In this document: one piece after another, positions 1-64,000 of the stretch | Numbering within the stretch: the first letter of the stretch is position 1 | How the letters are laid out: each line of letters begins with the position of its first letter | From: Patescibacteria group bacterium | Lineage (GTDB): Bacteria; Patescibacteriota; Microgenomatia; 2-02-FULL-39-11 | Reading direction: 5' to 3' | NCBI GenBank assembly: GCA_023379265.1 | Contig: JAMCUI010000019.1 | Span: 9,233 to 73,232, forward strand | Length of the DNA: 64,000 bases | The notes under the pieces: model-generated | Databases searched by the model: none | What the model was told of the DNA's origin: nothing | The model's input: only the letters and a program-made list of their open reading frames with translations | Position numbers and translations under genes: made by a program

Positions 1-892
<892 letters not shown>

Positions 893-1037
893 TTTTAAGG
901 CTAAAGATGGGACTTATTTCATTCTGTTCACTTTTTAAGGAGCAATAATTAGCGTTTAGCGTCTAGGGTATAGCGTAGAGCTTGAAAAAAAACTAAGCGC
1001 TAGAAGCTAATAACTAGATACTATTTTTTGTGTTTGA

Positions 1038-1152
1038 GCCTTTCGGTCTCTAGTGCGGAGCGGTACTACCTCTTCCCATTCCGAACAGAGTCGTCAAACA
1101 CTCCAGCGCCTACGATAGTGACTGCGCAAGCGGTTGCGAAAATAGGTCGAGG
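1038..1152 (+). rRNA. rrf: 5S rRNA (ends approximate, +/-15 nt)
   Basis: CCCATTCCGAACAGAG at 1074-1089 matches the conserved 5S loop motif CCCATGCCGAACTCAG. It sits about 150 nt downstream of the 23S end, and the total length fits about 115 nt. Confidence 0.6.
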
Positions 1153-1154
1153 CC

Positions 1155-1254
1155 GGGGGACTCAGACACAAAATAAATGATTCCAAATCAATCGATCTCA
1201 GAGTGTTATTTGGTATAAGTCCGAAAGTTCTGGGGGACTCAGACACAAAATAAG
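1155..1254. repeat. Two perfect 22-bp direct repeats GGGGGACTCAGACACAAAATAA (1155-1176 and 1233-1254), 56 bp apart, just after 5S
   Basis: Exact string match read directly from the sequence. Confidence 0.9.
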
Positions 1255-1343
1255 AACTGAAGTCAGATATATATAGATTGAATATTAAAACATCAAGATT
1301 TATAATCTGATTATTCTATAGAAGAAAGGCGGTAAAATGCGAA

Positions 1344-2498
1344 GTGGTCAAAAAACAAACAACAAAAAACTCTAAATCATCTATTGACGAAGACAAAGCA
1401 ATAAAAACCTCTCAAAGGAATTCTTCATCCAAGATTCAAAAAGAGCCACAGACCATGGAAGAACTTTTAGCCCAGACAGGGGGGATTCATATTGGGTTAA
1501 AAAAAGGCGAGACGGTGGAAGGTACCGTAGTTTCTGTTTCCTCAAAAGAGGTACTTATTGATATAGGTAAGAAAAGTTATGGCATTATTGCCAATTGGGA
1601 ATTGGAACAGGTGAAAGATTATGCGGCCACGCTTAAAGTTGGGGATAAAATAACAGCACAGGTAGTAAATTCTGAGAACGATATGGGTTATGCAGTTCTT
1701 TCCGTACGCAAGACTTCAACGGAAAGAAGATGGGTAATCCTGAATGAGAAGAAAGAGAGTGGAGAAGAGATTGAGGTGAATGGTCTCGAGATTGCAAAAG
1801 GTGGACTTCTTGTAGAATGGCAGAGCCTACGTGGTTTTATCCCTGCCACACAGTTGGATTCCTCATTTTCTTCAAATCCGGCAACATTAATAGGTAAAAC
1901 CATTAAAGTCAAGGTGTTGGAAGTAGATCAATCTCTTAATAGACTGGTCTTATCACAAAAAGCAGCCAGTTTGGGTGTTTCTCCGGTAATGCTCAAGGAA
2001 AAGCTGAACAAGATAAAACCAAATGATGTACTCAAGGGTATAATCTCAGGTATAGCTCCATTTGGACTTTTTGTTGATATAGAGGGATTGGAAGGTCTAG
2101 TACATATTTCAGAGATTGCTTGGGAAAAAGTGGAGAATCCGGGAAATCTATATAAGGTTGGAGACAAGGTTGAAATAATGGTGATAGATGTAAACCAGAA
2201 TGAAGGCAAGTTGAATCTTTCCATAAAGAGATTGACACCTGATCCCTGGAAAAATATACTTGACCGTTATCCGCCTGAATCAACAGTGTCAGGAAAAGTA
2301 GTCAGGATTGCGCCGTATGGTGTTTTTGTCCATGTCGAGACTGGAATAGAAGGTCTTATTCATATAAGTAAAATTCCTGCTGGAGGAGAACCTAAAATAG
2401 GAGAAGAGATTAAGTGTATCGTAGAAAATATCGACCCAGTTAAGCGTAAAATTTCCCTTACCCTTGTTCCCCACGAAAAACCAGTTGGTTACAGGTAA
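1344..2498 (+). CDS. S1 RNA-binding domain protein (ribosomal protein S1-like, about 4 S1 repeats) with a Lys/Ser-rich N-terminus
   Basis: Repeated S1-fold segments (GxxVxGxVxxI..GLFVDI, HISEIAW, GLIHISKI). GTG start in the ORF track; an in-frame ATG at 1455 is an alternative start. Confidence 0.7.
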   Translation: MVKKQTTKNSKSSIDEDKAIKTSQRNSSSKIQKEPQTMEELLAQTGGIHIGLKKGETVEGTVVSVSSKEVLIDIGKKSYGIIANWELEQVKDYAATLKVGDKITAQVVNSENDMGYAVLSVRKTSTERRWVILNEKKESGEEIEVNGLEIAKGGLLVEWQSLRGFIPATQLDSSFSSNPATLIGKTIKVKVLEVDQSLNRLVLSQKAASLGVSPVMLKEKLNKIKPNDVLKGIISGIAPFGLFVDIEGLEGLVHISEIAWEKVENPGNLYKVGDKVEIMVIDVNQNEGKLNLSIKRLTPDPWKNILDRYPPESTVSGKVVRIAPYGVFVHVETGIEGLIHISKIPAGGEPKIGEEIKCIVENIDPVKRKISLTLVPHEKPVGYR

Positions 2499-2543
2499 AT
2501 TCGCTGTTGCATTGCTTCCTCATAAAATTGTAACATTCAGCTG

Positions 2544-3857
2544 ATGAGTCCACGTTCTCAATTTATATGCCAGCAGTGTGGTTATAAAAGCCCCTCTTTT
2601 TTAGGCAGATGCCCCAATTGCGGCAGCTGGAATAGCCTGGTGGAATCAGTTGAAACTTACCAAAACGGTCCTGCATGGGTGAAGAAAAATAAACGAGATA
2701 GAGTTTTTGGTAATAAAGCGATTCAACTATCTAGCGTTAAAGTGTCAAAGGTTAATCGAATCACTACGGGAATAAAAGAAGTGGATCAGGTCCTGGGTGG
2801 CGGACTTGTTCCAGGATCTCTGGTTCTTCTTGCTGGAGACCCGGGAATTGGCAAATCCACACTGACGCTGCAGATTATTTCCAATATAGGCGGTTTATAT
2901 GTGTCGGGTGAGGAATCACCAGCTCAGGTGAAATTGAGGGCAGAGCGGCTAAAAGTAAGGAGTGAAAAGATTCGGGTACTTGCCGAGACAAATGTAGAAG
3001 CGATTATTGAAGGATCGCTTGCAAGCTTAAAAGATACAAGTCTTCTTATTGTTGATTCCATCCAGACTCTCTGGTCAGAGGAACTATCTGGAGCCCCAGG
3101 CGCCATAGGTCAGGTGCGGGAAAGTACACTAAAGCTTCTGGAATTTGCAAAAAGAGAGCATATTCCCGTAATTCTTATCGGTCATGTGACTAAAGAGGGT
3201 ACTATTGCCGGGCCTAAAACACTTGAACACATTGTGGATACAGTTTTGTATCTTGAGGGTGAAAGGTTTCAATCTCTAAGACTATTAAGGACCAGTAAAA
3301 ACCGTTTTGGACCTGTAGATGAGGTAGGTGTGTTTTCCATGGAAGATTCCGGGATGAAAGAGGTGACAAACCCGTCGGAACTTTTTTTAGGAAAAGATAA
3401 GTGTGCGGCCGGATCGGTTGTTATCGCCACTCTTGAAGGAACAAGACCTTTACTTGTTGAAGTACAGGCACTTACTGTTGCGTCACAATTGCCGCTTCCA
3501 CGGCGAGTGGGTACAGGAATAAATAACACTAGATTGCAGATGCTGGTTGCAATATTACAAAAACACTTGAGATTGCCTTTAGGAAAGTTTGATATTTTTG
3601 TAAATGTGGCATCGGGAATAAAAGTCTTTGAGCCGGCAGCTGATTTGGGTATTTGTCTCTCAATTATATCTTCATTTAAGAACAAACCGTTTTCAGCACA
3701 AACTGTAGCAATAGGGGAGGTAGGGCTTTTGGGAGAAATAAGAAACGTGATAGGTCTTGAAAGAAGGATAAAAGAAGCAAAAAAACTGGGATTTGAGAAT
3801 ATAATTTCTCCTCGAATATATAATCACATCAAGGATACTTCAAAATTATTAAACTGA
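2544..3857 (+). CDS. radA: DNA repair protein RadA/Sms
   Basis: N-terminal C4 zinc finger (CQQCGYKSPSFLGRCPNCGSWNS), Walker A GDPGIGKST, the RadA-specific KNRFG motif, and a C-terminal Lon-protease-like domain. Confidence 0.9.
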   Translation: MSPRSQFICQQCGYKSPSFLGRCPNCGSWNSLVESVETYQNGPAWVKKNKRDRVFGNKAIQLSSVKVSKVNRITTGIKEVDQVLGGGLVPGSLVLLAGDPGIGKSTLTLQIISNIGGLYVSGEESPAQVKLRAERLKVRSEKIRVLAETNVEAIIEGSLASLKDTSLLIVDSIQTLWSEELSGAPGAIGQVRESTLKLLEFAKREHIPVILIGHVTKEGTIAGPKTLEHIVDTVLYLEGERFQSLRLLRTSKNRFGPVDEVGVFSMEDSGMKEVTNPSELFLGKDKCAAGSVVIATLEGTRPLLVEVQALTVASQLPLPRRVGTGINNTRLQMLVAILQKHLRLPLGKFDIFVNVASGIKVFEPAADLGICLSIISSFKNKPFSAQTVAIGEVGLLGEIRNVIGLERRIKEAKKLGFENIISPRIYNHIKDTSKLLN

Positions 3858-4265
3858 TTTGTTATTCTTTTTCAGGAGTCCTGTATAACTGTACATCACG
3901 TCTTCGATACCGAATTTTTTAGACACTTCTTCTCCTTCTGTATTCCTTTATACTTGTCACGTAATATTTTCTCTTATGGAAAATTGAAACCTGGTTGCAT
4001 TTAGTATGGTCTTCAAAATTGGTCTCTTCAGTTGCTGATTGTCTTTTTCGTTTCAACCGCATAGTAGAAGATATCCCTTTTTTGACACTTTTTCTATCAA
4101 CATAGTTATCAACATGGAAGTATCTATTATATATATGCTTGTTACAGAGCTCTATAACCTCTTGTAAATACTATAGGTATATAGGAAATTCCTTCTTTTA
4201 CCACTATAGGGTCTTGACAAGCAGTTTTAGACATGCTAGCATAAATTTATTGAGGCTATTTGAAT

Positions 4266-4418
4266 ATGATTAAGAAGTTTATAAGTAGACTATTTTCGGG
4301 TAAAAGGAGAGAGACAAAACCAAGAGATTTTGAGTGGGAAAAATTCAGAAGTACTGCTAAAGAGCAATTTACTAGATTAAAGGAGAAGGGATTGAGCATT
4401 CCAGTAGTAACCTTATAG
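4266..4418 (+). CDS. Candidate small basic protein (51 aa), hypothetical
   Basis: ATG ORF below the ORF-track size cutoff. It is preceded by TTGACA (4214-4219), 17 bp, TAGCAT, and a GAGG 9 nt upstream. A 14-bp-stem hairpin at 4452-4502 follows. Weak overall. Confidence 0.2.
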   Translation: MIKKFISRLFSGKRRETKPRDFEWEKFRSTAKEQFTRLKEKGLSIPVVTL

Positions 4419-5030
4419 AGCAGGAAGGCATTACAGAAAAAAAGAGCATCACTAACGCTAGCGGACGAAGGGCTACGATTAGTAATGCTCTTTTATATTG
4501 GGATTGACCACCTATTGAGCAGGAATGGCCAAAACCCTTGTGCAGATATTTACCATAATATAATTTTTTCTGTCAAATTTATTTTCACGCCTGAAAATTA
4601 AGTTTTTGATTGTTGCAGTAAGATATATTTAGTTTTATTTTTTAGTGTTAATCGCCACATATAGACACTACTAGTAGAGTTCTTGTATTATTTCTTCATA
4701 CATCATTTTCAAAGGTTCGTTGGATGAGCTGATTGCTTGACATTGATAGATTGCGGTGATAGAATAGCGCGCTAGTAGTTCATCTTTTGGAGTTTTGGTG
4801 AATTTTGGGTTTAACATTTTTCTGTCCTTTGGATAAAAATAAGGACATTCAGTAAAATTCATGAAAAAAATATTGCCCATTAAACTGATTGTCGAAAAAA
4901 GTCTTAATTTCGCTCTGGCTGTGGCTCGGTAATTTCGGGCCGCCCGGAGTTTTTGGTTTTCTAAGGGGAAAATAGGCTATAACACAGAAAATTTGTTGAG
5001 GAAATTTCCAGTGTAAGGGTGATTAATATT

Positions 5031-5097
5031 CTGGTTTTTAGTGGGGGATCAGATGTAGGGCAGGCGTCTGATCTCCCACTAAGAACCAGATTTTTTA
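5031..5097 (+). terminator. Rho-independent terminator, + orientation
   Basis: 23-bp stem (CTGGTTTTTAGTGGGGGATCAGA / TCTGATCTCCCACTAAGAACCAG, 2 mismatches), 13-nt loop, then ATTTTTTAAAG. Confidence 0.55.
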
Positions 5098-5110
5098 AAG
5101 TAAGAAATCC

Positions 5111-7567
5111 TCAAAGCGGATTTATGGTAGGTGAGACTTTTATAATTTTAGTGTTTCCGCTTTGAAAAACTACTGTTCCCAGCTGCAAAAGTTTTGTTTC
5201 ATCCAGATTTTTGTATTTTTCCCGTTCCAATGTCCCGTCAAAAATATATTCCACATCATATTTCTGCAATATGCCTTTGGTTAAGTTTATGTCTGGAGAT
5301 TCATAAAGTGCCGCAACCTCAGGAATTCTTCGTCCTGCCTCATCATAGCTGCCTCTCCAGAGCCATTCATGGACTGGCCAGCCTATGATAGTGGGAAGTC
5401 CCGTGTTGGCCGATACACGGGCGTAGTCGGTATATGAGTCACCGTTTGCTTCAGCAATTACCGGATGGTTATTGCATTGACTTTGATTGTTACGACACTT
5501 TATGTTCTGTCGAAGCCAAATAATAGCTTTGTAATCATCGGGATATTGAGAGGAGAACCAATTCAACCCAAATAATCCGTGATAAGTCTGTAGCCCTCCG
5601 TAATACGAATTGATGGCAAAGTACGGGTAAACTCCAACCAGAACAAAGAGGAATATAAAAAGAGAATTATAGAGTATAAAACGTAAGGTTTTCTTTGCTT
5701 GGGGTATGATATCTTTTGCCCGAAAAGCGATAAAAGAGCTGCAAAGACCCAACATAATAAATGCTTGATATCCGAGCTTAAACATAGTATTGGCTCTGTA
5801 ATGCATAGGATAGATATCTTTCATGTAGAAAAATTCAGGAAAGATAAGAAGGAGAGTAGAGACAAATATCATAATAAGAATAAGCATATCCACTGGGGTT
5901 AATCCTTTTATAAGAGTAAGTCTGGCAAAAAAGCTGTCGAAAAGACCAATAGATTCATTTTTATTTCTATTCTCGGCAAATTTTTCATCAGTACGGTGTT
6001 GAAATATTCCAGTAAAAAATGATTTTATAGCCGGCAGTATGATGATAAAGAGGTATCCTATGACATTGAAATAGAAAAATCCCCACAATATTGCCAGCAT
6101 CCAAAGAGGGGATTTTTGGCATTTGCCTACTTCAAAAAGTAATGGACCTATCTTTTTACCCAAAAGGGAAGAAGGTGCGCATAGGACGCCTATACCTGAG
6201 ACGAAGGGTTTAAAGTTTAGGGAAAAAGGAAGGTTGGCAACAAGGAAAAAGAACAGAAGAAAAAGACATGCAGAGAAAGTTTTATATATAATTCCGGCCA
6301 GTGTCAGTGATGAATCCTGAAACTTTTTGCGTAAATTCTTATATAAAATTACCAAGCCAGTAAGTATCATATAAATTAATCCATCCCAGGCATTGGTCAT
6401 ATACATGACTGATAGAAGTATTCCCAACAGAAATATGTTTGCTAGAGGGATAGATGTATGTTCTTCAAATTCACGCAGGAAATTATTAAAGAAGGAAAAT
6501 CCCATAATCTTCTCTTTTTTAAGTTCAGACTGTTTCCCTTCGACCTTCCTATCCTCCTTGGTGATAATGGCCAGAAGTATTGCTAGCGTAAAGAGGACAA
6601 AAGGGATATCCGAAACATGACCGTGAAGGTCAGCTACCACAAAAGAATAGATCGGGAATTCGTGAATGGTAAAGGGTATAAAGCGCGTAGCATTGGGATA
6701 CCAATAGCGTTCAGGGTAATATCCTAATGGTAATTGCCAAGGAGGAACCGGATGGTCTACTAGGTAATTGGTGGTAAATACGTAAATTGTATGTAGGTTA
6801 CCACCGAGTGTAACAAGAAACGCAGCCAGAATTCCGGCTAGAAAGATACGAAAACCCAAACGGCTTGGTTTCTTGTCATTTTTCATATCAGGTTTTTGGG
6901 AATTATCGGAATGAGATTTTTTGTGAAGTGAATATAAATTCAGACCCAGTGAAAAAGAAAGGACAAGCGTCAGGGCAAAAAGAGTGGCTATCGAGAGGTT
7001 GTACGTAATTGTTGAGTCGATGTTGGAAAGTTTTGTCAGGAAAGCGGTAATATAATGCCCGAAGTAATAATAGTTTATGAAATATCCACCTGAATAATCA
7101 GGAGATTTAGCCAACCACATATCAAGCGGGGGGAAATAGCGTGACCGCAAAATGGAGTTGACAAAGCCGAAATCCATGAATTTTTCCAGCCCGTGTATAG
7201 AAGGCTCGGTGGCTCTGACAAATGACCAGAAGGAAAGAGCTGTCAGAAAAAGGCTCTCTTCAAAAAGGAAAAGCCCAAATGGTAATTTTGTTAGTAAATC
7301 TTTCTGGTGCATCCATCTAATTAGGAATATTGAGGATAAGAAGCCTCCTAGAAGAATAAGGATAATTGTAGTCTGAGTAAAAGGTAGAATTCTGGTGCTT
7401 GCCAGAAACCATACTGAGTACGAAGCAATCAAAATTCCTAATACTTTGGTGAATATATACCCCTTATCAGCAAATCTGTTTAGAAGAAGAAGCGTAAATG
7501 GCAGAAAAGCCGTACCAACGACAAAAATTGTCAGCCACCAGACTATTACATAAGAGGCATCAGACAT
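5111..7567 (-). CDS. Large polytopic membrane protein of the Chlor_Arch_YYY / DUF2298 type; putative GT-C-like glycosyltransferase
   Basis: 818 aa with about 14 or more hydrophobic helices. The FINYYYFGHY tyrosine-triplet motif is recalled from that family; not verified by search. Confidence 0.55.
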   Translation of the reverse strand: MSDASYVIVWWLTIFVVGTAFLPFTLLLLNRFADKGYIFTKVLGILIASYSVWFLASTRILPFTQTTIILILLGGFLSSIFLIRWMHQKDLLTKLPFGLFLFEESLFLTALSFWSFVRATEPSIHGLEKFMDFGFVNSILRSRYFPPLDMWLAKSPDYSGGYFINYYYFGHYITAFLTKLSNIDSTITYNLSIATLFALTLVLSFSLGLNLYSLHKKSHSDNSQKPDMKNDKKPSRLGFRIFLAGILAAFLVTLGGNLHTIYVFTTNYLVDHPVPPWQLPLGYYPERYWYPNATRFIPFTIHEFPIYSFVVADLHGHVSDIPFVLFTLAILLAIITKEDRKVEGKQSELKKEKIMGFSFFNNFLREFEEHTSIPLANIFLLGILLSVMYMTNAWDGLIYMILTGLVILYKNLRKKFQDSSLTLAGIIYKTFSACLFLLFFFLVANLPFSLNFKPFVSGIGVLCAPSSLLGKKIGPLLFEVGKCQKSPLWMLAILWGFFYFNVIGYLFIIILPAIKSFFTGIFQHRTDEKFAENRNKNESIGLFDSFFARLTLIKGLTPVDMLILIMIFVSTLLLIFPEFFYMKDIYPMHYRANTMFKLGYQAFIMLGLCSSFIAFRAKDIIPQAKKTLRFILYNSLFIFLFVLVGVYPYFAINSYYGGLQTYHGLFGLNWFSSQYPDDYKAIIWLRQNIKCRNNQSQCNNHPVIAEANGDSYTDYARVSANTGLPTIIGWPVHEWLWRGSYDEAGRRIPEVAALYESPDINLTKGILQKYDVEYIFDGTLEREKYKNLDETKLLQLGTVVFQSGNTKIIKVSPTINPL

Positions 7568-7660
7568 AATTTTTATGGGGATAAAAGATACAAGATTATT
7601 CCTTCAAATCCGTCTTTTTATTATAATCCATTTTGGGAAAGCTTTTAAGAATTAAAACAT

Positions 7661-7695
7661 CCATACGCCAGAGAAATATTATCTTTGGCGTATGG
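7661..7695 (-). terminator. Hairpin terminator downstream of the htrA-RR-HK operon
   Basis: CCATACGCCA ... TGGCGTATGG, a 10-bp perfect stem with a 15-nt loop. T-rich runs flank it on both sides, so it could act bidirectionally. Confidence 0.4.
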
Positions 7696-7874
7696 TATGG
7701 ATTGTGGGAATGTTTTTAATTTTTCAAGTAGGTGGTCCAATCATATTTGATCATCTCCTTTCCTATATAATATAAACTTTTTAGATGGGAAGAACATGAA
7801 CTGTGTTTGGGAAATGTTGGAGCTTTTAGGTTTATTCTTCGAAGAAATCACTGGATTTAGCCCGGAGGACTCCC

Positions 7875-8888
7875 CTATAGAAGTGGAAAAGAGGCGGTAA
7901 ATGTGCTACCTTTTCCTATGGCGGAGTGCAACGTAAGGTTGCCATTGTGAATTTCGGCAATAGTCTTGGCGATGGAAAGTCCCAATCCGTAACCTCTGGT
8001 TTGCCACCGTGAGGAATTAGAACGGTAAAAACGGTCAAAAATCCTTTCCTGATCCTCCTTGGGGATACCTTTACCCATATCCTTAACTGATACAGATGCC
8101 TGCTTATTTTTATTTTTTATCGTAATAGTGATAGCGGTATTGGAAGGAGAGTATTTTATTGCGTTGTCAATAAGGTTGGTAAAAAGTTGTTCAAGAAGTG
8201 AAGAATTGCCTTTCATGGTTATGCTTTCTGGGGGATATTTTACTTTGCAGCTGATATTGTTTTTTTTGAAAAAAAAACGTCTTGAAGCAACGGCCCGGCC
8301 CACAGGATCGGCTATATCCAACTCTTGCATTGTAGTTCTAAATGCAGTGTCATCATGTTGTGCGAGTATTAGGAGATTTCTGACTAGCGTTGCCAGTCTG
8401 GCGATTTCTCCGTTTATAGTACGCAGAGTCTTTTCATGATAGGGTATGGACCTTTTTTGTTGGAGAGCTACTTCTATTTCGCTTGCGGCGATAGTTAAGG
8501 GAGTGCGCAGTTCGTGTGAAGCGTCTGAGACAAACTGATTCTGCTTCTCAAGCATGGTAAGGATGGGGGATAGGGTTTGTTTTGCCAAAATAAATGAGGC
8601 AACAGGGATAAAAAACAATAGAATGGAATTTATAATAAGGAGAGCTTCCCTGATATTTTCCAGGGTGACTTCGGTTGCTTTAAGAATTAGAGTTTCGTCT
8701 TCTTCTATAAAAGGACGTAAGGGCTTCCCCAAGTTTCCGTTTTGTGCACGTTCCTTTACATTTGCAATATAATTTTTTCCAAAAGACCGATCAAGATAGA
8801 AATAAAGCCCCAGGCTGAAAGTCCAAAAAAGAAGAAAGAAAAGAAAAGAATAAAGAATAGTGAGTTTGATAACTGAGCGTTTGAACAT
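7875..8888 (-). CDS. Sensor histidine kinase
   Basis: Two N-terminal TM helices, H-box SHELRTPLT, and an ATPase G-box GLGLSIAKTIAEIHNG. Confidence 0.85.
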   Translation of the reverse strand: MFKRSVIKLTILYSFLFFLLFWTFSLGLYFYLDRSFGKNYIANVKERAQNGNLGKPLRPFIEEDETLILKATEVTLENIREALLIINSILLFFIPVASFILAKQTLSPILTMLEKQNQFVSDASHELRTPLTIAASEIEVALQQKRSIPYHEKTLRTINGEIARLATLVRNLLILAQHDDTAFRTTMQELDIADPVGRAVASRRFFFKKNNISCKVKYPPESITMKGNSSLLEQLFTNLIDNAIKYSPSNTAITITIKNKNKQASVSVKDMGKGIPKEDQERIFDRFYRSNSSRWQTRGYGLGLSIAKTIAEIHNGNLTLHSAIGKGSTFTASFPLL

Positions 8889-8907
8889 GGGAAGAATAAA
8901 CTATGGC

Positions 8908-9579
8908 TTATACTTTTAGTATATATCCAGTTCCGCGCAGGGTGTGAATGAGTTCTTTGGATTGTGGGGAAACATGTAGTTTTTTCCTCAGGTATTTGAC
9001 ATAAGTTTCAACAATATTTGAAAATCCTTCATAATTATAATCCCAGACGTGTTCTAGAATCTGGGTTTTGGTCAGTACCCGGTTTTGGTTTCTCATAAAA
9101 TAATCAAAAAGAGCATATTCCCTACTGGTAAAAACAATAGTCTTTCCTTCGCGCTGCACCAATCTTGTAGCAGGATTCAGTGTTACGTCGTCAATTTTCA
9201 GAACTGGGGGGTCAGCTTTGTTTCCCCGCCTCAACAGAGCTCTTATTCGAGCAGTAAGCTCTATATATGAAAATGGTTTGGTAAGATAATCATCAGCTCC
9301 TTCATCCAGCCCTTTTATCTTGTCCTCAATGCCACCTTTTGCGGTCAAGATGATAATCGGTATATTGGTATTATTTCTTCTTATGGTTTTGAGGACTGAG
9401 AGGCCGTCTATTTTGGGTAACATGAGATCCAGTATAATAATGTCGTATTCGTTTATATCAAATTTTTCCAGGCCTTCCTCCCCATCTAGAGCAATATCTA
9501 CAGCATAACCTTCCTCAAGTAGCCCGCGTCTCAGGACATGTACCAGTTTCTTTTCGTCTTCAATAATCAATATTTGCAT
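8908..9579 (-). CDS. OmpR/PhoB-family response regulator
   Basis: Receiver domain (DLMLPKIDG with the conserved Asp/Lys) and a C-terminal winged-helix domain (TxxEYALFDYFMRNQNRVLTKTQILEHVWD). Confidence 0.9.
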   Translation of the reverse strand: MQILIIEDEKKLVHVLRRGLLEEGYAVDIALDGEEGLEKFDINEYDIIILDLMLPKIDGLSVLKTIRRNNTNIPIIILTAKGGIEDKIKGLDEGADDYLTKPFSYIELTARIRALLRRGNKADPPVLKIDDVTLNPATRLVQREGKTIVFTSREYALFDYFMRNQNRVLTKTQILEHVWDYNYEGFSNIVETYVKYLRKKLHVSPQSKELIHTLRGTGYILKV

Positions 9580-9626
9580 AAGTTTGCTAAATGTGAGTCG
9601 TTATAAAGCTTATAATTCATACTTTG

Positions 9627-10763
9627 CTAATTTGCAGATCCGATAGTAACATTTAATGATAAAGTTTTTCCGTTTCTCCATACAGCCACTTTTATTTTTT
9701 CTCCTACCCTTTGTTTGAGTACTATTTGTGACAATTCCTGGTTGTTGCCTTGGATGCTGGATCCGGCAAATTCAGTGATAATATCTCCTTGCTGAATTCC
9801 TCCTTTATCGGCGGGAGATCCAGTCACGATGCTGATTACATAGGCTCCTTGAGGCACATCGTTCATAAGAGCCAATTGCTGATCTATCATTTTGTAGCGT
9901 ACTCCCAAAAAGGGTTGTTGGAAATTATCGCCTGTTTTCTGGAAGTTGGAAAGAAGTGTTTTTACTGAATTTATGGGGATGGCGAAACCAATATTTTGTC
10001 CACTTTGGGCAATGGCGGTATTTATCCCTATTGCTTGTCCGTTGGAATTGAGAAGCGGTCCTCCTGAGTTGCCAGGGTTTATAGCAGCATCGGTTTGAAT
10101 GACGTTATTTAGTTTTTCTACAGATCCTTCAAGCGGAGAACCAGCCGTAATGCCTCTTCCTAAACCGGAGATGATGCCTGAGGTGACTGTATTGTTGAAT
10201 TCACCAAGAGGAGTACCGATAGCAACTACCAATTGTCCTAGCTCCAGGTTTGAAGAGTCTCCAAGAGGAAGCGGTTTGAGACCTGAAGCATTTATTTTCA
10301 GAATTGCCAGATCGTTGAGGGGATCGCGGTAAATTTTTGCCACATCATATTTCTTATTGTCATTGGTGACTATCTGGTAAGCGGCGTTAGTGTCAGAAAC
10401 GACATGCTTATTTGTAATAATCATTCCATCAGATGTTACTATAAATCCAGATCCAATATTCTGCTGGATTTTTTGAGTCTCTCCCGGCAGTTGCTGAAAA
10501 GGGGAAAAAGGATTGAAGGGATTAAATTCGATACTGCCTGGGTTGGTTTGCGTAGTACTTATTCCTACAGTGACCACCGAAGGAAGCGAATCTTTAACCA
10601 CTTTTGTTATTACGGATTGTTCATAGACTACTGTTTGTTTTGTAGAGTGGGGGAGGAGACTTGATTGGTTCTGGAATTGCGAGGAAAGATTGGATGTGTT
10701 TATGCCTAATCCAACTAAAATTCCCAAAAGAACCAAAATTGAGGCAATAATAATTTTTTTCAT
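9627..10763 (-). CDS. htrA: HtrA/DegP-family serine protease with a C-terminal PDZ domain
   Basis: Signal/TM anchor, trypsin-fold catalytic motif GNSGGPLLN, and a PDZ-like C-terminus. Confidence 0.85.
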   Translation of the reverse strand: MKKIIIASILVLLGILVGLGINTSNLSSQFQNQSSLLPHSTKQTVVYEQSVITKVVKDSLPSVVTVGISTTQTNPGSIEFNPFNPFSPFQQLPGETQKIQQNIGSGFIVTSDGMIITNKHVVSDTNAAYQIVTNDNKKYDVAKIYRDPLNDLAILKINASGLKPLPLGDSSNLELGQLVVAIGTPLGEFNNTVTSGIISGLGRGITAGSPLEGSVEKLNNVIQTDAAINPGNSGGPLLNSNGQAIGINTAIAQSGQNIGFAIPINSVKTLLSNFQKTGDNFQQPFLGVRYKMIDQQLALMNDVPQGAYVISIVTGSPADKGGIQQGDIITEFAGSSIQGNNQELSQIVLKQRVGEKIKVAVWRNGKTLSLNVTIGSAN

Positions 10764-10881
10764 ACGTCTATATTAGGTTTAGAAGATGAGAATAACATGA
10801 GAGATATGTGGTTTCTGTAAGTAATGTTTGCATAGAAGCTATACGGACGATTGGAGTGTTACATGCTATAATGCAAAGCTA

Positions 10882-11511
10882 ATGGGAAAGAAGATAAAAA
10901 AGATAAAAATCGGTTTGGATTTTGACGGAGTGGTTGCCTATAACCCTTTTAGAGTGGTACGCGCTCCGTGGGCTTTTTTCAAAAACAGATTTTTGGGGTA
11001 TAAGAAATTAGTCTTTTTTTATCCGCGGAATACCTGGCAGCAGGTTTTTTGGCGGATCTTGCACGATTCGAGCATTTTTCCTTCAAAAGGGGTGAATTTA
11101 TTGCGTCAGTTGGTAAAAGAAGGAAAATTTGAGGCTCATCTTATTTCAGGAAGATACAGTTTTCTTGACGACCAATTAAACAGCTGGCTAAAAAAAAATA
11201 AGCTGGAAGGGATTTTTACCACAATAAATATAAACAGAAAAGATGAGCAGCCTCATCTTTTCAAAAAAAGTATGATTGCCAAGCGCAAACTGGATTTCTT
11301 TATTGAGGACAATTGGGATATTGTAGAGTTTTTGCACAACGTACATGGGGAAAAGACAAAAATTTACTGGATATACAATCTTTTGGATAGGCACAGGGTC
11401 CATAAGAATAAGTTTCCGTATCTTGAAATGGCACTTGTGGATATAGTTGAAGTCACAATGAGTCAAAGTAACATACATTCAAGGAGACAAAGGGGTATAA
11501 AAGAGAAATGA
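10882..11511 (+). CDS. HAD-superfamily-like hydrolase (5'-nucleotidase-like), hypothetical
   Basis: Motif I DFDGV near the N-terminus. Start moved to the in-frame ATG at 10882; the ORF track uses TTG at 10828. Confidence 0.35.
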   Translation: MGKKIKKIKIGLDFDGVVAYNPFRVVRAPWAFFKNRFLGYKKLVFFYPRNTWQQVFWRILHDSSIFPSKGVNLLRQLVKEGKFEAHLISGRYSFLDDQLNSWLKKNKLEGIFTTININRKDEQPHLFKKSMIAKRKLDFFIEDNWDIVEFLHNVHGEKTKIYWIYNLLDRHRVHKNKFPYLEMALVDIVEVTMSQSNIHSRRQRGIKEK

Positions 11512-11562
11512 TTTCAATTGAGATCTTTTGACCATCTGACTCTTTGAAAACTTTTATCTGTT

Positions 11563-12729
11563 ATGAAAATCCTTTTTTCCCTCACTTATTACTCCCCATA
11601 TGTTTCTGGTTTGACTTTATATGTCAAACGGTTGGCTGAAAAACTGGCACACAAGGACATAAATGTGAACGTCTTGTGTATGAAGCATGATAAAAAACTT
11701 CCATCCTTCGAGATAATTAACGAAGTTGAGATATACAGGGCCCAACCTCTTTTCAAAGTCAGCAAAGGGTTTTTCTCTATTGATTGGATATGGAGAAGCT
11801 TTTCCTTTGTAAGAAAGAGTGAGGTGGTGATTGTGAATTTGCCCCAATTTGAAGGAATAGTCCCGGCATTTATCGCAAGACTACTGGGTAAAAAACTCAT
11901 AAGCGTCTATCATTGTGAGGTAGTTTTGCCCGATGGAATTATCAATAGTATAATCCAGAAATTCCTGGAGTGGTCAAACAAATTGACGCTTTTTCTTTCT
12001 GAAACAGTAATTACTTATACTGAGGATTTTGCGGATAACTCAAAACAATTAGCAGGTCTTAAGGATAAATTAATATATATTTATCCGCCTATTTCTGAGC
12101 CGAAAGTCAATAAAAGAGTACAGAATATGATCAAGAATAAAATTGGCATAGGACAACCGTTTGTCATTGGTGTAGCCGCAAGACTAGCGGCTGAGAAGGG
12201 GATACAATATTTATTTGAGGCGATACCGGATATAATCAAAAATCAAAAATCAAAAATCAAAAAGAATGGTATAAAGATAGTAATCGCCGGTTCAATGGAT
12301 CCTGTAGGAGAAGAAAATCATAGAAATAAAATCTTAAGCCTGGCAAAGAAATATAAAGACTTAATTATCTTTTTGGGAGAGATAGAGCCTGAAAATATGG
12401 GTTCTTTTTATTCTCTTCTGGACGTTTTGGTTTTACCGTCTGTCAATTCTACTGAGGCTTTTGGCATGGTGCAGATAGAGGCAATGATGATGGGGGTACC
12501 TGTAGTAGTGAGCGATCTTCCGGGAGTGAGGGTTCCTGTTCGGAAAACTAAAATGGGAAAGACGGTACCTGTTGGTCAAAGCCAAAAGTTAGCCAGTGCC
12601 ATAGTAGAAGTGTTACAGAGTAGATATACATTTATTAGAGATAGACAGTTGATAGAGAAAGAATTTTCCTTCAAAAGGACATTAGATCTTTATGCGGGTA
12701 TATTAGGTTATAAAAATAAGAAAATCTGA
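11563..12729 (+). CDS. GT-B glycosyltransferase, family GT4-like
   Basis: [21 protein letters not shown] (E-x7-E donor-binding motif) and overall GT4 architecture. Confidence 0.75.
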
Positions 12730-12747
12730 ATTTTTGTAAGTGGGGAG

Positions 12748-14277
12748 ATGAAAGATAAAAGGGTACGTTATTTATTGATTTTAATACTTGTTTTGGGTAG
12801 TGTGGTGAGATTATTCCATCTTGACCGGTTACCCGGAGAGATTTATGGAGATATATCAATTAATATCGAATACCTAGAAAGGATAAGCCAATTGGGATGG
12901 CCGCATAATTTTGTCTTATCTGCAGGCCCTTTTTATTATTATGCTGTTTTTCCAATAATTTTCTTTTTGGGTAATAATTATCTCGCTTTGAAGATTGGAT
13001 CCAGTATATTTGGTATATTAACCATTTTTTTCACATTTTTACTAAGCAGGAAATTAGCCAATCTACAAATAGCCCTTATTGCATCGTTGTTCACTGCTAT
13101 TTCTTTTTGGGTTTTGATTTTTAGCAGATTAGGGAATATTCAAATAATTATCCCTTTAATTATAATCCTGTCTTATTATTTTCTTATTCTTTGGCTAGAG
13201 AGAATTTCCGATAAAAAAGACGGATCATCTTATTTATTTTTGTCGCTAATTTTTGCATGCTTCGGTTTATATACCATGCCTCAGTCATTTATTCTCCTGC
13301 CTCTTATAATATTGACTATATTATTTTATTTATTCTTTTGGCGAAAAAAGATAGAGAATGCACAGGAAATAATTCTTAAGACGTTATTATTATCTTTTAT
13401 ACTTTCCATACCCTTTATTTTCCTTGTTTATTCCGATCTAGCCAATTTTACTCATGGTTATATCGGTGGGAAACTTGGTCTACACCAAGATGTTACGGCT
13501 ACATTGAGCCAATCTCTCATAAATCTTAAACGTGCACTTATGATGTTTAACATAAAGGGAGATATGGTTTTTAGGAGTAATATCTCAAAAGCTCCACATT
13601 TGGATTTCGTGTCTGGGCTGTTACTTATTCTTGGTATAATTATTTGGTTTTGGAAGAATAGACAGATGGCGATAATGTTTGGATTGTTACCGGTTTTTGT
13701 ACTTTTACTTCCTTCCGTACTGGTTTTGGGTCGCCCTCAAGAAGTGCCGAGTGCTTCCCGTGCCATCGGTGTGACTCCGTTTATTTATCTGTTAATAGCG
13801 TATGGCTTTTCAGGTTTGTATGGGTTCCTGAAGCCGAAAATTTCCAAACACATTGCTGTCTTTATTTTGACTGTTATTTTTTGCCAGATTACTTTAGCAA
13901 ATATGCAAAATTATTTTATAAAGTATGCTTACGGGTTACCAAATCACAATCTTGCTTTTGACAGGATTATTGCTAACTGGATAGTGAAGCTACCCTCGCA
14001 GACAAAAGTGTATCTTACTTCATGTTGTTGGGGAGATTGGGGACAACCTGAGCCTAAAGGAGTTTATTATTCACTTGATATACAGGATAGAGGAAGGTAT
14101 TATTTTACACCGCAGTTAAATTGCATGAATTTCCAAAGTACTTCTCCTTACGTCATAATTCTTGATCCAAAAGATAGGATACGGATAAATTCTCTTTATG
14201 AGTGTTTGCATAAATACGTTCATACTTATAAAGCTGGAAACACTGATGTGTTTTCTTATATTTCTTCCTCTTATTAA
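12748..14277 (+). CDS. Polytopic membrane protein, putative GT-C-like glycosyltransferase
   Basis: 509 aa with about 11 or more TM helices. The short N-terminal loop has acidic residues (GEIYGDISINIEYLE). Confidence 0.45.
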   Translation: MKDKRVRYLLILILVLGSVVRLFHLDRLPGEIYGDISINIEYLERISQLGWPHNFVLSAGPFYYYAVFPIIFFLGNNYLALKIGSSIFGILTIFFTFLLSRKLANLQIALIASLFTAISFWVLIFSRLGNIQIIIPLIIILSYYFLILWLERISDKKDGSSYLFLSLIFACFGLYTMPQSFILLPLIILTILFYLFFWRKKIENAQEIILKTLLLSFILSIPFIFLVYSDLANFTHGYIGGKLGLHQDVTATLSQSLINLKRALMMFNIKGDMVFRSNISKAPHLDFVSGLLLILGIIIWFWKNRQMAIMFGLLPVFVLLLPSVLVLGRPQEVPSASRAIGVTPFIYLLIAYGFSGLYGFLKPKISKHIAVFILTVIFCQITLANMQNYFIKYAYGLPNHNLAFDRIIANWIVKLPSQTKVYLTSCCWGDWGQPEPKGVYYSLDIQDRGRYYFTPQLNCMNFQSTSPYVIILDPKDRIRINSLYECLHKYVHTYKAGNTDVFSYISSSY

Positions 14278-14304
14278 TAAAAATATTTATTATCTTACCC
14301 CAAA

Positions 14305-15093
14305 ATGAGAAAAATTGAATTGTTTCTGAAGAGATATATTAAAGAAAGACCATTATTTTTATCCCTGATTCGTGCCAGAGAAGCGGTGCTTTTTCAGAGT
14401 TATTTACCATTAGAAAGTCCAATACTTGATGTGGGTTGCGGGGATGGATACTTCGCTAGGGTAACCTTATCGAATAATTTTCAGGTCGAGAAGTCGATGA
14501 TTGATGTCGGATTGGATGTAAAAGGCAGTCGGATAGAAGAAGCAAAAAAAATTAATGTATACAAGAAACTGGTTACTTATGAGGGTAAAAATATGCCTTT
14601 CAAAACTAATTATTTCTCAACTGTTGTATCAAACTGTGTCTTGGAACATATAAACGATTTGGACCTGATTCTTGAGGAGATAAACCGTGTTCTGAAACCG
14701 GGAGGTTTATTTCTAACGACAGTGATGGCAGCTCCATGGGAAAGAAATCTCTTCATGACTAAAATTGTGGGTAATTGGTATAAAGACTGGATGAGAAAAA
14801 AACAGGTGCATATCAATTTATTAACGAAAGAACTTTGGGATAAGAGATTTAGAGACGCAGGTTTTCAGATAAAAAGGGTTGAAGGATATTTATCGCCAAA
14901 AGCATGTAGACTGATCGATTTTTGCCATTATATATCCATTCCGAATCTTATTAGTTATAAACTCTTTGGGAAATGGGTTTTATTTCCAAGAATAGCTAGC
15001 GCTGTTTACCCAGAGGGGTGGTTGGCTGAAGTCTTGGAGGAAAAAGTGGAAACGGATACGTCTGGCGCAATATTTTACGTATTGGAGAAATAA
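14305..15093 (+). CDS. Class I SAM-dependent methyltransferase
   Basis: Motif I LDVGCGDGYF and post-I LKPGGLFL. Confidence 0.7.
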   Translation: MRKIELFLKRYIKERPLFLSLIRAREAVLFQSYLPLESPILDVGCGDGYFARVTLSNNFQVEKSMIDVGLDVKGSRIEEAKKINVYKKLVTYEGKNMPFKTNYFSTVVSNCVLEHINDLDLILEEINRVLKPGGLFLTTVMAAPWERNLFMTKIVGNWYKDWMRKKQVHINLLTKELWDKRFRDAGFQIKRVEGYLSPKACRLIDFCHYISIPNLISYKLFGKWVLFPRIASAVYPEGWLAEVLEEKVETDTSGAIFYVLEK

Positions 15094-15102
15094 CTGTTTA
15101 AC

Positions 15103-16830
15103 TCAAAAAGAATTGATCTGCAAATTGGGTACGAACCAGATATCTGAGCGGTAAACGGCTTCTTTTATCCTTTCTTCTCGATTGTTCCACTTATAGCGAA
15201 AATCAGAGATATTGATTTTCTTTATATTGTGTTCCAGGAATCCCAAACATTCTTTTTTGTCAGTAAAAATTATGGTATTTATCCGGTCATTCAGGTTAGA
15301 AAAGCAGGGAGCTTGATAGCTAATTATTTTGAAGTTGGGAAAGAAGTATTTCAGATGGTCCGGAAAGAGGTCAAAATCCGGATTGTTACTGTATATGGCA
15401 AATTGAATTGTGTCTTCATGGTTGATATTTTCCTTTTGCGCGCTGGCAATTGTTTCCCGTAGAACCAATGATCGAAGTCCAAAATATTTTTGCGACCTGT
15501 CATAAATATCAAACTCATAATAGACTGCAATGCCGCATATGGTCAGAAAAAGTATGGAACACCAGAAGAACCTGATGTTTACTTTATAGGTAGAGATGAT
15601 ATCTATCATTGCTGCAATGATTATAGGGATAATAATTATGCTGCGATGAATACCAAAAGAGGGTGGAGGAGTAGCATAGCCGATTGATTGGCCTGAGATA
15701 ATAATGATCCCCAATACCCATAAGGCAATAAAAAAATGCACCTTTTTCCATCTTAGGGTGAGAGCTCCAGCAAGATATAGTATGATTGGAATTGACATTA
15801 TTGCTCCGGCAAAAGGCAGTTGGTTATTATACATGTCGGTATTTTTTATGAAAAAATATTGTAATGACTCTTGTGAATTGAAGAGTAGGGTTGAATAATT
15901 CATTTTTTCCCTAAATAAATTTATCCGTATGTCTTTTCGATTTAAAATTGAGTTTATACCAGATACAGTAGTGGCAAAAAGGCATACGAACAGAAGAAGT
16001 ACAGCAAGCTTTTTCCCATAGAAATAGTTTTTTACCAGTATAATTCCCGTTAGTAAGATAAAAAGAACCGCGCTAGCGAGCGCCGGAGTATATGTTGATG
16101 TCAAAAGTGACAAAATAAAGTAAAGAGCCGTGATTCTGGTTAAGTTTGGTTTTTTTGCTGTGATGAGAAATACACCAGTTGCCGCAAGGGTGAAGGAGAG
16201 AGGTAAAATTACCTGTTCAAATGTCCGGATGATAACTAAAACCACAGGAAAAGCAATAATAGCAAGGACTCCCAATGCTGCAATAAAGTGAATATTCTTC
16301 CGTTTGTCAAAATATATATTCAGACCGCTGTAAAAAAGGAATATTCCCAGAATAAACGGTAAAATAAATCCCAGGCGGTAATTTATTATAGATCTTTGGT
16401 TTGTGAGTTCCGTTGGCAAAGCGGCAATTAAATATTGACGGCTGGGATATCCGAGAAAAGCATTTTGGGCATAACCCAAATCTTTTTTGGCAAAGTTAGT
16501 TAGTCCTGCAGCTACTTCCTGTGTCGCCTCTCCTGAAATATCAATTGGGAAACTGTTGAGTTTAGATGAGACAAGCAAAGTGACAAAAAGAAGCGCAAGT
16601 ATGCCCCACATTTTTTTTTGCCTTAAATCAACGTTGATAATTTTTACAATCCAATATAATGAAAAAAAGAAAAAATAAATAAGAAATATCAACCAGATTT
16701 GACCTGAAATTGTTGCCGCTGTTGTCGAATAATTACCGGATTTTCCGTAAGAGAGCGTGTCTAGAATTGAGATGCTTGCCCCAGCGATAATTACTGTGGC
16801 AGGAAGAATGGATTTTCTGATTTGAGTCAT
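15103..16830 (-). CDS. Polytopic membrane protein, putative GT-C-like glycosyltransferase
   Basis: 575 aa, many TM helices. Its start overlaps the stop of the upstream gene by ATGA. Confidence 0.45.
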   Translation of the reverse strand: MTQIRKSILPATVIIAGASISILDTLSYGKSGNYSTTAATISGQIWLIFLIYFFFFSLYWIVKIINVDLRQKKMWGILALLFVTLLVSSKLNSFPIDISGEATQEVAAGLTNFAKKDLGYAQNAFLGYPSRQYLIAALPTELTNQRSIINYRLGFILPFILGIFLFYSGLNIYFDKRKNIHFIAALGVLAIIAFPVVLVIIRTFEQVILPLSFTLAATGVFLITAKKPNLTRITALYFILSLLTSTYTPALASAVLFILLTGIILVKNYFYGKKLAVLLLFVCLFATTVSGINSILNRKDIRINLFREKMNYSTLLFNSQESLQYFFIKNTDMYNNQLPFAGAIMSIPIILYLAGALTLRWKKVHFFIALWVLGIIIISGQSIGYATPPPSFGIHRSIIIIPIIIAAMIDIISTYKVNIRFFWCSILFLTICGIAVYYEFDIYDRSQKYFGLRSLVLRETIASAQKENINHEDTIQFAIYSNNPDFDLFPDHLKYFFPNFKIISYQAPCFSNLNDRINTIIFTDKKECLGFLEHNIKKINISDFRYKWNNREERIKEAVYRSDIWFVPNLQINSF

Positions 16831-18803
16831 GGAGAGGATCGGTCTAAATAAATCAGACTGAAATAGTCAACCGGTTTTATTTTTTTGAAAATGATCACTT
16901 TTGGATGATCATAGACTGTAAATGATTCATCAGCATAGTCGTCAACAAAGCTTATACCCGATAGGGGACAATTCTGGCTTTTATATGCCACAATTCCGTA
17001 GCGGGAAAAGGGTGGGGTAAGGCACAAACGGATGAATGGTAACGGCAGATTGGGTCGGGAAGTGAACTCAGCTATTTTTTCAAAACCCAGCGTGCCGTTG
17101 AAAAGATCTGTGTAATATCTGTTTGTGATGGGGTATCGGCTGGGTACTGTCATAATTGAGCCGTAGAGTCTGTTGCTTGAGAGAAATATATAGTTGACCT
17201 CTTGAAGTCTTTGAGTCATATCTTTCCATTTTTCAAGGCTGTCTGGGTTATAGAGAGGGAATTCCACAGTTTTATAAAATAATCCTGACGATTTATTATC
17301 CAGGCTTAAAGGTAAACCGTCGTCCCAATGTTCACTTGAGACAACCGAACCGGGTGGAATATTTTGGTATATCCAGTTGGATGCATCAATTCTGGAATTA
17401 TTACGGGCGTAGATTGATACAAAAGAAAAGGGGTAAATAAGGATAAGTATGATAAATGCAAAAGTCAGTAATGATAGGATTCTTGCAGACAATTTATATT
17501 TATCATGCAAGGCAGAGAAAATTTTTGTGGTAAAAAGGGCGGTTACGACGGTAATAAACGGATAGATCAGTATAAAATATCTCATGGCTTTGACAAATTG
17601 GGCTCCCTGGTAGAGAAAAACATAATCGACAAAAAAAAGTGCAGCGAAAAAGAGAAAATCACAATCGCATTGCAGTGATTTTGATACTTCGATCTTTTTC
17701 AATATCAATCCTGAGCTTGCCGAACGGATTGATTTTCTCCAATTTTTCAGTTTGTTAAAAAAAATCAGGTTGTACCAGAGAAATGCAGTAAGAGTTAGAA
17801 GCCCAATAGGCAAACCCATTCCCCAGAAAACGAAGTTCTTAATCGGAAAGATGTAAGGTCTTGTAGTGATCCATTGTACTCCTGGTGGAAACCAAGCATT
17901 CGGGTCATCAAAAGAACGCAGTTGTTTCCAGTTCTCGATCAGTTTGGGATTAGGAAGAGGATTTAGAACGTTTCCAGAGATAAAGGCATACGGTTGGGTT
18001 ATGCGGAAGGAAATATAAAGTGATAACGAGAAAATAAACCCGCAGGTAAAAATATGCAGTAGTTTCCTTTCTTTTAGTAACAGGAAAATGTAACAGAGTC
18101 CAATTATTGGAAGGATGATTAAAGCTGTTATTTTACTTGCTGCTGCAAGACCAAGCGATATCCCTAGAAGTGAACTGAAAATAAAGACTTTATAATCGTA
18201 TATTGAGATATGGAGAACAATCTTAATAAGAAGAAAAAATGTTAGGGCAGTAAAGAATGTAAGGTATGTGTCTACTGCAAAATAATGCGATAGTTGGATG
18301 GGTAGAGCAGATACGGCATAAAACAACATTGATAAAAGCGGAAAAAGGTCAAGCGATTTTATAGAGTATTCTTTCCCAAGAAGGCTAAATTTGAAGGAGG
18401 TAGGTTTCAGAAGTTTTGATCTTGAGATTAACCCACGGGCAATAAGAAATACTAGAAGGACGGTACCAAGGTCAAATCCGGCAGATAACTGTCGCCCAAC
18501 GATGGTAAGGTTGTTGTAATCTGATTTACTGAGAATATCTGCAACAAATTTAGTTAGGAATAGGGGAAACGTGCCATATACAAAAAAGCCAAAGCCTCGA
18601 TTGTGGGGATTTAGAGGAGATTGGGAAGTATTGAAATATTCAAATAAATCTTGAGGCCATAAAATAGCGTTTCCTACCATGGTAAGGAATCTTTCGTCAG
18701 GATGGAGGTGTTGGTTGTTATCCCAGTTAATTCCATAAAATCTGAAAAAAGCGGCAAGAAAGAGAATTACTATTATCAATAATTTATACGACTTTATCCT
18801 CAT
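16827..18803 (-). CDS. ArnT/PMT-like GT-C glycosyltransferase (DE motif)
   Basis: First extracytoplasmic loop carries HPDERF, matching the canonical GT-C/GT39/GT83 DE-x-x-(F/Y) motif. About 13 TM helices; C-terminal soluble domain ends ...DESFTVYDHPKVIIFKK. Start moved to the ATG at 18803. Confidence 0.55.
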   Translation of the reverse strand: MRIKSYKLLIIVILFLAAFFRFYGINWDNNQHLHPDERFLTMVGNAILWPQDLFEYFNTSQSPLNPHNRGFGFFVYGTFPLFLTKFVADILSKSDYNNLTIVGRQLSAGFDLGTVLLVFLIARGLISRSKLLKPTSFKFSLLGKEYSIKSLDLFPLLSMLFYAVSALPIQLSHYFAVDTYLTFFTALTFFLLIKIVLHISIYDYKVFIFSSLLGISLGLAAASKITALIILPIIGLCYIFLLLKERKLLHIFTCGFIFSLSLYISFRITQPYAFISGNVLNPLPNPKLIENWKQLRSFDDPNAWFPPGVQWITTRPYIFPIKNFVFWGMGLPIGLLTLTAFLWYNLIFFNKLKNWRKSIRSASSGLILKKIEVSKSLQCDCDFLFFAALFFVDYVFLYQGAQFVKAMRYFILIYPFITVVTALFTTKIFSALHDKYKLSARILSLLTFAFIILILIYPFSFVSIYARNNSRIDASNWIYQNIPPGSVVSSEHWDDGLPLSLDNKSSGLFYKTVEFPLYNPDSLEKWKDMTQRLQEVNYIFLSSNRLYGSIMTVPSRYPITNRYYTDLFNGTLGFEKIAEFTSRPNLPLPFIRLCLTPPFSRYGIVAYKSQNCPLSGISFVDDYADESFTVYDHPKVIIFKKIKPVDYFSLIYLDRSSP

Positions 18804-18811
18804 ATTAATAG

Positions 18812-20812
18812 TCAATATTTTATCAGTTTCTGAAAAAGAGAAAGATATTGATTTTCTGATAATACCTTGGTTTTCTTGAATATTCTTATTACCGGATGGT
18901 CAAAAACTGTCCATGTTTCCTCCGCATTTTCATCAGGGAAATGTATAGAACCAAGCGATGGATATGAAGAAATTTCAAAAACTTTTTCAAATCCCAACGT
19001 TCCAGAAAATAATAATTGATAATATTTTGTGATCAAAGGATATTCTGCCGGAAGGCGCATATAATTGGCAAAAATGCGTCGGGAAGGAACAAGGATATAA
19101 TCAGCTTTAGTAAGATCAAAAATCAGTTGGGAAAATAATTGAGGGTTTTCGTCAGTGTGATAGAAGTCAAAGGAAATAATAGTATAGTTGTGGGTTGTAA
19201 GTTGTGGGTTGTAAGTTGTGGGAAGAAAAAGTGGTATATCCACGACGTTGGCTGTCTCGGAAAGAATGAATGAGTGGTCTGGAATATTTTTATAGATCCA
19301 TTCTGAGGCTATGATGCGGGAGTCTGGACGGATGTAAATGGACATGAAAGCAAGGCCGGGGAGAAGAGATATAAATACAAATATGCAAATAAGCAAATAA
19401 GCGAATCGTGGAATATGAAGCGTAAAGTGTAATGCGGAAAGATTATTTCTTAAGGTTTTAAGTATAAAGTATAAAGAGCATACGGCAAAGATGTTGAAAA
19501 AGGGCAGGAGTGGAGTCATAAATCTGGTCCATTTGGAAAAAAGGAAGGCGTTGGGGAGGAGATAGGCAAGAAAAGAAGAATCAAGAAGCAAGAAGTATGA
19601 ATCAAGGTTATTATTTTTGCCAATTTTATTCTTAATTCTTAATTCATCATTCATAATTCTTTGCAGAATTTTTGATGAAAGAGAAATTATAAGATTTCCG
19701 CTTGTTAATAAAAATCCCAGTATGCCAAATATGAAAACTGGCCAACCCAGAGTGTAGGGAAATATTCTTTCCGTCTGAAAGACTATTGGAGTAGTATTTA
19801 CAAACTGGCGGGTATAAAAAGCTGGATATTTGCCAGTGGCAACATCTTTCTCATAACCAAATACGGCACTTTGGAAATCCGGTATGTCCACCATGTTGTA
19901 TGGTGAGGAAAGAAGAGAAATTAGGACGGTTCCTGTTAAGACAATAAGACCTACAACAACATATACTGATTTTGTTTTTAATCTCATTTTTCCTTTTGCT
20001 TTGGTCATAAGAAGTAGTAATGTCATAAGTGGAGGGAAAAGAAATAAGACACCGGTAAGTTTGCTGCCAATGGCAAGGCCTATTGTAAGGGAAAGAAGCA
20101 AAATATCCCTGAAATGTACTTTAATGTAGCTACCAAGAGTGATCTGTTTAAGAGGTTTGTCTATTAATCTTATGGAAAAGTAAACTGAAAGGAGGAAAAA
20201 TAATGTAAGGAATGATTCTGTGGTGCCAAAATGCGCTGATTGGATAAGTCCTGGAGAAAAAGCCGCCAGAAGAGAAGCAATAATTGGTAAATGAAGAACG
20301 GTAATTGGGGAGGGAGGGAGAATCATTCCGAATAATTTTTGGGTAAAAAGGAAGATAAATAAGACCGTTAGAGAAGAAGCGATAGCTGACCAGAAACGCA
20401 ACCAATAGATAGCAGAGGTGAAGTCAGTTGTGAGTTGTGGATTGTGAGTTGTGGATTGGTGTGGGTTGATATGATTAATTAGATTGATTGGGATTTTGGA
20501 AATTTGGTCGCTGACAAAGGCAAGATATAGGGGGAATTGTCCATAAGCGAAGAAATGTGGATTGAGATTGCAATTAGTTGTGAGTTGTGGATTGTGAGTT
20601 GTGGATTGAGAAGTGTTAGAGAAGAATTGAGTATTGATACATGAGATTATTCCTGCTGGATTGGATGGTAGAGTATATTGAGTGATAGCGCCTGCCATAT
20701 TTCTTTCATCAGGATCAAAGAAATATGGTGCATCATGCATCATGCCGTAAAAACGTAGCAGAGTGGCGGCTATAAGAATTATGGATAGAAATGGTTTTTT
20801 TCGATCAATCAT
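18812..20812 (-). CDS. ArnT/PMT-like GT-C glycosyltransferase, paralog of the preceding gene, carrying in-frame NPQLTT tandem repeats
   Basis: DPDERN motif in the first loop. C-terminus EETWTVFDHPVIRIFKK matches the neighbour. Internal nucleotide repeats are listed separately. Start placed at the in-frame ATG at 20812 (ORF track: TTG at 20833). Confidence 0.55.
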   Translation of the reverse strand: MIDRKKPFLSIILIAATLLRFYGMMHDAPYFFDPDERNMAGAITQYTLPSNPAGIISCINTQFFSNTSQSTTHNPQLTTNCNLNPHFFAYGQFPLYLAFVSDQISKIPINLINHINPHQSTTHNPQLTTDFTSAIYWLRFWSAIASSLTVLFIFLFTQKLFGMILPPSPITVLHLPIIASLLAAFSPGLIQSAHFGTTESFLTLFFLLSVYFSIRLIDKPLKQITLGSYIKVHFRDILLLSLTIGLAIGSKLTGVLFLFPPLMTLLLLMTKAKGKMRLKTKSVYVVVGLIVLTGTVLISLLSSPYNMVDIPDFQSAVFGYEKDVATGKYPAFYTRQFVNTTPIVFQTERIFPYTLGWPVFIFGILGFLLTSGNLIISLSSKILQRIMNDELRIKNKIGKNNNLDSYFLLLDSSFLAYLLPNAFLFSKWTRFMTPLLPFFNIFAVCSLYFILKTLRNNLSALHFTLHIPRFAYLLICIFVFISLLPGLAFMSIYIRPDSRIIASEWIYKNIPDHSFILSETANVVDIPLFLPTTYNPQLTTHNYTIISFDFYHTDENPQLFSQLIFDLTKADYILVPSRRIFANYMRLPAEYPLITKYYQLLFSGTLGFEKVFEISSYPSLGSIHFPDENAEETWTVFDHPVIRIFKKTKVLSENQYLSLFQKLIKY
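19186..19223. repeat. 14-nt tandem repeat (AGTTGTGGGTTGTA, about 2.7 copies) inside a CDS
   Basis: Direct read; encodes TTYNPQLTTHN on the - strand. Confidence 0.85.
20426..20607. repeat. Two identical 32-bp segments (20426-20457 and 20576-20607), each an internal tandem of a 14-mer, inside the same CDS
   Basis: AGTTGTGAGTTGTGGATTGTGAGTTGTGGATT appears twice, exactly; each copy encodes HNPQLTTHNPQLTT-like peptide. Confidence 0.9.
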
Positions 20813-20984
20813 GGAGGAAAGTTCAAAGCTCAAAACTCAAATGTCAACCCACTCGACAAGCTCAGGGTTGATGCTAAGCATAGTCGAAGCATCAAAACCA
20901 AATACAAAATCTTTTGTTCTTTTTATAAGGTTTTCAGTTTTAAGATACGGTTTTGAATTTTCTCATTTGATATTTAAATTTTAT

Positions 20985-21905
20985 TTAGAGGATATACAGC
21001 ATAAGTATGACGGCGACTCCCCAAAGAATAATTGAGACTATAAGTGGTATATCGGTAGTAATGATTTTTTCTGGTCTTTCACCCTCAGTGCTTTCATATG
21101 CCAGTTGTGCAAAGCGCATAAGGCCATAAATGACAAAAGGAATAGTGATAATCATCCATTTGCGGTCCAATGCCTGAGGTATAAAACTTGTCAAAAAAGT
21201 CCTAAATGGAGCGTTAAATTGTGGCGGTTCCTCAAGGAATGTAAAGAGCGCATACGCCAAAATAGCTGCAGATCCAAACATTGATGTATAAAAATCCAGA
21301 AGGTGTTCTCTATACTGGAAAAGTGTCGGACGTGTGGTAGCTCCCTTAAAAAGGAGCTCCGCGTGTCTTTTGGTGGAGGCTACAAAGAGAGCGACAAAAA
21401 GGATGGTTAGAAAGAGCCAGAAGGGTAAATGATAATTTGTTAGCGCTTCGCCTGCATATGCACGAAGTATAAATGAAAAAGCGATGCCAAGGACATCCAT
21501 GACAGCATGTTTTTTCAAAACCGTCGAGTAAAGAAGATGAAGGGCTGTAAAAGCTGCTGCCGTAATAAAGAACATCGGAGAGATAAGGATGGCTGCAATA
21601 AGACCAAAAAATGCCAGGAAAAAGGCCAATTCCATGGCTGAGTTGATATCAATAAGACCCGCAGCCAGCGGCCTGTTTTTCTTTTCCGCATGAAGCCTGT
21701 CTTGTTTAAGGTCAATAATATCATTGAAAAGATACGAGGCTGAGGAAATTGCACAAAAGATAATAAATCCGTAGATGGAAAGAGTGAAGAAGCGCGGGTT
21801 GAAAAGTTTTCCATTAAATATGATGGCGGCAAAAAGGATAAAATTCTTTACCCATTGGTTTGGACGCAAGGCTATGATGATTGGCGGGATTTTTTTAATC
21901 CTCAT
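20985..21905 (-). CDS. UbiA-family prenyltransferase (decaprenyl-phosphate phosphoribosyltransferase-like)
   Basis: First Asp-rich motif NDIIDLKQDRLH (NDxxDxxxD), about 8 TM helices, and about 300 aa as in DPPR-type UbiA enzymes. Confidence 0.7.
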   Translation of the reverse strand: MRIKKIPPIIIALRPNQWVKNFILFAAIIFNGKLFNPRFFTLSIYGFIIFCAISSASYLFNDIIDLKQDRLHAEKKNRPLAAGLIDINSAMELAFFLAFFGLIAAILISPMFFITAAAFTALHLLYSTVLKKHAVMDVLGIAFSFILRAYAGEALTNYHLPFWLFLTILFVALFVASTKRHAELLFKGATTRPTLFQYREHLLDFYTSMFGSAAILAYALFTFLEEPPQFNAPFRTFLTSFIPQALDRKWMIITIPFVIYGLMRFAQLAYESTEGERPEKIITTDIPLIVSIILWGVAVILMLYIL

Positions 21906-21987
21906 ATTTCGGGTTTGGTATCTAAGGGAAACGCTAATGGTATTTTAGGGTAGAGAGTAAAGAATATCAATAATAGTTATTACATTA

Positions 21988-23241
21988 TTATATAACCTGC
22001 TGATGAATCAGTTTTGCGACTTTTTCACCCATCTCTATGGCATAGTTTGTACCCCTGTCCCATGGGTAGACCATATCCATGTTAGCAATATAGATATTTG
22101 GTAACGGAGTGGTAAACTTAGGCTTAATTTTGGAGTAGTTTAACGGGAATATTGGTTGGGCAAAGGGACCGAAGAATAATTGAGAATTGAGAATTGAGAA
22201 TTGAGAATTGAGCCGGGGATTAATCTTCTTGAGGTATGGCAGGTAAAGATCGAATATTTCCTCTTTAGTCATCTTGAGATACTTATGGTTAGAGGGAAGA
22301 TAGTTTGCTATCCAGGTCAGGTGGTTGCCGCCGTAGTGATTTTCACCAATCATATTGGTTTGGGCGACAACAGCCAGGAAGGGGAAGCCTTTTTCATTTA
22401 TATTTAGCCAATATACTTCGTCTAAAATTCTCTCTTTTGTTATGAGAAGAAGATTGAGGGCGTGTAAGTGTTTTACTGACAATAGTCTATTTTTATATTT
22501 TTCAGGCAATTGGGGAAACATCCTTATGAAGGTAAAAGAAGGAATTGTAACTATCACCCGGTCAAAATCCTTTCTATATTTATTCTCGAATGATTTTCCT
22601 GTAAACACAGTGCACCCCGCTTTTTCCAGTTTATGAGCCAAAGCATCAACAAGCGTCTGATATCCACCTTCCAGGTAACCCAATCTGAGCGTCCTCTTTT
22701 TTATTCTGGCCCAAAACCAGGCCATATTTATTTCTTCTTTGTAACGGCTGAACTTTCCTTCAAGAAGCGGTTCCCAAATGTTGTTGTAGGATTCTTCACC
22801 GAAATATCTTCTTATCCAATCGGTTGCCTTTTGTGATTCCAGTGTTTGTCCTATTGAGGAGGGAATAAGTTTGAGCGCCAGAGTGACAAGACCAGTTCTT
22901 ACTCTATTTCCAAAAGAAAGTGGAGAGAAAGCCAAAAGCTGTAAAGGGGAATTAAATGGGTAAATTTGGCCATTATAATAGTTTGCTGTAAGGGTCTTGG
23001 GGAATATGATTTTTTCACTCAGGCCCAATTTATTTATTAGTGATAGGGCGGCATTGTCATTTGTAAACCAATGGTGATAGTGTCTTTCTACTGACCATTC
23101 CCACCCCGTGGCTTTATAAGTGGCTGCTAACCCCCCTAAATATTTTTCTTTTTCATAAATTGTGACCTGGTGTTTTTTATCTGAGAGGTAGAAAGCTGCT
23201 GAGAGACCCGTAAACCCTCCTCCCACAATTGCTATTTTCAT
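21988..23241 (-). CDS. FAD/NAD(P)-binding Rossmann oxidoreductase (amine-oxidase / UDP-galactopyranose-mutase-like fold)
   Basis: N-terminal KIAIVGGGFTGLSAAFYL dinucleotide fingerprint, then YEKEKYLGGLAAT. A 7-mer microsatellite lies in-frame near the C-terminus. Confidence 0.6.
   Translation of the reverse strand: MKIAIVGGGFTGLSAAFYLSDKKHQVTIYEKEKYLGGLAATYKATGWEWSVERHYHHWFTNDNAALSLINKLGLSEKIIFPKTLTANYYNGQIYPFNSPLQLLAFSPLSFGNRVRTGLVTLALKLIPSSIGQTLESQKATDWIRRYFGEESYNNIWEPLLEGKFSRYKEEINMAWFWARIKKRTLRLGYLEGGYQTLVDALAHKLEKAGCTVFTGKSFENKYRKDFDRVIVTIPSFTFIRMFPQLPEKYKNRLLSVKHLHALNLLLITKERILDEVYWLNINEKGFPFLAVVAQTNMIGENHYGGNHLTWIANYLPSNHKYLKMTKEEIFDLYLPYLKKINPRLNSQFSILNSQLFFGPFAQPIFPLNYSKIKPKFTTPLPNIYIANMDMVYPWDRGTNYAIEMGEKVAKLIHQQVI
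22188..22214. repeat. 7-nt microsatellite (ATTGAGA x about 5) inside a CDS
   Basis: Direct read; encodes SILNSQLF on the - strand. Confidence 0.85.
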
Positions 23242-23270
23242 TTTGGAAAAGTAATGAAGGCTTTTGACAA

Positions 23271-23717
23271 CTATTGAGTAAATTCGACTGTGGGTACATT
23301 GACAATCTTAGTGTTACTTACTACATCTATAGCTGTTAGTTCGGCTTTGCCGGTACTAGTTGATGTGAGGTAGAATTGTGCCTGGCCAATATTGTCGGTT
23401 ACCTGTTGGTCGGCAGGAGAAATAGTGACTCCTTCAAGTGATGACGAAAGTTTGACCGTACGATCCGGTAGCACGTTTCCGTTGACATCCCGCATATATA
23501 CTGAAATTTTTATTTTTGTTCCGGTATTGTCACCGTTTTGGCTTCCAGCAACCCCAACTTGAGGAAAAACGATGACAAATGATTTTAAGGGTGAGGGTAC
23601 AGAATTTTTTGCTCTTAGAATTTGCGATGTGGGTTTTTCCAGCATGACTGTTGACATGGCAGCTATAAAGAGTAGGAAGAAAAGAGTGGAAAGAGTAAGG
23701 AATTTTTTATCTTTCAT
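23271..23717 (-). CDS. Small secreted/membrane-anchored protein, hypothetical
   Basis: N-terminal signal/TM segment and a Thr/Ser/Val-rich beta-like body. Confidence 0.4.
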   Translation of the reverse strand: MKDKKFLTLSTLFFLLFIAAMSTVMLEKPTSQILRAKNSVPSPLKSFVIVFPQVGVAGSQNGDNTGTKIKISVYMRDVNGNVLPDRTVKLSSSLEGVTISPADQQVTDNIGQAQFYLTSTSTGKAELTAIDVVSNTKIVNVPTVEFTQ

Positions 23718-24227
23718 ATATAAATCCGCGCTCCCACAACGACCCGTATGATAATGTTTTCAATATTGTGTCATTTTCCTTTGTCAAAGTCAAATTTGCT
23801 GTTTTAGATATTTTGATATACTAAGTAGTCTTAAAGTCAGAAATAGTGTACATCTTGACAACAGTTTTTGAATTTGCCATACTACGTATGCCCTTCGGAT
23901 AAGGAAATAATTTTGAGATGTTTTTCCACAACAACCTCCGAAGCGGGTATCTTGACAGATTTGTCAGGAGATGGGGTTCAAAGTGTGAGTAATCTGTGGA
24001 TTACTGACCTACCCTCCCTTTAACGTTTCGGGGAAAAATCTCAAAATAGAGCCTATCTCGAAGGGTAGCCATTTCTTCATTTAGGAATTTTTCATTTTAT
24101 ATAAAGCGAAAGAAACAATAGATTTGTCACAAGTTGACAAAAAATCAAAGATTTGATTAAATAATAGAGGCGTTTATAAAATTCCTCAGGAAGTTTTTCA
24201 AGTTTTTATTTTCCCATTTAGAATTTC

Positions 24228-25745
24228 ATGCCAGTAAAGCCCAAAATTATAAAAGATAAAACTATAACCGTAGAGGATGTAATTGGAATCCCCAAAAAAA
24301 TAGAAACGGCGGTAAATAGCGGTAAGAATTCCAAAATATCAACTGGGGTAGACAATGGAAAGGTTTCGGTTACAAATCAGTCTAATGATTTGTTGCAGCC
24401 CGAACCAACTGGTGTGGCACAGTCGGTAACAAGTGGTGTAGCCAAACCAATGGGTTCAATTCCAGAACAACCAGTTTTTTCACCCGCACCTTTATCAACC
24501 ACAGTGGGAGTAGGGAGCGCTCCACAAAATAATGGTATACCAGCTTCCCAGGTGAGAAATTTTGTACCCTCCATAATCTCTTCCTCTTCTACCAATCAAA
24601 ATGGTTATGTAAATAATTATGATAGGATGGTGAATACGCCAACAAAATCAGTTACAGGATTTTTAGATGTTATGTCTGAAGGGCACGGATTTTTACGTCC
24701 GAAGTTTGTTCCAGGGGAAGGGGATATATATATATCACAATCACAGATACGTAAATTTCAGCTTAGGGAGGGAGATGAAGTATCCGGTCAGGCTAGATTG
24801 CCGAAGGAGAATGAACGCTACCTGGGACTTTTGAAAGTAGAAAAGGTAAATGGAAAAGCTGCTGAAGATTCTCTGAAAAGGCCGCATTTTGATAATTTGA
24901 CACCAATTTATCCCAATAAGCAAGTAATGCTTGAGACGGGTAAAACTCCACTTTCAGCAAGAATGATCGATTTATTGTCTCCGATAGGTTTTGGTCAAAG
25001 AGGTCTGATAGTTTCTCCGCCCAAAGCCGGTAAGACTACTATATTGAAAGATCTAGCTCATGGCATAGCGGAGAATTATCCAAAAGTTCATCTTATGGCG
25101 GTACTTATTGGAGAAAGGCCTGAGGAGGTAACAGATTTGAGTCGGGGGGTAAAAGGTGAGGTAATAGCCAGTAATTTTGATGAGGCTCCTGAAGCTCAGA
25201 CTAAGGCGGCTGAGGTTGCTCTGGCCCGAGCAAAGAGATTGGTAGAAATGGGGGTAGATGTAATAATTCTCCTTGATTCCATCACTCGTCTGGCAAGAGC
25301 GTATAATCTTTGTGTAAATCCATCCGGAAGAACCCTCTCAGGAGGGTTTGATCCTGCAGCTCTTTATCCGGCGAAGAGATTTTTGGGGGCAGCCAGGAGT
25401 TGTGAGGAAGGTGGAAGTTTGACTATACTTGGTACTGCTCTTATTGAGACTGGAAGTCGCATGGATGACCTAATTTATGAAGAATTCAAAGGCACTGGTA
25501 ATATGGAGCTTCATCTCTCAAGATACCTTCAGGAACAAAGGGTATTTCCAGCAATTGATGTTGACAAGTCCGGGACCAGGCATGAAGAACTTTTACTCTC
25601 AGCAGATGTTTTAAAGAAGGTTGTCACTTTGCGTCATATGTTTTCACTTCTTGGTGATGGTCAGGAGCGTACTCTTACTCTAATTGAACGGCTTCTCAAA
25701 ACCAAATCAAATAAGGAATTTTTAGAAGGACTTAACAAGGGATAA
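24228..25745 (+). CDS. rho: Transcription termination factor Rho with an N-terminal extension of about 130 aa (low complexity)
   Basis: Walker [10 protein letters not shown] and the Rho signature [24 protein letters not shown] ... [17 protein letters not shown]. The N-terminal about 130 aa are S/T/P/V/Q-rich. Confidence 0.92.
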
Positions 25746-25911
25746 ATTATCCTTTTCCCAGCAGCTTTTGCGGCAGTTTTGACTTCTAAAGCTCTATTTC
25801 CTGTTTCAAAAAAGCAAAACCGTGCTGGTAGTTCTTTTTATAAACTTTGATATCCTGTTCTGATTTGAAAAACGGTAGGAAAATATCAAAGTTCTAGTTT
25901 TCAAAAACATA

Positions 25912-27048
25912 ATGAAAATACCGGCAATAACTTTTTTCAGGAGCTACCGTCTACGGACAAAACCTCTTCAGACAAAATTGGGTGGATTTTTCCAGGAAGT
26001 ACAAGATTGGTTACGTTTTCTTTACTATTATTTCCAAAAAAGAATTGTAAAAGGGGCAGTACACTTTGAGAATATAAAAGATGTTTTAGTTGATCTTCTC
26101 TTAGTAAAGCGTGGTCGCTATAGCAAGCATTTCCTTAATATATCTTTTTTGTTTTTGGTTGCAGGCGCAATAGTTGGAGGTCCGGTCATTGCTGATTATT
26201 ATCCTACAGTCCATCCTAATACTTTTGCAGCTGAAGATTATGCAGCCAACACGTCATCATCACTCTCACAGCAGGATTTAACGACAACGACAGTAGTATC
26301 TGATAAACCGAGGTTTGACATTATTGATTATGAGGTAGTGAAAGGTGATACTTTAGCCTCCATTGCAGATAAATTTGGTATATCTGTCGATACCATAAAA
26401 TGGGCCAATAGTCTCAAAACAGAAATGCTTATTCCAGGTCAGTCGCTGAGAATTCCACCCGTTACCGGAATTGTTGCTAAAGTTGCTCCAGGAGACACTA
26501 TCTATTCTTTAGCTAAAAAATACAAATCCGATGCACAGAAAATAGTTAACTTTCCCGCAAACGATTTTGCAGATTTGGATACGTTTGCCCTGAATGTCGG
26601 GCAGACTCTTTTTATTCCGGATGGTGTAATGCCCGATGCGGCGCCTATATACCAGCCGGCCCCTGTACCTCAGTTTATAGCCGGAGGCGGAGGCAAATTT
26701 ATGTGGCCGACACAAGGAGTTATTACCCAATACCCGGTTTCTTATCACATGGCTGTTGATATAGCTAATCCTAGTGCGCCTCCAGTGGCTGCTGCAGGGG
26801 ATGGCGTCATTTCTTATGCAGGGTGTATAACAACAGGCTACGGTTGCCATATAATCATAAACCACGACGGAGGCTACCAGACCCTTTACGCACATTTGCA
26901 GGCAATATATGTGAAGGTAGGACAAAGCGTTAGTAGAGGTCAGGTGATTGGTAAAATGGGCTCGACAGGTAGATCAACTGGTACTCATACCCACTTTGAG
27001 GTCAGACTAAATGGAGTTCTGCTAAATCCTCTTAATTTTCTGAAGTGA
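25912..27048 (+). CDS. LysM-domain M23 metallopeptidase
   Basis: TM anchor, two LysM-like repeats (DTLASIADKFGISVDTIKWAN; DTIYSLAKKYK), M23 motifs HMAVDI and HTHFEV. Confidence 0.8.
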   Translation: MKIPAITFFRSYRLRTKPLQTKLGGFFQEVQDWLRFLYYYFQKRIVKGAVHFENIKDVLVDLLLVKRGRYSKHFLNISFLFLVAGAIVGGPVIADYYPTVHPNTFAAEDYAANTSSSLSQQDLTTTTVVSDKPRFDIIDYEVVKGDTLASIADKFGISVDTIKWANSLKTEMLIPGQSLRIPPVTGIVAKVAPGDTIYSLAKKYKSDAQKIVNFPANDFADLDTFALNVGQTLFIPDGVMPDAAPIYQPAPVPQFIAGGGGKFMWPTQGVITQYPVSYHMAVDIANPSAPPVAAAGDGVISYAGCITTGYGCHIIINHDGGYQTLYAHLQAIYVKVGQSVSRGQVIGKMGSTGRSTGTHTHFEVRLNGVLLNPLNFLK

Positions 27049-27181
27049 CAGTCTTTGTGATAAAATTCCAATAGTGTTTGGTTGATGGTTGGTGATTGTG
27101 TCGGGCTGTCAGCACAGTTGGTAATGCGGGATTTTAAGTATTCCTGTTGTGTTTGCCGCGAAGTCGCATTCGGCCCTAAAA

Positions 27182-27253
27182 CGGGCTCGTAGCTTAATGG
27201 TAGAGCGTACCCTTCGCATGGGTAAGGTTAGGGGTTCAAGTCCCCTCGAGTCC
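27182..27253 (+). tRNA. tRNA-Ala (anticodon CGC)
   Basis: Cloverleaf drawn by hand: acceptor GGGCTCG/CGAGTCC with the G3:U70 alanine identity pair, anticodon loop TTCGCAT, T-loop TTCAAGT. No encoded CCA. Confidence 0.85.
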
Positions 27254-27435
27254 ACAAGAGCTTATTTGCGAGTTAAACATTGCAAATGTGGTCGGGTGCA
27301 AGTCCGATTGGGTCCGCATAGTCACTTTGTTCCTCAGTATAAACATTTCATTCCGTCAAGCGCTAAACTCAGTACGAGTTTCTCCGTTGCACTATTTTTG
27401 CGAAATGCTCTCTTGGAGCAATTAATAGCATCTAA

Positions 27436-27545
27436 TCGGCCAGAATGGTGGAAATCGGCCGATTGTCTTTCGAACATCGTCCGTACTGCCGATAAATCAG
27501 CCTGCAGCCACGAATCGGCCAGAATGGTGGAAATCGGCCGATTGG
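27436..27545 (+). repeat. Two copies of a hairpin-bearing direct repeat of about 31 bp, AATCGGCCAGAATGGTGGAAATCGGCCGATTG (27436-27466 and 27513-27545)
   Basis: Exact match. Each copy holds the inverted repeat AATCGGCC ... GGCCGATT. It lies in a 320-bp noncoding stretch between the tRNA and the next CDS. Confidence 0.8.
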
Positions 27546-27576
27546 AAGAGAACAGGAGTTATTTTATACTACTGTT

Positions 27577-27993
27577 ATGAAATACCAATACTTTATTTCC
27601 TCCCGCTTCCGGAACAGGGATAAAGTCCTTGAATTGGCCTGGAAACTCAGGGAGAAAGGAAAGACGGTTTACTGCTTTCTGGAGTCGCCGACTGTTGCCG
27701 GAAGGGTAGGGAGGGATCCAGAAGAGGATATGAACGAATTTGAAAAAAGAGACTGGAGGAGTGATCTGTATATTCGTAAGGTGTTTGAATATGATCTTGC
27801 GGCGGAAAAGGAATCGGAATGCCTAATTTTGCTTTTGCCTGGGGGAAAGTCAGCACATATTGAGGCTGGAATTGCTTATGGTCTGGGGAAGAAATGTATT
27901 CTTATAGGAGAAGTCAAAGACGCAGAAAGTCTTTATTGTATTTTCAACGAATCTTATCCAACAATTGACGACTTTATAAAAAGTCTTGACTAG
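27577..27993 (+). CDS. Nucleoside 2-deoxyribosyltransferase-like protein
   Basis: Family pattern including the C-terminal block LLPGGKSAHIEAGIAYGLGKKCILIGE, compared with ...DSGTAFELGYAYALGKPVI and its catalytic Glu. Confidence 0.45.
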   Translation: MKYQYFISSRFRNRDKVLELAWKLREKGKTVYCFLESPTVAGRVGRDPEEDMNEFEKRDWRSDLYIRKVFEYDLAAEKESECLILLLPGGKSAHIEAGIAYGLGKKCILIGEVKDAESLYCIFNESYPTIDDFIKSLD

Positions 27994-28052
27994 TTACTTA
28001 TTGTAATATATCTTACAATAAATTATATAATATTTAGAGTGAAGGAGAAAAT

Positions 28053-28457
28053 ATGAAAATGTGTCCAGTGATTCATTTTGAAATGCCAGCAGAAAATAAA
28101 AAGAGAATGTCGGATTTTTACGGGAAAGTTTTTGGGTGGAAGACAAATATGCTAGGTCCTGAGATGAGCGAGTATGTCACGGTTGAGACGACTGAAGCGG
28201 ATAAAAAAACGAGAAGGCCCAAATCCCCTGGGGCAATAAACGGAGGATTTTACCAGAAACCGGACGATCCCTTTGGTCAGTATCCTTCAGTAGTAATTGC
28301 AGTAGATGATATCAAAAAATACATGGAAGAAGTAAAGGCAGCAGGAGGAAGAATACACGGGAAACCAGAGATGATACCAGGAATAGGTTGGTATGTCTCA
28401 ATGATTGATACAGAAGGTAATAGAGTTAGTCTTCTTCAGCCTATCGGTCAAATGTAA
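28053..28457 (+). CDS. VOC/glyoxalase-family protein
   Basis: Good RBS GAAGGAG, a PhnB/glyoxalase-like beta-alpha-beta-beta-beta pattern (VIHFEMPAE..FYGKVFGW), and a size of about 134 aa. Confidence 0.5.
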   Translation: MKMCPVIHFEMPAENKKRMSDFYGKVFGWKTNMLGPEMSEYVTVETTEADKKTRRPKSPGAINGGFYQKPDDPFGQYPSVVIAVDDIKKYMEEVKAAGGRIHGKPEMIPGIGWYVSMIDTEGNRVSLLQPIGQM

Positions 28458-28587
28458 AGTCATTACTCTTCCAGAAAATACAAATTGTACTTATATTCCT
28501 CCATTATTGGAAAAACTTTCTTATTCTGGTAAAATCCTATTCACGATCAGTTTTAGGTTTACCAAGTAAAATTGTGGGTAATTTTCT

Positions 28588-28662
28588 GGGCCCGTAGCTT
28601 AGCGGTAGAGCGCCTGCATGGCATGCAGGAGGTCACCGGTCCAAATCCGGTCGGGTCCACCA
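28588..28662 (+). tRNA. tRNA-Ala (anticodon GGC) with encoded CCA
   Basis: Acceptor GGGCCCG/CGGGTCC with G3:U70, anticodon loop ATGGCAT, T-arm ACCGG-TCCAAAT-CCGGT, and a 3' ACCA. Confidence 0.85.
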
Positions 28663-28886
28663 GTAGAAAGTCTGCTGTCCAAATCCGGTCGGGTCCACCA
28701 GTAGAAAGTCTGCTGTCCAAATCCGGTCGGGTCCACCAGTAGAAAGTCTGCTGTCCAAATCCGGTCGGGTCCACCAGTAGAAAGTCTGCTGTCCAAATCC
28801 GGTCGGGTCCACCAGTAGAAAGTCTGCTGTCCAAATCCGGTCGGGTCCACCAGTAGAAAGTCTGCTGTCCAAATCCGGTCGGGTCC
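28640..28886 (+). repeat. Tandem array of the tRNA 3' end: the last 23 nt of tRNA-Ala(GGC), TCCAAATCCGGTCGGGTCCACCA, are reiterated 5 full and 1 partial times with an identical 15-nt spacer GTAGAAAGTCTGCTG (period 38 bp)
   Basis: Exact repeats read directly. The first copy is the tRNA's own 3' end. Confidence 0.95.
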
Positions 28887-29048
28887 ATTTTGTTCCGACT
28901 TAAAGTCGAGACTCAGTGCAAGCGCTCCGCTCATTTAGTTTGTTCAGTGTAAATACTTCTTGTTGAATGTTATAGGGAATCAGAAGGTATTTTTTGGATA
29001 CAAAACTTCAAACCTATTTATTTCTTGTGTTATACTTGACCAGGAAAT

Positions 29049-29657
29049 ATGGCGCCGCAACTTTCTATCAAACTCGTAGTTTTTAGTATCATTGATGATA
29101 AATTGAGAGTGTTTTTCAAGGATAAAAATTTACCTGTTGGGTTTCCTCAGAAAGATAAATCTTTAGACAACTCTGCGCTCAGTATTCTTCAAAAATATAT
29201 AAAAACAAGTATTTTGGATGATTATGTTGAGCAGCTTTATACAATCTCTTCAGCAGGTGGAGGGAAAGCAGGGATTGCTGTGGTTTATTATATCCTCATG
29301 CCTGGTTATTCAATAAATAGGGAGAATAAGAGCAACTGGATTGACTGTGATAATATAGGTAAAAATATGTCAGAATATGATGTAATATCTTATGCGGTGC
29401 AACGTTTGCGCTGGAAGGTGGAGTATACCAATGTTGTTTATAGTCTATTACTGGATGAATTTACTCTCAGTCAGTTACAGAAAGTGTATGAGGCGATTCT
29501 CGGAAGGGAGCTGGATAAGCGCAATTTCAGAAAAAAAATACTATCTCTGGGGTTACTTAAAAGCACCGGAAAGAAAAAAAAGGGAGAGGTGGCCCGGCCA
29601 GCCACAGTTTTTTCCTTCAAAAGCCGCAAACCTGAATTTGTAAAAGTGTTTTCATAA
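29049..29657 (+). CDS. NrtR-like regulator (degenerate Nudix N-domain with a winged-helix C-domain), tentative
   Basis: C-terminal FTLSQLQKVYEAILGRELDKRNFRKKIL resembles the NrtR DNA-binding domain as recalled. No intact Nudix box is present. It sits next to NAD-salvage-type genes. Confidence 0.4.
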   Translation: MAPQLSIKLVVFSIIDDKLRVFFKDKNLPVGFPQKDKSLDNSALSILQKYIKTSILDDYVEQLYTISSAGGGKAGIAVVYYILMPGYSINRENKSNWIDCDNIGKNMSEYDVISYAVQRLRWKVEYTNVVYSLLLDEFTLSQLQKVYEAILGRELDKRNFRKKILSLGLLKSTGKKKKGEVARPATVFSFKSRKPEFVKVFS

Positions 29658-29715
29658 ATCTCTTTTTTCCTTCTTGATTGTTTTTCCATTCTTCTGTATC
29701 ATGGATGTTTATTAT

Positions 29716-29736
29716 ATAGTGTAATTATTACACTAT
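29716..29736. promoter_or_regulatory. Perfect 21-bp palindrome ATAGTGTAAT-T-ATTACACTAT, 5 nt upstream of the phosphoribosyltransferase start codon
   Basis: Direct read. The GT-N-AC core pattern is typical of NrtR-type operators as recalled. Confidence 0.45.
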
Positions 29737-29741
29737 TCTAT

Positions 29742-30818
29742 ATGAAGTACTGGGACTTTCAGATTACTGAAAAGATTCGCCGGGGATATTTTTCAGCGAC
29801 ATATTTTAATAGGACAAAAAAAATACTAGAAGGTGAGAATAACCGTAACGTGGCTGTCATGCAACTATTTCAGAAGAATGAGGGCAGTGTTATGTGTGGA
29901 GTAGAAGAAGTGATTGAACTATTCAGGATTGGCGCAGGATATTGGGAAGGGGAGGAGTGGGTTAGTAAGTTTGACGAGATAAAGATAGAATCGTTAACCG
30001 ACGGTGATGAATTGCATTCTGGAGAAAGTGTAATGCATATTACCGGTCCCTATGTCTATTTTGCCCATCTGGAATCACTTTATCTAGGGATTTTAGCTAG
30101 GAGGACGCTGGTTGCCTCAAATACAAAAAGGGCTGTGAATGCGGCAGGCGGCAAGCCGGTCATTTTTTTTGCCGACAGGTTTGATCATTTTTTCAATCAG
30201 GAAGGAGATGGCTATGCCGCGCATATCGGAGGCGCGGCGGGTGTCTGTACACAGGCACACACCGCTTGGTGGAATGGGATAGCTTCAGGTACAATACCAC
30301 ATTCACTTATTGCAATGAATGGTGGGAATACGATAAAAGCGGCAGAATTATTTATAAAATACAACAAAGGTGTCAACCTGATTGTCTTAGTTGATTTTGA
30401 AAATGACTGTGTGAAAACCTCGGTTGAGGCAGCAAAAGCTTTGGGTGAAGATTTGTGGGGGGTAAGGCTGGATACCGCACAGAATATGATAGATAAGAGT
30501 TTGGAAAATCAGGGATCAGGAATTAGGAATCAGGAATTATATGGTGTGAATCCGATATTGGTTAAGAATGTGCGTGAAGCATTGGATAAGGAGGGTTTCA
30601 ATAACGTAAAGATAGTGGTTTCAGGAGGATTTAATGCGGAAAGAATAAAAAGATTTGAAGAGGAGAAGGTTTCTGTTGATGTCTATGGTGTAGGTTCTTC
30701 CCTTGTTCACGGACAAAACGATTTTACGGCTGATATTGTGACTATGGATTGGAAAAGAATAGCAAAAACGGGTAGGGAATTCCGGGACAATCCGAGGTTT
30801 AAGTTGGTAAAACCTTAA
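29742..30818 (+). CDS. Type II phosphoribosyltransferase family protein (nicotinate/nicotinamide PRTase-like)
   Basis: C-terminal KIVVSGGFNAERIKRF ... VDVYGVGSSLV fits the NAPRT/NAMPT/QPRT pattern (xxSGGLDxxxI ... FGVGTxL). Confidence 0.5.
   Translation: MKYWDFQITEKIRRGYFSATYFNRTKKILEGENNRNVAVMQLFQKNEGSVMCGVEEVIELFRIGAGYWEGEEWVSKFDEIKIESLTDGDELHSGESVMHITGPYVYFAHLESLYLGILARRTLVASNTKRAVNAAGGKPVIFFADRFDHFFNQEGDGYAAHIGGAAGVCTQAHTAWWNGIASGTIPHSLIAMNGGNTIKAAELFIKYNKGVNLIVLVDFENDCVKTSVEAAKALGEDLWGVRLDTAQNMIDKSLENQGSGIRNQELYGVNPILVKNVREALDKEGFNNVKIVVSGGFNAERIKRFEEEKVSVDVYGVGSSLVHGQNDFTADIVTMDWKRIAKTGREFRDNPRFKLVKP
30516..30541. repeat. 14-nt tandem repeat (ATCAGGAATTAGGA, about 1.8 copies) inside a CDS
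   Basis: Direct read; encodes GSGIRNQEL. Confidence 0.8.
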
Positions 30819-30971
30819 GAAGTCGGTGGTTAATTGTTGGTTGTCTCGCCGCTTGCGGGATCCCGCTGAGGCGGGATGAGTTATCGGTTGTTAGTTATAA
30901 ATATTAAAATTGGCTATTGGTAATTAGGAAATTTCCCTAATTGCTGTTTACCAGTTACAAATTACCAAAAT

Positions 30972-32351
30972 ATGGAATATTCTGCATTTGAGAAGGTACC
31001 GCAAAAGGACAGAACATTTTCTTTCTGGGACCAGACGGCGTTCTGGTTTTCGGCTGCCAGCATTCCTGCTGCCTGGTATTATGGAGCGCTTATGGCCGGT
31101 TGGCATGGGATAATAGGGGCGGCAGTTCTTATATTCTTGGTTAACACATTGTCGCTTTTACCCTGGGCGTATCTGGGAGAAATTGCCGCTGTGACAGGCG
31201 GGTCTTCCATGGCGATAGTTCGTCCAGCTTTCGGCATTCGCGGATCGGTTGTACCCTCGGTATTTTATCTTATTCTGGGACTGGGTTGGGGGATGGTAAA
31301 CGTCTTTTTGGGAGCTATAGCTTTGTCTTTTATATTCAAGCTCTGGTTGGGATTTCCGTCATACCTGGATCCCAATAATTTTCTTTATATGGGAGCTTAT
31401 ATATTAGCAGTATGTGTTGTCCAGGGTATTTTTGCCGTTGCCGGACATGACTGGATGAAGAAGTTGCAATGGGTAGCAACTATATTTTTCCTACTTTTGG
31501 GGTTTTACCAGACAGGAATTGTCTTGACACACTGGAATTATTTATCACTTCTGAATTGGAAACCGGCCAATATACTTGCTACATCAGTTGGACCATTTTC
31601 TTATCCCATCACTTTTGCACTTCTGGTTGATCTTCTTATTGCGTACAACTGGACATGGGAGTTTATAGGCGATTTTTCCCGGTTTGCCAAAACCAGAAAA
31701 GCAGGTACATGGGGGCCTTTTTTGGGAGCAAATATCGCCCAATACTGGTGGTTTATGGTGGGGGCAATTGCCGTAGTTTATCTTGCTCAAACAACAGGTG
31801 CATATACGCCATTGACGGCTGATCCTTCCTCAACTACAGTCAGTCTGGGACTCGGATGGCTGGCGGCACTCATTATCCTTTTTGCTACAGTGACGACAAA
31901 TGCAGGCAATATTTATGCTTCAGGATTAGGAGTTTCCAATATGCTTCTGGGGCGCAAAATTTCCATGAAAAAGATACTGAGTACTCTGGCTGTACTCATC
32001 TTCTTCCTTTCGCTTATTCCGCTTCTGTCACAGAACTTCGTAGGCTTCTTTATGTTTTTCCTGGATTTTTTGGGAGCAATAGTCGTGCCATTGTGGACAC
32101 TGACTCTAGTTGACTATTTTGTCATTAAGAGGAGAAGATATATAGATGACCTTTTCAAGACGGAAAAGGGTATTTACTGGTACCAGAAAGGCTGTAATTG
32201 GCCGGCAATTATTATTTTGCTAAGTGGTACTGTCGTTTATTGGATTATTGCTTATGCTCTTCCCGGTATAAGGAAAGAGATTACGGCGGCCATCCCGACG
32301 ATGGTTTATGTGGGAGTGGCGTATTTATTAGTGATGAAAAATAAGAAATAA
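30972..32351 (+). CDS. NCS1-family (purine-cytosine permease / CodB-like) transporter
   Basis: 12 TM helices; FIGDFSRFAK and VDYFVIKRRRY match the CodB motifs ADFVRFGR and ADYLMNRRRY. Confidence 0.6.
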   Translation: MEYSAFEKVPQKDRTFSFWDQTAFWFSAASIPAAWYYGALMAGWHGIIGAAVLIFLVNTLSLLPWAYLGEIAAVTGGSSMAIVRPAFGIRGSVVPSVFYLILGLGWGMVNVFLGAIALSFIFKLWLGFPSYLDPNNFLYMGAYILAVCVVQGIFAVAGHDWMKKLQWVATIFFLLLGFYQTGIVLTHWNYLSLLNWKPANILATSVGPFSYPITFALLVDLLIAYNWTWEFIGDFSRFAKTRKAGTWGPFLGANIAQYWWFMVGAIAVVYLAQTTGAYTPLTADPSSTTVSLGLGWLAALIILFATVTTNAGNIYASGLGVSNMLLGRKISMKKILSTLAVLIFFLSLIPLLSQNFVGFFMFFLDFLGAIVVPLWTLTLVDYFVIKRRRYIDDLFKTEKGIYWYQKGCNWPAIIILLSGTVVYWIIAYALPGIRKEITAAIPTMVYVGVAYLLVMKNKK

Positions 32352-32429
32352 CCTTTCTCTCACCCCTTTTTTGTTCGGGCAAAGAAATAGGAGAAAGAAA
32401 CGCCGGCCCGGCGGCAAAAAATAAAAACT

Positions 32430-33119
32430 ATGAATTCATCTGAATTTATAATATGGTTGGATGATTGGTGTGATAAATTGAAGTTGGTAGACTTGAGTAA
32501 AGTGGTTTCCGATCCGGAAAAGTCGGCTATTGTTTCGGTGGATGTGATAAATGGTTTTTGTCATGATGGGCCGCTTGCTAGTCCGCGGATAAAAAAAATT
32601 ATTACTCCTATCCTAAGCCTCTTTAAGAAAGCATACAAAGCCGGAGTGAGGAATTTCGTTCTTCTACAGGATAATCATGATGCCAATGCAACAGAATTTT
32701 CCACCTACCCACCTCATTGCCGGTTAGGCACAAAAGAATCCGAAACAGTTCCGGAACTGAAGAAACTTCCTTTTGCCGATAAATTTGTCATAGTCCCCAA
32801 AAATTCCATTTCTCCTTCATTTGGCACGCATTTCAACCGATGGCTTGAAACGCATAAAAGTGTCGATACTTTTATAGTAGTAGGGGATTGTACCGATATA
32901 TGCGTTTATCTCTTATCCTTGCATCTTAAAGTTTACGCTGATGCATATAATCTCAAAAGGAAAGTTATTGTTCCTGCAGATTGCGTAGATACGTTTGATA
33001 CACCTGTTAGGATGGCTAAAAAGTTAAACATCATGCCCCACGATGCTGAATTTCTTCATAAAGTTTTTCTCTACCATATGAAGCTGAACGGATTGGAAGT
33101 GGTTAAAAGTCTGACCTGA
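32430..33119 (+). CDS. Isochorismatase-family cysteine hydrolase (nicotinamidase PncA-like)
   Basis: Catalytic-Cys motif VVGDCTDICV, an early Asp (SAIVSVDVINGF), and a size of about 229 aa. Confidence 0.55.
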   Translation: MNSSEFIIWLDDWCDKLKLVDLSKVVSDPEKSAIVSVDVINGFCHDGPLASPRIKKIITPILSLFKKAYKAGVRNFVLLQDNHDANATEFSTYPPHCRLGTKESETVPELKKLPFADKFVIVPKNSISPSFGTHFNRWLETHKSVDTFIVVGDCTDICVYLLSLHLKVYADAYNLKRKVIVPADCVDTFDTPVRMAKKLNIMPHDAEFLHKVFLYHMKLNGLEVVKSLT

Positions 33120-33349
33120 TTTGCTTTTTTGTTTCCAGTAAGGTATACTTCCCGTTTAGTAAGGTCTTGTACTTTTATCTGACATTAAATTTTCTCCAAA
33201 ATTAAAAATATTTCTTGGGGGAAAGTTGGATCAAGAAAGTACTTCTCTGTTTTTCCACGGTACCCTTCAAGGTTATTCCTTTCAGGATTAAATCCTTAGG
33301 CATCCTGGAATCAGTAGGACCAGTAGAATGAAAGGAGGTGAATTCCAGG

Positions 33350-33655
33350 ATGCAATCATCTCAATATCAAGATCAAACATTAGTATGTCGTGACTGCGGT
33401 AAGCAGTTTGTTTGGACTGCAGGAGAGCAGGAGTTCTATGCTCAAAAAGGCTTTAGCAACCCTCCTTTCCGTTGCGCTGACTGTCGTGCTAAAAGAAAAG
33501 CAGACAGAATGGCAAACCGAACCATGACAAAAATCACATGCAGCAAATGCGGTAAAGAAGACGAAGTACCGTTTGTACCCAGAAAAGGTACAGGCGTGCT
33601 TTGCCGAACCTGTTTTGCTGAAGAGCGCCAGAATAAAGGCGGCGCCATGGCGTAA
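33350..33655 (+). CDS. Zinc-ribbon protein (4 x CxxC)
   Basis: CRDCGKQ, CADC, CSKCGKE, CRTC. RBS AAAGGAGG sits 11 nt upstream of the ATG at 33350; the ORF-track GTG at 33338 abuts the RBS and was rejected. Confidence 0.45.
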   Translation: MQSSQYQDQTLVCRDCGKQFVWTAGEQEFYAQKGFSNPPFRCADCRAKRKADRMANRTMTKITCSKCGKEDEVPFVPRKGTGVLCRTCFAEERQNKGGAMA

Positions 33656-33676
33656 TGTCTTTTAAAATTAAAAATA

Positions 33677-33716
33677 AAGAAACCCCGCTTAATATGGCGG
33701 GGTTTCTTGTTTTTTG
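33677..33716. terminator. Bidirectional rho-independent terminator between convergent genes
   Basis: AAGAAACCCCGC-TTAATATG-GCGGGGTTTCTT followed by GTTTTTTGTT, with an A-run on the other side. Confidence 0.75.
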
Positions 33717-36248
33717 TTATTTGAGCAATGGGGAAAGGTATTTACCGATTCTTTTCCTGAAAAGGAAAAGGATAAACAGGATGATTTCCATTACAAGAAG
33801 CGTAATTTTCAGTTTGTTTGGTTCATAAGTAAATTCCACAATATGTGTACCTGGAGTAGTAGGTGTAGCAAGGTAAAAGGGGAAAACAGCAAACTTTTGG
33901 GCGGGGTTTCCATCAACTTTGACTGTCCAGTCTGGGTGATAACTCATTTTGAACATGATAAAACATGACTGACAGTTTTGTGGTACATCAATTGTTGCCG
34001 CGTAGGTCTGTTTATTTATGTTTTCCTGCACGATCTTACCTGATATTGTGGCTTCAGGGAAAATAAAGGGAAAATCGGCAAAAATATTGTGAGTTTTCCC
34101 GTCATTGTTTTCCTTGTATGATACCTCATCGGTCATGGTGATAATCCTTTTGGTACCGGGAGGGATTACAGGGTTGTTTTCGACGCTAATGAGTGGATAC
34201 ATATTCCATGTTTTTGGATAAGAGCGGTGCCACATATGGACTATATTTATAAAGTTTGTTTTGCTAGTTTTGACCATCATGGGAGAGGAGACTATGTCAA
34301 ACCATCCGGTGGTAGGCACGTCGTACAGTTCAAATGGCCCAAATTGTTTGACCTTTTTGGCCTGATCTGTAAACCCTTCATTTTTTGGGGCCACAATATA
34401 TCGGATATTTAATAGATCGTAATCTACAGTCACTCTTTCATCAAAATCCTGCTCATTTTCCGATAGTGGAGACCAGGTCTCAGGCAGGAATTGACTCATA
34501 TCAAATCCGTGTACTCCAAAAAGCATATACATTTGGGTTGATCCGAGCTTGAAATCGTGTCCCCAGTTTCCGGGACGGCCGGCATAGACGCGGCCAGACG
34601 GTTGGTTTTTCAGATAATCGGAAAGATTATTAAAGTTATTTACGTCGAAGAGATATGCACTGTTTGCCTCTCCGATCCAGCGGTTATTAAGATTTGCGTA
34701 TTTTACTGTTTCCAGTGAAGTGTAATAGGTAACACCAAGTATAAAAAGCATTGCTAATATATAGAAAATTACATTTTGATATACGATAAACTTAGGATAA
34801 AGGTTGGATGTAAAAGTATTTTTGATTTTCGGCTTCAATATAAATTGACCGGAAGTTGATTTTTGAGGTTTTAGGCTCTGTAGGGATTTGGTTATGCCGA
34901 TAATATAGACAGTTTTATTTCCAGCTCGGTCAATAATTTTTTTCATGAGGACGAATGTGAAATAGAGTCCGGCAGGAATAAGAAAAAGTGAAGCTATATG
35001 TATTCCGACAATGAATCGGTGTTGGTGGAAGTCGCTCATTCCAGGCATGATATCCAGAAATCCCCATGTAGTTTTACCAAAATAGAGAATCATCCAGAAA
35101 GCAAATAGTATGGCAAAAGGTAAATATTCCATGTTGGCAAGAAGGACAAAAAATCCTACTGCAACAATAGTTGTAATGATGGGGAAAGCTCGTTGCCAGT
35201 CAAATATCTGTCCGGTGAGGAATTGGTTGATAGCTTCATACCAGCCGTAAGAATTGAATTTCCATATGGGATCCCAGAAAGAAATCATATGGTATTTATC
35301 GCCAATAAGAACCGGGATTATCCAGTAGGAAAGAGCGATAAATATGACCACGTACATCCAAAAAAGTTTTTTTGCCCGGACCCAAACATGTTTTATGTCA
35401 AAATCAAAAAACATAAATGGAATGGTAGACATGAGGCTTATTATTCCTATCCCCAAATGTCCAGCTACAGTCAGTATCTGGAAAATTATGGCCCAGAGGG
35501 TGTAATTTAAGAGAGAAAGGCGGTCTATAAATTTGCCTAGTGTGGGGAGTAATAATAATCTACTTGAGTTTACTGATTGTGTTTGAGCTGAATTTCTCTT
35601 GTCGATTGTGTCTTTCTCCGTTGTTTCTTTTTTGTCTTTCCTGCCGTTGATATTTTTGAGTGCCTTATACGTATAGGCAATTGCCAAAGGCATAAAAAAG
35701 ATGCCATAAAGCTGGGAAGTCAGTCCGTATCCCCGCCAGAGATACGAAGGGGGGTCGATGCCATAGAGTCCGTCTGTGGAGAAATTGGAGGAAAAGAAAG
35801 CGCCAAGTGCGGACACTATTGGGGAGAATCCGGCAAGTCTCAAAGCAAGAAATACAGGGATTGGGAAAAGGGTAAGAAGGAGATATTTTGTCAGGTTGTA
35901 ATATTGGTAGAGTGTATAATCTGAAGTAAAAAATGTGCTTAAAGGATGAACTATAAGATGGTAGGAAGAAACAATCAGAATTTGGGGTATATGGCTGTAA
36001 TAATAGGGTAGAGGGTAGCCTTCGGCCCATGTAGGGACGACATGGTCAATCAGGTTGGGTATACAGGAAAGCGATAGTGGACATCCGTAATTTTGCCAGA
36101 TCCAGTTGGTCCGGTAAACAAGAGAGTATTGGAATATATTGTCGTTGGGATCGGCCAAAATATTCAACTCAGGATAATTTAGCCACATGTTGAACCCAAC
36201 AATGATAATAAGTAGGATTATGCTGATTATATTTGTCAGTTTTTTCAT
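33717..36248 (-). CDS. Large polytopic membrane protein with extracytoplasmic C-terminal domains; putative GT-C-like glycosyltransferase
   Basis: 843 aa with an N-terminal TM bundle and an Asp-containing first loop (ADPNDNIFQY). The large C-terminal part is non-hydrophobic and beta-rich. Confidence 0.45.
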   Translation of the reverse strand: MKKLTNIISIILLIIIVGFNMWLNYPELNILADPNDNIFQYSLVYRTNWIWQNYGCPLSLSCIPNLIDHVVPTWAEGYPLPYYYSHIPQILIVSSYHLIVHPLSTFFTSDYTLYQYYNLTKYLLLTLFPIPVFLALRLAGFSPIVSALGAFFSSNFSTDGLYGIDPPSYLWRGYGLTSQLYGIFFMPLAIAYTYKALKNINGRKDKKETTEKDTIDKRNSAQTQSVNSSRLLLLPTLGKFIDRLSLLNYTLWAIIFQILTVAGHLGIGIISLMSTIPFMFFDFDIKHVWVRAKKLFWMYVVIFIALSYWIIPVLIGDKYHMISFWDPIWKFNSYGWYEAINQFLTGQIFDWQRAFPIITTIVAVGFFVLLANMEYLPFAILFAFWMILYFGKTTWGFLDIMPGMSDFHQHRFIVGIHIASLFLIPAGLYFTFVLMKKIIDRAGNKTVYIIGITKSLQSLKPQKSTSGQFILKPKIKNTFTSNLYPKFIVYQNVIFYILAMLFILGVTYYTSLETVKYANLNNRWIGEANSAYLFDVNNFNNLSDYLKNQPSGRVYAGRPGNWGHDFKLGSTQMYMLFGVHGFDMSQFLPETWSPLSENEQDFDERVTVDYDLLNIRYIVAPKNEGFTDQAKKVKQFGPFELYDVPTTGWFDIVSSPMMVKTSKTNFINIVHMWHRSYPKTWNMYPLISVENNPVIPPGTKRIITMTDEVSYKENNDGKTHNIFADFPFIFPEATISGKIVQENINKQTYAATIDVPQNCQSCFIMFKMSYHPDWTVKVDGNPAQKFAVFPFYLATPTTPGTHIVEFTYEPNKLKITLLVMEIILFILFLFRKRIGKYLSPLLK

Positions 36249-36499
36249 ATCTTTTTTCTTAAATCCTCAATAATAAATTTTCAGACATTCACGGGTTTTT
36301 ACAGCTCCATAACTCCTGCCACATAGTAACAAATCTTGAGCATATCAATCTCTTTTGTATTTAGTTCATTTTCAAATTTGTTATCTTCTGATTTTTCTAT
36401 GGGTTCAGCCCGCTTCGCTAGAGCTTCAACGAGGCGAGTCAGTCACTTGTTGTCTCCATCACCGGTATTTCATAGGGAATTATTCCAAAGTTCCATAAA

Positions 36500-38491
36500 T
36501 TACCTATACAGTATCGGATTTAACCAATCGGCATGGTCGTCGTTTATCCCGTCACCGGCATCGGTAACTATAAGCTGCAGGTTTTTGACACCGGTAACGT
36601 TTACTTCTGCATGTAACGGCCAGTCAAACCGGCCCATTTTCGGACTGGAGTACAATTCCTTATTGTCTCCCCATATTTGGAATGTGACGCTTGCTCCGGT
36701 GCCGGCTTCCGTATCTATACCAAAGTCTGTTGAAAAAGTCTTAAATTCACGATTGATGTCAAACACCAGTTTGGAACTTGCGTGTGTGCCAAAGCCTTTC
36801 CTGTACCAGAAATAATCATCTGAGAGCCTATTCCATGATTTCCAGCCTGAATACGAATTGACAGTCATATTTACCTGAAGGATTCCCCACCCCTGGCTGG
36901 CGATGATAGGTTTAAAACTTGTAAGATAGACTTTGCCCCCAAAAATATAGGAGGAGTTGAGAAATATCAGTACCGCAAAAAGTACAAGACCGCAGGCAAA
37001 GAAAAATAAAAGCGAAAATTGCGACAGGGCAAACGGTAGAAGTAAAAAGAAGAGAATAATCATAAAGTACGAATTGAGTATTGTGAGGTTTGGGGTAGTT
37101 AGTTTAGTCAAAAGATCTATTCCGTTTTGAGGGTAGTTAAGTATGAGTCCCGTATGGATATTAAAAAAGATAGCGGCTGACAGAAGTATATAAATCACCC
37201 AAAAATATTTTTCATTGGCCGTCAGGCCGGAGAGGAGACCTGAGGATGGACCTGTTTTGTGTATTATTTTCGGTCTAATTTTATTTAAAACTTTTGGTTG
37301 GACTTTGTCTTGCGACTGTCCTGTCTCGTCAAAAGTAAAATGTAGAATGTCATAAAGTATGGATTGCACATTTCCTTTTTTTTGCGTCTGTTTGATTTGT
37401 GGAAAAGCAAGGTTGCTTCCAGATTCCATAAACGGGTAGAAGAAAAGGAGAAGGACAATCACTGGATAACTGTATCTTTCATGGCTTTCGGTGGTAAAAA
37501 GGAAAAAGGCAAAGATTCCAAGCACAAAGGATAGAAAAAGATTACGAGGTGTAGGTTTTTTGTAAAGGAGGATGGTAGAAAAAAGATAAAAGGAAGAAAA
37601 GATTACCAGTCCAACCGTTTTAGCATTCAATATTCCTAGGAGAGTTATCTTGTCAGTAATTGCCATACCGCGGGCTGCTGCTATAATCCACCATAGGTTG
37701 TTGGCGTTTAGCGATAACCAGGGAAAATAGTCGCTGTTGACAGTCATAAGGTAGAGTACCTTGTCCATATTATTTTGCAGGACAAAAGGCAAATTTACTG
37801 CGAAAAAGGTTGCAGCGGCAACGCTTATACTCTTCAGAAAAGTCTTCAGGTCAAAGTACCGGAGTATAAAAAGAAGGTAAAGAGGGATAAAAATTATATT
37901 TTGCAGCTTCATAAGCGTGCCGACAGTAAAGATTACTGTAGCCAAATAAGGACGTCTGTGATAAAGGAGAAGAATAATGGCAAAAAGTGTAAACATGAGG
38001 CCAAAAGATTCTACCTGACCCCACTGTGCCGAATCCATAATAACAATAGGATTGAGATAAAATGCAGCCGAAAGGATAAGGGGTAGGTCAAATTTTGTAT
38101 AGCTTTCATCCAAAACCGCCCCAAGCTTTTGCAATTTTTCCTTATGTGAAGCAAACCAGTAAATAAGCCAGGCGATGACCATATCAGAAATTATGGCGAT
38201 GGATTTGGAAGCAAGAAGAAAGCCAAAATTATTTTCCTTCCAGTATGAGTTATAGTCATGTGCATTGCCAAAGAAAGAGTAGATTTTACCCATCAGCCAA
38301 AGAACATATATAAAACCCGGGGGATAATTGATATTGGTATTATGGGTTGTCCAGACTATTCCGTGGTCAACGGCCGCCAGGCTCCATGATTTCCAGAATG
38401 AGATATCGGCGATAAAACCGGTATTGCCTATAAGAAGGATGCGTATGACAAGTCCCGCAAAAAGCAGTAAAAGAAAATAATATTTTCTCAC
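36500..38491 (-). CDS. Polytopic membrane protein (GT-C-like) fused to a C-terminal NPCBM-type carbohydrate-binding domain
   Basis: About 14 TM helices, then a C-terminal about 130 aa ending ...LQLIVTDAGDGINDDHADWLNPILYR. That matches the NPCBM signature (GDGxxxDHAxWxxPxL) as recalled. GTG start. Confidence 0.5.
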   Translation of the reverse strand: MRKYYFLLLLFAGLVIRILLIGNTGFIADISFWKSWSLAAVDHGIVWTTHNTNINYPPGFIYVLWLMGKIYSFFGNAHDYNSYWKENNFGFLLASKSIAIISDMVIAWLIYWFASHKEKLQKLGAVLDESYTKFDLPLILSAAFYLNPIVIMDSAQWGQVESFGLMFTLFAIILLLYHRRPYLATVIFTVGTLMKLQNIIFIPLYLLFILRYFDLKTFLKSISVAAATFFAVNLPFVLQNNMDKVLYLMTVNSDYFPWLSLNANNLWWIIAAARGMAITDKITLLGILNAKTVGLVIFSSFYLFSTILLYKKPTPRNLFLSFVLGIFAFFLFTTESHERYSYPVIVLLLFFYPFMESGSNLAFPQIKQTQKKGNVQSILYDILHFTFDETGQSQDKVQPKVLNKIRPKIIHKTGPSSGLLSGLTANEKYFWVIYILLSAAIFFNIHTGLILNYPQNGIDLLTKLTTPNLTILNSYFMIILFFLLLPFALSQFSLLFFFACGLVLFAVLIFLNSSYIFGGKVYLTSFKPIIASQGWGILQVNMTVNSYSGWKSWNRLSDDYFWYRKGFGTHASSKLVFDINREFKTFSTDFGIDTEAGTGASVTFQIWGDNKELYSSPKMGRFDWPLHAEVNVTGVKNLQLIVTDAGDGINDDHADWLNPILYR

Positions 38492-38821
38492 GGAAAAAGA
38501 AGAATTTTCCCTTTTTTATCTATAGCTGAAAAACACTTGTGATTTTAGCAGAAAAAAATTATCAAGAAAATGTATCTTTCTATAACAGTTATTTACGGGT
38601 ACTGCCGTTTGAGCATCCCAATCCTCGTTTCAGAGCGCCCGCGAAATGTAGTTAAGCTCTCCATATAATCATAGCCGCTCGCTAATTGAAACTCAGCTTG
38701 TAAATCCTTCTCAAACGTCACCCGTTTTTAATTAATGTGTTTACATTCGAACTGCGAAAATTTTCACCTGTTTCGTATCTTTCCATGATTCCAAATTTAT
38801 AATTCCTGATTCCGATTATTT

Positions 38822-39517
38822 TTATTTCTTATTCCAGCTGACGCTGTCGACAATCCGGTCAAAGAGGGCGGGATCAAGTATGCCGTTGGCAAGGTGTATC
38901 ATGATGTCTGGTTTATCGGACACCTCAAAAAAGACGTCCAGGTTGGGTGAGTCTCCGGCCAGATTGATATACGTTGCTTTGTATCCTTTCAAACCGTTTT
39001 TATTGGTAAAGGGTTCCACATTTTTGACACCTTTAAGGCCTGAGAAGAATTTGTACCAATTTTGCACATAATCTGATTTGGAAAGGTTAAGATATTTGGG
39101 ATCGCGTTTATTAATAAGTTCTATATTCAAAAGGACGTTCTGCTGGGGAGGTATATTTCCCCAGGAGATGGCTATACTGTCCGTCTGGTCTCCCGGAAAA
39201 ATAACAAGCGGTAAAGAGGAAGGAACTGAGAATTCATAAGGATAGATTTTACCCTTAGCAGTATACCATTTTGCATCAGCAGGGATAGTAAAGCGCAAGG
39301 GTGCAGTAGGGGGGTTTGGAGAAAATGAAGGGGAAACGGGTAGGGGGGACCCATTTATATTTTCCTCTATATTTGATTGCGTGAGTGTTGAGCGGTAGGC
39401 AAAATAAATTCCTCCTCCTAGGATAAATATTCCGATAAAAGTGGCAATGGCCAGTTTTCTGAAATCAGGTTCCTGATCCATTTCGGATTCCTGATTCTCT
39501 TCGTGTATATCCGGCAT
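38822..39517 (-). CDS. Single-pass membrane protein with an acidic N-terminus, hypothetical
   Basis: One TM helix (IATFIGIFILGGGIYFAY), then a P-rich linker and a globular domain. Confidence 0.4.
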   Translation of the reverse strand: MPDIHEENQESEMDQEPDFRKLAIATFIGIFILGGGIYFAYRSTLTQSNIEENINGSPLPVSPSFSPNPPTAPLRFTIPADAKWYTAKGKIYPYEFSVPSSLPLVIFPGDQTDSIAISWGNIPPQQNVLLNIELINKRDPKYLNLSKSDYVQNWYKFFSGLKGVKNVEPFTNKNGLKGYKATYINLAGDSPNLDVFFEVSDKPDIMIHLANGILDPALFDRIVDSVSWNKK

Positions 39518-39578
39518 ATTTTTATGCTAAAATTTTATCATTTGATAGCAAGAGAGTGTCAAGTAATAGCGATATTTT

Positions 39579-41279
39579 ATGCGTAAAACCCTTTTTTTGT
39601 TAGCAGCACTTTTTGTCATTTTTTCCTTTTCTCCTTCTATTTATGAAATTAATCGTAAAGATGCAATACCAAAGGAGAGGTATTTTGTTTTGGAACATAA
39701 TTATCTTTTTGACTACAATTTTTACCTTTCCCGGATAAAGGAAGGACTCTCGGGGCGGTGGACGGTTGTTGAGAAATACTACAACCAGCCGCACCAGGGT
39801 TCACTTTTCCAGATATTCTATCTTATGTTGGGTGAGGCAGGGAGGGTGTTTAATCTTACTCCGCCCGTTATTTATCACGGAGCAAGACTCATTTTTGGAT
39901 TCCTGTTTCTAGCAGCAGTAGGGTATTATATCAGTACTCTTTTTTCAGGCTTCTCTCAAATAGTGACATTTCTTTTGGTTGTCAATTCAGGAAGTTGGCC
40001 GGTTTTGGTAAAAGCAGGCAATTTCTGGCGCTTTGCCACATATATGGGTTGGTGGTCGGTGGTTGACAGCCTTCAGAGGATTACTTTCCTGCCGCATGTT
40101 CTTTTCGGACAGCTTTTTATTCTCTTATTTATATTTTGGTTAAGCGAAAAAGTTGCCGGGAAGAAAAGATTTGCCAAGATGGTGGCATTGGGGCTAATAG
40201 GATTTGTCGCAGGTATTATATTCCCGCCGACAGTTATTGTTTTATACGGCATTTTTGGGGTTCTGTCTCTTTTGGAAATAATTGACGTCTGGACTTTCAC
40301 TTTTGACAAAAAAGGACAGCGGATACTTTTTGACTGGTTTTTTGAGAAAGGTTTAACTAGGCTTATATTTCTTGTTTTATCTTCACTGTCTCTTCTTTAT
40401 GTGACTGTTATGTTTAATGTATTGCCTTGGAGTGCTCTCTCGCTTTTTGACATACAACACAGGACGGGATTGTCTTACAATGAGTATTTTATGGCTTTGG
40501 GACCTGTGTTGCCTTTGGGAATATTGGGAGGAATAGCTGTCGTTTTACGAAGGGATAAGAAATTATTCCCGGCTGTATCCTGGGTGGCTGCGGTTTTTAT
40601 ACTTTTCAAGATATTTGAAAATGTGCCCACCCAATCTCCACTGCGTTTTACCGAGGCGGCAATACATGTACCTTTGGGGATACTTACCGGCTATCTGGCG
40701 TATCTTATTTGGAAAGCGGCAGGAAAACTGTATAAACCATTGCGAAAAGTAGTAAGAGCTGGAGAAGGTATAGTTCTGTTCCTTATGATTCTTATGGGTA
40801 TTGGGGTAATGCTTTCCATGGTGATGTGGTTGACTGACCAGGTAAAGGCAAAAGCGGCCGGCACGTGGCCGGTGCCGATAGGAGCTGAATTAGTTTACCC
40901 TCTTAAGGATTTTATGAATGCAATTTTTTATATAAGGGACAATACAAACCAAAACAGTGTGGTTTTGGGCTATGTGACAGCTGGAAATTACATTCCTGCC
41001 TATGCGGGCAATTTTGTCTATATAGGACACGCCAATACGCCCGATGAAGACGGAAAGGAAAAGATTGCAGCCAGGTTTTTTTCGGGGAAAATGACACCTG
41101 AAGAGGCGAAAACATTTCTTACAAGAGAGAGAATATCTTACATATTATTCGGTCCTCAGGAGAAAGAGCTTGGAGGAATTCAAGATTTATCGACTATTTA
41201 TTCTAATCTATCTTTATTTTATAAAAATAGCCAGGTGGTGATATATAAAGTGGGAAATCAAATTGAAAAACAAAGTTAA
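39579..41279 (+). CDS. Polytopic membrane protein, five-member paralog family A; putative GT-C-like
   Basis: N-terminal loop HNYLFDYNFYLSRIKEG and a C-terminal soluble domain ...YIGHANTPDEDGKEKIAARFFSGKMTPEEAKTFL..ISYILFG are shared with four other genes here. Confidence 0.5.
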   Translation: MRKTLFLLAALFVIFSFSPSIYEINRKDAIPKERYFVLEHNYLFDYNFYLSRIKEGLSGRWTVVEKYYNQPHQGSLFQIFYLMLGEAGRVFNLTPPVIYHGARLIFGFLFLAAVGYYISTLFSGFSQIVTFLLVVNSGSWPVLVKAGNFWRFATYMGWWSVVDSLQRITFLPHVLFGQLFILLFIFWLSEKVAGKKRFAKMVALGLIGFVAGIIFPPTVIVLYGIFGVLSLLEIIDVWTFTFDKKGQRILFDWFFEKGLTRLIFLVLSSLSLLYVTVMFNVLPWSALSLFDIQHRTGLSYNEYFMALGPVLPLGILGGIAVVLRRDKKLFPAVSWVAAVFILFKIFENVPTQSPLRFTEAAIHVPLGILTGYLAYLIWKAAGKLYKPLRKVVRAGEGIVLFLMILMGIGVMLSMVMWLTDQVKAKAAGTWPVPIGAELVYPLKDFMNAIFYIRDNTNQNSVVLGYVTAGNYIPAYAGNFVYIGHANTPDEDGKEKIAARFFSGKMTPEEAKTFLTRERISYILFGPQEKELGGIQDLSTIYSNLSLFYKNSQVVIYKVGNQIEKQS

Positions 41280-42935
41280 TTATTTCAAAGTATATATTGT
41301 TGCTTCCGGCTCGTCAAAAACAGTTTTGAGGATTTTTGGATACAAATAGTGATTATATAGAGGCTTTTCTTCAGGACCTTGGAAAACTAGATCAATTTTA
41401 TTGCTCAAAAGAAACTGCTTGGCTTCATCTTCCGTCATTTCCCCTTTGAAAAATTTAAACGCTTCATCCTGTTTCTGGTTGACATTATAGGTATAACCAA
41501 AGTGGCCTAGAAAGCTGACTGTATGGGTGAAAGCAGGCAGATAATTGCCGCTGTAAAAAGTGGAGAGGACAACTGTTTTATTGGGGTAATTTTTATTTAT
41601 GTAGGAAAAAGCGTTGTTTAGCCTATTATCCAGGTAGACGTTGCCGAAAATCGGCCAATACTCCTTTATTTGATTTTGCATGCTCCAGACAAGAGTGGGA
41701 TAGGTGAATATGGCAAATAAAATGGTAAACAATATTATTATCCAGTGGTTTACCATTTTTTTAAGCATTCCGGATTTAATTTTTGGTAATGGTTTGAATT
41801 TTCTATTTATAAAGTCTTCAATTGATTTGATTCCTATTGAGGAAAGCATGGATAAAGGCAAATAAGGCGTTCCTTGAATTAGCCTGATATTTGACAGGTT
41901 GAGTTTTTGGGCAAACGGTATAAGTAGAAACGGAGCGATAAGCCAGGCGGAAAGAAGAAGGCCGTTGAATTTTTTGGAAATTATCGAAATCATTATGCCA
42001 AGTAGAGCAAATGGGAATAGAAATCCCATTGCGCCTACGATTTCTCCTGCAAGCGGGAACTGAAGCGTCTTTTCCCAGTCCAAATATTGGCTCCAGGGGA
42101 AACCGTGACCTGTCTGAGAGATCATAAAGAGAAGAATAAATGCTCCAATTGACCAATAGATAAGATACCAAAAAGTTACATTTAGGTCTTTTTGAAATTT
42201 ATTACTGTGGAAAAAATGATAGGTGATTACAGAAACGGGTAATATAAGAAGAATAATAAAAAGACTGGGCGGGTGGATAAATCCCAGAAATAAAGTGAAT
42301 AGTGCAGCGCATCCCAATAGTTTAATATTTTTCTCTTTGGCATATTTAACGATAAGAAAAATTGATAAGACAAGGATGAGGCTGCCGAATACATGGTGGG
42401 GTAGGTAGGCCGCGCGCCGTATCGGATCCATGCCCGTCCACCAGTTCATATATGGCACAGAAGTCACGTTTCCTGCGTCAATAGTATTGTGCATGAGCGG
42501 TGCGGCAAATGTAAAAAGGATAAAAGTGAGTCGGGGATATGGGATTTTTAAATAATTTATAAGCATGAAGGCCGTTGTCAAAAGTGCTATCCCTAATACA
42601 ATTCTTGTTGCATGGTAAGTGATGGGAAAAGGCAGTTTCAGTATACTGCTGATTTTCCCAAGCCAGGCAAAATAAGCGAATATTATTGAGGATTGATGCG
42701 GTTCGGAGGTATAGGGGTCATAAATTGCTGTCGCTCCACCAGCACCTTCATTCATAAGTGATTGGTAAAAGAAAAAATCCTGGACGTTATTGTGGATCAT
42801 GGCAAAAGTTCGGCCGGGAGGGGAATGGCGAATATCCAAAATCATCGGTGTTAGATTTAGACCCAAAATAATTACGGTACAGACCGTAATAAAAAGGATA
42901 TTGGAAGAGAAAATTATTACGAATTTATTTTTCAT
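41280..42935 (-). CDS. Polytopic membrane protein, paralog family A
   Basis: HNNVQDFFFYQSLMNEG and ...FLGHFGYTYNVNQKQDEAFKFFKGEMTEDEAKQFL. Confidence 0.5.
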   Translation of the reverse strand: MKNKFVIIFSSNILFITVCTVIILGLNLTPMILDIRHSPPGRTFAMIHNNVQDFFFYQSLMNEGAGGATAIYDPYTSEPHQSSIIFAYFAWLGKISSILKLPFPITYHATRIVLGIALLTTAFMLINYLKIPYPRLTFILFTFAAPLMHNTIDAGNVTSVPYMNWWTGMDPIRRAAYLPHHVFGSLILVLSIFLIVKYAKEKNIKLLGCAALFTLFLGFIHPPSLFIILLILPVSVITYHFFHSNKFQKDLNVTFWYLIYWSIGAFILLFMISQTGHGFPWSQYLDWEKTLQFPLAGEIVGAMGFLFPFALLGIMISIISKKFNGLLLSAWLIAPFLLIPFAQKLNLSNIRLIQGTPYLPLSMLSSIGIKSIEDFINRKFKPLPKIKSGMLKKMVNHWIIILFTILFAIFTYPTLVWSMQNQIKEYWPIFGNVYLDNRLNNAFSYINKNYPNKTVVLSTFYSGNYLPAFTHTVSFLGHFGYTYNVNQKQDEAFKFFKGEMTEDEAKQFLLSNKIDLVFQGPEEKPLYNHYLYPKILKTVFDEPEATIYTLK

Positions 42936-43272
42936 TTTTTAATGAGAAGAGTTGCTAGTACTTCGTTTCATAAATTTTGACATACGGGTTAACTTTTAGA
43001 AACGGTTGAAAATCAATGAAATGAAGTACTAGTTGGACCAAGATATGTAACACCTCCGGGCAGGATGATGTCAGACGGCTGCAGTTGTGAGTAGCGGTAG
43101 GAGACATAAAGAGATCCCAAAAGTATTATTGCGCAGAGAACTAAGGCAAAAACCACTTTTACAAGATGAGTGTCGTCTTGAGGATTATTCATAGTTTGTT
43201 TATCAAGATTTTACCACAGTCATATTAACATTTTTCAAATTACTATAATTTATGGACATGTTTGTTACGTAA

Positions 43273-43316
43273 AAGCTGCTCGAAGTGAAAATTTTTTTGT
43301 TCGCAAAGATGGGAGG
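43273..43316 (+). promoter_or_regulatory. Conserved upstream motif copy 1 (AAGCTGCTCGAAGTGAAAATTTTTTTGTTCGCAAAGATGGGAGG)
   Basis: Near-identical copy at 56113-56153, with degenerate copies at 51873-51919 and 50334-50350. This copy lies upstream of the GT2 gene. Confidence 0.4.
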
Positions 43317-43394
43317 TAATAAAGCGTGGTGTTAGAAGAGGTAAAAACTATTGTGGAAGCGAGAAGTAGAATCTGCTATTATTTGGGTTAATTT

Positions 43395-44171
43395 ATGGCA
43401 GCAGTAAAACCATCCATTTCAGTGTTTTTTCCCTTCCTCAACGATTGGGGAACGGTGGGAAGCCTTGTGGGTTTGACTGTAGATACTGTGAGCCGGTTGG
43501 CAGATGATTGGGAAGTGATAATAGTAAATGATGGCAGCGACGAAAAAGATAAAGAAGCTTTGGAGAAGATTGTTGGAGTGATTGAAAAGCAGGATAAGAT
43601 TAAACAAAAAACAAAAAGAATAAGAATTATAAACCATACAAAGAACATGGGATACGGAGGAGCGCTGAGGACAGGCTTCATGGCGGCAAAAAAGGATCTA
43701 GTCTTTTATACCGACTGTGATGCGCAGTATGACCCACGGGAGCTGATAAAGCTTTATGCTGCCATGAAGCCTGGGGTTTCCATGGTCAACGGATACAAGA
43801 TAAAAAGGCAGGATCCTTGGGTTAGGATAGTGGCGGGAAGGCTTTATCATTATACTGTGAGAACTGCGTTTGGTTTACCTATACGTGATACGGATTGTGA
43901 TTTCAGGTTAATACGAACGGAAGTGTTTAATCCCTCTCCAGGGTCAGGACACTCTGCTGTTAGGCTTTTTGAAAATACAGGCACAATTTGTACGGAGCTA
44001 GTGAAGAAAATAGACCATCATGGCTATAAAATTGTAGAGGTACCAGTGCACCATTTCTGGAGGACAAGCGGCAAAAGCCAGTTTTTCAACTTCAGGAGAC
44101 TGGTACAGACTGGTAACAATCTTTTTAGGTTGTGGTGGAAGTTGATGGTAAAAAACGATTACAACTCATGA
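43395..44171 (+). CDS. GT2 polyprenyl-phosphate glycosyltransferase (DPM1/GtrB/ArnC-like)
   Basis: IIVNDGSDEKD and the DXD motif DCDAQYDP; a size of about 258 aa. Confidence 0.8.
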   Translation: MAAVKPSISVFFPFLNDWGTVGSLVGLTVDTVSRLADDWEVIIVNDGSDEKDKEALEKIVGVIEKQDKIKQKTKRIRIINHTKNMGYGGALRTGFMAAKKDLVFYTDCDAQYDPRELIKLYAAMKPGVSMVNGYKIKRQDPWVRIVAGRLYHYTVRTAFGLPIRDTDCDFRLIRTEVFNPSPGSGHSAVRLFENTGTICTELVKKIDHHGYKIVEVPVHHFWRTSGKSQFFNFRRLVQTGNNLFRLWWKLMVKNDYNS

Positions 44172-44842
44172 AACCTGATACAAATATTAAAACAATCCTC
44201 GGTAGAATTTACCGCGTAAGGTATCCTAAAGAGATAGAGTTCCCAAAAGAAGCAATATGGAAAGTGCTTTGTCATGATTGGCTCCAGAAATTCGTTGGTA
44301 GAAGTGATACGGTTTTGGATATTGCAGCGGGACATTGTGAGTTTATAAATAATATCGTTTGCGGGAAGAAGTTTGCAGTGGATCTGGATAATAGGATTAA
44401 AAAATATGCAAACCCAGATGTTCAAATATTTATAAGATCAGCAGAAGACTTGCCTAAGAGCTTGAAAAATAAGGTGGACGTGGTGTTTATGGGATGTTTC
44501 TTGGAACATCTACCCTCCAAACAAGCAATAATTAAGGTCTTACTTGAGATTAAAAGTGTACTAAGGGATGGTGGAAAACTCATAATATTGAACCCGAATA
44601 TCAGATTTTCCACTTCAGATTACTGGGATTATTTTGATCATATTACTCCTGTAAGTGACCGCAGTATGGTGGAAATATTACAGGCGTTAGGTTTTAAGAT
44701 AGAAATTTGTTTGCCAAGGTTTGTTCCCAACACATTAAAGGATAGATTACCAAAATCACCCTTTTTGGTAAGATTATATCTTTCAATGCCATTTCTTTTT
44801 CCAATATTTGGTAAACAGATGTTTCTTGTAGTAGTTAAATGA
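44168..44842 (+). CDS. Class I SAM-dependent methyltransferase
   Basis: Motif I LDIAAGHCEF and LRDGGKLIILNP. The start ATG overlaps the GT2 stop codon (ATGA). Confidence 0.6.
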   Translation: MKPDTNIKTILGRIYRVRYPKEIEFPKEAIWKVLCHDWLQKFVGRSDTVLDIAAGHCEFINNIVCGKKFAVDLDNRIKKYANPDVQIFIRSAEDLPKSLKNKVDVVFMGCFLEHLPSKQAIIKVLLEIKSVLRDGGKLIILNPNIRFSTSDYWDYFDHITPVSDRSMVEILQALGFKIEICLPRFVPNTLKDRLPKSPFLVRLYLSMPFLFPIFGKQMFLVVVK

Positions 44843-44846
44843 CGGT

Positions 44847-46592
44847 CTAAAGTAATGGATTAGTTAATTTTATTTGGTATATTTTTACGGGTCCATTGTC
44901 AAAAATCTTCTCCAGAAAAGAGTATTTATTTATATCTCCTCCCAGATCTTTTTCCTGCCAGCCGTAGTAGATATAATTTATGCCGTTATCCCTCAGGAAT
45001 TTATACGCCTCCTGCGAGGTCCATTTGCCCCCAAAAAAGTTGTCCACATTTTGCTCTTTCGCTTGGTAATCCATAGTCTGGGTCACATGGCCGAAATAGC
45101 TTATGGTAGGGTTAAAGGCGGGGATAATGATACCCATTTTTTCGTTACTCAGAAAAACAGAATTTTTAGGAACATTTTCCTTTATGAACTTCATCGCATC
45201 CACGGAAGTTTTGGGGATATAAATATGGTCATAGACCGGCTCGTTTTTGATATAATCCATCCTGGTTTTCCATAACTTGAAAGATGAGGGAAGGGTAGTG
45301 GCAAAGAATAAGACTATAAGTGAGTATTGGATAAGACGTTTTTTTATCGGTGGGATAATCTTAAAAATTGTATAACCTGAAAGTATGCCTAAGGGAATAT
45401 ATGGTGCTTCCTCTACCAGCCTTATTTTGGCTATTCCGAAAGGATTGACAAATGGCAACATGATAAAAGGGGTTGCCGCCCAGACGCTAATAAAAAGCAG
45501 TTCCCAGCTGTTTTTTTTCACTGCGTGGTAAACTGCCGGAATTGAGAGTAAGGGAAGTATTCCGAATACTTCCAAAAGGTTCCTATTGAAATCCGGTTCT
45601 CCCCAGTTCCATCTCTCCACTCCCCAGGAGACCCATGTACTCCAGGGGAATCCCGTTGTCACTTGGTATTTGATGATGGCATAACACGCCAGTATTGCAA
45701 AAATTATGACTGAAAAACCTTTAATAAGCTGTAAGTTAATAATCAGTTTAAGTTTTGCCATATTTCGTTTCGGGTCGTGCCACTCACTACCCAGTAAATT
45801 TGGTTGCAAATTTACTGGGTACCTGGCTCGTGTTACCCGTTTAATTTCAAAATAAATTCGGGCAATATAGATAAAGTAAGCAATAGGTATGCCAACTGCT
45901 ACAGGAATGAGGACGGACGGCAGTATCATGCCGCCAATAAATATTGATATGGCGGCCAAAAGGGCATATTTTAGTTTCGGCTTCCTGAAAAAAAGAAATA
46001 CAAGTAAAATGGCGGCAAGAAGAAAAGCTTCTGAAGCGATATAGTGGGGGAGGTCATAAATCCTGTTTAGCGCATCAAGCACAATCCACCAGGGCATGCT
46101 GATGGGAAAATAGATAGGTTGCGCAAACATCAGTGTTGGGGAAATTGTGCCCAGAAGTCCGAATATAGCCCCCCAAATGGCATTTTTTCTGCTCAATATT
46201 TTTCCTGAGAGAAAGTAAACAAGTATCAGAAAAATCTCTGTAAATATTATTATTGTCAGGTGGTATGCAGCAATAGGTGAAAGGTGAAACAAGCCCGCAA
46301 CCTGTCCTATGCCGGTAAAAAATGTGTAGAATACGCCTTTCGACATTTTTTCCGTAGAGTATGGGTCTTGGTAGAGAAACCGGCCGTTTTCCCCTTGGTT
46401 TATGACGGCAAGATAAAGGTAATAGTCATGTGGCCAGTCGGAATGCACATATGGGAAAATTCGATCATGCGGGGTCTTGGCGGCACGCAAAATTATCGGC
46501 ACATTGGCAAAAATGACTACCAGGTTCATCAAGATAAAAAAGATGACAAAGCGAATGGATATAGATGTGTTTTTTTGTGGTTGTACAGACAT
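44847..46592 (-). CDS. Polytopic membrane protein, paralog family A
   Basis: HSDWPHDYYLYLAVINQG and ...YFGHVTQTMDYQAKEQNVDNFFGGKWTSQEAYKFL..INYIYYG. Confidence 0.5.
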   Translation of the reverse strand: MSVQPQKNTSISIRFVIFFILMNLVVIFANVPIILRAAKTPHDRIFPYVHSDWPHDYYLYLAVINQGENGRFLYQDPYSTEKMSKGVFYTFFTGIGQVAGLFHLSPIAAYHLTIIIFTEIFLILVYFLSGKILSRKNAIWGAIFGLLGTISPTLMFAQPIYFPISMPWWIVLDALNRIYDLPHYIASEAFLLAAILLVFLFFRKPKLKYALLAAISIFIGGMILPSVLIPVAVGIPIAYFIYIARIYFEIKRVTRARYPVNLQPNLLGSEWHDPKRNMAKLKLIINLQLIKGFSVIIFAILACYAIIKYQVTTGFPWSTWVSWGVERWNWGEPDFNRNLLEVFGILPLLSIPAVYHAVKKNSWELLFISVWAATPFIMLPFVNPFGIAKIRLVEEAPYIPLGILSGYTIFKIIPPIKKRLIQYSLIVLFFATTLPSSFKLWKTRMDYIKNEPVYDHIYIPKTSVDAMKFIKENVPKNSVFLSNEKMGIIIPAFNPTISYFGHVTQTMDYQAKEQNVDNFFGGKWTSQEAYKFLRDNGINYIYYGWQEKDLGGDINKYSFLEKIFDNGPVKIYQIKLTNPLL

Positions 46593-46762
46593 GTCCAGTC
46601 CTATCTAAATAGTTGGATCAAGCGTTCCGTATGCGATCTGCAAGAATTTGCACATACTTTGCATCTTTTAGTATTTCTTAAATAACGAACGTGAGACCCG
46701 TCTAAGTATAATTTTTTGTTTGTGATATTTCAATCAACTCCGGACGTGATAGAATAAGGCGG

Positions 46763-47749
46763 ATGAAGAAGAGTTTTTATAATGGAAAAAAAATACTTAT
46801 TACCGGCGGGTTGGGGTTTATCGGCAGTAATCTGGCTGTAAGATTGGTTGAAGAGGGTGCCAACGTGCTTCTTGTTGATTCCATGATCCCAGCCTATGGC
46901 GGAAATCTCTTCAATATTGAACCCGTAAAGCAAAAGGTAAAAATAAACTTTTCCGATATCAGGGATACAACCAGCATGAATTATTTGGTGCATGAAAAGG
47001 ATGTCATTTTCAACCTCGCCGGTACTCTTTCCCATGTGGACAGTATGACTGATCCTATGACAGACCTTGAGATAAACTGCCGTGCACAATTATCTCTTCT
47101 TGAATCGGTCAGAAGATACAACCCGGGAACCAGCGTAATATTTGCCGGGACCAGAAACCAATATGGCAAGGCAAAGTATCTTCCGGTTGACGAGAATCAT
47201 CCGCAGGAACCCGCAGATATAAACGGTATAAATAATATCGCCGCCGAAAAATACCACCTTATGTATACAAAGGTGTATGGCATAAAGACAGTGTCATTGA
47301 GAATGACCAATGTTTTTGGTCCTAGGCACCAGATGAAGCATTCCAGGCAGGGTGTCCTTAATTGGTTCATAAGGAAAATTTTGGATGGTGAGACGGTAGA
47401 GTTGTATGGAACTGGGCGACAAATAAGGGATGTAAATTATATTGATGACGTTATCGATGCTTTGCTTATGGTTGCGGAAGGAGAAAGCGGCTGGGGAGAG
47501 GCATATAATTTGGGTGGGACACCTGTATCACTAACTGATTTTGTTAAAAAGTCTATTAAGATTGCCGGAGGAGGCAAATATAAAGAAGTGGACTTTCCAA
47601 AAGAGAGGAAAAAAATAGAAATAGGAGATTATATTGCCTCATATGAAAAAATAAAAAAAACATATTCCTGGAAACCAAAAATAACTCTTGATGAAGGTAT
47701 TAGAAAAACCATTTTATACTATAAAAAGTACAGGAAATTCTATTGGTAA
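46763..47749 (+). CDS. NAD-dependent sugar-nucleotide epimerase/dehydratase (SDR; UDP-glucose 4-epimerase / UDP-glucuronate decarboxylase-like)
   Basis: KKILITGGLGFIGSNL Rossmann motif and the catalytic YGKAK (YxxxK). Confidence 0.8.
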   Translation: MKKSFYNGKKILITGGLGFIGSNLAVRLVEEGANVLLVDSMIPAYGGNLFNIEPVKQKVKINFSDIRDTTSMNYLVHEKDVIFNLAGTLSHVDSMTDPMTDLEINCRAQLSLLESVRRYNPGTSVIFAGTRNQYGKAKYLPVDENHPQEPADINGINNIAAEKYHLMYTKVYGIKTVSLRMTNVFGPRHQMKHSRQGVLNWFIRKILDGETVELYGTGRQIRDVNYIDDVIDALLMVAEGESGWGEAYNLGGTPVSLTDFVKKSIKIAGGGKYKEVDFPKERKKIEIGDYIASYEKIKKTYSWKPKITLDEGIRKTILYYKKYRKFYW

Positions 47750-47776
47750 GTATTAGTTGAGATTTTGTTAAGAAAA

Positions 47777-49066
47777 ATGCGCAAGTGGCTATTCATAATT
47801 TTGCTTTTGGTGACGGGTGTAATTTTCAGAGTCTGGCTAATCAGTCTTGTGCCACAACCGGTTATATTTGATGCTTCAGAATATAGCATCCTGGCTGAGC
47901 GCATACTTTACTTCCCTTTCTATACCGACTCATTTCGGTCTTACGGTTATCCCATTATTGTTTCTTTCATCTATTCTTTTTTTGGTCCCAGCAATTATTG
48001 GGCCTGGAAAATAATGCAATCGGTAATGGACGTGAGTGTTGCGTTGATGGTTTTTCTTATGGCAGGAGTGCTTTTTAGAAAGAATAAACCGGCCGCATTA
48101 ATTACCCTTGTTATTTACATATTTAATCCGTATACGTCGGCTTATGCGGGTTTACTTTTAACTGAGAGCGCGACCATACTTTTTATAACGCTCTCTTTTT
48201 TTCTGTTGTTAAAATTTTTGGAGAAAAAAAATATTTATTATCTTTTGGCGCTGGGGTTTGTGCTAGGTTATTTGCCTCAAGTGCGTCCGGGTTACATATT
48301 TTTCTCCTTTCTGCTCCTTATTTTTATATCGGTATATGTGTTTCGACGTCTTTTTAAAACTATGGAAGGTAAAGCTGCCCTGGTATTGTCGCTATTTCTA
48401 TTTTGTCTGCCGTTTGCCTACAACGTTATAGGAAATTACAGGTACCGTCAGCAAATTACGCCATTTTTAGCCGACAATATGTTCGTACAGAATCTTTACG
48501 GCAGTCTTTATGTGGAAAGATATATGCCCTTATTTGGAGCAAAGGTACGAGGAGATCCGCCAGAGGTACGTCAGATGTATGCTGAGTATTCATCCAAAAC
48601 GATAGCTCCACAAAGGAAAGCCGTAGCGGATAAATATATGAAACTGTCTATTGCAAAAATTGAAAGCGACCCAAAAGAGTTTGTTTTATCCCGTTTTCGG
48701 AAAATGTGGTACATATGGGAGAAGCATGCGTTGTTTCTGTACGTAAATGAGCCGCAAAGATATGAAAATTATGTCTATTGGGGAAATATCACATTGCTGG
48801 CTTTATTTGTTATCGGGCTATATGCCTATTGGAGGAAGCTGGTAAAGAAAGGTTCTGTCGGAGGATGGTTTGTGAAATTCACAGTACTGTTTATTGTATA
48901 TGTTTCAGCGGTGCACGCTTTTACTCCCAACGAGGAGAGATACTCAATTCCTGCTTATCCCCTTATATTCCTTTTTGCCGGGTACGGAGTTTTTACGGCG
49001 TGGGAGAAAATAAAGTTTTTTATTTTTGCGTCCAGGCAAAAAAATAATGAAGTTTCAGAATCTTAA
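47777..49066 (+). CDS. ArnT/PMT-like GT-C membrane glycosyltransferase
   Basis: First-loop FDASEYSILAERIL (D/E-x-x-Y), about 11 TM helices. Start moved to the ATG at 47777 (ORF track: TTG at 47765). Confidence 0.5.
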   Translation: MRKWLFIILLLVTGVIFRVWLISLVPQPVIFDASEYSILAERILYFPFYTDSFRSYGYPIIVSFIYSFFGPSNYWAWKIMQSVMDVSVALMVFLMAGVLFRKNKPAALITLVIYIFNPYTSAYAGLLLTESATILFITLSFFLLLKFLEKKNIYYLLALGFVLGYLPQVRPGYIFFSFLLLIFISVYVFRRLFKTMEGKAALVLSLFLFCLPFAYNVIGNYRYRQQITPFLADNMFVQNLYGSLYVERYMPLFGAKVRGDPPEVRQMYAEYSSKTIAPQRKAVADKYMKLSIAKIESDPKEFVLSRFRKMWYIWEKHALFLYVNEPQRYENYVYWGNITLLALFVIGLYAYWRKLVKKGSVGGWFVKFTVLFIVYVSAVHAFTPNEERYSIPAYPLIFLFAGYGVFTAWEKIKFFIFASRQKNNEVSES

Positions 49067-50279
49067 AAAATACCTCTTTAAGAATAAATACCAGGTTATA
49101 GTCTTTTTTTTCCTGCTTTTGGTTTTTGCCACGGCATTCAGACTTGTGGAGAACTATTCCGAAATAATCGACGAATACTACCATTTTGGACAGATTACGC
49201 GCTTTCTCGGACATGATTTTTCTCTGGAGCCTGGCTTATCGACCCTGCCGGGATTTCATCTTCTTGTGGCATTTATATTGCAACTACTTGGGGAAAAAGG
49301 TCTTCCCTGGGCTCGGTTTGTGACTTTTATGTTTAATCTTCTGACTATCCCTGTTTTTTATGCTGCCGCAAGAAAAATAGAAGAGAAGGCAGCATTTGTT
49401 AGGACAATGCAGTTTGCTTTTCTTCCTATAATTTTCCCGTATTACCCGTTGGTCTATACGGACATATTTTCACTTCTTTTGGTTTTTTGCGCATTGTTTT
49501 TGGCATTGTCAAAGAAATATTATCTCTCAGGCATTGTGGCAACGTTGAGCATAGCTGTCAGACAAAACAACATCATTTGGCTTATGTTTATAAATTTGTT
49601 GACATTTATATCGGAATCGGGGTTAAAAATTAATGTTCAGACAGTCAGAAATCATATAAAAAGGAGCCTGACGTTTATATTGGGAGCATTATTATTTATT
49701 CTGTTTGTTTTGGTAAATCACGGTTTTGCCACAGGCGCCAAAAGTTTCCAGCATGTAACATTTTTGAATATGGGCAACTTGTATTTCTTTCTCTTTTCAT
49801 TTTCCATCATCATGCTGCCGCAAAGCCTGGCAAGTTTTCCCAAAATTGTTGCTTTTTTGAGAAAAGAAAAGAAAAGTATCCTTTTGATATTTATTTTTTT
49901 CCTCCTTCTCTTACTTTCATTTCAAAATAGCCATCCCTGGAACCAATATACTTATTTCCTGAGGAATAAAATTCTGGTTGCTGCTGCCTCCAGCCCTCCG
50001 TTAAAATTGCTATATTTTATACCAATAGTTTATGGTTTTATAATGTTTTTTATAGTAAGACTACAGAAGAAGGAATACTATCTTTTATACCCGTTTATCA
50101 TTCTTTATCTTTTGCCCTCATGGCTTGTGGAGGTCCGGTATCTTTTTATCCCTTTTGCAATGTACCTGCTTTTTAGGAAAAGACTATCAGATAGGGTTGA
50201 GAAGGTAACAGCCGCCTATTTCTTTACTTTGTCTATAGTATTCTTCTGGGGGTTGGTGAATTGGGTTTTCTTTTTGTGA
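49047..50279 (+). CDS. ArnT/PMT-like GT-C membrane glycosyltransferase
   Basis: IIDEYYHFGQ DE motif in the first loop. ATG at 49047 (ORF track: TTG at 49026). Confidence 0.5.
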   Translation: MKFQNLKKYLFKNKYQVIVFFFLLLVFATAFRLVENYSEIIDEYYHFGQITRFLGHDFSLEPGLSTLPGFHLLVAFILQLLGEKGLPWARFVTFMFNLLTIPVFYAAARKIEEKAAFVRTMQFAFLPIIFPYYPLVYTDIFSLLLVFCALFLALSKKYYLSGIVATLSIAVRQNNIIWLMFINLLTFISESGLKINVQTVRNHIKRSLTFILGALLFILFVLVNHGFATGAKSFQHVTFLNMGNLYFFLFSFSIIMLPQSLASFPKIVAFLRKEKKSILLIFIFFLLLLLSFQNSHPWNQYTYFLRNKILVAAASSPPLKLLYFIPIVYGFIMFFIVRLQKKEYYLLYPFIILYLLPSWLVEVRYLFIPFAMYLLFRKRLSDRVEKVTAAYFFTLSIVFFWGLVNWVFFL

Positions 50280-50358
50280 TTTTTAATCTACGGGTACTGT
50301 GAGTAAACGTCGCTCATGGTATAAATTTCCTAGTTCGCAAGGATGGGAGATTTTGCCA

Positions 50359-50490
50359 ATGAGTTGTTTGAAAGTGATATTTGAATATTTCTTTCAATTA
50401 AAAAGTTGGAGTAAACATTCCTTATGCGATCTTCGGAAGTTTACACATGTTTCGCGGCTTTTTAACGACTCGTTTTTCTCAATAGAGTGA
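50359..50490 (+). CDS. Candidate 43-aa small protein downstream of a conserved-motif RBS; hypothetical
   Basis: GGGAGA lies 8 nt upstream of the ATG, inside the conserved upstream motif. The ORF overlaps a repeated intergenic element and could be non-coding. Confidence 0.2.
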   Translation: MSCLKVIFEYFFQLKSWSKHSLCDLRKFTHVSRLFNDSFFSIE

Positions 50491-51820
50491 ATACTGCACC
50501 AATTGTCAATTTCCAAAGCCAATAAAAAGAAAAACAGTAAAGTATGGGTTGGGCGACACTTATCAGCCGGCCGAATTCTCCATATGAGAAAAAGACTGAC
50601 AGAATTATCTGGTAAGCACACAAAGTTCCTAAAAGCATAAGCGACGTATTTTTTTTGTTCGGTTTGCTAAGATAAAGGAAAAAAGTGAGAGGATAAGCCA
50701 GAAATATAATAAGGAAAACATATTGCGTATCTTTGTATGTCATAAAAAGATTTGAGAAAAAAACGCTCAGTTGATTTTCAGAAGTAACATCAGGTTTTAT
50801 AATATCGCTTGCATCGGTCAGGGCTTGCGGTATCTGTTTGAATGAATCGACAAAATATAAGGGGAGATTGTGCGTGATAACCGTCATATTGAACGAGGGG
50901 AGGGAGTTTAATTTCCATTTGCCGGAAATGTATATATTGGGGTCATAATGTTCTAGAAACCTGTAGGGCATAGATGTTCCATTGTGAGTATGCCAGTCTG
51001 TCACTGTTTTATAAAAGTAATCGCTTGATTTGCCACTTGTCACTGGTAGATCAAACTGAAGAATTTTCCCTAGGAGATTGATATCACTCACATGGGATAT
51101 GCCGCCATAATCATAAGTCTTTAAGTTGTAAGAAGTATAAGATACGGGAAGCGTTGTAAAAAGTATGAGAAAAATTAATGAGCTGAAATACACCATTTTA
51201 TTGCGGAAGTGAAATACCAGTATAGGTAAAGTGGCAAAAGGAAGGAATATAAATACCGGTTTGAGAAGAAATCCTGCACAAAAAGTCAGAAATAAAATAA
51301 AGAGAGTGGACAGCTGCCATTTATGGAGAAGGGACAGAAGAAGGTATAGGGAAAATACAAGAAACAGAAAAGCCCACGTTTCCGTCAGAAGCAGATTTTC
51401 CCAGGCAAAAAGCATAATATTTCCTGCACAGAAGGCGGTAAAAAGACCGGTTATGAATATATTAACTTTTAATAAGCGCCTGAGGATAACAAAAAGAATA
51501 ACTATAGAAAGAAGTCCCGCAAGATACTGGAAGAGTATGACAGGACGCATGCTGTGCAAAAATCCCAAGGACATGATTTGTGCTCCAGAGCCGCCTGTTT
51601 CCACTGCTGAAAGGCCAAGAATTAAAGGGTAAAGAGGAGTCCTGTCATCATTTATAATCTTTCCATATTTACCCTGAGCCATAATCTCATCACCCAATTT
51701 ATAATAGCCGTAAGTGTCTGCTGAGACACCTACCTCCGGTTTATAGAGGAAGTAGGTGTAGCGTATGGTAGCCGCAAAAATGATGACAAGTATAAGTATA
51801 ATAAAGTCTTTTTTGGGCAT
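50462..51820 (-). CDS. Polytopic membrane protein, putative GT-C-like
   Basis: 452 aa with about 11 TM helices. Confidence 0.45.
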   Translation of the reverse strand: MPKKDFIILILVIIFAATIRYTYFLYKPEVGVSADTYGYYKLGDEIMAQGKYGKIINDDRTPLYPLILGLSAVETGGSGAQIMSLGFLHSMRPVILFQYLAGLLSIVILFVILRRLLKVNIFITGLFTAFCAGNIMLFAWENLLLTETWAFLFLVFSLYLLLSLLHKWQLSTLFILFLTFCAGFLLKPVFIFLPFATLPILVFHFRNKMVYFSSLIFLILFTTLPVSYTSYNLKTYDYGGISHVSDINLLGKILQFDLPVTSGKSSDYFYKTVTDWHTHNGTSMPYRFLEHYDPNIYISGKWKLNSLPSFNMTVITHNLPLYFVDSFKQIPQALTDASDIIKPDVTSENQLSVFFSNLFMTYKDTQYVFLIIFLAYPLTFFLYLSKPNKKNTSLMLLGTLCAYQIILSVFFSYGEFGRLISVAQPILYCFSFYWLWKLTIGAVFTLLRKTSR

Positions 51821-51872
51821 ACTGGATGCAAATTTTTACTAATAATAATATATAAATTTTATATTTTCTCTA

Positions 51873-51919
51873 CAAGCAGTGAAGATAATTTTTGATTACG
51901 CAAATTCTAAAGATGATCT
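51873..51919 (+). promoter_or_regulatory. Conserved upstream motif, degenerate copy (AAGCAGTGAAGATAATTTTTGATTACGCAAATTCTAAAGATGATCTC)
   Basis: Aligns with the 43273 and 56113 copies. It lies about 85 nt upstream of the DegT aminotransferase gene. Confidence 0.3.
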
Positions 51920-52002
51920 CAATCCTTAAAGGTTTCTTCAGGTCGGTGTAGTGTTTACAGCTTATGTTTGGATGATGTAATTTATTTATATTTGTGGTAG
52001 AA

Positions 52003-53199
52003 ATGAAAACAATGATTCCGGTGTTTAATATCAAAAGACAAAATAAGGAAATAGGGGAGAAGCTGAAGAAAGAAATTGAAAAGGTAGTGGAAGGCGGACT
52101 TTATATATTGGGGCCGAACGTGGGTGAATTTGAGAAAGGATTTGCCAGATATTTGGGCGTGAAATATGCCGTGGGTGTAGCCTCTGGTACAGACGCTTTG
52201 TCTTTGGCGCTTTTGGCCTGTGGAGTGAATCCGGATGATGAGGTAATACTTCCGGCCAACTCTTATCCTTCCTCTTTTGCCATAACCGCAATTGGTGCAA
52301 TACCAAAACTGGTTGATATAGAAAAAGATACTTTTAATATTCGCCCATCCCAGATTTCCCGTGTAATTACTAAAAAGGCAAAAGCAATAATGCCTGTACA
52401 CCTTTATGGCCAGCCGGCAGATATGGATAAGATTATGGTGATAGCCAGAAAATATAACCTGAAAGTTGTGGAAGATTGCGCGCAGGCGCATGGAGCAATG
52501 GTGAAGGTAATGAATAAGGAATTAAGAATTGAGAATTATGGGAGGGGGAATGAAAAAAGTAATCAAAGCGCCTTGGAAAATTGGAAGAAGGTTGGAACTA
52601 TAGGCGATGTCGGTTGTTTCAGTTTTTACCCGACCAAAAATCTGGGGGCTTTTGGGGACGGGGGAATGGTGGTGACAAATAATCCCGATATTTATGAAAA
52701 ACTGAAGCTCTTGAGAATGTATGGAGAAAAAGGGCGTTATAACAGTATTTTGGTTGGAAGAAACAGTAGGCTGGATGAACTACAGGCAGCAATTTTACTT
52801 GTAAAGTTAAAGTATTTGGATAAATGGGATGAGAGAAGAAGAGAAATTGCGAGATTATATTTTTCTTTATTTGAAGAAGAAGCCGTAAAGGCAAAAGTGG
52901 TTTTACCTTACGGGGCCTCAAACGTTTGGCACGTCTATCATCTCTTTGTAATCAGGATCAAAAAGAGAAGCGAACTGAAGAAATATCTGGAAAAATATGG
53001 TATTCAAACTGCAATACATTATCCTGTGCCGATACATTTATCTCCATCTATGAGATTTTTGGGATACATGGAAGGTGATTTTCCTGAAAGTGAAAGCGCC
53101 GCGGAAGAAGTGTTGTCCTTGCCAATGTTTCCTGAATTGGCAGATGAAGAAGTCAAAAAAGTGGCCCAGGCTGTAATAAAGTTTTATGAAAAGTCATAA
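52003..53199 (+). CDS. DegT/DnrJ/EryC1/StrS-family PLP-dependent sugar aminotransferase (ArnB-like)
   Basis: PLP-lysine motif CFSFYPTKNLGAFGDGGMVVTN. ATG at 52003 (ORF track: GTG at 51994). An insertion of about 30 aa precedes the Lys motif. Confidence 0.85.
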   Translation: MKTMIPVFNIKRQNKEIGEKLKKEIEKVVEGGLYILGPNVGEFEKGFARYLGVKYAVGVASGTDALSLALLACGVNPDDEVILPANSYPSSFAITAIGAIPKLVDIEKDTFNIRPSQISRVITKKAKAIMPVHLYGQPADMDKIMVIARKYNLKVVEDCAQAHGAMVKVMNKELRIENYGRGNEKSNQSALENWKKVGTIGDVGCFSFYPTKNLGAFGDGGMVVTNNPDIYEKLKLLRMYGEKGRYNSILVGRNSRLDELQAAILLVKLKYLDKWDERRREIARLYFSLFEEEAVKAKVVLPYGASNVWHVYHLFVIRIKKRSELKKYLEKYGIQTAIHYPVPIHLSPSMRFLGYMEGDFPESESAAEEVLSLPMFPELADEEVKKVAQAVIKFYEKS

Positions 53200-53253
53200 A
53201 CGATTGGTAAAAATACGATATCAGCAAAGAGTTTCCTTCACTATCTGAAAAGT

Positions 53254-55533
53254 TTGCCTAATGGCTTTAAAAGTGGTAAAAAAAGCCAGTTACTTTTCCT
53301 GCCTTTTGACAGATTGTATTCCAATCAGAGTAGGATATTTCAATTTCTCTTCAGGTTGTGGCCGTTTATTTTTATCCTTGTCTTTGCAGGGTTAATGCTG
53401 GGTAAAGGAGTGTTTCCGCCTGCCGGGAAATATATATACGGGTATGACGTGGAAGCCGGAATTTTCTATAGCAAGTCATATTTTGCAAATTCTATAAAAC
53501 AAGGGAAAATACCGTTTTGGGATCCGTATACCTTTGGTGGCGTTCCCTTTTTAGCCAACCCGGGACTGGCAGCGTTTTACCCTCCAAACTGGCTGTTTCC
53601 TGTTCTGCCGTTTGGGATAGCTTTGTCTCTTTACTATTTTTTCCATTTATTTCTTGCTACGGTAGGTGCTTATTGGCTGATGAGGAAAAGGAAGTATGAC
53701 AAATTGTCATCTCTTGCTTCCGGATTAGTTTTTGGCATGTCGGGGATGATGTTTGCCAGGATATTTTTGGGACATGTCGAATATGTTGCCTCAATATCAT
53801 ATATACCCGTTATCTTTGGCGCCGTTATGGAAATTTCCGAAAATAATCGCAGAAGATATTTAGCTTTAGGTATCATCTCCTTGACGCTTCAAATGTTGTC
53901 GGGGAACCCGGTGGTGGTTTTTTTTACACTTGAACTGGCAGGTTTATACATCATTTTTGACATACTTACGTCAATTATTATCGACCGCAAACGGAAAAAG
54001 AGATGGAAGTATTATCTCCTGAAGGTCTTATTGCCGGTTTTGGTTATTCTTGTTGCCGCAGGACTCAGCTCAATTCAGATAATCCCTACAATACAGCTGT
54101 CGTGGGAGACTATACGCAGCGGGGGATTGGCGTATATGACTGCAGCAGGAGGATCGCTTTTAACCGGAATGCTCCAAATGCTTTTTGCGCCTTACAGTTG
54201 GGGGAACCCTTTTATACTAAACGGCAATTATTACGGACCCTGGCCCAATTTTTTTGAATTTACTTATTTTGTAGGGAAAATTGCTATTCTGTTGGGAATA
54301 TTTGCTTTTACCCAAAGCGTATTTTATGCAGTCAAGGAGAAAAGGGCCAACCGTCTGACGGTATTTAGCGTCGCTTCGCTTATCTTTTTCATTGCCATGT
54401 CACTTGGACAGAATTTCTGGCTGTTCAAAATTTTTTATGATATTGTGCCTTTTTTCAGTTCATTCCGTATTCCGGTTCGCCACATGATTATTGTAGTTTT
54501 CCTCCTGTCTATTCTTTCCGGAATTGGAATGGCAAAAATAAAATACCCTTTTTTACAGCTTTTGGTTTTTGTCATTCTTGTTGTCGAGCTTTACATTTTC
54601 CACTTGCCGTTTATTCGCATAGCCAGTTTGCCTACAGCCGGCAATGACCCCAAAATCTTTGACATAGTAAAAAAAGACAGTGATATTTCAAGGCTTTACC
54701 TGCATTACCAGACATGGAATGATACCAGAAAAACTTTGGATTTTGACAGCGGGCCTTTCTATAAGATACAGATGGTGGGAGGTTACGGACCGGTTATTCT
54801 GAATAATTATTATAGGTTTATAGATCTTGCAAGGGGAGAGACGAAAGATAGATCCACGATTGCCCAATTTCCGGTGGAGCTGCCGCCGATACCTTCCCAG
54901 TCAAGCATATTGGATTTCCTTAATGTGAAGTATTTATTTATACCTTCCTATATTCAGGATATAGGAGGTAACTATGATAATAAACTGTCTCTCGTTTATA
55001 AGGAAAAGTGGTCGCAGGATGCGTTGTATGTAAACAATAAATCCTTTCAGCGTTTTTTTCTTGTGCCGAAGATAGAGGTGTATCCGGCGGGCAGTATCGG
55101 CAAAATATTAGTAGAAGAAAAAAAGAATTTATCAAAAATGGTCTTATACGGTAATCAGGATGGTAGTTATCCTTCACAACAACCGGACTGTTCTGACAAT
55201 CAAAACCCGGGTACCGTATCAATAAAGGAATACAGCGCTGAAATAATAGTCCTTTCAGTTAATGCAAATTGCAATAGCATTCTCTCCTCAAGCGAAGTGT
55301 ATTTTCCCGGTTGGCAGGCTACAATTGATGGTAGACAGACAAGAATTTATGAAAGCAACTTGGCCTTTAGGTCAATTTTTATACCTCAGGGAAGACATGG
55401 GATAGTCATGTATTATAATCCGCAAGTGTTTTATGTCGGAGGAGTAATTTCTGTATTTTCACTGTTTATTTATATGGTATTATTGAGAATTATTCCGGAT
55501 AAAGGGGGTAGAGATGATAAGAAAGATGTATAA
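53254..55533 (+). CDS. YfhO-like GT-C membrane protein (tentative)
   Basis: N-terminal YGYDVEAGIFYSKSYFANSIKQGKIPFWDPYTFGGVPFL, compared with the YfhO N-terminal pattern D.G.QY..F....R..L..G.......G...Y..SP. About 13 TM helices plus a C-terminal beta-rich domain. TTG start. Confidence 0.45.
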   Translation: MPNGFKSGKKSQLLFLPFDRLYSNQSRIFQFLFRLWPFIFILVFAGLMLGKGVFPPAGKYIYGYDVEAGIFYSKSYFANSIKQGKIPFWDPYTFGGVPFLANPGLAAFYPPNWLFPVLPFGIALSLYYFFHLFLATVGAYWLMRKRKYDKLSSLASGLVFGMSGMMFARIFLGHVEYVASISYIPVIFGAVMEISENNRRRYLALGIISLTLQMLSGNPVVVFFTLELAGLYIIFDILTSIIIDRKRKKRWKYYLLKVLLPVLVILVAAGLSSIQIIPTIQLSWETIRSGGLAYMTAAGGSLLTGMLQMLFAPYSWGNPFILNGNYYGPWPNFFEFTYFVGKIAILLGIFAFTQSVFYAVKEKRANRLTVFSVASLIFFIAMSLGQNFWLFKIFYDIVPFFSSFRIPVRHMIIVVFLLSILSGIGMAKIKYPFLQLLVFVILVVELYIFHLPFIRIASLPTAGNDPKIFDIVKKDSDISRLYLHYQTWNDTRKTLDFDSGPFYKIQMVGGYGPVILNNYYRFIDLARGETKDRSTIAQFPVELPPIPSQSSILDFLNVKYLFIPSYIQDIGGNYDNKLSLVYKEKWSQDALYVNNKSFQRFFLVPKIEVYPAGSIGKILVEEKKNLSKMVLYGNQDGSYPSQQPDCSDNQNPGTVSIKEYSAEIIVLSVNANCNSILSSSEVYFPGWQATIDGRQTRIYESNLAFRSIFIPQGRHGIVMYYNPQVFYVGGVISVFSLFIYMVLLRIIPDKGGRDDKKDV

Positions 55534-56083
55534 GAAAGATGCTATAAGGGTGGCAGGGATTCATCAAAGAGAATTGTCCGGTTTCCTGCCGGAATTGGGA
55601 ATAGAGTTCCTACAGGCTTTTTATGAAACATCATTAAATATCCCAGAGATGTTTACATATATTCATCTTCAGAATGAACAAATTTCCGGATTCGTCAGCG
55701 GAATAAATACCGTCAACGGGTTGAATAAAAGATTGATATCACGTAATCCGAAAGCCTTTATTTTGCCACTTTTGAGGTTTTTTCTTACTCATCCCATGCG
55801 GACTGTCAAATTAGTCAAAACCTTCTCCTATCCGGGGTTCACAGGCGATATCCCAGAGTTATTATCTATCGCCGTAGATGGTAGGTGGCAACGGAGGGGT
55901 ATTGGTAAGAAGCTTTTTTTCACGACTGTTGATGAGTTTAAAAAAAGAGGGATTAAAAAATTCAGAATTAGTGTATATGACAGATTATCCGCAAATGAGT
56001 TTTACCGGAAAATCGGCTGCAGGTTTGAAACCTCATTTACTTTCCTGGGGGAGAAGATGAATTATTATTTATACAAGATTTGA
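55514..56083 (+). CDS. GNAT-family N-acetyltransferase
   Basis: Acetyl-CoA-binding motif IAVDGRWQRRGIGKKLF. Confidence 0.7.
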   Translation: MIRKMYKKDAIRVAGIHQRELSGFLPELGIEFLQAFYETSLNIPEMFTYIHLQNEQISGFVSGINTVNGLNKRLISRNPKAFILPLLRFFLTHPMRTVKLVKTFSYPGFTGDIPELLSIAVDGRWQRRGIGKKLFFTTVDEFKKRGIKKFRISVYDRLSANEFYRKIGCRFETSFTFLGEKMNYYLYKI

Positions 56084-56112
56084 TCGCTTAATTCTAATTT
56101 AAGGATCTGTAT

Positions 56113-56153
56113 AAGCTGCTCGGAGTGAATTTTTTTCTTCGTAAGGATAGGAG
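56113..56153 (+). promoter_or_regulatory. Conserved upstream motif copy 2 (AAGCTGCTCGGAGTGAATTTTTTTCTTCGTAAGGATAGGAGA), ending 8 nt before the ATG at 56162
   Basis: Near-identical to 43273-43316. It contains the RBS of the downstream gene. Confidence 0.4.
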
Positions 56154-56161
56154 ATTGAAAG

Positions 56162-57952
56162 ATGCTAAAAAAACTTTTTTTATTAATTCCTGAAAAATTA
56201 GTAATTGCGGTAGAATTGGGGCTTATTGGCCTTTTTCTGTATTGGCACTGGCGGCTTGGCATGATGCGCTTTTTTGACATAGATGAATTTGCCCATCTCC
56301 ACTGGACTCATGATCTTTTTACGGGTCTTCGACCCTATACTGATTTTTTCTATTTTATCCCTCCTCTTTATCTTTTTGCCTTACTCCCCTTATTTTTTAT
56401 TTCGGGAAGGAGTGCGGCAATTTTTTTCCTGGGGCGGGGACTAGCTTTTGGCATATTTTTCGTTGTTTGTTTACTCTTGTTTTTATTGGTAAGAAAAGTA
56501 AGGGATAGCAGGGTAGCGCTATTATCGGTTTTGGTCTTGTCGTTTTTGCCCATACCTGCAGATAAATGGATAGAAATAAGACCGGACGGTCTGGCAATCC
56601 TCTTTGGAATGGTAGGAATGCTATTTTTGGTGAAAGGACTGAAGGATAAAAATAATACCCACTTTTTTATATCGGGACTTTTTTACTCATTGGGAGTTTT
56701 GGTCTTGCCGAAGATAGTTTTCTGGGCTTTTTGCGCAGCTTTCATAATTGCGATTTATCTTTTCATAAACCAGAAAAAAATAAAGGCCGGAAATTTTATA
56801 AAGTACCTTTTCGATTTATTTACCAGGTTCAAATGGCTGAAACTGTTTATTTTAGGAGTTTCCATACCCATAGTTCTTGTAGTAGCTCTTTTTATATATT
56901 TTGGCGATCCGGGAAAGGCTTTTTACCTTTCGACAAAGGTGGCTACCGATGCCACAAAAGTTCTGGGGAACAAGTTTCCCATCCCCCCCAATTTCCTTTT
57001 TTATCCAAATGATGTCTATTATGGGGCTCCGGGGGAAAGCTGGCCGTGGAAGATGAACCTTTTCGTCTGGATTGCAGCGGCAGTTTTTGCGATTATAAAG
57101 TTGGTATCTTTTCTGGATCGGGAAACTATTGAAGAGGGTCTTTCCCAGCTTCTTCTTGCCTTATCTTTTCTTCTTTACCTGGTTGCCTATATTTATATTT
57201 TTCCGCTTCGGCACGAACAGTATCTATTGCCGGCTTCAGTATTTGTAGCCTTTTACTTTGCCGATTTTGTCATTTCTTTATTTAGAAATTTAATGAGGCG
57301 GTGGAGAAGGGTAGGGGCTGCGTTTGGTGTAGGAGTGTTTATAGCTGTTTTGGGGTTGGTGTTTTGGTCGGGAAAGGATATGTATGACTGGAAGTTGCGC
57401 TGGTCAAGCCTGGACGTTTCTTTTTATAACCATCTTTTTTCACTTATACCCAAAAATGAAAAAGTTTTTGACCTGACGGGGGAAGCCATTTTTTCGCCAG
57501 ACGGATATTATTTCTGTTGTATACCGTATGGTCAGTATGACGAGGCGCTGCAGTTTCAATACCCGGATCTTGAAGCCGATTTGAGAAAGCAGAATGTGCA
57601 TTTTGTCTATATGCAGAGGGAAAACAGGATTTTTGTCCTGCCTGCTGAGCAGCAAAAAGTCATAAGACAGTACTATACGATATATCCAGATGGCAACCCT
57701 CCATACTTGTTGGTTTCCGGGGCACTGGTGAGCTTCTCCTATGCGGGGCAGCCGCAGGATTTTAACCTGATCGCATCGGGGAATTATGACCTTTTCTGGA
57801 ATTACCAAAAACTGACAGGTGGGCAAACCTCACGGATGGTAAAGATTGATGGTAAAATAGTGACGCAAAACCCTGTTTATTTATCGGCCGGAGAACATAC
57901 AATTGTGGTAAATTCATCGGCGGGGTTGATGAAACTGATGTATTCTTTTTAA
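56162..57952 (+). CDS. ArnT/PMT-like GT-C membrane glycosyltransferase
   Basis: First-loop FDIDEFAHLHW DE motif and about 12 TM helices. Confidence 0.5.
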   Translation: MLKKLFLLIPEKLVIAVELGLIGLFLYWHWRLGMMRFFDIDEFAHLHWTHDLFTGLRPYTDFFYFIPPLYLFALLPLFFISGRSAAIFFLGRGLAFGIFFVVCLLLFLLVRKVRDSRVALLSVLVLSFLPIPADKWIEIRPDGLAILFGMVGMLFLVKGLKDKNNTHFFISGLFYSLGVLVLPKIVFWAFCAAFIIAIYLFINQKKIKAGNFIKYLFDLFTRFKWLKLFILGVSIPIVLVVALFIYFGDPGKAFYLSTKVATDATKVLGNKFPIPPNFLFYPNDVYYGAPGESWPWKMNLFVWIAAAVFAIIKLVSFLDRETIEEGLSQLLLALSFLLYLVAYIYIFPLRHEQYLLPASVFVAFYFADFVISLFRNLMRRWRRVGAAFGVGVFIAVLGLVFWSGKDMYDWKLRWSSLDVSFYNHLFSLIPKNEKVFDLTGEAIFSPDGYYFCCIPYGQYDEALQFQYPDLEADLRKQNVHFVYMQRENRIFVLPAEQQKVIRQYYTIYPDGNPPYLLVSGALVSFSYAGQPQDFNLIASGNYDLFWNYQKLTGGQTSRMVKIDGKIVTQNPVYLSAGEHTIVVNSSAGLMKLMYSF

Positions 57953-57971
57953 TTGTTCATTTTTTCTGTTT

Positions 57972-58346
57972 ATGCTGAAAAATTATATTATCATACTTTT
58001 GACAATCTGCATCTCTGTCATTGCCCAGACGCTTTTGAAAACCGGGATGAAGGAGATAGGAACGGTTGAAAGTCTGTCACTTGAAAAAATTATTCCTCTT
58101 GCGATAAAGATGGGTACAAATGTTTTTGTCCTGGCGGGTCTTTCGCTTTACGGAATAGGTACTTTTTTTTGGCTTATTCTTCTTTCCCGACTTGATTTGT
58201 CATTTCTTTATCCTTTTGGTACGTTGCAATACTTTTTTATCTTTATTGTTTCATATCTGGTTTTTGGTGAGGATATAAAACTGGCCAGAATTGTGGGTGT
58301 GTCAATCATACTCGTGGGGATTTTTATAATAAGCAAGTTTGGGTGA
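57972..58346 (+). CDS. Small 4-TM DMT/EamA-like protein (ArnE/ArnF- or GtrA-like candidate lipid-linked sugar flippase)
   Basis: 124 aa with 4 predicted TM helices. The N-terminal ISVIAQTLLKTG pattern resembles ArnF. Confidence 0.45.
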   Translation: MLKNYIIILLTICISVIAQTLLKTGMKEIGTVESLSLEKIIPLAIKMGTNVFVLAGLSLYGIGTFFWLILLSRLDLSFLYPFGTLQYFFIFIVSYLVFGEDIKLARIVGVSIILVGIFIISKFG

Positions 58347-58355
58347 AACTTTAAT

Positions 58356-59960
58356 GTGAAGCGCAGATTTGAATACATTTCTGTCTTTTTCCTTTCTTTC
58401 CTGACTGTCCTTTTTATAGAGTTGCAGTTTATAGTAGACGCCGTAAGAACTCCCAAAAACACCTTTTATCTGGGTACGGTGCACTGGCCGCCGGACTATT
58501 TTTACTACCTGTCTCAATTTATTCAGGGAAAGTCCCATGTTTTGTCTTCGACAATACTTTATACCGGAGAGAGATTACCTCTTACGGTAATAGGCTGGCA
58601 AAACGTCTTGGCAGGCAGGATACTGACCGGAATACTTGGGCTTCAGGTTATATTGACTTACCAGATTACGGTTGTTCTTTTCCTTTCATTTTTCCTTATT
58701 TTGGCGTACCGTTTGCTTTTGGAGATATTTCCAAAAGAAGCCGGTAAAAGGATGCTTTCCTTTTTCTTTTTCGTCACAAGTACATCAATGCCTCTTTTTT
58801 CCGGATCTCTAAAAACAGGATTAAAACTGTCTTTCTATAACTATTGGTACAATACCGGCAATATATTTGACCGCCTGGGGCCGGCCCCGAACCATCTTCT
58901 TGCCAGTGCTTTTATGGCAGCAGGGTTTCTCCTATCGGCTTTGTTAGTAAAGTCCAACAATAGTGGAGGGAAAAGGAAAAAAATTCTTGCCGGTCTAAGT
59001 GTCTGCGGACTATTACTTGCAAGCATATCGCCGGTGGAGTGGGGACTTTTGGTAGCAGCAGTTTTTGGAGCAGCTTTTATATACCAGAGGAAAAGATTCC
59101 AACCTTACTATTTTGCGCCTTTTATAGCGCTTTTCCTATCCGGATTGCCTTTGGCAGTCTATGTCAAATATATTTTTTACCAGGAGCCATACGTAAAATC
59201 GTCCCTTTGGGAGGCGACACAACAGCTTGCTATGACTCCGTATGCTCTTTTTATGGGTAGCGGGCTTGTGATCATTTTTGCGCTTATTGGGGGATGGGCT
59301 TTTTTCAGAAAAACAACTTTTGAGAGGTTGGCTGGATTATTTCTTATTGCTATATCCGCCTTTTTTTACTTTTCTCCAACTCCAGACAAGCTGGGATTGA
59401 CTAATGCCAGGTTTTGGCCCCCAGCAATTTATATATTTATAGCAGCTGGAGCTGCTCAAGGAGTATTCCAGATTTATCAAAGATTTTCTAAACATCAGAA
59501 GATAATACTTATTTTTCTTATTATTATATATTTATTTACTATTATCCCTTCTGATTTAGCCCAACAGAGGGAGGAGGTTTTGGTGTCCCGCGCGGGAAAC
59601 GCTTTTTATTATATTCCTTCAGATGCTTACGGTGCCTATATAAAGACGATGGAGATGACCGTCCCAAATGATATAATTCTTGCCCAGTGGCCTTTTAATG
59701 AATCTTTTCCGGCTTTGACTGGCAGGAAGTCGTTTTTTGGCTATAATCTCTATACGATAAATTCAGCCCAAAAAGAAAAAGACATTTTTGCTTTTTTTGA
59801 CGGAAAAATGAGCCCGGAGGAAGTGAAAAATATGCTTGCGGGATATAAAATAGATTATATACTGGGATATCCGTGGATTGCTAAAATAGATTCTTATCCG
59901 TTTCTGAAGAAAGTATTCCAGAATAATATATTAGCACTGTATAAAGTGTTAGCCAATTAA
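58356..59960 (+). CDS. Polytopic membrane protein, paralog family A
   Basis: LGTVHWPPDYFYYLSQFIQGK and ...FFGYNLYTINSAQKEKDIFAFFDGKMSPEEVKNML..IDYILGY. GTG start. Confidence 0.5.
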   Translation: MKRRFEYISVFFLSFLTVLFIELQFIVDAVRTPKNTFYLGTVHWPPDYFYYLSQFIQGKSHVLSSTILYTGERLPLTVIGWQNVLAGRILTGILGLQVILTYQITVVLFLSFFLILAYRLLLEIFPKEAGKRMLSFFFFVTSTSMPLFSGSLKTGLKLSFYNYWYNTGNIFDRLGPAPNHLLASAFMAAGFLLSALLVKSNNSGGKRKKILAGLSVCGLLLASISPVEWGLLVAAVFGAAFIYQRKRFQPYYFAPFIALFLSGLPLAVYVKYIFYQEPYVKSSLWEATQQLAMTPYALFMGSGLVIIFALIGGWAFFRKTTFERLAGLFLIAISAFFYFSPTPDKLGLTNARFWPPAIYIFIAAGAAQGVFQIYQRFSKHQKIILIFLIIIYLFTIIPSDLAQQREEVLVSRAGNAFYYIPSDAYGAYIKTMEMTVPNDIILAQWPFNESFPALTGRKSFFGYNLYTINSAQKEKDIFAFFDGKMSPEEVKNMLAGYKIDYILGYPWIAKIDSYPFLKKVFQNNILALYKVLAN

Positions 59961-60025
59961 AAAGTCTATATTTTTCCGAAATAATAACTAAGGAAAGATA
60001 GAGTGGCACTGTATATCGGTAGTAT

Positions 60026-61828
60026 ATGAAAAGTAAGAAAAGAATAATTCTCTTAATACTCACAGTTTTGATACTTGTACCCCTTGTTATTCCGGTTTTT
60101 ACCCCTTATGTATTGGGTACGGCAGACGGTTTGGCGCATAAGTTCAGGCTTGTTTCTTTTGAACACTCGTTAAGAGAAGGGTACTTGCGTCCCCGCTGGT
60201 TAGCCGATCAGGCGTTGGGGTACGGTTCTCCGATTTTCATCTTCAATTATTTGATGCCTTACTATAGTATCGCGGTAGTTAATCTTTTTGGACTGACAGT
60301 AAACCTGTCAACACAGGTTTTTATTGCAGCAACAATTCTTCTATCCTTTTTCTTTATGTTCCTTTTGGGTAGAAAGCTGTGGGGGACAAATGCTGGGTTG
60401 GTCGCAGGAGGTGTATATGCCTGGGCCCCTTACCACCTTCTGACAATTTTCCTTTATGAAGGATGGGGAGAATTTACCGCTTTTGTTTTCCCGCCACTAC
60501 TTTTATTTCTGATACTAAAAATCAGAGATTTATGGGAGAAATGTGGTGTAAAAGCCGGAAAAACCAGATATATACCGGAAGAGATGGGGAAACCACTTAT
60601 GTTTTATCTGGTCATGACTGTTTTTTCCTGGTTTCTTTTTATTCTGACTCATAACGTATCTGCGCTCCTGTTCTCGCCCCTATTGCTTTTCCTTTCATTT
60701 GTAGCTGCAGATTTTCGGCTTTTCAAACCATTTCTTCTGACAGTTTATGCTTTTCTCACTACTGTTTTTCTGGGCGCATTTTTCTGGTTGCCGGCAATTT
60801 CCATGGATAACCTGACTGCATATCCGCAGCTTATGGCAAAAGAGATGGAGATCCGGGGATCGTACTTTAAGTCTTTCTATACGCTTTTATCCGTGGCTTT
60901 TTCTACTATAAGGAGCGGATCTGCAGGATATTACGATTTTACCATTGGCCTGCCAATAATAGTTGTTTTTGTTGTCGGATTGGCATTTATTATCAGATAT
61001 TTGGTGAAATTATTCAAAACATCAAAAATTCAAATGCCAAAAATAGCCAATGAATTAGTCAAAGTAGTGACGGGGAGAGAAAAGTTAGTGATTTGGCTGT
61101 TTGTAATTTTATTTGGTTCTCTTTATTTATCCAACCATGCGTCAAATCTGCTTTGGGACATTCCACTTTTTAGGTTTATAGTCTATCCGTTCCGCTTCCT
61201 TTTCCCGGCCACTTTTGCCGGAAGTCTGCTCGCCGGATGGATTGGCCGCAAAAATAACCTTATTGCTATTACGTTTATACTTTTGGCTATAGTTGCCGGA
61301 AGACCCTATACTAATCCCGCAATAGACAAATTTCCCTTTTCCGACGGCTATTTCCAAAAGGTGCAGACCGTTTTCCATCCTCCTGGAACCCTGAAGAATA
61401 TGGCAACCAGGGAATTCCTGCCTCAAGGAGCTGATCTTTCGTTCCTGCAAAATGTGCAGGATGAGTATCTCACTTCAGGCAAATTGCCGCAAAAATTTGT
61501 CTTTACACAAGGTTCGGGGGAAGTGTTATCGGAGGATATTAAAGCTGAAAGAATGCAAGTTGTTGTTGCTTCCAAAAGTCAAAGTCAGTTGACGGTCAAT
61601 GCTTTTTATTTTCCCGACTGGTATGTCTTTGTCGATGGAAAACAATCGGTGCTTGATCGGGACCAATATGGGCGGATGAGAGTGTGGTTATCAGGTGGAA
61701 GGCATGATATCTTATTTGTGTTTGGGGTAAGCAATATTGAGAAAGTGGGTGACGCAATTTCGATATTGGGAGTCATATTTTTAGCCGGATCGGTTTATTA
61801 TTTGTGGAGAAAAAGTAAGTTGAATTAA
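60026..61828 (+). CDS. YfhO-like GT-C membrane protein (tentative)
   Basis: N-terminal GTADGLAHKFRLVSFEHSLREGYLRPRWLADQALGYGSPIFIFNYLMPYY fits the YfhO N-terminal pattern. Confidence 0.45.
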   Translation: MKSKKRIILLILTVLILVPLVIPVFTPYVLGTADGLAHKFRLVSFEHSLREGYLRPRWLADQALGYGSPIFIFNYLMPYYSIAVVNLFGLTVNLSTQVFIAATILLSFFFMFLLGRKLWGTNAGLVAGGVYAWAPYHLLTIFLYEGWGEFTAFVFPPLLLFLILKIRDLWEKCGVKAGKTRYIPEEMGKPLMFYLVMTVFSWFLFILTHNVSALLFSPLLLFLSFVAADFRLFKPFLLTVYAFLTTVFLGAFFWLPAISMDNLTAYPQLMAKEMEIRGSYFKSFYTLLSVAFSTIRSGSAGYYDFTIGLPIIVVFVVGLAFIIRYLVKLFKTSKIQMPKIANELVKVVTGREKLVIWLFVILFGSLYLSNHASNLLWDIPLFRFIVYPFRFLFPATFAGSLLAGWIGRKNNLIAITFILLAIVAGRPYTNPAIDKFPFSDGYFQKVQTVFHPPGTLKNMATREFLPQGADLSFLQNVQDEYLTSGKLPQKFVFTQGSGEVLSEDIKAERMQVVVASKSQSQLTVNAFYFPDWYVFVDGKQSVLDRDQYGRMRVWLSGGRHDILFVFGVSNIEKVGDAISILGVIFLAGSVYYLWRKSKLN

Positions 61829-61908
61829 TTGGAAGCTATTCTCAGAGAAGATTTTCACCTGCTTCGTATCTTCCTGATGAAGTAAAGGTTTCAAAGAGAA
61901 TTAAATTA

Positions 61909-63609
61909 ATGGAGATCCTACTAATAGGTTTTATCATAGTTTTATTTCTTTTTCTCAACGGCTTGCCGCTTATAGTTGGTATGATAAATACTCCCAAAGG
62001 AAGCCAGTTTTTGGGAACTGTCCATTGGCCGCCTGATTATTTTTATTATCTATCTCAGTTTTTTCAGGGCAAAGGCAACTGGTTTGCCAGTTATGACCTT
62101 TTTACCGGTGACTTCATATCAAAGACATTTGTGGGATGGGTAAACGTCTTTTTGGGACATGTATTTAGTCTATTGGGTATAGGCAGTGTAGCAGCTTACC
62201 AGATTTCAATTGTCATTTTTGCAGTTATCCTTCTTATAGCGTCTTATCTTCTCATAAGAGAAATCTTTCCTGGTTCGGCTTCAAAAAGAGTCGCGGCTTT
62301 TTTATTTTTTGTCACAAGCAACGCTTTTCCCAAGATTGTTGAATCAGGAGGCAAACTAACTTTTTCCTATTTTGACTACTGGTACAACACAGGGTTGCCT
62401 TTTAACCGCTTGGGCGGTGTGCCACACCATTTTATTGCCCGGGCAGGCATAACATTAGCGATATTGTTGGCAGTCTGGTGGTGGAAAAGGTTGGGGAAAT
62501 ATAGATTCGACAAAAAAAGTATCTCTAAGTATATCATTGCGTTTCTTCTTTCGGGATTTATCCTTGCCAGTGTGGAGCCGGTACAGTGGGGGATAACTGT
62601 AGGTGTTTTGGGGATAGTAGCATTTTTAATCTTTGTCATGCCGAATTTATTTCTGCATCCCGATAAGACAATGAAAGAGACCCTGAAAGAGATTCCGAAA
62701 CGAGTTCAGGATGACACTTCGGTATCATTAACTGACACCTTAGCGTCAGTTTGGGGAGGCAAGAGTTTTTTTCTTCCTTCTGTTTTACTCTTAATTGGCG
62801 GGTTGCCAATGGCAGTTTATCTGAAGAGAACATTTTCAACACTGCCTTTTATACAGCTGGCTCTTTGGGAGAATAGCCAGCAATTGCATATCAGTTTTAT
62901 GACATATATTTTAGCAAATGGTTCCGTTGTCGCTGTTGCAATTCTCGGAGTGGTTTTCTTTGTCAGGAAAATGGATTTGGCAAGGCTTACCGCCTTTGTT
63001 TTTACATTTGTGACAATATTTTTATTTTTCTCTCCTATTCCGGCACTGGTCTCAGTAGTAAACGTGAGGTTTTTACCTGCCACAACAACGCTTTTCCTAT
63101 CATGCATGGCAACAGCCGGAATTTTTACTGTCGCAAGCCGGTTTAGCGAAGCAAAAAATATCGTTTTCCTGTTACTTACTCTATCAATCATCATCATAAT
63201 GTTGCCGACTTATTATATCCAACTCCAGGACAGGGTAAAGGTGGATCCTGCTTTCGGACTTATTTATCTACCGCAAAAGGTACTTGTTTCATATCAAAAG
63301 GCACAGGTAATTTCCACCCCTTCAGATACTTTTATGGCTGTTTATCCTTTTAATTTGTCGCTTCCGGCCATCGCCGGACGTCGCGTCTTTGAAGGACATG
63401 AGCTTCTGACAATAAATGACGGTAAAAAAATGGGGGAGGCCAACGATTTTTTTGCCGGAAAGATAACTTCTGAGAAAATGGATAGTTTCCTCCATAAAAA
63501 CAATATCCATTATCTATTTATCTACTCGACTGAAAAAGAATTTGCATCAATGCCTTTTCTGAAAAAAGTATATGATAACGAGATGGTGGCAATTTATAAA
63601 GTAAATTGA
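61909..63609 (+). CDS. Polytopic membrane protein, paralog family A
   Basis: LGTVHWPPDYFYYLSQFFQGK and ...FEGHELLTINDGKKMGEANDFFAGKITSEKMDSFL..IHYLFIY. Confidence 0.5.
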   Translation: MEILLIGFIIVLFLFLNGLPLIVGMINTPKGSQFLGTVHWPPDYFYYLSQFFQGKGNWFASYDLFTGDFISKTFVGWVNVFLGHVFSLLGIGSVAAYQISIVIFAVILLIASYLLIREIFPGSASKRVAAFLFFVTSNAFPKIVESGGKLTFSYFDYWYNTGLPFNRLGGVPHHFIARAGITLAILLAVWWWKRLGKYRFDKKSISKYIIAFLLSGFILASVEPVQWGITVGVLGIVAFLIFVMPNLFLHPDKTMKETLKEIPKRVQDDTSVSLTDTLASVWGGKSFFLPSVLLLIGGLPMAVYLKRTFSTLPFIQLALWENSQQLHISFMTYILANGSVVAVAILGVVFFVRKMDLARLTAFVFTFVTIFLFFSPIPALVSVVNVRFLPATTTLFLSCMATAGIFTVASRFSEAKNIVFLLLTLSIIIIMLPTYYIQLQDRVKVDPAFGLIYLPQKVLVSYQKAQVISTPSDTFMAVYPFNLSLPAIAGRRVFEGHELLTINDGKKMGEANDFFAGKITSEKMDSFLHKNNIHYLFIYSTEKEFASMPFLKKVYDNEMVAIYKVN

Positions 63610-63666
63610 ATTATTAGATAAATAATTTACGGGTCGTGCCGTTTGAGTATTCCAAACTCGTGTTTT

Positions 63667-64000
63667 ATGAAACAACAGTTGTATAAATTCCTAGGTGAAT
63701 TTGAGGAATGTTGTGAAAATTGTGGACGAAAGAGTGAAGATATCGAAATTCTTTTTGCCACCAAGTACATAAATCCTTTCGATTTGGCGCAGTTTATCGG
63801 GATTGCACATGAGCGGTTGGATAGAATTGTGACGATAGGAGAAAACAGGGTACAGGCGGCTGAAGAGAAATTGAACTATATAAATATGAGCCATCCGGAT
63901 TTGAAAGAATTGTTCAAGATGGTTATGATAGGCAATCTCCAGACAAACAAGATAAATAAAGCAATTGAAGTATTTGAGGAGATTCACGCAATAGACAGCA
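63667..64000 (+). CDS. YggS/PLPHP-family PLP-binding protein (partial, runs off the window end)
   Basis: LFATKYINP...GENRVQAAEEK and MIGNLQTNKINKA match the YggS motifs AVSKTxP...GENYVQE and IGHLQSNK. It is absent from the ORF track because no stop codon falls inside the window. Confidence 0.65.
   Translation, partial: MKQQLYKFLGEFEECCENCGRKSEDIEILFATKYINPFDLAQFIGIAHERLDRIVTIGENRVQAAEEKLNYINMSHPDLKELFKMVMIGNLQTNKINKAIEVFEEIHAIDS

What the first reader, a model, noticed from the sequence alone, without database searches (positions are those of the whole stretch)
39579..63609. Five-member paralog family with the conserved ends HWPPDYFYYLSQ...QG and GH...FF.GKMT.EEAK.FL
Genes 39579-41279, 41280-42935, 44847-46592, 58356-59960 and 61909-63609 share an N-terminal loop (H/W-P-x-DY-F/Y-YYLS-x-I-x-QG, just before the second TM helix). 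They also share a C-terminal soluble domain of about 70 aa (P-A-F/L ... F/Y-x-GH ... FF-x-GKM-T/S-x-EE-A/V-K-x-F/M-L ... I-x-Y-I/L). Two members are adjacent and divergent and two are in tandem. This points to lineage-specific expansion of one uncharacterized family, probably for substrate diversification.
Basis: seen in the sequence. Interest (0 to 1): 0.6.

Follow-up and report, generated by a model that had tools for sequence, protein, structure and literature searches.

The report
Five STT3-like membrane glycosyltransferase paralogues
The five genes are true paralogues from a large, unannotated family of membrane glycosyltransferases (GT-C fold, distantly related to the oligosaccharyltransferase STT3/AglB) that Gottesmanbacteria-type candidate-phyla bacteria probably use to attach sugars to their cell surface.

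Summary
All five ORFs exist at the stated coordinates and align over their full length (blastp E 1e-99 to 2e-4 at a 1e9-residue database size). They form two subgroups, A/B/C and D/E. No Pfam or NCBIfam model matches them or 58 relatives, yet the family has 5,868 50%-identity cluster representatives in public data. An AlphaFold model of protein A (pLDDT 95) matches only GT-C glycosyltransferases: STT3/AglB/PglB first, then DPY19, AftA, ArnT and ALG9/12. The sequon-binding WWDYG motif is replaced by signatures specific to each paralogue group. An ArnC/GtrB-like GT2 and an ArnF-like small transporter lie in the same island. The most likely function is transfer of sugars from polyprenyl-phosphate donors to outside acceptors, each paralogue with its own acceptor or linkage. 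The expansion is old and shared across Gottesmanbacteria, not specific to this genome. The acceptor, glycan or protein, is unresolved.

The parts
39579..41279 (+). Paralogue A (566 aa). It is the founding orthologous group, conserved across Gottesmanbacteria. Predicted topology is 11 TM helices, N-terminus in and C-terminal domain out.
   Evidence: ORF. The AF2 model has pLDDT 95.2 and pTM 0.93. Its top 29 Foldseek PDB hits are all GT-C enzymes. Orthologues occur in 78 of 80 loci.
41280..42935 (-). Paralogue B (551 aa), convergent with A with 0 bp between the stop codons.
   Evidence: A-B E = 5e-42. The convergent A/B pair recurs in L001, L002, L004, L009, L010, L012, L013, L049 and L073.
44847..46592 (-). 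Paralogue C (581 aa). It has an extra cytoplasmic insertion of about 30 aa between TM6 and TM7.
   Evidence: A-C 3e-37, B-C 5e-41. It has its own orthologous group.
58356..59960 (+). Paralogue D (534 aa, GTG start). It starts 9 bp downstream of the ArnF-like small transporter gene, in an operon-like arrangement.
   Evidence: D-E 1e-99, 34% identity. No clear orthologues of its own were found among the sequences sampled.
61909..63609 (+). Paralogue E (566 aa).
   Evidence: Its orthologues are 40-78% identical.
39684..39758 (+). First external loop (EL1) motif of A, residues 36-60, FVLEHNYLFDYNFYLSRIKEGLSGR, with the invariant Asp45 (codon 39711-39713). Asp45 is the inferred catalytic carboxylate. 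The equivalents are B D53 (42777-42779), C D56 (46425-46427), D D47 (58494-58496) and E D43 (62035-62037).
   Evidence: D45 is one of only two strictly invariant residues across 108 diverse members. It starts the EL1 helix 43-57 of the model.
40077..40079 (+). Arg167 of A, in EL2 within the motif RITFLPH. It is at least 90% conserved and is the inferred ligand of the donor phosphate. Equivalents are B R174, C R177, D R173 and E R167.
   Evidence: The role is inferred by analogy with Arg211/Arg471 of DPY19 (PMC10154233). Spatial proximity was not tested.
40644..40646 (+). Arg356 of A, in the outside loop between TM9 and TM10 within the motif SPLRFTE. It is at least 90% conserved and is the inferred second phosphate ligand. 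Equivalents are B R351, C R391, D R352 and E R387.
   Evidence: The role is inferred by analogy, as for Arg167.
40860..41276 (+). It is homologous to the C-terminal globular domain of AglB/STT3. The loop TAGNYIPA (467-474) occupies the position of WWDYG. The equivalent domains are B 41283-41657 (-), C 44850-45242 (-), D 59595-59957 (+) and E 63253-63606 (+).
   Evidence: The A5 profile hits 3vu0 with E = 1.4e-4, and 3vgp and 2lgz in the same register. hhalign gives probability 94%. Foldseek on the domain model gives 3vu0 with TM 0.60/0.55 and E = 1e-5, and the next 15 hits are all OST or DPY19.
43395..44171 (+). GT2 glycosyltransferase (258 aa), the candidate polyprenyl-phosphate sugar synthase that makes the lipid-linked donor.
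   Evidence: Pfam Glycos_transf_2 at 1e-20. The best solved relatives are ArnC (1.7e-15), GtrB/sll0501 (2.3e-9) and Dol-P-Man synthase (2.8e-4). A GT2 homologue lies within 10 kb of an A orthologue in 39 of 80 loci.
57972..58346 (+). Small four-helix EamA/SMR-like protein (124 aa), the candidate flippase for the lipid-linked sugar. It lies immediately upstream of D.
   Evidence: NCBIfam ArnF at E = 6e-14 (52 bits, below the 99-bit cut-off) and ArnE at 1e-6. Pfam EamA at 2e-5. It was not found near A orthologues in other loci (0 of 80).

Best explanation
The five genes encode paralogous integral-membrane glycosyltransferases of the GT-C(A) fold. They belong to a large family with no Pfam, NCBIfam or literature description, centred on Gottesmanbacteria/Microgenomates (CPR) with outliers in Chloroflexota. 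The family is a remote relative of the STT3/AglB/DPY19 branch.

Proposed mechanism:
1. A cytoplasmic GT2 enzyme (43395-44171, ArnC/GtrB/DPM1-like) loads a sugar onto polyprenyl phosphate.
2. A small ArnE/F-like transporter (57972-58346) or an equivalent flips the lipid-linked sugar to the outer face of the membrane.
3. Each paralogue binds the donor at the membrane-outside interface. The donor phosphate is held by the conserved arginines of EL2 and the TM9-10 loop (R167 and R356 in A). The invariant Asp of the first external loop (D45 in A) acts as the catalytic base or acid.
4. The sugar is transferred to an acceptor held under the C-terminal AglB-like 'dome' domain.

The paralogues share the catalytic and donor site but differ in the acceptor-side loops, so each probably makes a different linkage or serves a different acceptor. 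Together with about a dozen other GT-C enzymes in the same window, they would elaborate a cell-surface glycoconjugate step by step outside the cytoplasm.

Shown: paralogy, fold, C-domain homology, conservation pattern, topology and genomic context. Inferred: donor type, roles of D45/R167/R356, and the acceptor.
For: Paralogy:
- Pairwise alignments, nine of ten over nearly the full length, give E from 1e-99 to 2e-4.
- A family HMM picks exactly these five ORFs in the window.

Fold:
- The AF2 model of A has pLDDT 95.2 and pTM 0.93.
- Its top 29 Foldseek PDB hits are all GT-C enzymes: STT3 4e-10, AglB 2e-9, DPY19 1e-8, AftA 3e-8 (TM 0.55), PglB 3e-7, ArnT 2e-6 and ALG12/9. Scores then collapse to noise with probability below 0.25.

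C-terminal domain:
- A 108-member profile hits the AglB-S2 C-terminal domain 3vu0 at E = 1.4e-4. AglB-S1 (3vgp) and yeast STT3 (2lgz) align in the same register.
- hhalign gives probability 94%.
- The isolated domain model hits 3vu0 with TM 0.60, and the next 15 hits are OST or DPY19.

Active site:
- D45 and G85 are the only strictly invariant residues across 108 members that are 18-42% identical to A. R167 and R356 are at least 90% conserved.
- All of these lie in predicted outside loops.

Topology:
- The model gives 11 TM helices. The four K/R-rich loops (4-6 K+R each) all fall on the cytoplasmic side, which places EL1, EL2, the TM9-10 loop and the C-domain outside.

Precedent:
- DPY19 uses one EL1 carboxylate plus two arginines, needs no metal and uses Dol-P-Man (PMC10154233).

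Context:
- The island holds an ArnC/GtrB-like GT2 and an ArnF-like small transporter.
- It also holds DegT aminotransferase, SDR dehydratase/epimerase, GNAT and methyltransferase genes for sugar tailoring, plus PMT_2 (three copies), ALG10-like and YfhO-like GT-C genes.
- A GT2 homologue lies near A orthologues in 39 of 80 loci.
- Three-component systems of synthase, flippase and GT-C are established (PMC11127046; PMC8035078).

Specialisation:
- The EL2 loop and the WWDYG-equivalent loop have signatures that differ between groups and are conserved within each group.
Against: - There is no biochemical evidence for any family member.
- No sequence model of any known GT family matches: Pfam and NCBIfam find nothing, and hhalign against the window's own PMT_2-type proteins gives nothing.
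- TM-scores to solved GT-Cs are only about 0.5, with rmsd of 7-13 Å.
- I could not inspect coordinates, so the proximity of D45, R167 and R356 is not verified.
- R167 is not conserved in the Chloroflexota member.
- The ArnF-like gene does not co-occur with A orthologues elsewhere (0 of 80 loci), and the GT2 co-occurs in only about half.
- The AglB fragment used for hhalign was chosen after the HMMER hit, so it confirms the register rather than providing independent detection.
- The isolated C-domain model has only moderate confidence (pLDDT 70).
Confidence: 0.78

Rival explanations
1. The paralogues are protein-directed glycosyltransferases in the manner of STT3/AglB, DPY19 or PMT. Each attaches a sugar directly to a different peptide motif on surface proteins such as S-layer proteins, pilins or the conserved neighbouring 231-aa membrane protein. 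They would not extend a glycan. This is a more specific version of the main explanation and differs only in the acceptor.
For: - The transmembrane core and, separately, the C-terminal domain both rank the protein-modifying GT-Cs first (STT3/AglB, then DPY19).
- The only sequence-level link is to AglB/STT3 C-terminal domains.
- The loop that replaces the peptide-binding WWDYG motif is conserved within each orthologous group and differs between groups.
- A small type-II membrane protein with a Pro/Ser-rich linker (38822-39517) is divergently transcribed from A and is conserved beside A in 51 of 80 loci.
Against: - WWDYG itself, which binds the +2 Ser/Thr of the sequon, is absent.
- The 'luminal dome' core is also shared by the glycan-directed Emb and AftD enzymes (PMC10154233).
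- AftA, which acts on a glycan acceptor, gives the best rmsd and target TM-score.
- The island is packed with other GT-Cs, including ALG10-like and YfhO-like ones, and holds a CBM51/NPCBM protein. This fits stepwise glycan building.
Confidence: 0.3
2. They are genuine oligosaccharyltransferases, functional AglB/PglB equivalents. They would transfer a pre-assembled oligosaccharide en bloc from a polyprenyl-diphosphate carrier to Asn in N-X-S/T sequons.
For: - STT3 and AglB are the top structural hits.
- The C-terminal domain is homologous to that of the minimal AglB-S2.
- The protein length (534-581 aa) is, from my memory, close to that of the short archaeal AglB-S enzymes.
Against: - The WWDYG motif is replaced.
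- There is no second invariant acidic motif equivalent to the D-x-D or E of EL2/EL5 that coordinates the metal in OSTs. D45 is the only invariant acid.
- The model has 11 TM helices rather than 13.
- No Pfam STT3 match appears even at E <= 1.
- Five to several paralogues per locus is unlike known OST genes.
- The adjacent GT2 is of the monophosphate-sugar synthase type, related to ArnC, GtrB and DPM1.
Confidence: 0.05
3. They are not enzymes but transporters or structural membrane proteins. One relative is labelled 'MFS family permease' by JGI. On this view the shared motifs reflect folding or oligomerisation constraints.
For: - One automatic JGI name, on P0094.
- The proteins are polytopic membrane proteins with no recognised catalytic domain in Pfam.
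Against: - Foldseek matches to transporters are at noise level (probability below 0.25, TM about 0.1), against probability 1.00 for 29 GT-C structures.
- The single invariant acidic residue lies exactly in EL1, where GT-C enzymes have their catalytic carboxylate.
- The genomic context is glycosylation throughout.
Confidence: 0.02

Closest known systems
STT3 / AglB / PglB oligosaccharyltransferase catalytic subunits (CAZy GT66, Pfam STT3)
   Same: - They are the best structural matches for the whole protein (E 4e-10 to 1e-6, TM about 0.5).
- The C-terminal domain is homologous by sequence (3vu0 E = 1.4e-4; 3vgp and 2lgz in the same register; hhalign 94%) and by fold (TM 0.60).
- There is an invariant Asp in EL1.
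- The topology is N-in, C-out with the soluble domain outside.
   Different: - WWDYG is replaced by group-specific loops: TAGNYIP in A, FYSGNYLP in B, PFNLSLP in E.
- No second or third conserved acidic motif for metal binding is present.
- The model predicts 11 TM helices rather than 13.
- There is no match to the Pfam STT3 model.
- Genomes carry multi-copy clusters of 2-5 members.
- The likely donor is a monophosphate-linked single sugar rather than a diphosphate-linked oligosaccharide (inferred).
DPY19 tryptophan C-mannosyltransferases (CAZy GT98)
   Same: - They are high-ranking structural matches for both the whole protein (1e-8, TM 0.54) and the C-domain (2.5e-5).
- The active-site logic may be the same. 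DPY19 uses one EL1 carboxylate (Glu71, Asp in DPY19L4) plus two arginines on the phosphate, is metal independent and uses a Dol-P-monosaccharide donor (PMC10154233). The family shows D45 plus R167 and R356.
- DPY19 also lacks WWDYG and is regarded as sharing an ancestor with STT3.
   Different: - DPY19 is eukaryotic, has 13 TM helices and a larger, disulfide-tethered luminal dome.
- No sequence-level similarity to DPY19 was detected here.
- The acceptor chemistry of the family is unknown.
ArnT / PMT_2-type bacterial GT-C enzymes (GT83/GT39; Pfam PF13231, PF02366)
   Same: - They share the GT-C(A) fold (ArnT 5f15 E = 1.6e-6).
- They use Und-P-monosaccharide donors made by an ArnC-type GT2 and flipped by ArnE/F, and relatives of both are in the island.
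- UniRef names three relatives 'Glycosyltransferase RgtA/B/C/D-like domain-containing protein'.
   Different: - None of the 63 members matches PF13231 or PF02366, even at E <= 1.
- ArnT ranks below STT3, DPY19 and AftA for the whole protein and does not appear among the C-domain hits.
- hhalign against the window's own PMT_2 proteins gives nothing.
Three-component extracytoplasmic glycosylation systems (GtrA/GtrB/Gtr*, CsbB/GtcA/YfhO, and the ORF15/ORF14/ORF12 system whose ORF12 GT-C founded CAZy family GT136)
   Same: - The system logic is the same: a polyprenyl-P-sugar synthase, a small flippase and a GT-C enzyme acting outside the membrane, with the GT-C component setting acceptor and linkage specificity (PMC11127046; PMC8035078).
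- All three parts are present in the island.
   Different: - Here a single island carries five paralogues of one novel GT-C family plus about 12 other GT-C-like genes, rather than one GT-C per system.
- The flippase gene is not conserved next to the family in other genomes (0 of 80 loci).
Mycobacterial arabinofuranosyltransferase AftA (GT85)
   Same: - It gives the best rmsd (6.7 Å) and target-normalised TM-score (0.53) of all hits (8if8).
- It is similar in size.
- It belongs to a system in which several GT-C paralogues act in sequence on one cell-wall glycan.
   Different: - No sequence similarity was detected.
- It does not appear among the hits of the isolated C-domain.

Membership tests
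GT-C superfamily (GT-C(A) structural class) | A polytopic membrane core of 7-13 TM helices whose fold matches solved GT-C enzymes | tested here: met
   The AF2 model (pLDDT 95.2) has 11 TM helices. The top 29 Foldseek PDB hits are all GT-C enzymes with probability 1.00, followed by a sharp drop to noise.
GT-C superfamily (GT-C(A) structural class) | A long first extracytoplasmic loop with short helices that carries a conserved catalytic Asp or Glu | tested here: met
   EL1 spans residues 26-94 with helices 43-57 and 79-90. D45 is invariant in 108 diverse members. Its catalytic role is inferred, not shown.
GT-C superfamily (GT-C(A) structural class) | Use of a polyprenyl-(di)phosphate-linked sugar donor on the extracytoplasmic face | not testable with these tools
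   Only context supports it: an ArnC/GtrB-like GT2, an ArnF-like protein and an outside-facing topology for the conserved residues.
STT3/AglB/PglB oligosaccharyltransferases (GT66) | A WWDYG motif at the start of the C-terminal domain that binds the +2 Ser/Thr of the sequon | tested here: not met
   In the HMMER and hhalign alignments the family's xxT/S-A-G-N (A: VTAGN; D: PFNES) lies under SWWDYGN of AglB and AWWDYGY of STT3. WWD is absent in all five paralogues and in the group consensuses.
STT3/AglB/PglB oligosaccharyltransferases (GT66) | Additional conserved acidic residues, the D-x-D / E-x-D motif and the EL5 Glu, that coordinate the divalent metal | tested here: not met
   D45 is the only invariant acidic residue, and no other acidic residue reaches 90% conservation across the 108 members. 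D163 in EL2 is aligned in A, B and C, but D and E have N or L at that column.
STT3/AglB/PglB oligosaccharyltransferases (GT66) | A homologous C-terminal globular (alpha/beta core) domain | tested here: met
   3vu0 gives E = 1.4e-4 by profile search, with 3vgp and 2lgz in the same register. hhalign gives 94%. Foldseek gives TM 0.60/0.55 at E = 1e-5.
STT3/AglB/PglB oligosaccharyltransferases (GT66) | A match to the family's sequence model (Pfam STT3) | tested here: not met
   No Pfam family reached E <= 1 for the five or for any of the 63 members apart from chance-level hits. STT3 was not among them.
DPY19 C-mannosyltransferases (GT98) | An active site built from one EL1 carboxylate and two arginines on the donor phosphate, with no metal site | tested here: inconclusive
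   The conservation pattern fits: D45 is invariant, and R167 and R356 are at least 90% conserved in outside loops. However, 3-D proximity could not be examined, and R167 is missing in the Chloroflexota member.
DPY19 C-mannosyltransferases (GT98) | Sequence membership of the family (Pfam Dpy19 model) | tested here: not met
   No Pfam hit and no DPY19 chain in the PDB sequence searches. The similarity is structural only.
PMT_2 / ArnT-type GT-C (PF13231, PF02366; GT39/GT83) | A match to PF13231 or PF02366 | tested here: not met
   None of the 63 members matches at E <= 1, although three relatives carry the UniRef name 'Glycosyltransferase RgtA/B/C/D-like domain-containing protein'.
Three-component (Gtr-type) extracytoplasmic glycosylation system | A polyprenyl-phosphate sugar synthase (GT2 of the GtrB/ArnC/DPM1 type) encoded with the GT-C | tested here: met
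   The GT2 at 43395-44171 has as best solved relatives ArnC (1.7e-15), GtrB (2.3e-9) and Dol-P-Man synthase (2.8e-4). A GT2 homologue lies near A orthologues in 39 of 80 loci. Its substrate was not determined.
Three-component (Gtr-type) extracytoplasmic glycosylation system | A small flippase (GtrA, ArnE/F or SMR type) encoded with the GT-C | tested here: inconclusive
   The protein at 57972-58346 is ArnF-like at E = 6e-14 but scores 52 bits, below the 99-bit cut-off. It lies 9 bp upstream of D. No homologue was found near A orthologues (0 of 80 loci).

The most novel reading that the evidence does not exclude
The family is a third, bacterial branch of the STT3/AglB-DPY19 lineage of protein glycosyltransferases. 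On this reading it is an STT3-like enzyme that lost the WWDYG sequon reader and the metal site, switched to polyprenyl-monophosphate single-sugar donors, and radiated into several orthologous groups in Gottesmanbacteria. Each group would recognise a different peptide determinant. Ultra-small CPR bacteria would then run an extensive, previously unrecognised protein-glycosylation system built on STT3-type enzymes. This would also be informative about the deep evolution of N- and C-glycosylation machinery.
Probability: 0.25. Interest if true: 0.75.

Novelty: new variant of a known kind. Interest (0 to 1): 0.5.

Why it matters
GT-C enzymes build or decorate most prokaryotic cell-surface glycoconjugates. 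Their families are so divergent that many remain invisible to sequence annotation.

This family has thousands of sequence clusters and is covered by no Pfam or NCBIfam model. It shows a detectable sequence link to the C-terminal domain of the oligosaccharyltransferase STT3/AglB, with the sequon-reading WWDYG motif swapped for signatures specific to each paralogue group.

It occurs in multi-copy clusters in roughly 1-Mb CPR genomes that otherwise economise on genes, and this 64-kb window carries about 17 GT-C-like genes. That implies cell-surface glycosylation is a major investment for these episymbiotic bacteria and may matter for host attachment or immune and phage evasion.

The result gives a concrete catalytic residue and defined specificity loops to test. 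It also provides a candidate new CAZy GT family and a new outgroup for reconstructing how N- and C-glycosylation enzymes evolved.

Tried and rejected
Alignments, nine of ten pairs over nearly the full length, reach E as low as 1e-99, and polar residues (D, R, H, K, T) are positionally invariant.
- **Pfam and NCBIfam scans** of the five proteins, and a Pfam scan of all 63 family members, gave nothing above chance. The UniRef 'RgtA/B/C/D-like' name could not be reproduced with the current Pfam.
- **The narrow family profile (A2) against PDB sequences** gave no GT-C hit. Only the broader 108-member profile (A5) reached AglB.
- **hhalign of the family profile against the window's other GT-C-type proteins** (47765, 56162, 60026, 36500) showed no significant relation. 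The five are therefore not just divergent PMT_2 copies of their neighbours.
- **A sixth member in the window** does not exist.
- **The distant members P0288-P0291** were scanned for a Pfam bridge to a known family. Only a sub-threshold DUF6798 hit appeared.
- **The GTDB genome scan** used patterns derived from subfamily A only, so it under-samples the other subgroups and cannot give the family's full taxonomic range.
- **Literature searches** for GT-C or oligosaccharyltransferase together with CPR, Patescibacteria or Gottesmanbacteria found no description of the family.
- **The transporter reading** (JGI 'MFS permease') is rejected on structural grounds.

Full report
**Observation.** The five ORFs are open at exactly the coordinates given (re-translated):
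- A: 39579-41279, + strand, 566 aa
- B: 41280-42935, - strand, 551 aa
- C: 44847-46592, - strand, 581 aa
- D: 58356-59960, + strand, 534 aa, GTG start
- E: 61909-63609, + strand, 566 aa

All ten pairs align by blastp, nine of them over nearly the full length; C-E splits into two segments in one search direction. At an effective database size of 1e9, D-E gives 1e-99 (34% identity), A-B 5e-42, A-C 3e-37 and B-C 5e-41. Pairs between the two subgroups give 1e-18 to 2e-4. The family therefore splits into subgroups A/B/C and D/E.

In the N-terminal loop, D45, Y49 and G56 (A numbering) are invariant. In the C-terminal domain, P473, A474, G483, T487, K493, F500, F501, G503, L514 and I519 are invariant. 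A family HMM run over all 142 ORFs of 80 aa or more in the window recovers these five and nothing else, even at E <= 10.

Four details in the finding are inaccurate:
- A and B are convergent. Their stop codons abut at 41279/41280, so they are not divergent.
- D and E are separated by a 600-aa gene (60026-61828).
- The motif loop begins about 20 residues after TM1, not just before TM2.
- The soluble C-terminal domain is about 120-140 aa, not about 70 aa.

**Source organism and family size.** Proteins A and E are identical to 'hypothetical protein M1271_06990' and 'M1271_07075' of a Patescibacteria-group MAG, on a 93,914-bp contig. The named relatives are almost all Candidatus Gottesmanbacteria, Microgenomates or Woesebacteria. 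One full-length member comes from Chloroflexota: P0291, with hhalign probability 100%, E = 1.6e-45 and 498 aligned columns.

An exhaustive HMMER search of 1.84 billion 50%-identity representatives found 5,868 proteins at E <= 1e-3, 4,290 at E <= 1e-10 and 1,720 at E <= 1e-30. No Pfam or NCBIfam model matches the five proteins. No Pfam model matches any of the 63 aligned members, even at E <= 1. Three relatives carry the automatic UniRef name 'Glycosyltransferase RgtA/B/C/D-like domain-containing protein', which I could not reproduce with the current Pfam. Literature searches found no description of the family.

**Fold.** An AlphaFold2 model of A, built from a 63-sequence alignment, has mean pLDDT 95.2 and pTM 0.93. 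In a Foldseek search of the PDB, its top 29 hits are all GT-C glycosyltransferases:

| Enzyme | E-value |
|---|---|
| Eukaryotic STT3 | 4e-10 |
| Archaeal AglB | 2e-9 |
| DPY19 | 1.2e-8 |
| AftA (best rmsd 6.7 Å, TM 0.55/0.53) | 3.4e-8 |
| PglB | 2.7e-7 |
| ArnT | 1.6e-6 |
| ALG12 | 8.2e-6 |
| ALG9 | 2.4e-3 |

After these the list collapses to transporters with probability below 0.25 and TM about 0.1.

Combining the model's secondary structure with loop charges gives 11 TM helices with the N-terminus inside. The four K/R-rich loops (190-196, 239-250, 324-328 and 379-397, with 4-6 K+R each) all fall on the cytoplasmic side. That places EL1 (residues 26-94), EL2 (142-171), the TM9-10 loop (347-362) and the C-terminal domain (428-566) outside.

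**The C-terminal motif is the STT3/AglB C-domain core.** A broader 108-member profile (A5), searched against all PDB sequences, has as its top hit the C-terminal globular domain of Archaeoglobus fulgidus AglB-S2 (3vu0, E = 1.4e-4). AglB-S1 (3vgp, E = 0.32) and yeast STT3 (2lgz, E = 0.55) align to the same profile region in the same register. hhalign of the profile against the matched AglB fragment gives probability 94% (E = 1.2e-7). A profile made only from the five window C-domains gives the same register at lower confidence, 43%. The fragment was chosen after the HMMER hit, so these comparisons confirm the register rather than the detection.

Independently, an AF2 model of the isolated C-domain (pLDDT 70, pTM 0.70) hits 3vu0 first (E = 1.1e-5, TM 0.60/0.55). 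The next 15 hits are DPY19 or STT3/OST chains, with no ArnT, PMT or Aft entry.

The family's LSxxTAGNxIPA lies on AVLSWWDYGNWILY. The position of the sequon-binding WWDYG motif is therefore retained, but WWD is gone.

**The N-terminal motif is the likely catalytic loop.** Across 108 members that are only 18-42% identical to A, the only strictly invariant residues are D45 and G85. Y49, R167, P172, H173, P216, G308, R356, P473, G483, T487, K493 and F500 are at least 90% conserved. D45 opens the first EL1 helix (43-57). That is where GT-C enzymes carry their catalytic carboxylate; DPY19's Glu71, for example, is marked in its EL1 (PMC10154233). That DPY19 paper describes a metal-free site with one EL1 carboxylate (Glu71, Asp in DPY19L4) and two arginines (Arg211 and Arg471) that stabilise the phosphate of Dol-P-Man. 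The family's pattern of one acid and two arginines (D45, R167 in EL2, R356 in the TM9-10 loop) fits this better than the multi-acid metal site of OSTs. This step is an inference, because I could not examine the model's coordinates.

**Genomic context.** The five genes sit in a glycosylation island that contains:
- a GT2 (43395-44171) whose best solved relatives are ArnC (1.7e-15), GtrB (2.3e-9) and Dol-P-Man synthase (2.8e-4);
- a methyltransferase (44132);
- an SDR dehydratase/epimerase (46763);
- a DegT aminotransferase (51994);
- a GNAT acetyltransferase (55514);
- a 124-aa ArnF/ArnE-like protein (57972-58346; E = 6e-14, below the curated cut-off), 9 bp upstream of D;
- further GT-C-type genes: PMT_2 at 47765, 50462 and 56162, ALG10-like at 49026 and YfhO-like at 53254;
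- a 663-aa membrane protein with a CBM51/NPCBM domain (36500-38491).

The first half of the window adds DUF2298, PMT_2, PMT and TMEM260-like membrane proteins. The window therefore holds roughly 17 GT-C-like genes in 64 kb.

A synthase, a flippase and a GT-C together make up the established three-component logic for extracytoplasmic glycosylation (PMC11127046; PMC8035078).

**Comparative genomics.** The scan of GTDB species-representative genomes returned 80 loci. Its search patterns came from subfamily A, so it is biased toward that group. Sixty of the 80 loci have 2-5 family members within +/-10 kb, and the convergent A/B arrangement recurs.

Several window genes have homologues within 10 kb of A orthologues:

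| Window gene | Loci with a homologue (of 80) |
|---|---|
| 231-aa protein (38822) | 51 |
| NPCBM membrane protein (36500) | 50 |
| 843-aa protein (33717) | 48 |
| GT2 (43395) | 39 |
| PMT_2-like (56162) | 37 |
| YfhO-like (53254) | 32 |
| DegT (51994) | 24 |
| ArnF-like (57972) | 0 |

Orthology assignment shows that A has clear orthologues at a median 39% identity, against 23-28% between paralogues. B, C and E also have their own groups, while D has none among the sequences sampled. The expansion is therefore old and shared across the class. It is not specific to this genome.

**Specialisation.** Group-wise consensus sequences show that the EL1 motif D-Y/F-x-F/Y-Y-L/Q-S...G is universal. EL2 and the WWDYG-equivalent loop differ between groups but are conserved within each:

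| Group | WWDYG-equivalent loop |
|---|---|
| A | Ls..TAGNYIP.y.GntVYvGHaNT |
| B | LsTFYtGNYLPafThT.SFiGH.gT |
| C | Ls....G.iiPA..pv.sY.GH..T |
| E | LviwPFNwsfPg..GRrvyeGH.LT |

This is the pattern expected if a shared donor and catalytic site is combined with diverged acceptor recognition.

**Conclusion.** The five genes are paralogues of a large, unannotated GT-C(A) glycosyltransferase family that is a remote relative of STT3/AglB and DPY19. It should not be filed as an oligosaccharyltransferase, for three reasons:
- WWDYG is absent.
- The extra acidic metal-binding motifs are absent.
- There is no match to the Pfam STT3 model.

The most likely mechanism is transfer of single sugars from polyprenyl-phosphate donors to extracytoplasmic acceptors, with D45 as the catalytic residue. 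Each paralogue would provide a different acceptor or linkage specificity within a multi-enzyme surface-glycan pathway. I put confidence at about 0.78 for the enzyme class and general mechanism.

Whether the acceptor is a glycan or lipid-linked polymer (my slight preference, given the dense GT-C island) or a protein (about 0.3) cannot be decided from sequence. I rate the finding a new variant of a known kind, of moderate interest.

Noticed in passing
window 5111-63609: The density of GT-C-type membrane glycosyltransferase genes is extraordinary. Besides the five paralogues there are PMT_2 genes at 12748, 47765, 50462 and 56162, a PMT gene at 16827, TMEM260-like at 18812, ALG10-like at 49026, YfhO-like at 53254 and DUF2298 at 5111. 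Large membrane ORFs with no GT-C Pfam match lie at 15103, 33717, 36500 and 60026. That is roughly 17 such genes in 64 kb, from a lineage whose closed genomes are about 1 Mb.
   Followed up: partly
window 38822-39517 (-): A 231-aa protein with no Pfam hit has one N-terminal TM helix, a Pro/Ser-rich linker (SPLPVSPSFSPNPPTAP) and an ectodomain of about 150 aa. It is divergently transcribed from A across a 61-bp spacer, and a homologue lies near A orthologues in 51 of 80 loci. It could be a partner or an acceptor substrate, but this is speculative.
   Followed up: partly
window 36500-38491 (-) and 33717-36248 (-): A 663-aa polytopic membrane protein ends in a CBM51/NPCBM carbohydrate-binding domain (Pfam 4e-34; PDB 7js4 and 2vmg). 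An 843-aa protein next to it has no Pfam hit. Both are syntenic with A in about 50 of 80 loci. The membrane part of the 663-aa protein may be another unannotated GT-C.
   Followed up: partly
window 60026-61828 (+): A 600-aa polytopic membrane protein lies between D and E. It has no Pfam, NCBIfam or PDB sequence match, and only a non-significant N-terminal hhalign alignment to the family (E = 0.08). It may be yet another orphan GT-C family.
   Followed up: partly
window 51994-63609 (+): Eight same-strand genes run with gaps from a 20-bp overlap (YfhO-like/GNAT) up to 80 bp: DegT, YfhO-like, GNAT, PMT_2, ArnF-like, D, the unknown 600-aa gene and E. This looks like a single operon that couples amino-sugar synthesis to four or five GT-C enzymes.
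   Followed up: no
window 43395-53199: The island holds an Arn-like gene set: an ArnC-like GT2, a DegT aminotransferase (ArnB/PseC-like), an SDR 4,6-dehydratase/decarboxylase-like enzyme, a GNAT and a methyltransferase. This suggests the lipid-linked donor may be a modified, N-acetylated or methylated amino-deoxy sugar. All NCBIfam hits fall below the equivalog cut-offs.
   Followed up: partly
L001, L004, L009, L010 and about 30 other loci: Many TPA_asm MAG records titled 'uncultured Gammaproteobacteria bacterium' carry clear Gottesmanbacteria-type loci, one of them with a 90%-identical orthologue of A. The organism label on these records looks like a placeholder or a mis-assignment.
   Followed up: no
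P0053, P0072, P0240 (relatives of A): UniRef names these 'Glycosyltransferase RgtA/B/C/D-like domain-containing protein'. Neither P0053 nor P0072, both in the 63-member alignment, matches PF13231 in the current Pfam even at E <= 1. P0240 was not scanned here. The name appears to be a legacy of an older model or threshold.
   Followed up: partly
P0290, P0291 (Chloroflexota and an unnamed metagenome protein): The most divergent family members give a sub-threshold hit to Pfam DUF6798 (E = 0.004-0.008). The hit falls around residues 416-446, near where the C-terminal domain begins. DUF6798 may be a fragmentary model of this same STT3-like C-domain in other phyla.
   Followed up: no
window 29049-33119: Just upstream of the glycosylation island lies an NAD-salvage-type cluster: an NrtR-like regulator, a phosphoribosyltransferase of the QRPTase/NAPRTase family, a cytosine/purine-type permease and an isochorismatase/nicotinamidase-like gene. 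It appears unrelated to the finding.
   Followed up: no

What the first reader, a model, noticed from the sequence alone, without database searches (positions are those of the whole stretch)
43395..58346. Arn-like module: aminotransferase, SDR dehydratase/epimerase, GT2 lipid-phosphate transferase, 4-TM flippase-like protein, GNAT and methyltransferase
In the Arn (L-Ara4N) pathway, ArnB (a DegT aminotransferase), the ArnA decarboxylase domain (SDR), ArnC (GT2), ArnE/F (small 4-TM flippase) and ArnT (GT-C) build and transfer an amino-pentose from undecaprenyl phosphate. Here the counterparts are DegT (52003-53199), SDR (46763-47749), GT2 (43395-44171), a 124-aa 4-TM protein (57972-58346) and many ArnT-like proteins. 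A GNAT (55514-56083) and a methyltransferase (44168-44842) are added and could N-acetylate or methylate the amino sugar. A formyltransferase or deformylase is not evident. This suggests a variant of the pathway that makes a distinct modified amino sugar.
Basis: partly seen in the sequence, partly recalled or inferred. Interest (0 to 1): 0.7.

Follow-up and report, generated by a model that had tools for sequence, protein, structure and literature searches.

The report
Lipid-carrier amino-sugar glycosylation gene cluster
A Gottesmanbacteria-like candidate-phyla bacterium carries genes that appear to make an N-acylated amino sugar, load it on a membrane lipid carrier, flip it outward and attach it to the cell surface with at least 13 membrane glycosyltransferases; the layout resembles the Arn polymyxin-resistance pathway, but the sugar and target differ and the first enzyme lacks the usual catalytic residues.

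Summary
All six ORFs exist as described. The window comes from a Patescibacteria genome close to Candidatus Gottesmanbacteria.

The "Arn-like" reading holds for architecture but not for chemistry.
- **Supports it:** The 258-aa GT2 is closest to ArnC, then GtrB and DPMS. The 124-aa protein is closest to ArnF. The aminotransferase has its PLP lysine. An unannotated family of five large membrane paralogs has a GT-C fold. In sister genomes the GNAT is fused to an ArnA-N-terminal-like formyltransferase.
- **Links the parts:** 80 loci from at least 8 phyla show a conserved core of short GT2, SDR and DegT, sometimes with a methyltransferase, the 4-TM protein and GT-C. SDR::DegT fusions exist.
- **Against it:**
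  - The SDR is not ArnA/UXS-like. It is nearest to UDP-hexose 4-epimerases.
  - Its catalytic Tyr is Asn and its Lys is Asn/Ser/Cys in all 120 close homologs.
  - The DegT sits nearer C-3 aminotransferases (QdtB, DesV) than ArnB.
  - No Ugd or deformylase is present.
  - The methyltransferase family travels with polyprenyl-phosphate-sugar systems in general.

Verdict: an uncharacterised, widespread three-component lipid-linked amino-sugar system. It is a new variant of a known kind, and the sugar identity is unresolved.

The parts
43395..44171 (+). Short (258 aa, no TM helix) GT2, predicted polyprenyl-phosphate glycosyltransferase (ArnC/GtrB/DPMS clade)
   Evidence: PF00535. Best NCBIfam hit is ArnC at 65 bits, far below the 529 cut-off. 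PDB hits are only ArnC and GtrB. The family profile A5 hits ArnC at 2e-32 over ArnC residues 8-226, GtrB at 3e-21 and DPMS at 2.5e-20. D107, D109 and Q111 are invariant, matching the ArnC DADLQN motif (PMC12690121). Orthologs at about 50% identity lie directly upstream of the SDR in 33 of 80 loci.
44168..44842 (+). Class I SAM methyltransferase with a hydrophobic C-terminal tail, translationally coupled to the GT2
   Evidence: Pfam Methyltransf_23/11. ATGA overlap with the GT2 stop. Orthologs at 47-72% identity sit beside polyprenyl-P-sugar genes in L093, L094 and L095. No similarity to TylM1/DesVI.
44847..46592 (-). GT-C-fold membrane glycosyltransferase, paralog of the 58356-59960 family
46763..47749 (+). 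Atypical extended SDR (T130-R131, D152, N154, N158), inferred maker of the keto-sugar
   Evidence: PF01370. Nearest structures are UDP-hexose/HexNAc 4-epimerases. The YxxxK dyad is replaced. DegT is adjacent in about 68 of 80 loci. SDR::DegT fusions exist. AF2 model pLDDT 96.8.
47765..49066 (+). GT-C (PMT_2) glycosyltransferase
   Evidence: PF13231. Orthologs follow the SDR in L009 and L010.
49026..50279 (+). GT-C of the DIE2/ALG10 family (gene callers start about 21 nt later, 410 aa)
   Evidence: PF04922, 115 bits. An ortholog lies between SDR and DegT in L011.
50462..51820 (-). GT-C (PMT_2) glycosyltransferase
   Evidence: PF13231. Orthologs lie between SDR and DegT in L004 and L007.
52003..53199 (+). 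DegT/DnrJ/EryC1 PLP-dependent sugar aminotransferase
   Evidence: PF01041, 377 bits. The PLP lysine is present in FYPTKNLGA. Best PDB hits are 7b0d, QdtB, WlaRG and DesV at 298-358 bits, against 150-170 bits for ArnB.
53254..55533 (+). YfhO-type GT-C glycosyltransferase (gene callers give 712 aa)
   Evidence: PF09586 C-terminal match and PgfM1/2-like hits. An ortholog follows DegT in L010.
55514..56083 (+). GNAT N-acyltransferase, inferred N-acetylation of the amino sugar
   Evidence: GNAT Pfam families and the RRGIGK acetyl-CoA motif. Orthologs at 42-55% identity lie directly after DegT in L004, L007 and L011. The L013 GNAT lies downstream of DegT with an intervening opposite-strand ORF call. 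In L004-L008 it is fused to an ArnA-NTD-like formyltransferase.
56162..57952 (+). GT-C (PMT_2) glycosyltransferase, the most constant GT-C partner of the SDR/DegT pair in Gottesmanbacteria
   Evidence: PF13231. Orthologs at 35-38% identity occur in L004, L007, L009 and L011; none was found in L010.
57972..58346 (+). 124-aa 4-TM DMT-superfamily protein, ArnE/F-like candidate flippase for the lipid-linked sugar
   Evidence: NCBIfam ArnF 52 bits (6e-14) and ArnE 29 bits. No EmrE or SMR hit in the PDB. Orthologs inside the cassette in L015, L040 and L067 pass the Pfam EamA/TMEM234 cut-offs. Same tight + strand gene run as DegT and GNAT (gaps of 9-81 nt or overlaps).
58356..59960 (+). GT-C-fold glycosyltransferase of a family without a Pfam or NCBIfam model
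60026..61828 (+). 600-aa polytopic membrane protein with a YfhO-like C-terminal segment
   Evidence: No family hit. Weak blastp match to the window YfhO, 1e-6. About 11 hydrophobic segments.
61909..63609 (+). GT-C-fold paralog (34% identical to 58356-59960)
   Evidence: blastp 1.7e-104.
39579..41279 (+). GT-C-fold paralog of the same family, just upstream of the finding
   Evidence: blastp to the paralogs; included in alignments A3 and A4.
41280..42935 (-). GT-C-fold paralog of the same family
   Evidence: blastp to the paralogs; included in alignments A3 and A4.

Best explanation
The locus encodes an extracytoplasmic, lipid-carrier-dependent ('three-component') glycosylation system with its own amino-sugar branch.

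Proposed sequence of steps; all are inferred from homology, synteny and fusions, and none is shown biochemically:
1. The atypical SDR converts a common UDP-sugar into a keto-sugar, most likely by C-4 chemistry given its epimerase-like fold.
2. The DegT enzyme transaminates the keto-sugar.
3. The GNAT N-acetylates the amine. In sister genomes a GNAT::formyltransferase does this step. It would pull an unfavourable transamination forward, as formylation does in Arn.
4. The TM-less, ArnC-like GT2 transfers the sugar to polyprenyl phosphate at the inner face of the membrane.
5. The ArnE/F-like 4-TM protein flips it.
6. The array of GT-C enzymes transfers it, together with other lipid-linked sugars, to surface acceptors. 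In a Patescibacterium these cannot be assumed to be lipid A. They are probably a wall glycopolymer or surface proteins.

The methyltransferase coupled to the GT2 probably methylates a lipid-linked or nucleotide sugar, but it is not specific to this branch.
For: - **Homology of each part:**
- **Gene order in the window:** DegT, YfhO, GNAT, PMT_2, 4-TM and three further membrane proteins lie on one strand with gaps of 9-81 nt or overlaps.
- **Gottesmanbacteria synteny:** SDR and DegT stay together in L004, L007, L009, L010 and L011. A PMT596-like GT-C accompanies them in four of these (not L010). The GNAT accompanies them in L004, L007 and L011. The GT2 ortholog (61% identity) lies 5 kb upstream in L009.
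- **Across at least 8 phyla:** the short GT2 lies directly upstream of the SDR in 33 of 80 loci, and DegT directly adjacent on the same strand (usually downstream) in about 68 of 80. The 4-TM ortholog is inside the cassette in L015, L040 and L067.
- **Compact operon in L012:** GT-C, MTase, ArnC-like GT2, SDR::DegT fusion, MTase.
- **Fusions:** SDR::DegT, SDR::MTase and GNAT::formyltransferase; a GT2+MTase gene product in L009. The formyltransferase domain is most similar to the ArnA N-terminal domain.
- **Precedents:** TM-less polyprenyl-P GT2s with small membrane partners, Ppm1/D2 and PpgS-Rv3632 (PMC3485146). Nucleotide-sugar SDRs that work without the catalytic Tyr, PglF and WbpM (PMC8987622).
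Against: - In this clade the SDR lacks both Tyr and Lys of the YxxxK dyad, so its ability to oxidise a sugar is unproven.
- The DegT's nearest solved relatives act at C-3 of dTDP-sugars. That fits poorly with a C-4 oxidising, UDP-epimerase-like SDR.
- In about half of the 80 loci the SDR-DegT pair occurs without the GT2, often beside GT4 genes. The nucleotide amino sugar can therefore also feed Leloir glycosyltransferases.
- In the window the parts are spread over 15 kb in at least three transcription directions.
- No GT2 or 4-TM gene lies within 10 kb of the pair in L004 or L007.
- The GT2 has no TM helix and all Arn equivalog scores are far below cut-off.
- No acceptor is known.
Confidence: 0.6

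Rival explanations
1. Two unrelated pathways happen to be neighbours. SDR-DegT-GNAT make a nucleotide amino sugar for cytoplasmic Leloir glycosyltransferases. The GT2, the 4-TM protein and the GT-Cs move a different, ordinary sugar (Glc, GlcNAc or Man) through polyprenyl phosphate.
For: About half of the SDR-DegT loci have no short GT2 next to them and often carry GT4 genes instead. L004 and L007 have no GT2 or 4-TM gene within 10 kb. The window also holds a GT4.
Against: The short GT2 abuts the SDR, often with overlapping stop and start codons, in 33 of 80 loci from at least 8 phyla. L012, L015, L040 and L067 are compact operons that mix all parts. DegT, GNAT and the 4-TM gene share one tight + strand run in the window.
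Confidence: 0.15
2. The sugar is a 3-amino-3,6-dideoxyhexose of the Qui3NAc/Fuc3NAc type. RmlA and RmlB elsewhere in the genome make dTDP-4-keto-6-deoxyglucose. The Tyr/Lys-less SDR is not an oxidoreductase but a keto-isomerase or epimerase. DegT then aminates C-3 and the GNAT acetylates. The lipid-carrier steps could still follow.
For: The DegT's best solved relatives are QdtB, WlaRG and DesV, plus 7b0d, whose function I could not identify (298-358 bits). Loss of the redox dyad with an invariant Asp152/Arg131 fits acid-base chemistry on a keto sugar. Some loci carry additional canonical SDRs or SDR::SDR fusions.
Against: No RmlA, RmlB or cupin isomerase is conserved beside the pair, and compact cassettes lack them. 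The Rossmann GxxGxxG motif and Asp39 are conserved, which suggests NAD is still used. 35 of 129 family representatives keep the Tyr. The GT2's relatives ArnC and GtrB use UDP-sugars (PMC12690121 and PMC11127046).
Confidence: 0.15
3. It is a true Arn (L-Ara4N) pathway that modifies a lipid A-like or phosphate-bearing acceptor.
Against: All scores are far below equivalog cut-offs: 65/529, 52/99 and 188/631. The SDR lacks the T-S-E and YxxxK signatures, scores only 37-66 bits on the ArnA/UXS models, and ArnA and UXS are absent from its top 50 structural neighbours. The window has no Ugd, no ArnD-type deformylase and no second flippase subunit. From general knowledge, the host is a Patescibacterium, a group described as lacking LPS.
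Confidence: 0.03
4. The SDR is a catalytically dead, regulatory or scaffolding subunit, and the keto-sugar comes from another enzyme.
For: Tyr and Lys are both absent in all 120 close homologs.
Against: Conservation is very strong: 68-81% identity across Gottesmanbacteria, with T130, R131, D152 and N154 invariant. The SDR is tightly paired with, and sometimes fused to, DegT. PglF and WbpM show that Tyr-less SDRs can be active.
Confidence: 0.07

Closest known systems
Arn (PmrHFIJKLM) L-Ara4N lipid A modification pathway of Enterobacteria, Pseudomonas and Burkholderia
   Same: The logic matches. An SDR makes a keto-sugar, a DegT aminotransferase aminates it, the amine is N-acylated, a GT2 loads it on polyprenyl phosphate, a small 4-TM DMT-type flippase moves it, and a GT-C transfers it. 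The GT2, the 4-TM protein and the relatives' formyltransferase domain each have an Arn protein as nearest characterised relative.
   Different: The SDR is GalE-like rather than UXS/ArnA-like and lacks YxxxK. The acyltransferase is a GNAT (formyltransferase only in relatives, fused to the GNAT rather than to the SDR). The GT2 lacks the two TM helices. There is one flippase gene rather than two. No Ugd or deformylase is present. There are at least 13 GT-Cs rather than one, and the host has no known lipid A.
Three-component periplasmic glycosylation systems (GtrA/GtrB/Gtr*; CsbB/GtcA/YfhO; PgfS/PgfM; the pentofuranose systems of Kelly et al. 2024, PMC11127046)
   Same: A polyprenyl-P GT2, a small flippase and a GT-C, including a YfhO-type enzyme. 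This is the kind of system under which the locus can be filed.
   Different: Those systems use a ready-made housekeeping UDP-sugar or PRPP. Here a dedicated SDR-DegT-acyltransferase branch is built into the cassette. The flippase is ArnE/F-like rather than GtrA-like.
Mycobacterial GalN modification of arabinogalactan (Rv3634c epimerase, PpgS/Rv3631 GT2, Rv3632 small membrane protein, Rv3779 GT-C) and the Emb/Aft GT-C arrays
   Same: An amino sugar is delivered through polyprenyl-P by a GT2 with a small membrane partner and a GT-C in a bacterium without LPS (PMC3485146). Rv3634c is among the closest structural neighbours of the SDR. AftA and EmbC are among the best matches of the new GT-C family. 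There are many GT-C paralogs per locus.
   Different: There is no aminotransferase in the mycobacterial route, which starts from UDP-GalNAc. No orthology has been demonstrated.
QdtB / DesV / WlaRG / WbpE sugar C-3 aminotransferases
   Same: These are among the highest sequence similarities to the window DegT, at 240-327 bits. A PLP lysine is present in the window DegT.
   Different: Those enzymes work with a 4,6-dehydratase plus a cupin 3,4-ketoisomerase, or with a Gfo/Idh/MocA oxidase. Neither is conserved beside this DegT. The regiochemistry here is untested.
PglF / WbpM UDP-GlcNAc 4,6-dehydratases (Mx3K SDRs)
   Same: They are a precedent for an active nucleotide-sugar SDR without the catalytic tyrosine (PMC8987622).
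   Different: They keep the T-D-K triad and the Lys of x3K, and belong to Polysacc_synt_2. The present family has [ST]-R and D-x-N-x3-K, or -N/S/C in this clade. That signature is not among those in the part of the review's signature table that I read.

Membership tests
Arn pathway (as an orthologous system) | ArnA C-terminal domain: UDP-GlcA oxidative decarboxylase of the UXS clade with T-S-E and YxxxK | tested here: not met
   ArnA model 37 bits against a 777 cut-off; U4kpxs model 66 bits against 294. UXS scores 98 bits against 141 for GalE in the PDB. The sequence reads T-R-N-Q and N-x3-N. ArnA and UXS are not among the top 50 structural neighbours.
Arn pathway (as an orthologous system) | ArnA N-terminal formyltransferase and ArnD deformylase | tested here: not met
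   No Formyl_trans_N or polysaccharide deacetylase domain in any window ORF of 110 aa or more. An ArnA-NTD-like domain is fused to the GNAT in relatives L004-L008.
Arn pathway (as an orthologous system) | ArnB: UDP-4-keto-pentose 4-aminotransferase | tested here: inconclusive
   The DegT fold and PLP lysine are present. The ArnB model scores 188 bits against a 631 cut-off. ArnB structures score 150-170 bits against 298-358 bits for C-3 aminotransferases. Substrate not tested.
Arn pathway (as an orthologous system) | ArnC: GT-A domain with DxDxQ, two juxtamembrane helices and two TM helices; uses only the N-formylated donor | tested here: inconclusive
   DxDxQ is invariant and the profile matches ArnC residues 8-226 at 2e-32. 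TM1 and TM2 (ArnC residues 230-305; PMC12690121) are absent. The equivalog score is 65 against 529. Donor not testable here.
Arn pathway (as an orthologous system) | ArnE/ArnF: two small 4-TM subunits | tested here: inconclusive
   There is one gene only. ArnF scores 52 bits (cut-off 99) and ArnE 29 bits (cut-off 92). Four hydrophobic segments.
Arn pathway (as an orthologous system) | Ugd supplying UDP-GlcA, and lipid A as acceptor | tested here: not met
   No UDPG_MGDP_dh domain in the window, and none conserved near the pair in 80 loci. The acceptor cannot be tested with these tools.
Three-component lipid-linked glycosylation system | Polyprenyl-phosphate GT2 synthase | tested here: met
   Met at the level of homology. 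The top three PDB families for profile A5 include all three structurally known Pren-P GTs (ArnC, GtrB, DPMS). NCBIfam hits are ArnC, PgfS and Dol-P-hexose transferase. Activity not tested.
Three-component lipid-linked glycosylation system | Small multi-TM flippase candidate encoded with the system | tested here: met
   An ArnF-like 4-TM protein lies in the DegT-GNAT-GT-C gene run. Orthologs lie inside the cassettes of L015, L040 and L067. Flipping is not testable here.
Three-component lipid-linked glycosylation system | GT-C fold transferase(s) | tested here: met
Extended SDR nucleotide-sugar epimerase/dehydratase | Rossmann GxxGxxG and an acidic residue for NAD | tested here: met
   TGGLGFIGS and D39 are invariant or nearly so.
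Extended SDR nucleotide-sugar epimerase/dehydratase | Catalytic Ser/Thr plus the YxxxK dyad | tested here: not met
   T130 is kept. Position 154 is Asn in 120 of 120 close homologs, and N85/Y35/H6/Q3 in 129 distant representatives. Position 158 is N88/S25/C7 in the close clade and K in 112 of 129 distant ones.
4,6-dehydratases (RmlB, Gmd, PglF types) | [ST]DE, [ST]DK or [ST]SE after the catalytic Ser/Thr | tested here: not met
   The sequence is T-R-N (family consensus [ST]-R-Q/G). Signature table in PMC8987622.
SMR (EmrE-type) drug exporter | Match to SMR models or structures and the membrane-embedded Glu of TM1 | tested here: not met
   No SMR Pfam or NCBIfam hit. No EmrE or Gdx hit in the PDB even at E=10. 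By eye, the position matching EmrE Glu14 is Ser; this alignment is made from memory of EmrE and is only a lead.

The most novel reading that the evidence does not exclude
The short GT2 - SDR - DegT cassette (with or without MTase, 4-TM protein and GT-C) is a widespread but never characterised route, present in Patescibacteria, Chloroflexota, Acidobacteriota, Latescibacterota, Planctomycetota, Actinomycetota and others. It would put a so far unidentified amino sugar on polyprenyl phosphate for extracytoplasmic glycosylation. Its committed step would be catalysed by an extended SDR that has replaced the universal Tyr-Lys dyad (Asn154, Asp152 and Arg131 instead), meaning a new catalytic solution in a textbook enzyme family. 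In Gottesmanbacteria the route would feed a mycobacterium-like array of at least 13 GT-C enzymes that builds the main surface glycan of these episymbiont-type cells.
Probability: 0.35. Interest if true: 0.75.

Novelty: new variant of a known kind. Interest (0 to 1): 0.58.

Why it matters
If the model is right, Arn-type logic is not a speciality of polymyxin-resistant Gram-negatives. That logic is to make an amino sugar, mask the amine, load the sugar on a lipid carrier, flip it and transfer it outside. It would instead be one instance of a much broader, unstudied family of cassettes found in many uncultivated phyla.

The locus offers three things:
- A concrete handle on the surface chemistry of Patescibacteria, whose envelope and host-attachment glycans are essentially unknown.
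- A compact set of genes that can be expressed, including natural SDR::DegT fusions and a TM-less ArnC relative, to identify a new lipid-linked amino sugar.
- An SDR family under strong purifying selection without the catalytic Tyr/Lys, which is of interest for enzyme mechanism and annotation. Databases currently call these proteins UDP-glucose 4-epimerase or GDP-mannose 4,6-dehydratase.

It also defines a new GT-C family that has no Pfam or NCBIfam model.

Tried and rejected
- **Exact look-up of the DegT** with the GTG start at 51994 found nothing. The gene is called from the ATG at 52003.
- **Methyltransferase as a TylM1/DesVI-like N,N-dimethyltransferase of a 3-amino sugar:** rejected. There is no PDB similarity beyond one weak generic hit. 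The cassette methyltransferases of other phyla ('HWWY' type) are not its orthologs. Its own orthologs sit beside UbiA/DprE1/DprE2, GtrA and GT2::PMT genes.
- **ADP-heptose as the SDR substrate,** suggested by GmhA/HldE-like genes abutting the SDR in L004-L008 and L011: not adopted. These genes are absent from the window and from most other loci; weak HldE-like hits occur in only three.
- **Search for conserved precursor genes** (Ugd, nucleotidyltransferase, RmlB, cupin isomerase) among neighbours in 80 loci: none. The recurrent clusters were methyltransferase, GT4 and, in Acidobacteria, MurJ, PBP and YqeY.
- **Promoter and terminator scan** of 42900-62800 was at chance level and uninformative.
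- **First alignment for the genome scan** was too diverse and was replaced by A2.
- **Literature searches** for this cassette, for Gottesmanbacteria glycosylation, for PDB entry 7B0D and for Asn-type SDRs found no description.
- **Crude ORF calling in high-GC loci** produced antisense shadow ORFs and read-through merges. I therefore relied on phmmer hits per ORF rather than on the clusters.

Full report
**Observation.** The public assemblies of the same organism call them the same way (L001-L003).
- Pfam confirms a GT2 (43395-44171), a class I methyltransferase (44168-44842), an extended SDR (46763-47749), a DegT aminotransferase (52003-53199) and a GNAT (55514-56083).
- The methyltransferase ATG overlaps the GT2 stop as ATGA.
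- The 124-aa protein (57972-58346) has four hydrophobic segments.
- Between and around these genes lie PMT_2, DIE2/ALG10 and YfhO-type membrane proteins.

The rest of the window is ordinary bacterial sequence (S1, RadA, Rho, HtrA, a two-component system). An identical SDR is on NCBI contig JAMDBJ010000023.1, a Patescibacteria group bacterium. All close relatives are Candidatus Gottesmanbacteria.

**The lipid-carrier half.**
- *GT2.* Its only PDB hits are ArnC and GtrB, and its best NCBIfam model is ArnC. I aligned 22 orthologs from many phyla (A5, 48% mean identity, invariant D107/D109/Q111). This matches the DADLQN motif of ArnC and DADLQD of GtrB described in PMC12690121. The profile hits ArnC at 2e-32 over ArnC residues 8-226, then GtrB (3e-21) and DPMS (2.5e-20), with chondroitin synthase as the only non-Pren-P enzyme in that range.
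- *No TM helices.* The protein ends in a conserved amphipathic helix and has no TM helices, whereas ArnC has two. TM-less polyprenyl-P synthases with small membrane partners are known in mycobacteria: Ppm1/D2, MSMEG3859/3860 and PpgS/Rv3632 (PMC3485146).
- *4-TM protein.* It scores best on ArnF (52 bits, 6e-14) and ArnE (29 bits), both below cut-off. It has no EmrE or SMR hit in the PDB even at E=10. Its orthologs in L015 and L067 pass the Pfam EamA and TMEM234 thresholds.

**The GT-C complement.** Five 534-581-aa paralogs have no Pfam or NCBIfam hit. They are 39579-41279, 41280-42935(-), 44847-46592(-), 58356-59960 and 61909-63609.
- A profile of the family touched only EmbC (E=0.01).
- An AlphaFold model of 58356-59960 built on 44 sequences is very confident (pLDDT 95.8, pTM 0.94).
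- Adding the Pfam-recognised GT-Cs in the whole window gives at least 13 GT-C proteins in 64 kb.

**The amino-sugar half: DegT.** It has its PLP lysine (FYPTKNLGA). Its best solved relatives are 7b0d (358 bits) and the C-3 aminotransferases QdtB (327), WlaRG (308) and DesV (298). WbpE follows at 240 bits, and ArnB reaches only about 150-170. I could not find what 7b0d does.

**The amino-sugar half: SDR.**
- Its best sequence and structural neighbours are UDP-hexose/HexNAc 4-epimerases: T. maritima GalE at 31% identity and TM 0.86-0.91, plus WbpP, WbgU and Rv3634c.
- UXS and ArnA score lower by sequence (98 against 141 bits) and are absent from the top 50 structures.
- In the HMMER alignment to GalE, the PYGIAK segment aligns to INGINN. 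The catalytic Tyr is therefore Asn154 and the Lys is Asn158.
- This is not a one-off. In 120 close homologs (68-100% identity), T130, R131, D152 and N154 are invariant, and position 158 is N/S/C, never K.
- In 129 representatives of the wider family (36-52% identity), position 154 is N85/Y35/H6/Q3 and position 158 is K in 112.
- After the catalytic Thr the family has Arg, not the DE, DK, SE or CE of the known dehydratase classes (PMC8987622).
- The Rossmann motif is intact.
- PglF and WbpM (Mx3K) show that a Tyr-less nucleotide-sugar SDR can be active. The signature seen here is not among those in the part of that review's table that I read.

**Are the parts one system? Gottesmanbacteria.**
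- In L004, L007, L009, L010 and L011, SDR and DegT stay together. A PMT596-like GT-C accompanies them in four of the five (not L010), and usually a second GT-C is present.
- The GNAT follows DegT directly in L004, L007 and L011. In L013 it also lies downstream of DegT, with an opposite-strand ORF call between them.
- The GT2 ortholog (61% identity) lies 5 kb upstream in L009.

**Are the parts one system? Wider distribution.** A scan of one genome per species with an SDR alignment returned 80 loci at 47-74% identity. They come from Chloroflexota, Acidobacteriota, Actinomycetota, Latescibacterota, Planctomycetota, Calditrichota, Nitrospira, Deltaproteobacteria, Verrucomicrobia, Chlorobiaceae, a cyanobacterium, an Azospirillum and a Woesearchaeota MAG.
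- A DegT ortholog abuts the SDR on the same strand in about 68 of 80.
- The window-type short GT2 (about 50% identity) lies directly upstream in 33 of 80.
- An ArnC-like long GT2 is adjacent in several others.
- The 4-TM ortholog is inside the cassette in L015, L040 and L067.

L012, a 54% GC organism, has the compact operon GT-C, MTase, ArnC-like GT2, SDR::DegT fusion, MTase. Pfam confirms SDR::DegT, SDR::SDR and SDR::MTase fusions. Within the window, DegT, YfhO, GNAT, PMT_2, the 4-TM gene and three more membrane proteins form one tight + strand run. I take this as good evidence for a functional unit, and the fusions as evidence that the SDR hands a keto-sugar to DegT.

**The acyl step.** In L004-L008 the GNAT ortholog (42-48% identity) carries a C-terminal Formyl_trans_N domain. 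The six best PDB hits of that protein are all ArnA N-terminal-domain or full-length ArnA entries (74.5 bits, 8e-20), ahead of Met-tRNA formyltransferase. That supports N-acylation of the amino sugar before lipid loading, as in Arn, where ArnC accepts only the formylated donor (PMC12690121). No deformylase or deacetylase was seen.

**The methyltransferase.** It is well conserved: 60-72% identity in Gottesmanbacteria and about 48% elsewhere. Its contexts are not amino-sugar specific.
- In Tahibacter (L093) it lies after UbiA, a DprE1-like gene, a DprE2-like gene and an FAD protein, and before GtrA and large membrane proteins.
- In L094 it lies between Ugd-SDR and a GT2::PMT fusion, followed by UbiA/DprE1/DprE2.
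- In L095 it lies next to a GT2.

The methyltransferases inside the Chloroflexi and Acidobacteria cassettes are a different subfamily. I conclude that it methylates some polyprenyl-P-linked or nucleotide sugar. Whether that is the amino sugar is open.

**What it is not.**
- It is not an orthologous Arn pathway. All equivalog scores are far below cut-off. The window has no UXS-type decarboxylase, no Ugd, no deformylase and only one flippase gene. From general knowledge, the host is not known to have lipid A.
- The sugar is unresolved. The epimerase-like SDR and the UDP-using GT2 relatives point to C-4 chemistry on a UDP-sugar. The DegT's relatives point to C-3 of dTDP-6-deoxyhexoses.
- No precursor gene is conserved nearby.

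**Verdict.** The best description is a three-component, lipid-carrier glycosylation system with a built-in amino-sugar branch. It is a new variant of a known kind, with two new elements: an SDR family without the canonical dyad, and a GT-C family without a model.

Noticed in passing
window 15103-23241 (- strand): A UbiA-family protein (20985-21905) has decaprenyl-phosphate phosphoribosyltransferase as its best NCBIfam hit (192 bits, cut-off 234). It sits next to an FAD oxidoreductase (21988-23241; NF005560, 408 bits) and three large membrane proteins, of which 16827-18815 and 18812-20833 hit PMT/TMEM260 and 15103-16830 has no family hit. This looks like a second lipid-linked donor system for a pentofuranose (cf. 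PMC11127046), but without DprE1/DprE2 homologs. The FAD protein has a 172-bit relative beside UbiA/DprE1/DprE2 in Tahibacter L093.
   Followed up: partly
L004-L008 and L011, upstream of the SDR: In sister Gottesmanbacteria the SDR start overlaps a GmhA-like SIS gene. Further upstream lie an HldE-like kinase/adenylyltransferase, several canonical SDRs, DUF6016, methyltransferases, a Zn-ADH and a split transketolase. Together these look like a modified-heptose nucleotide pathway that is absent from the window.
   Followed up: partly
L004 13491-14846; L007 13473-14840: GNAT::Formyl_trans_N fusion proteins (451-455 aa) whose formyltransferase half is most similar to the ArnA N-terminal domain. I know of no characterised enzyme with this domain combination.
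   Followed up: partly
window 5111-7567 (-) and 12748-14277 (+): A DUF2298 / TIGR03662 'chlor_Arch_YYY' membrane protein (482 bits) and a PMT_2 protein weakly matching TIGR03663 (Agl23-like), alongside a GT4 (11563-12729) and a methyltransferase (14305-15093). The two NCBIfam models carry names pointing to Chloroflexi and Archaea, and here both hit proteins of a Patescibacterium.
   Followed up: no
window 49026-50279: A bacterial member of the DIE2/ALG10 family (115 bits), known from eukaryotic Dol-P-Glc-dependent N-glycan glucosylation. It is conserved next to the SDR in L011 and L013.
   Followed up: no
L067 15348-17612: The GT-C that follows the GT2-SDR-DegT-4TM-MTase cassette in this locus carries TPR repeats and a weak, sub-threshold TMTC DUF1736 match (18 bits, cut-off 27). 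That faintly resembles eukaryotic TMTC protein O-mannosyltransferases and hints at protein acceptors in some lineages.
   Followed up: no
L021 (Woesearchaeota MAG), 6634-9801: An archaeal MAG carries a small 5-TM ORF, the short GT2, the SDR (55% identity) and DegT, so the cassette crosses the domain boundary. Contamination of the MAG was not checked.
   Followed up: no
window 29049-33119: A small NAD-salvage-looking group: an NrtR-type regulator, a protein with a quinolinate/nicotinate phosphoribosyltransferase N-terminal domain, a cytosine/purine-family permease and an isochorismatase-family (PncA-like) hydrolase.
   Followed up: no
window 33717-38491 (-): An 843-aa protein with no family hit sits next to a 663-aa protein with a C-terminal NPCBM/NEW2 glycan-binding domain, immediately upstream of the GT-C cluster. 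These are possible surface or glycan-processing proteins.
   Followed up: no
database annotations of the SDR family: Members of the Tyr/Lys-less SDR family are named 'UDP-glucose 4-epimerase', 'GDP-mannose 4,6-dehydratase' or 'NAD-dependent epimerase' in public records. Given the missing catalytic dyad, these names are probably wrong.
   Followed up: partly
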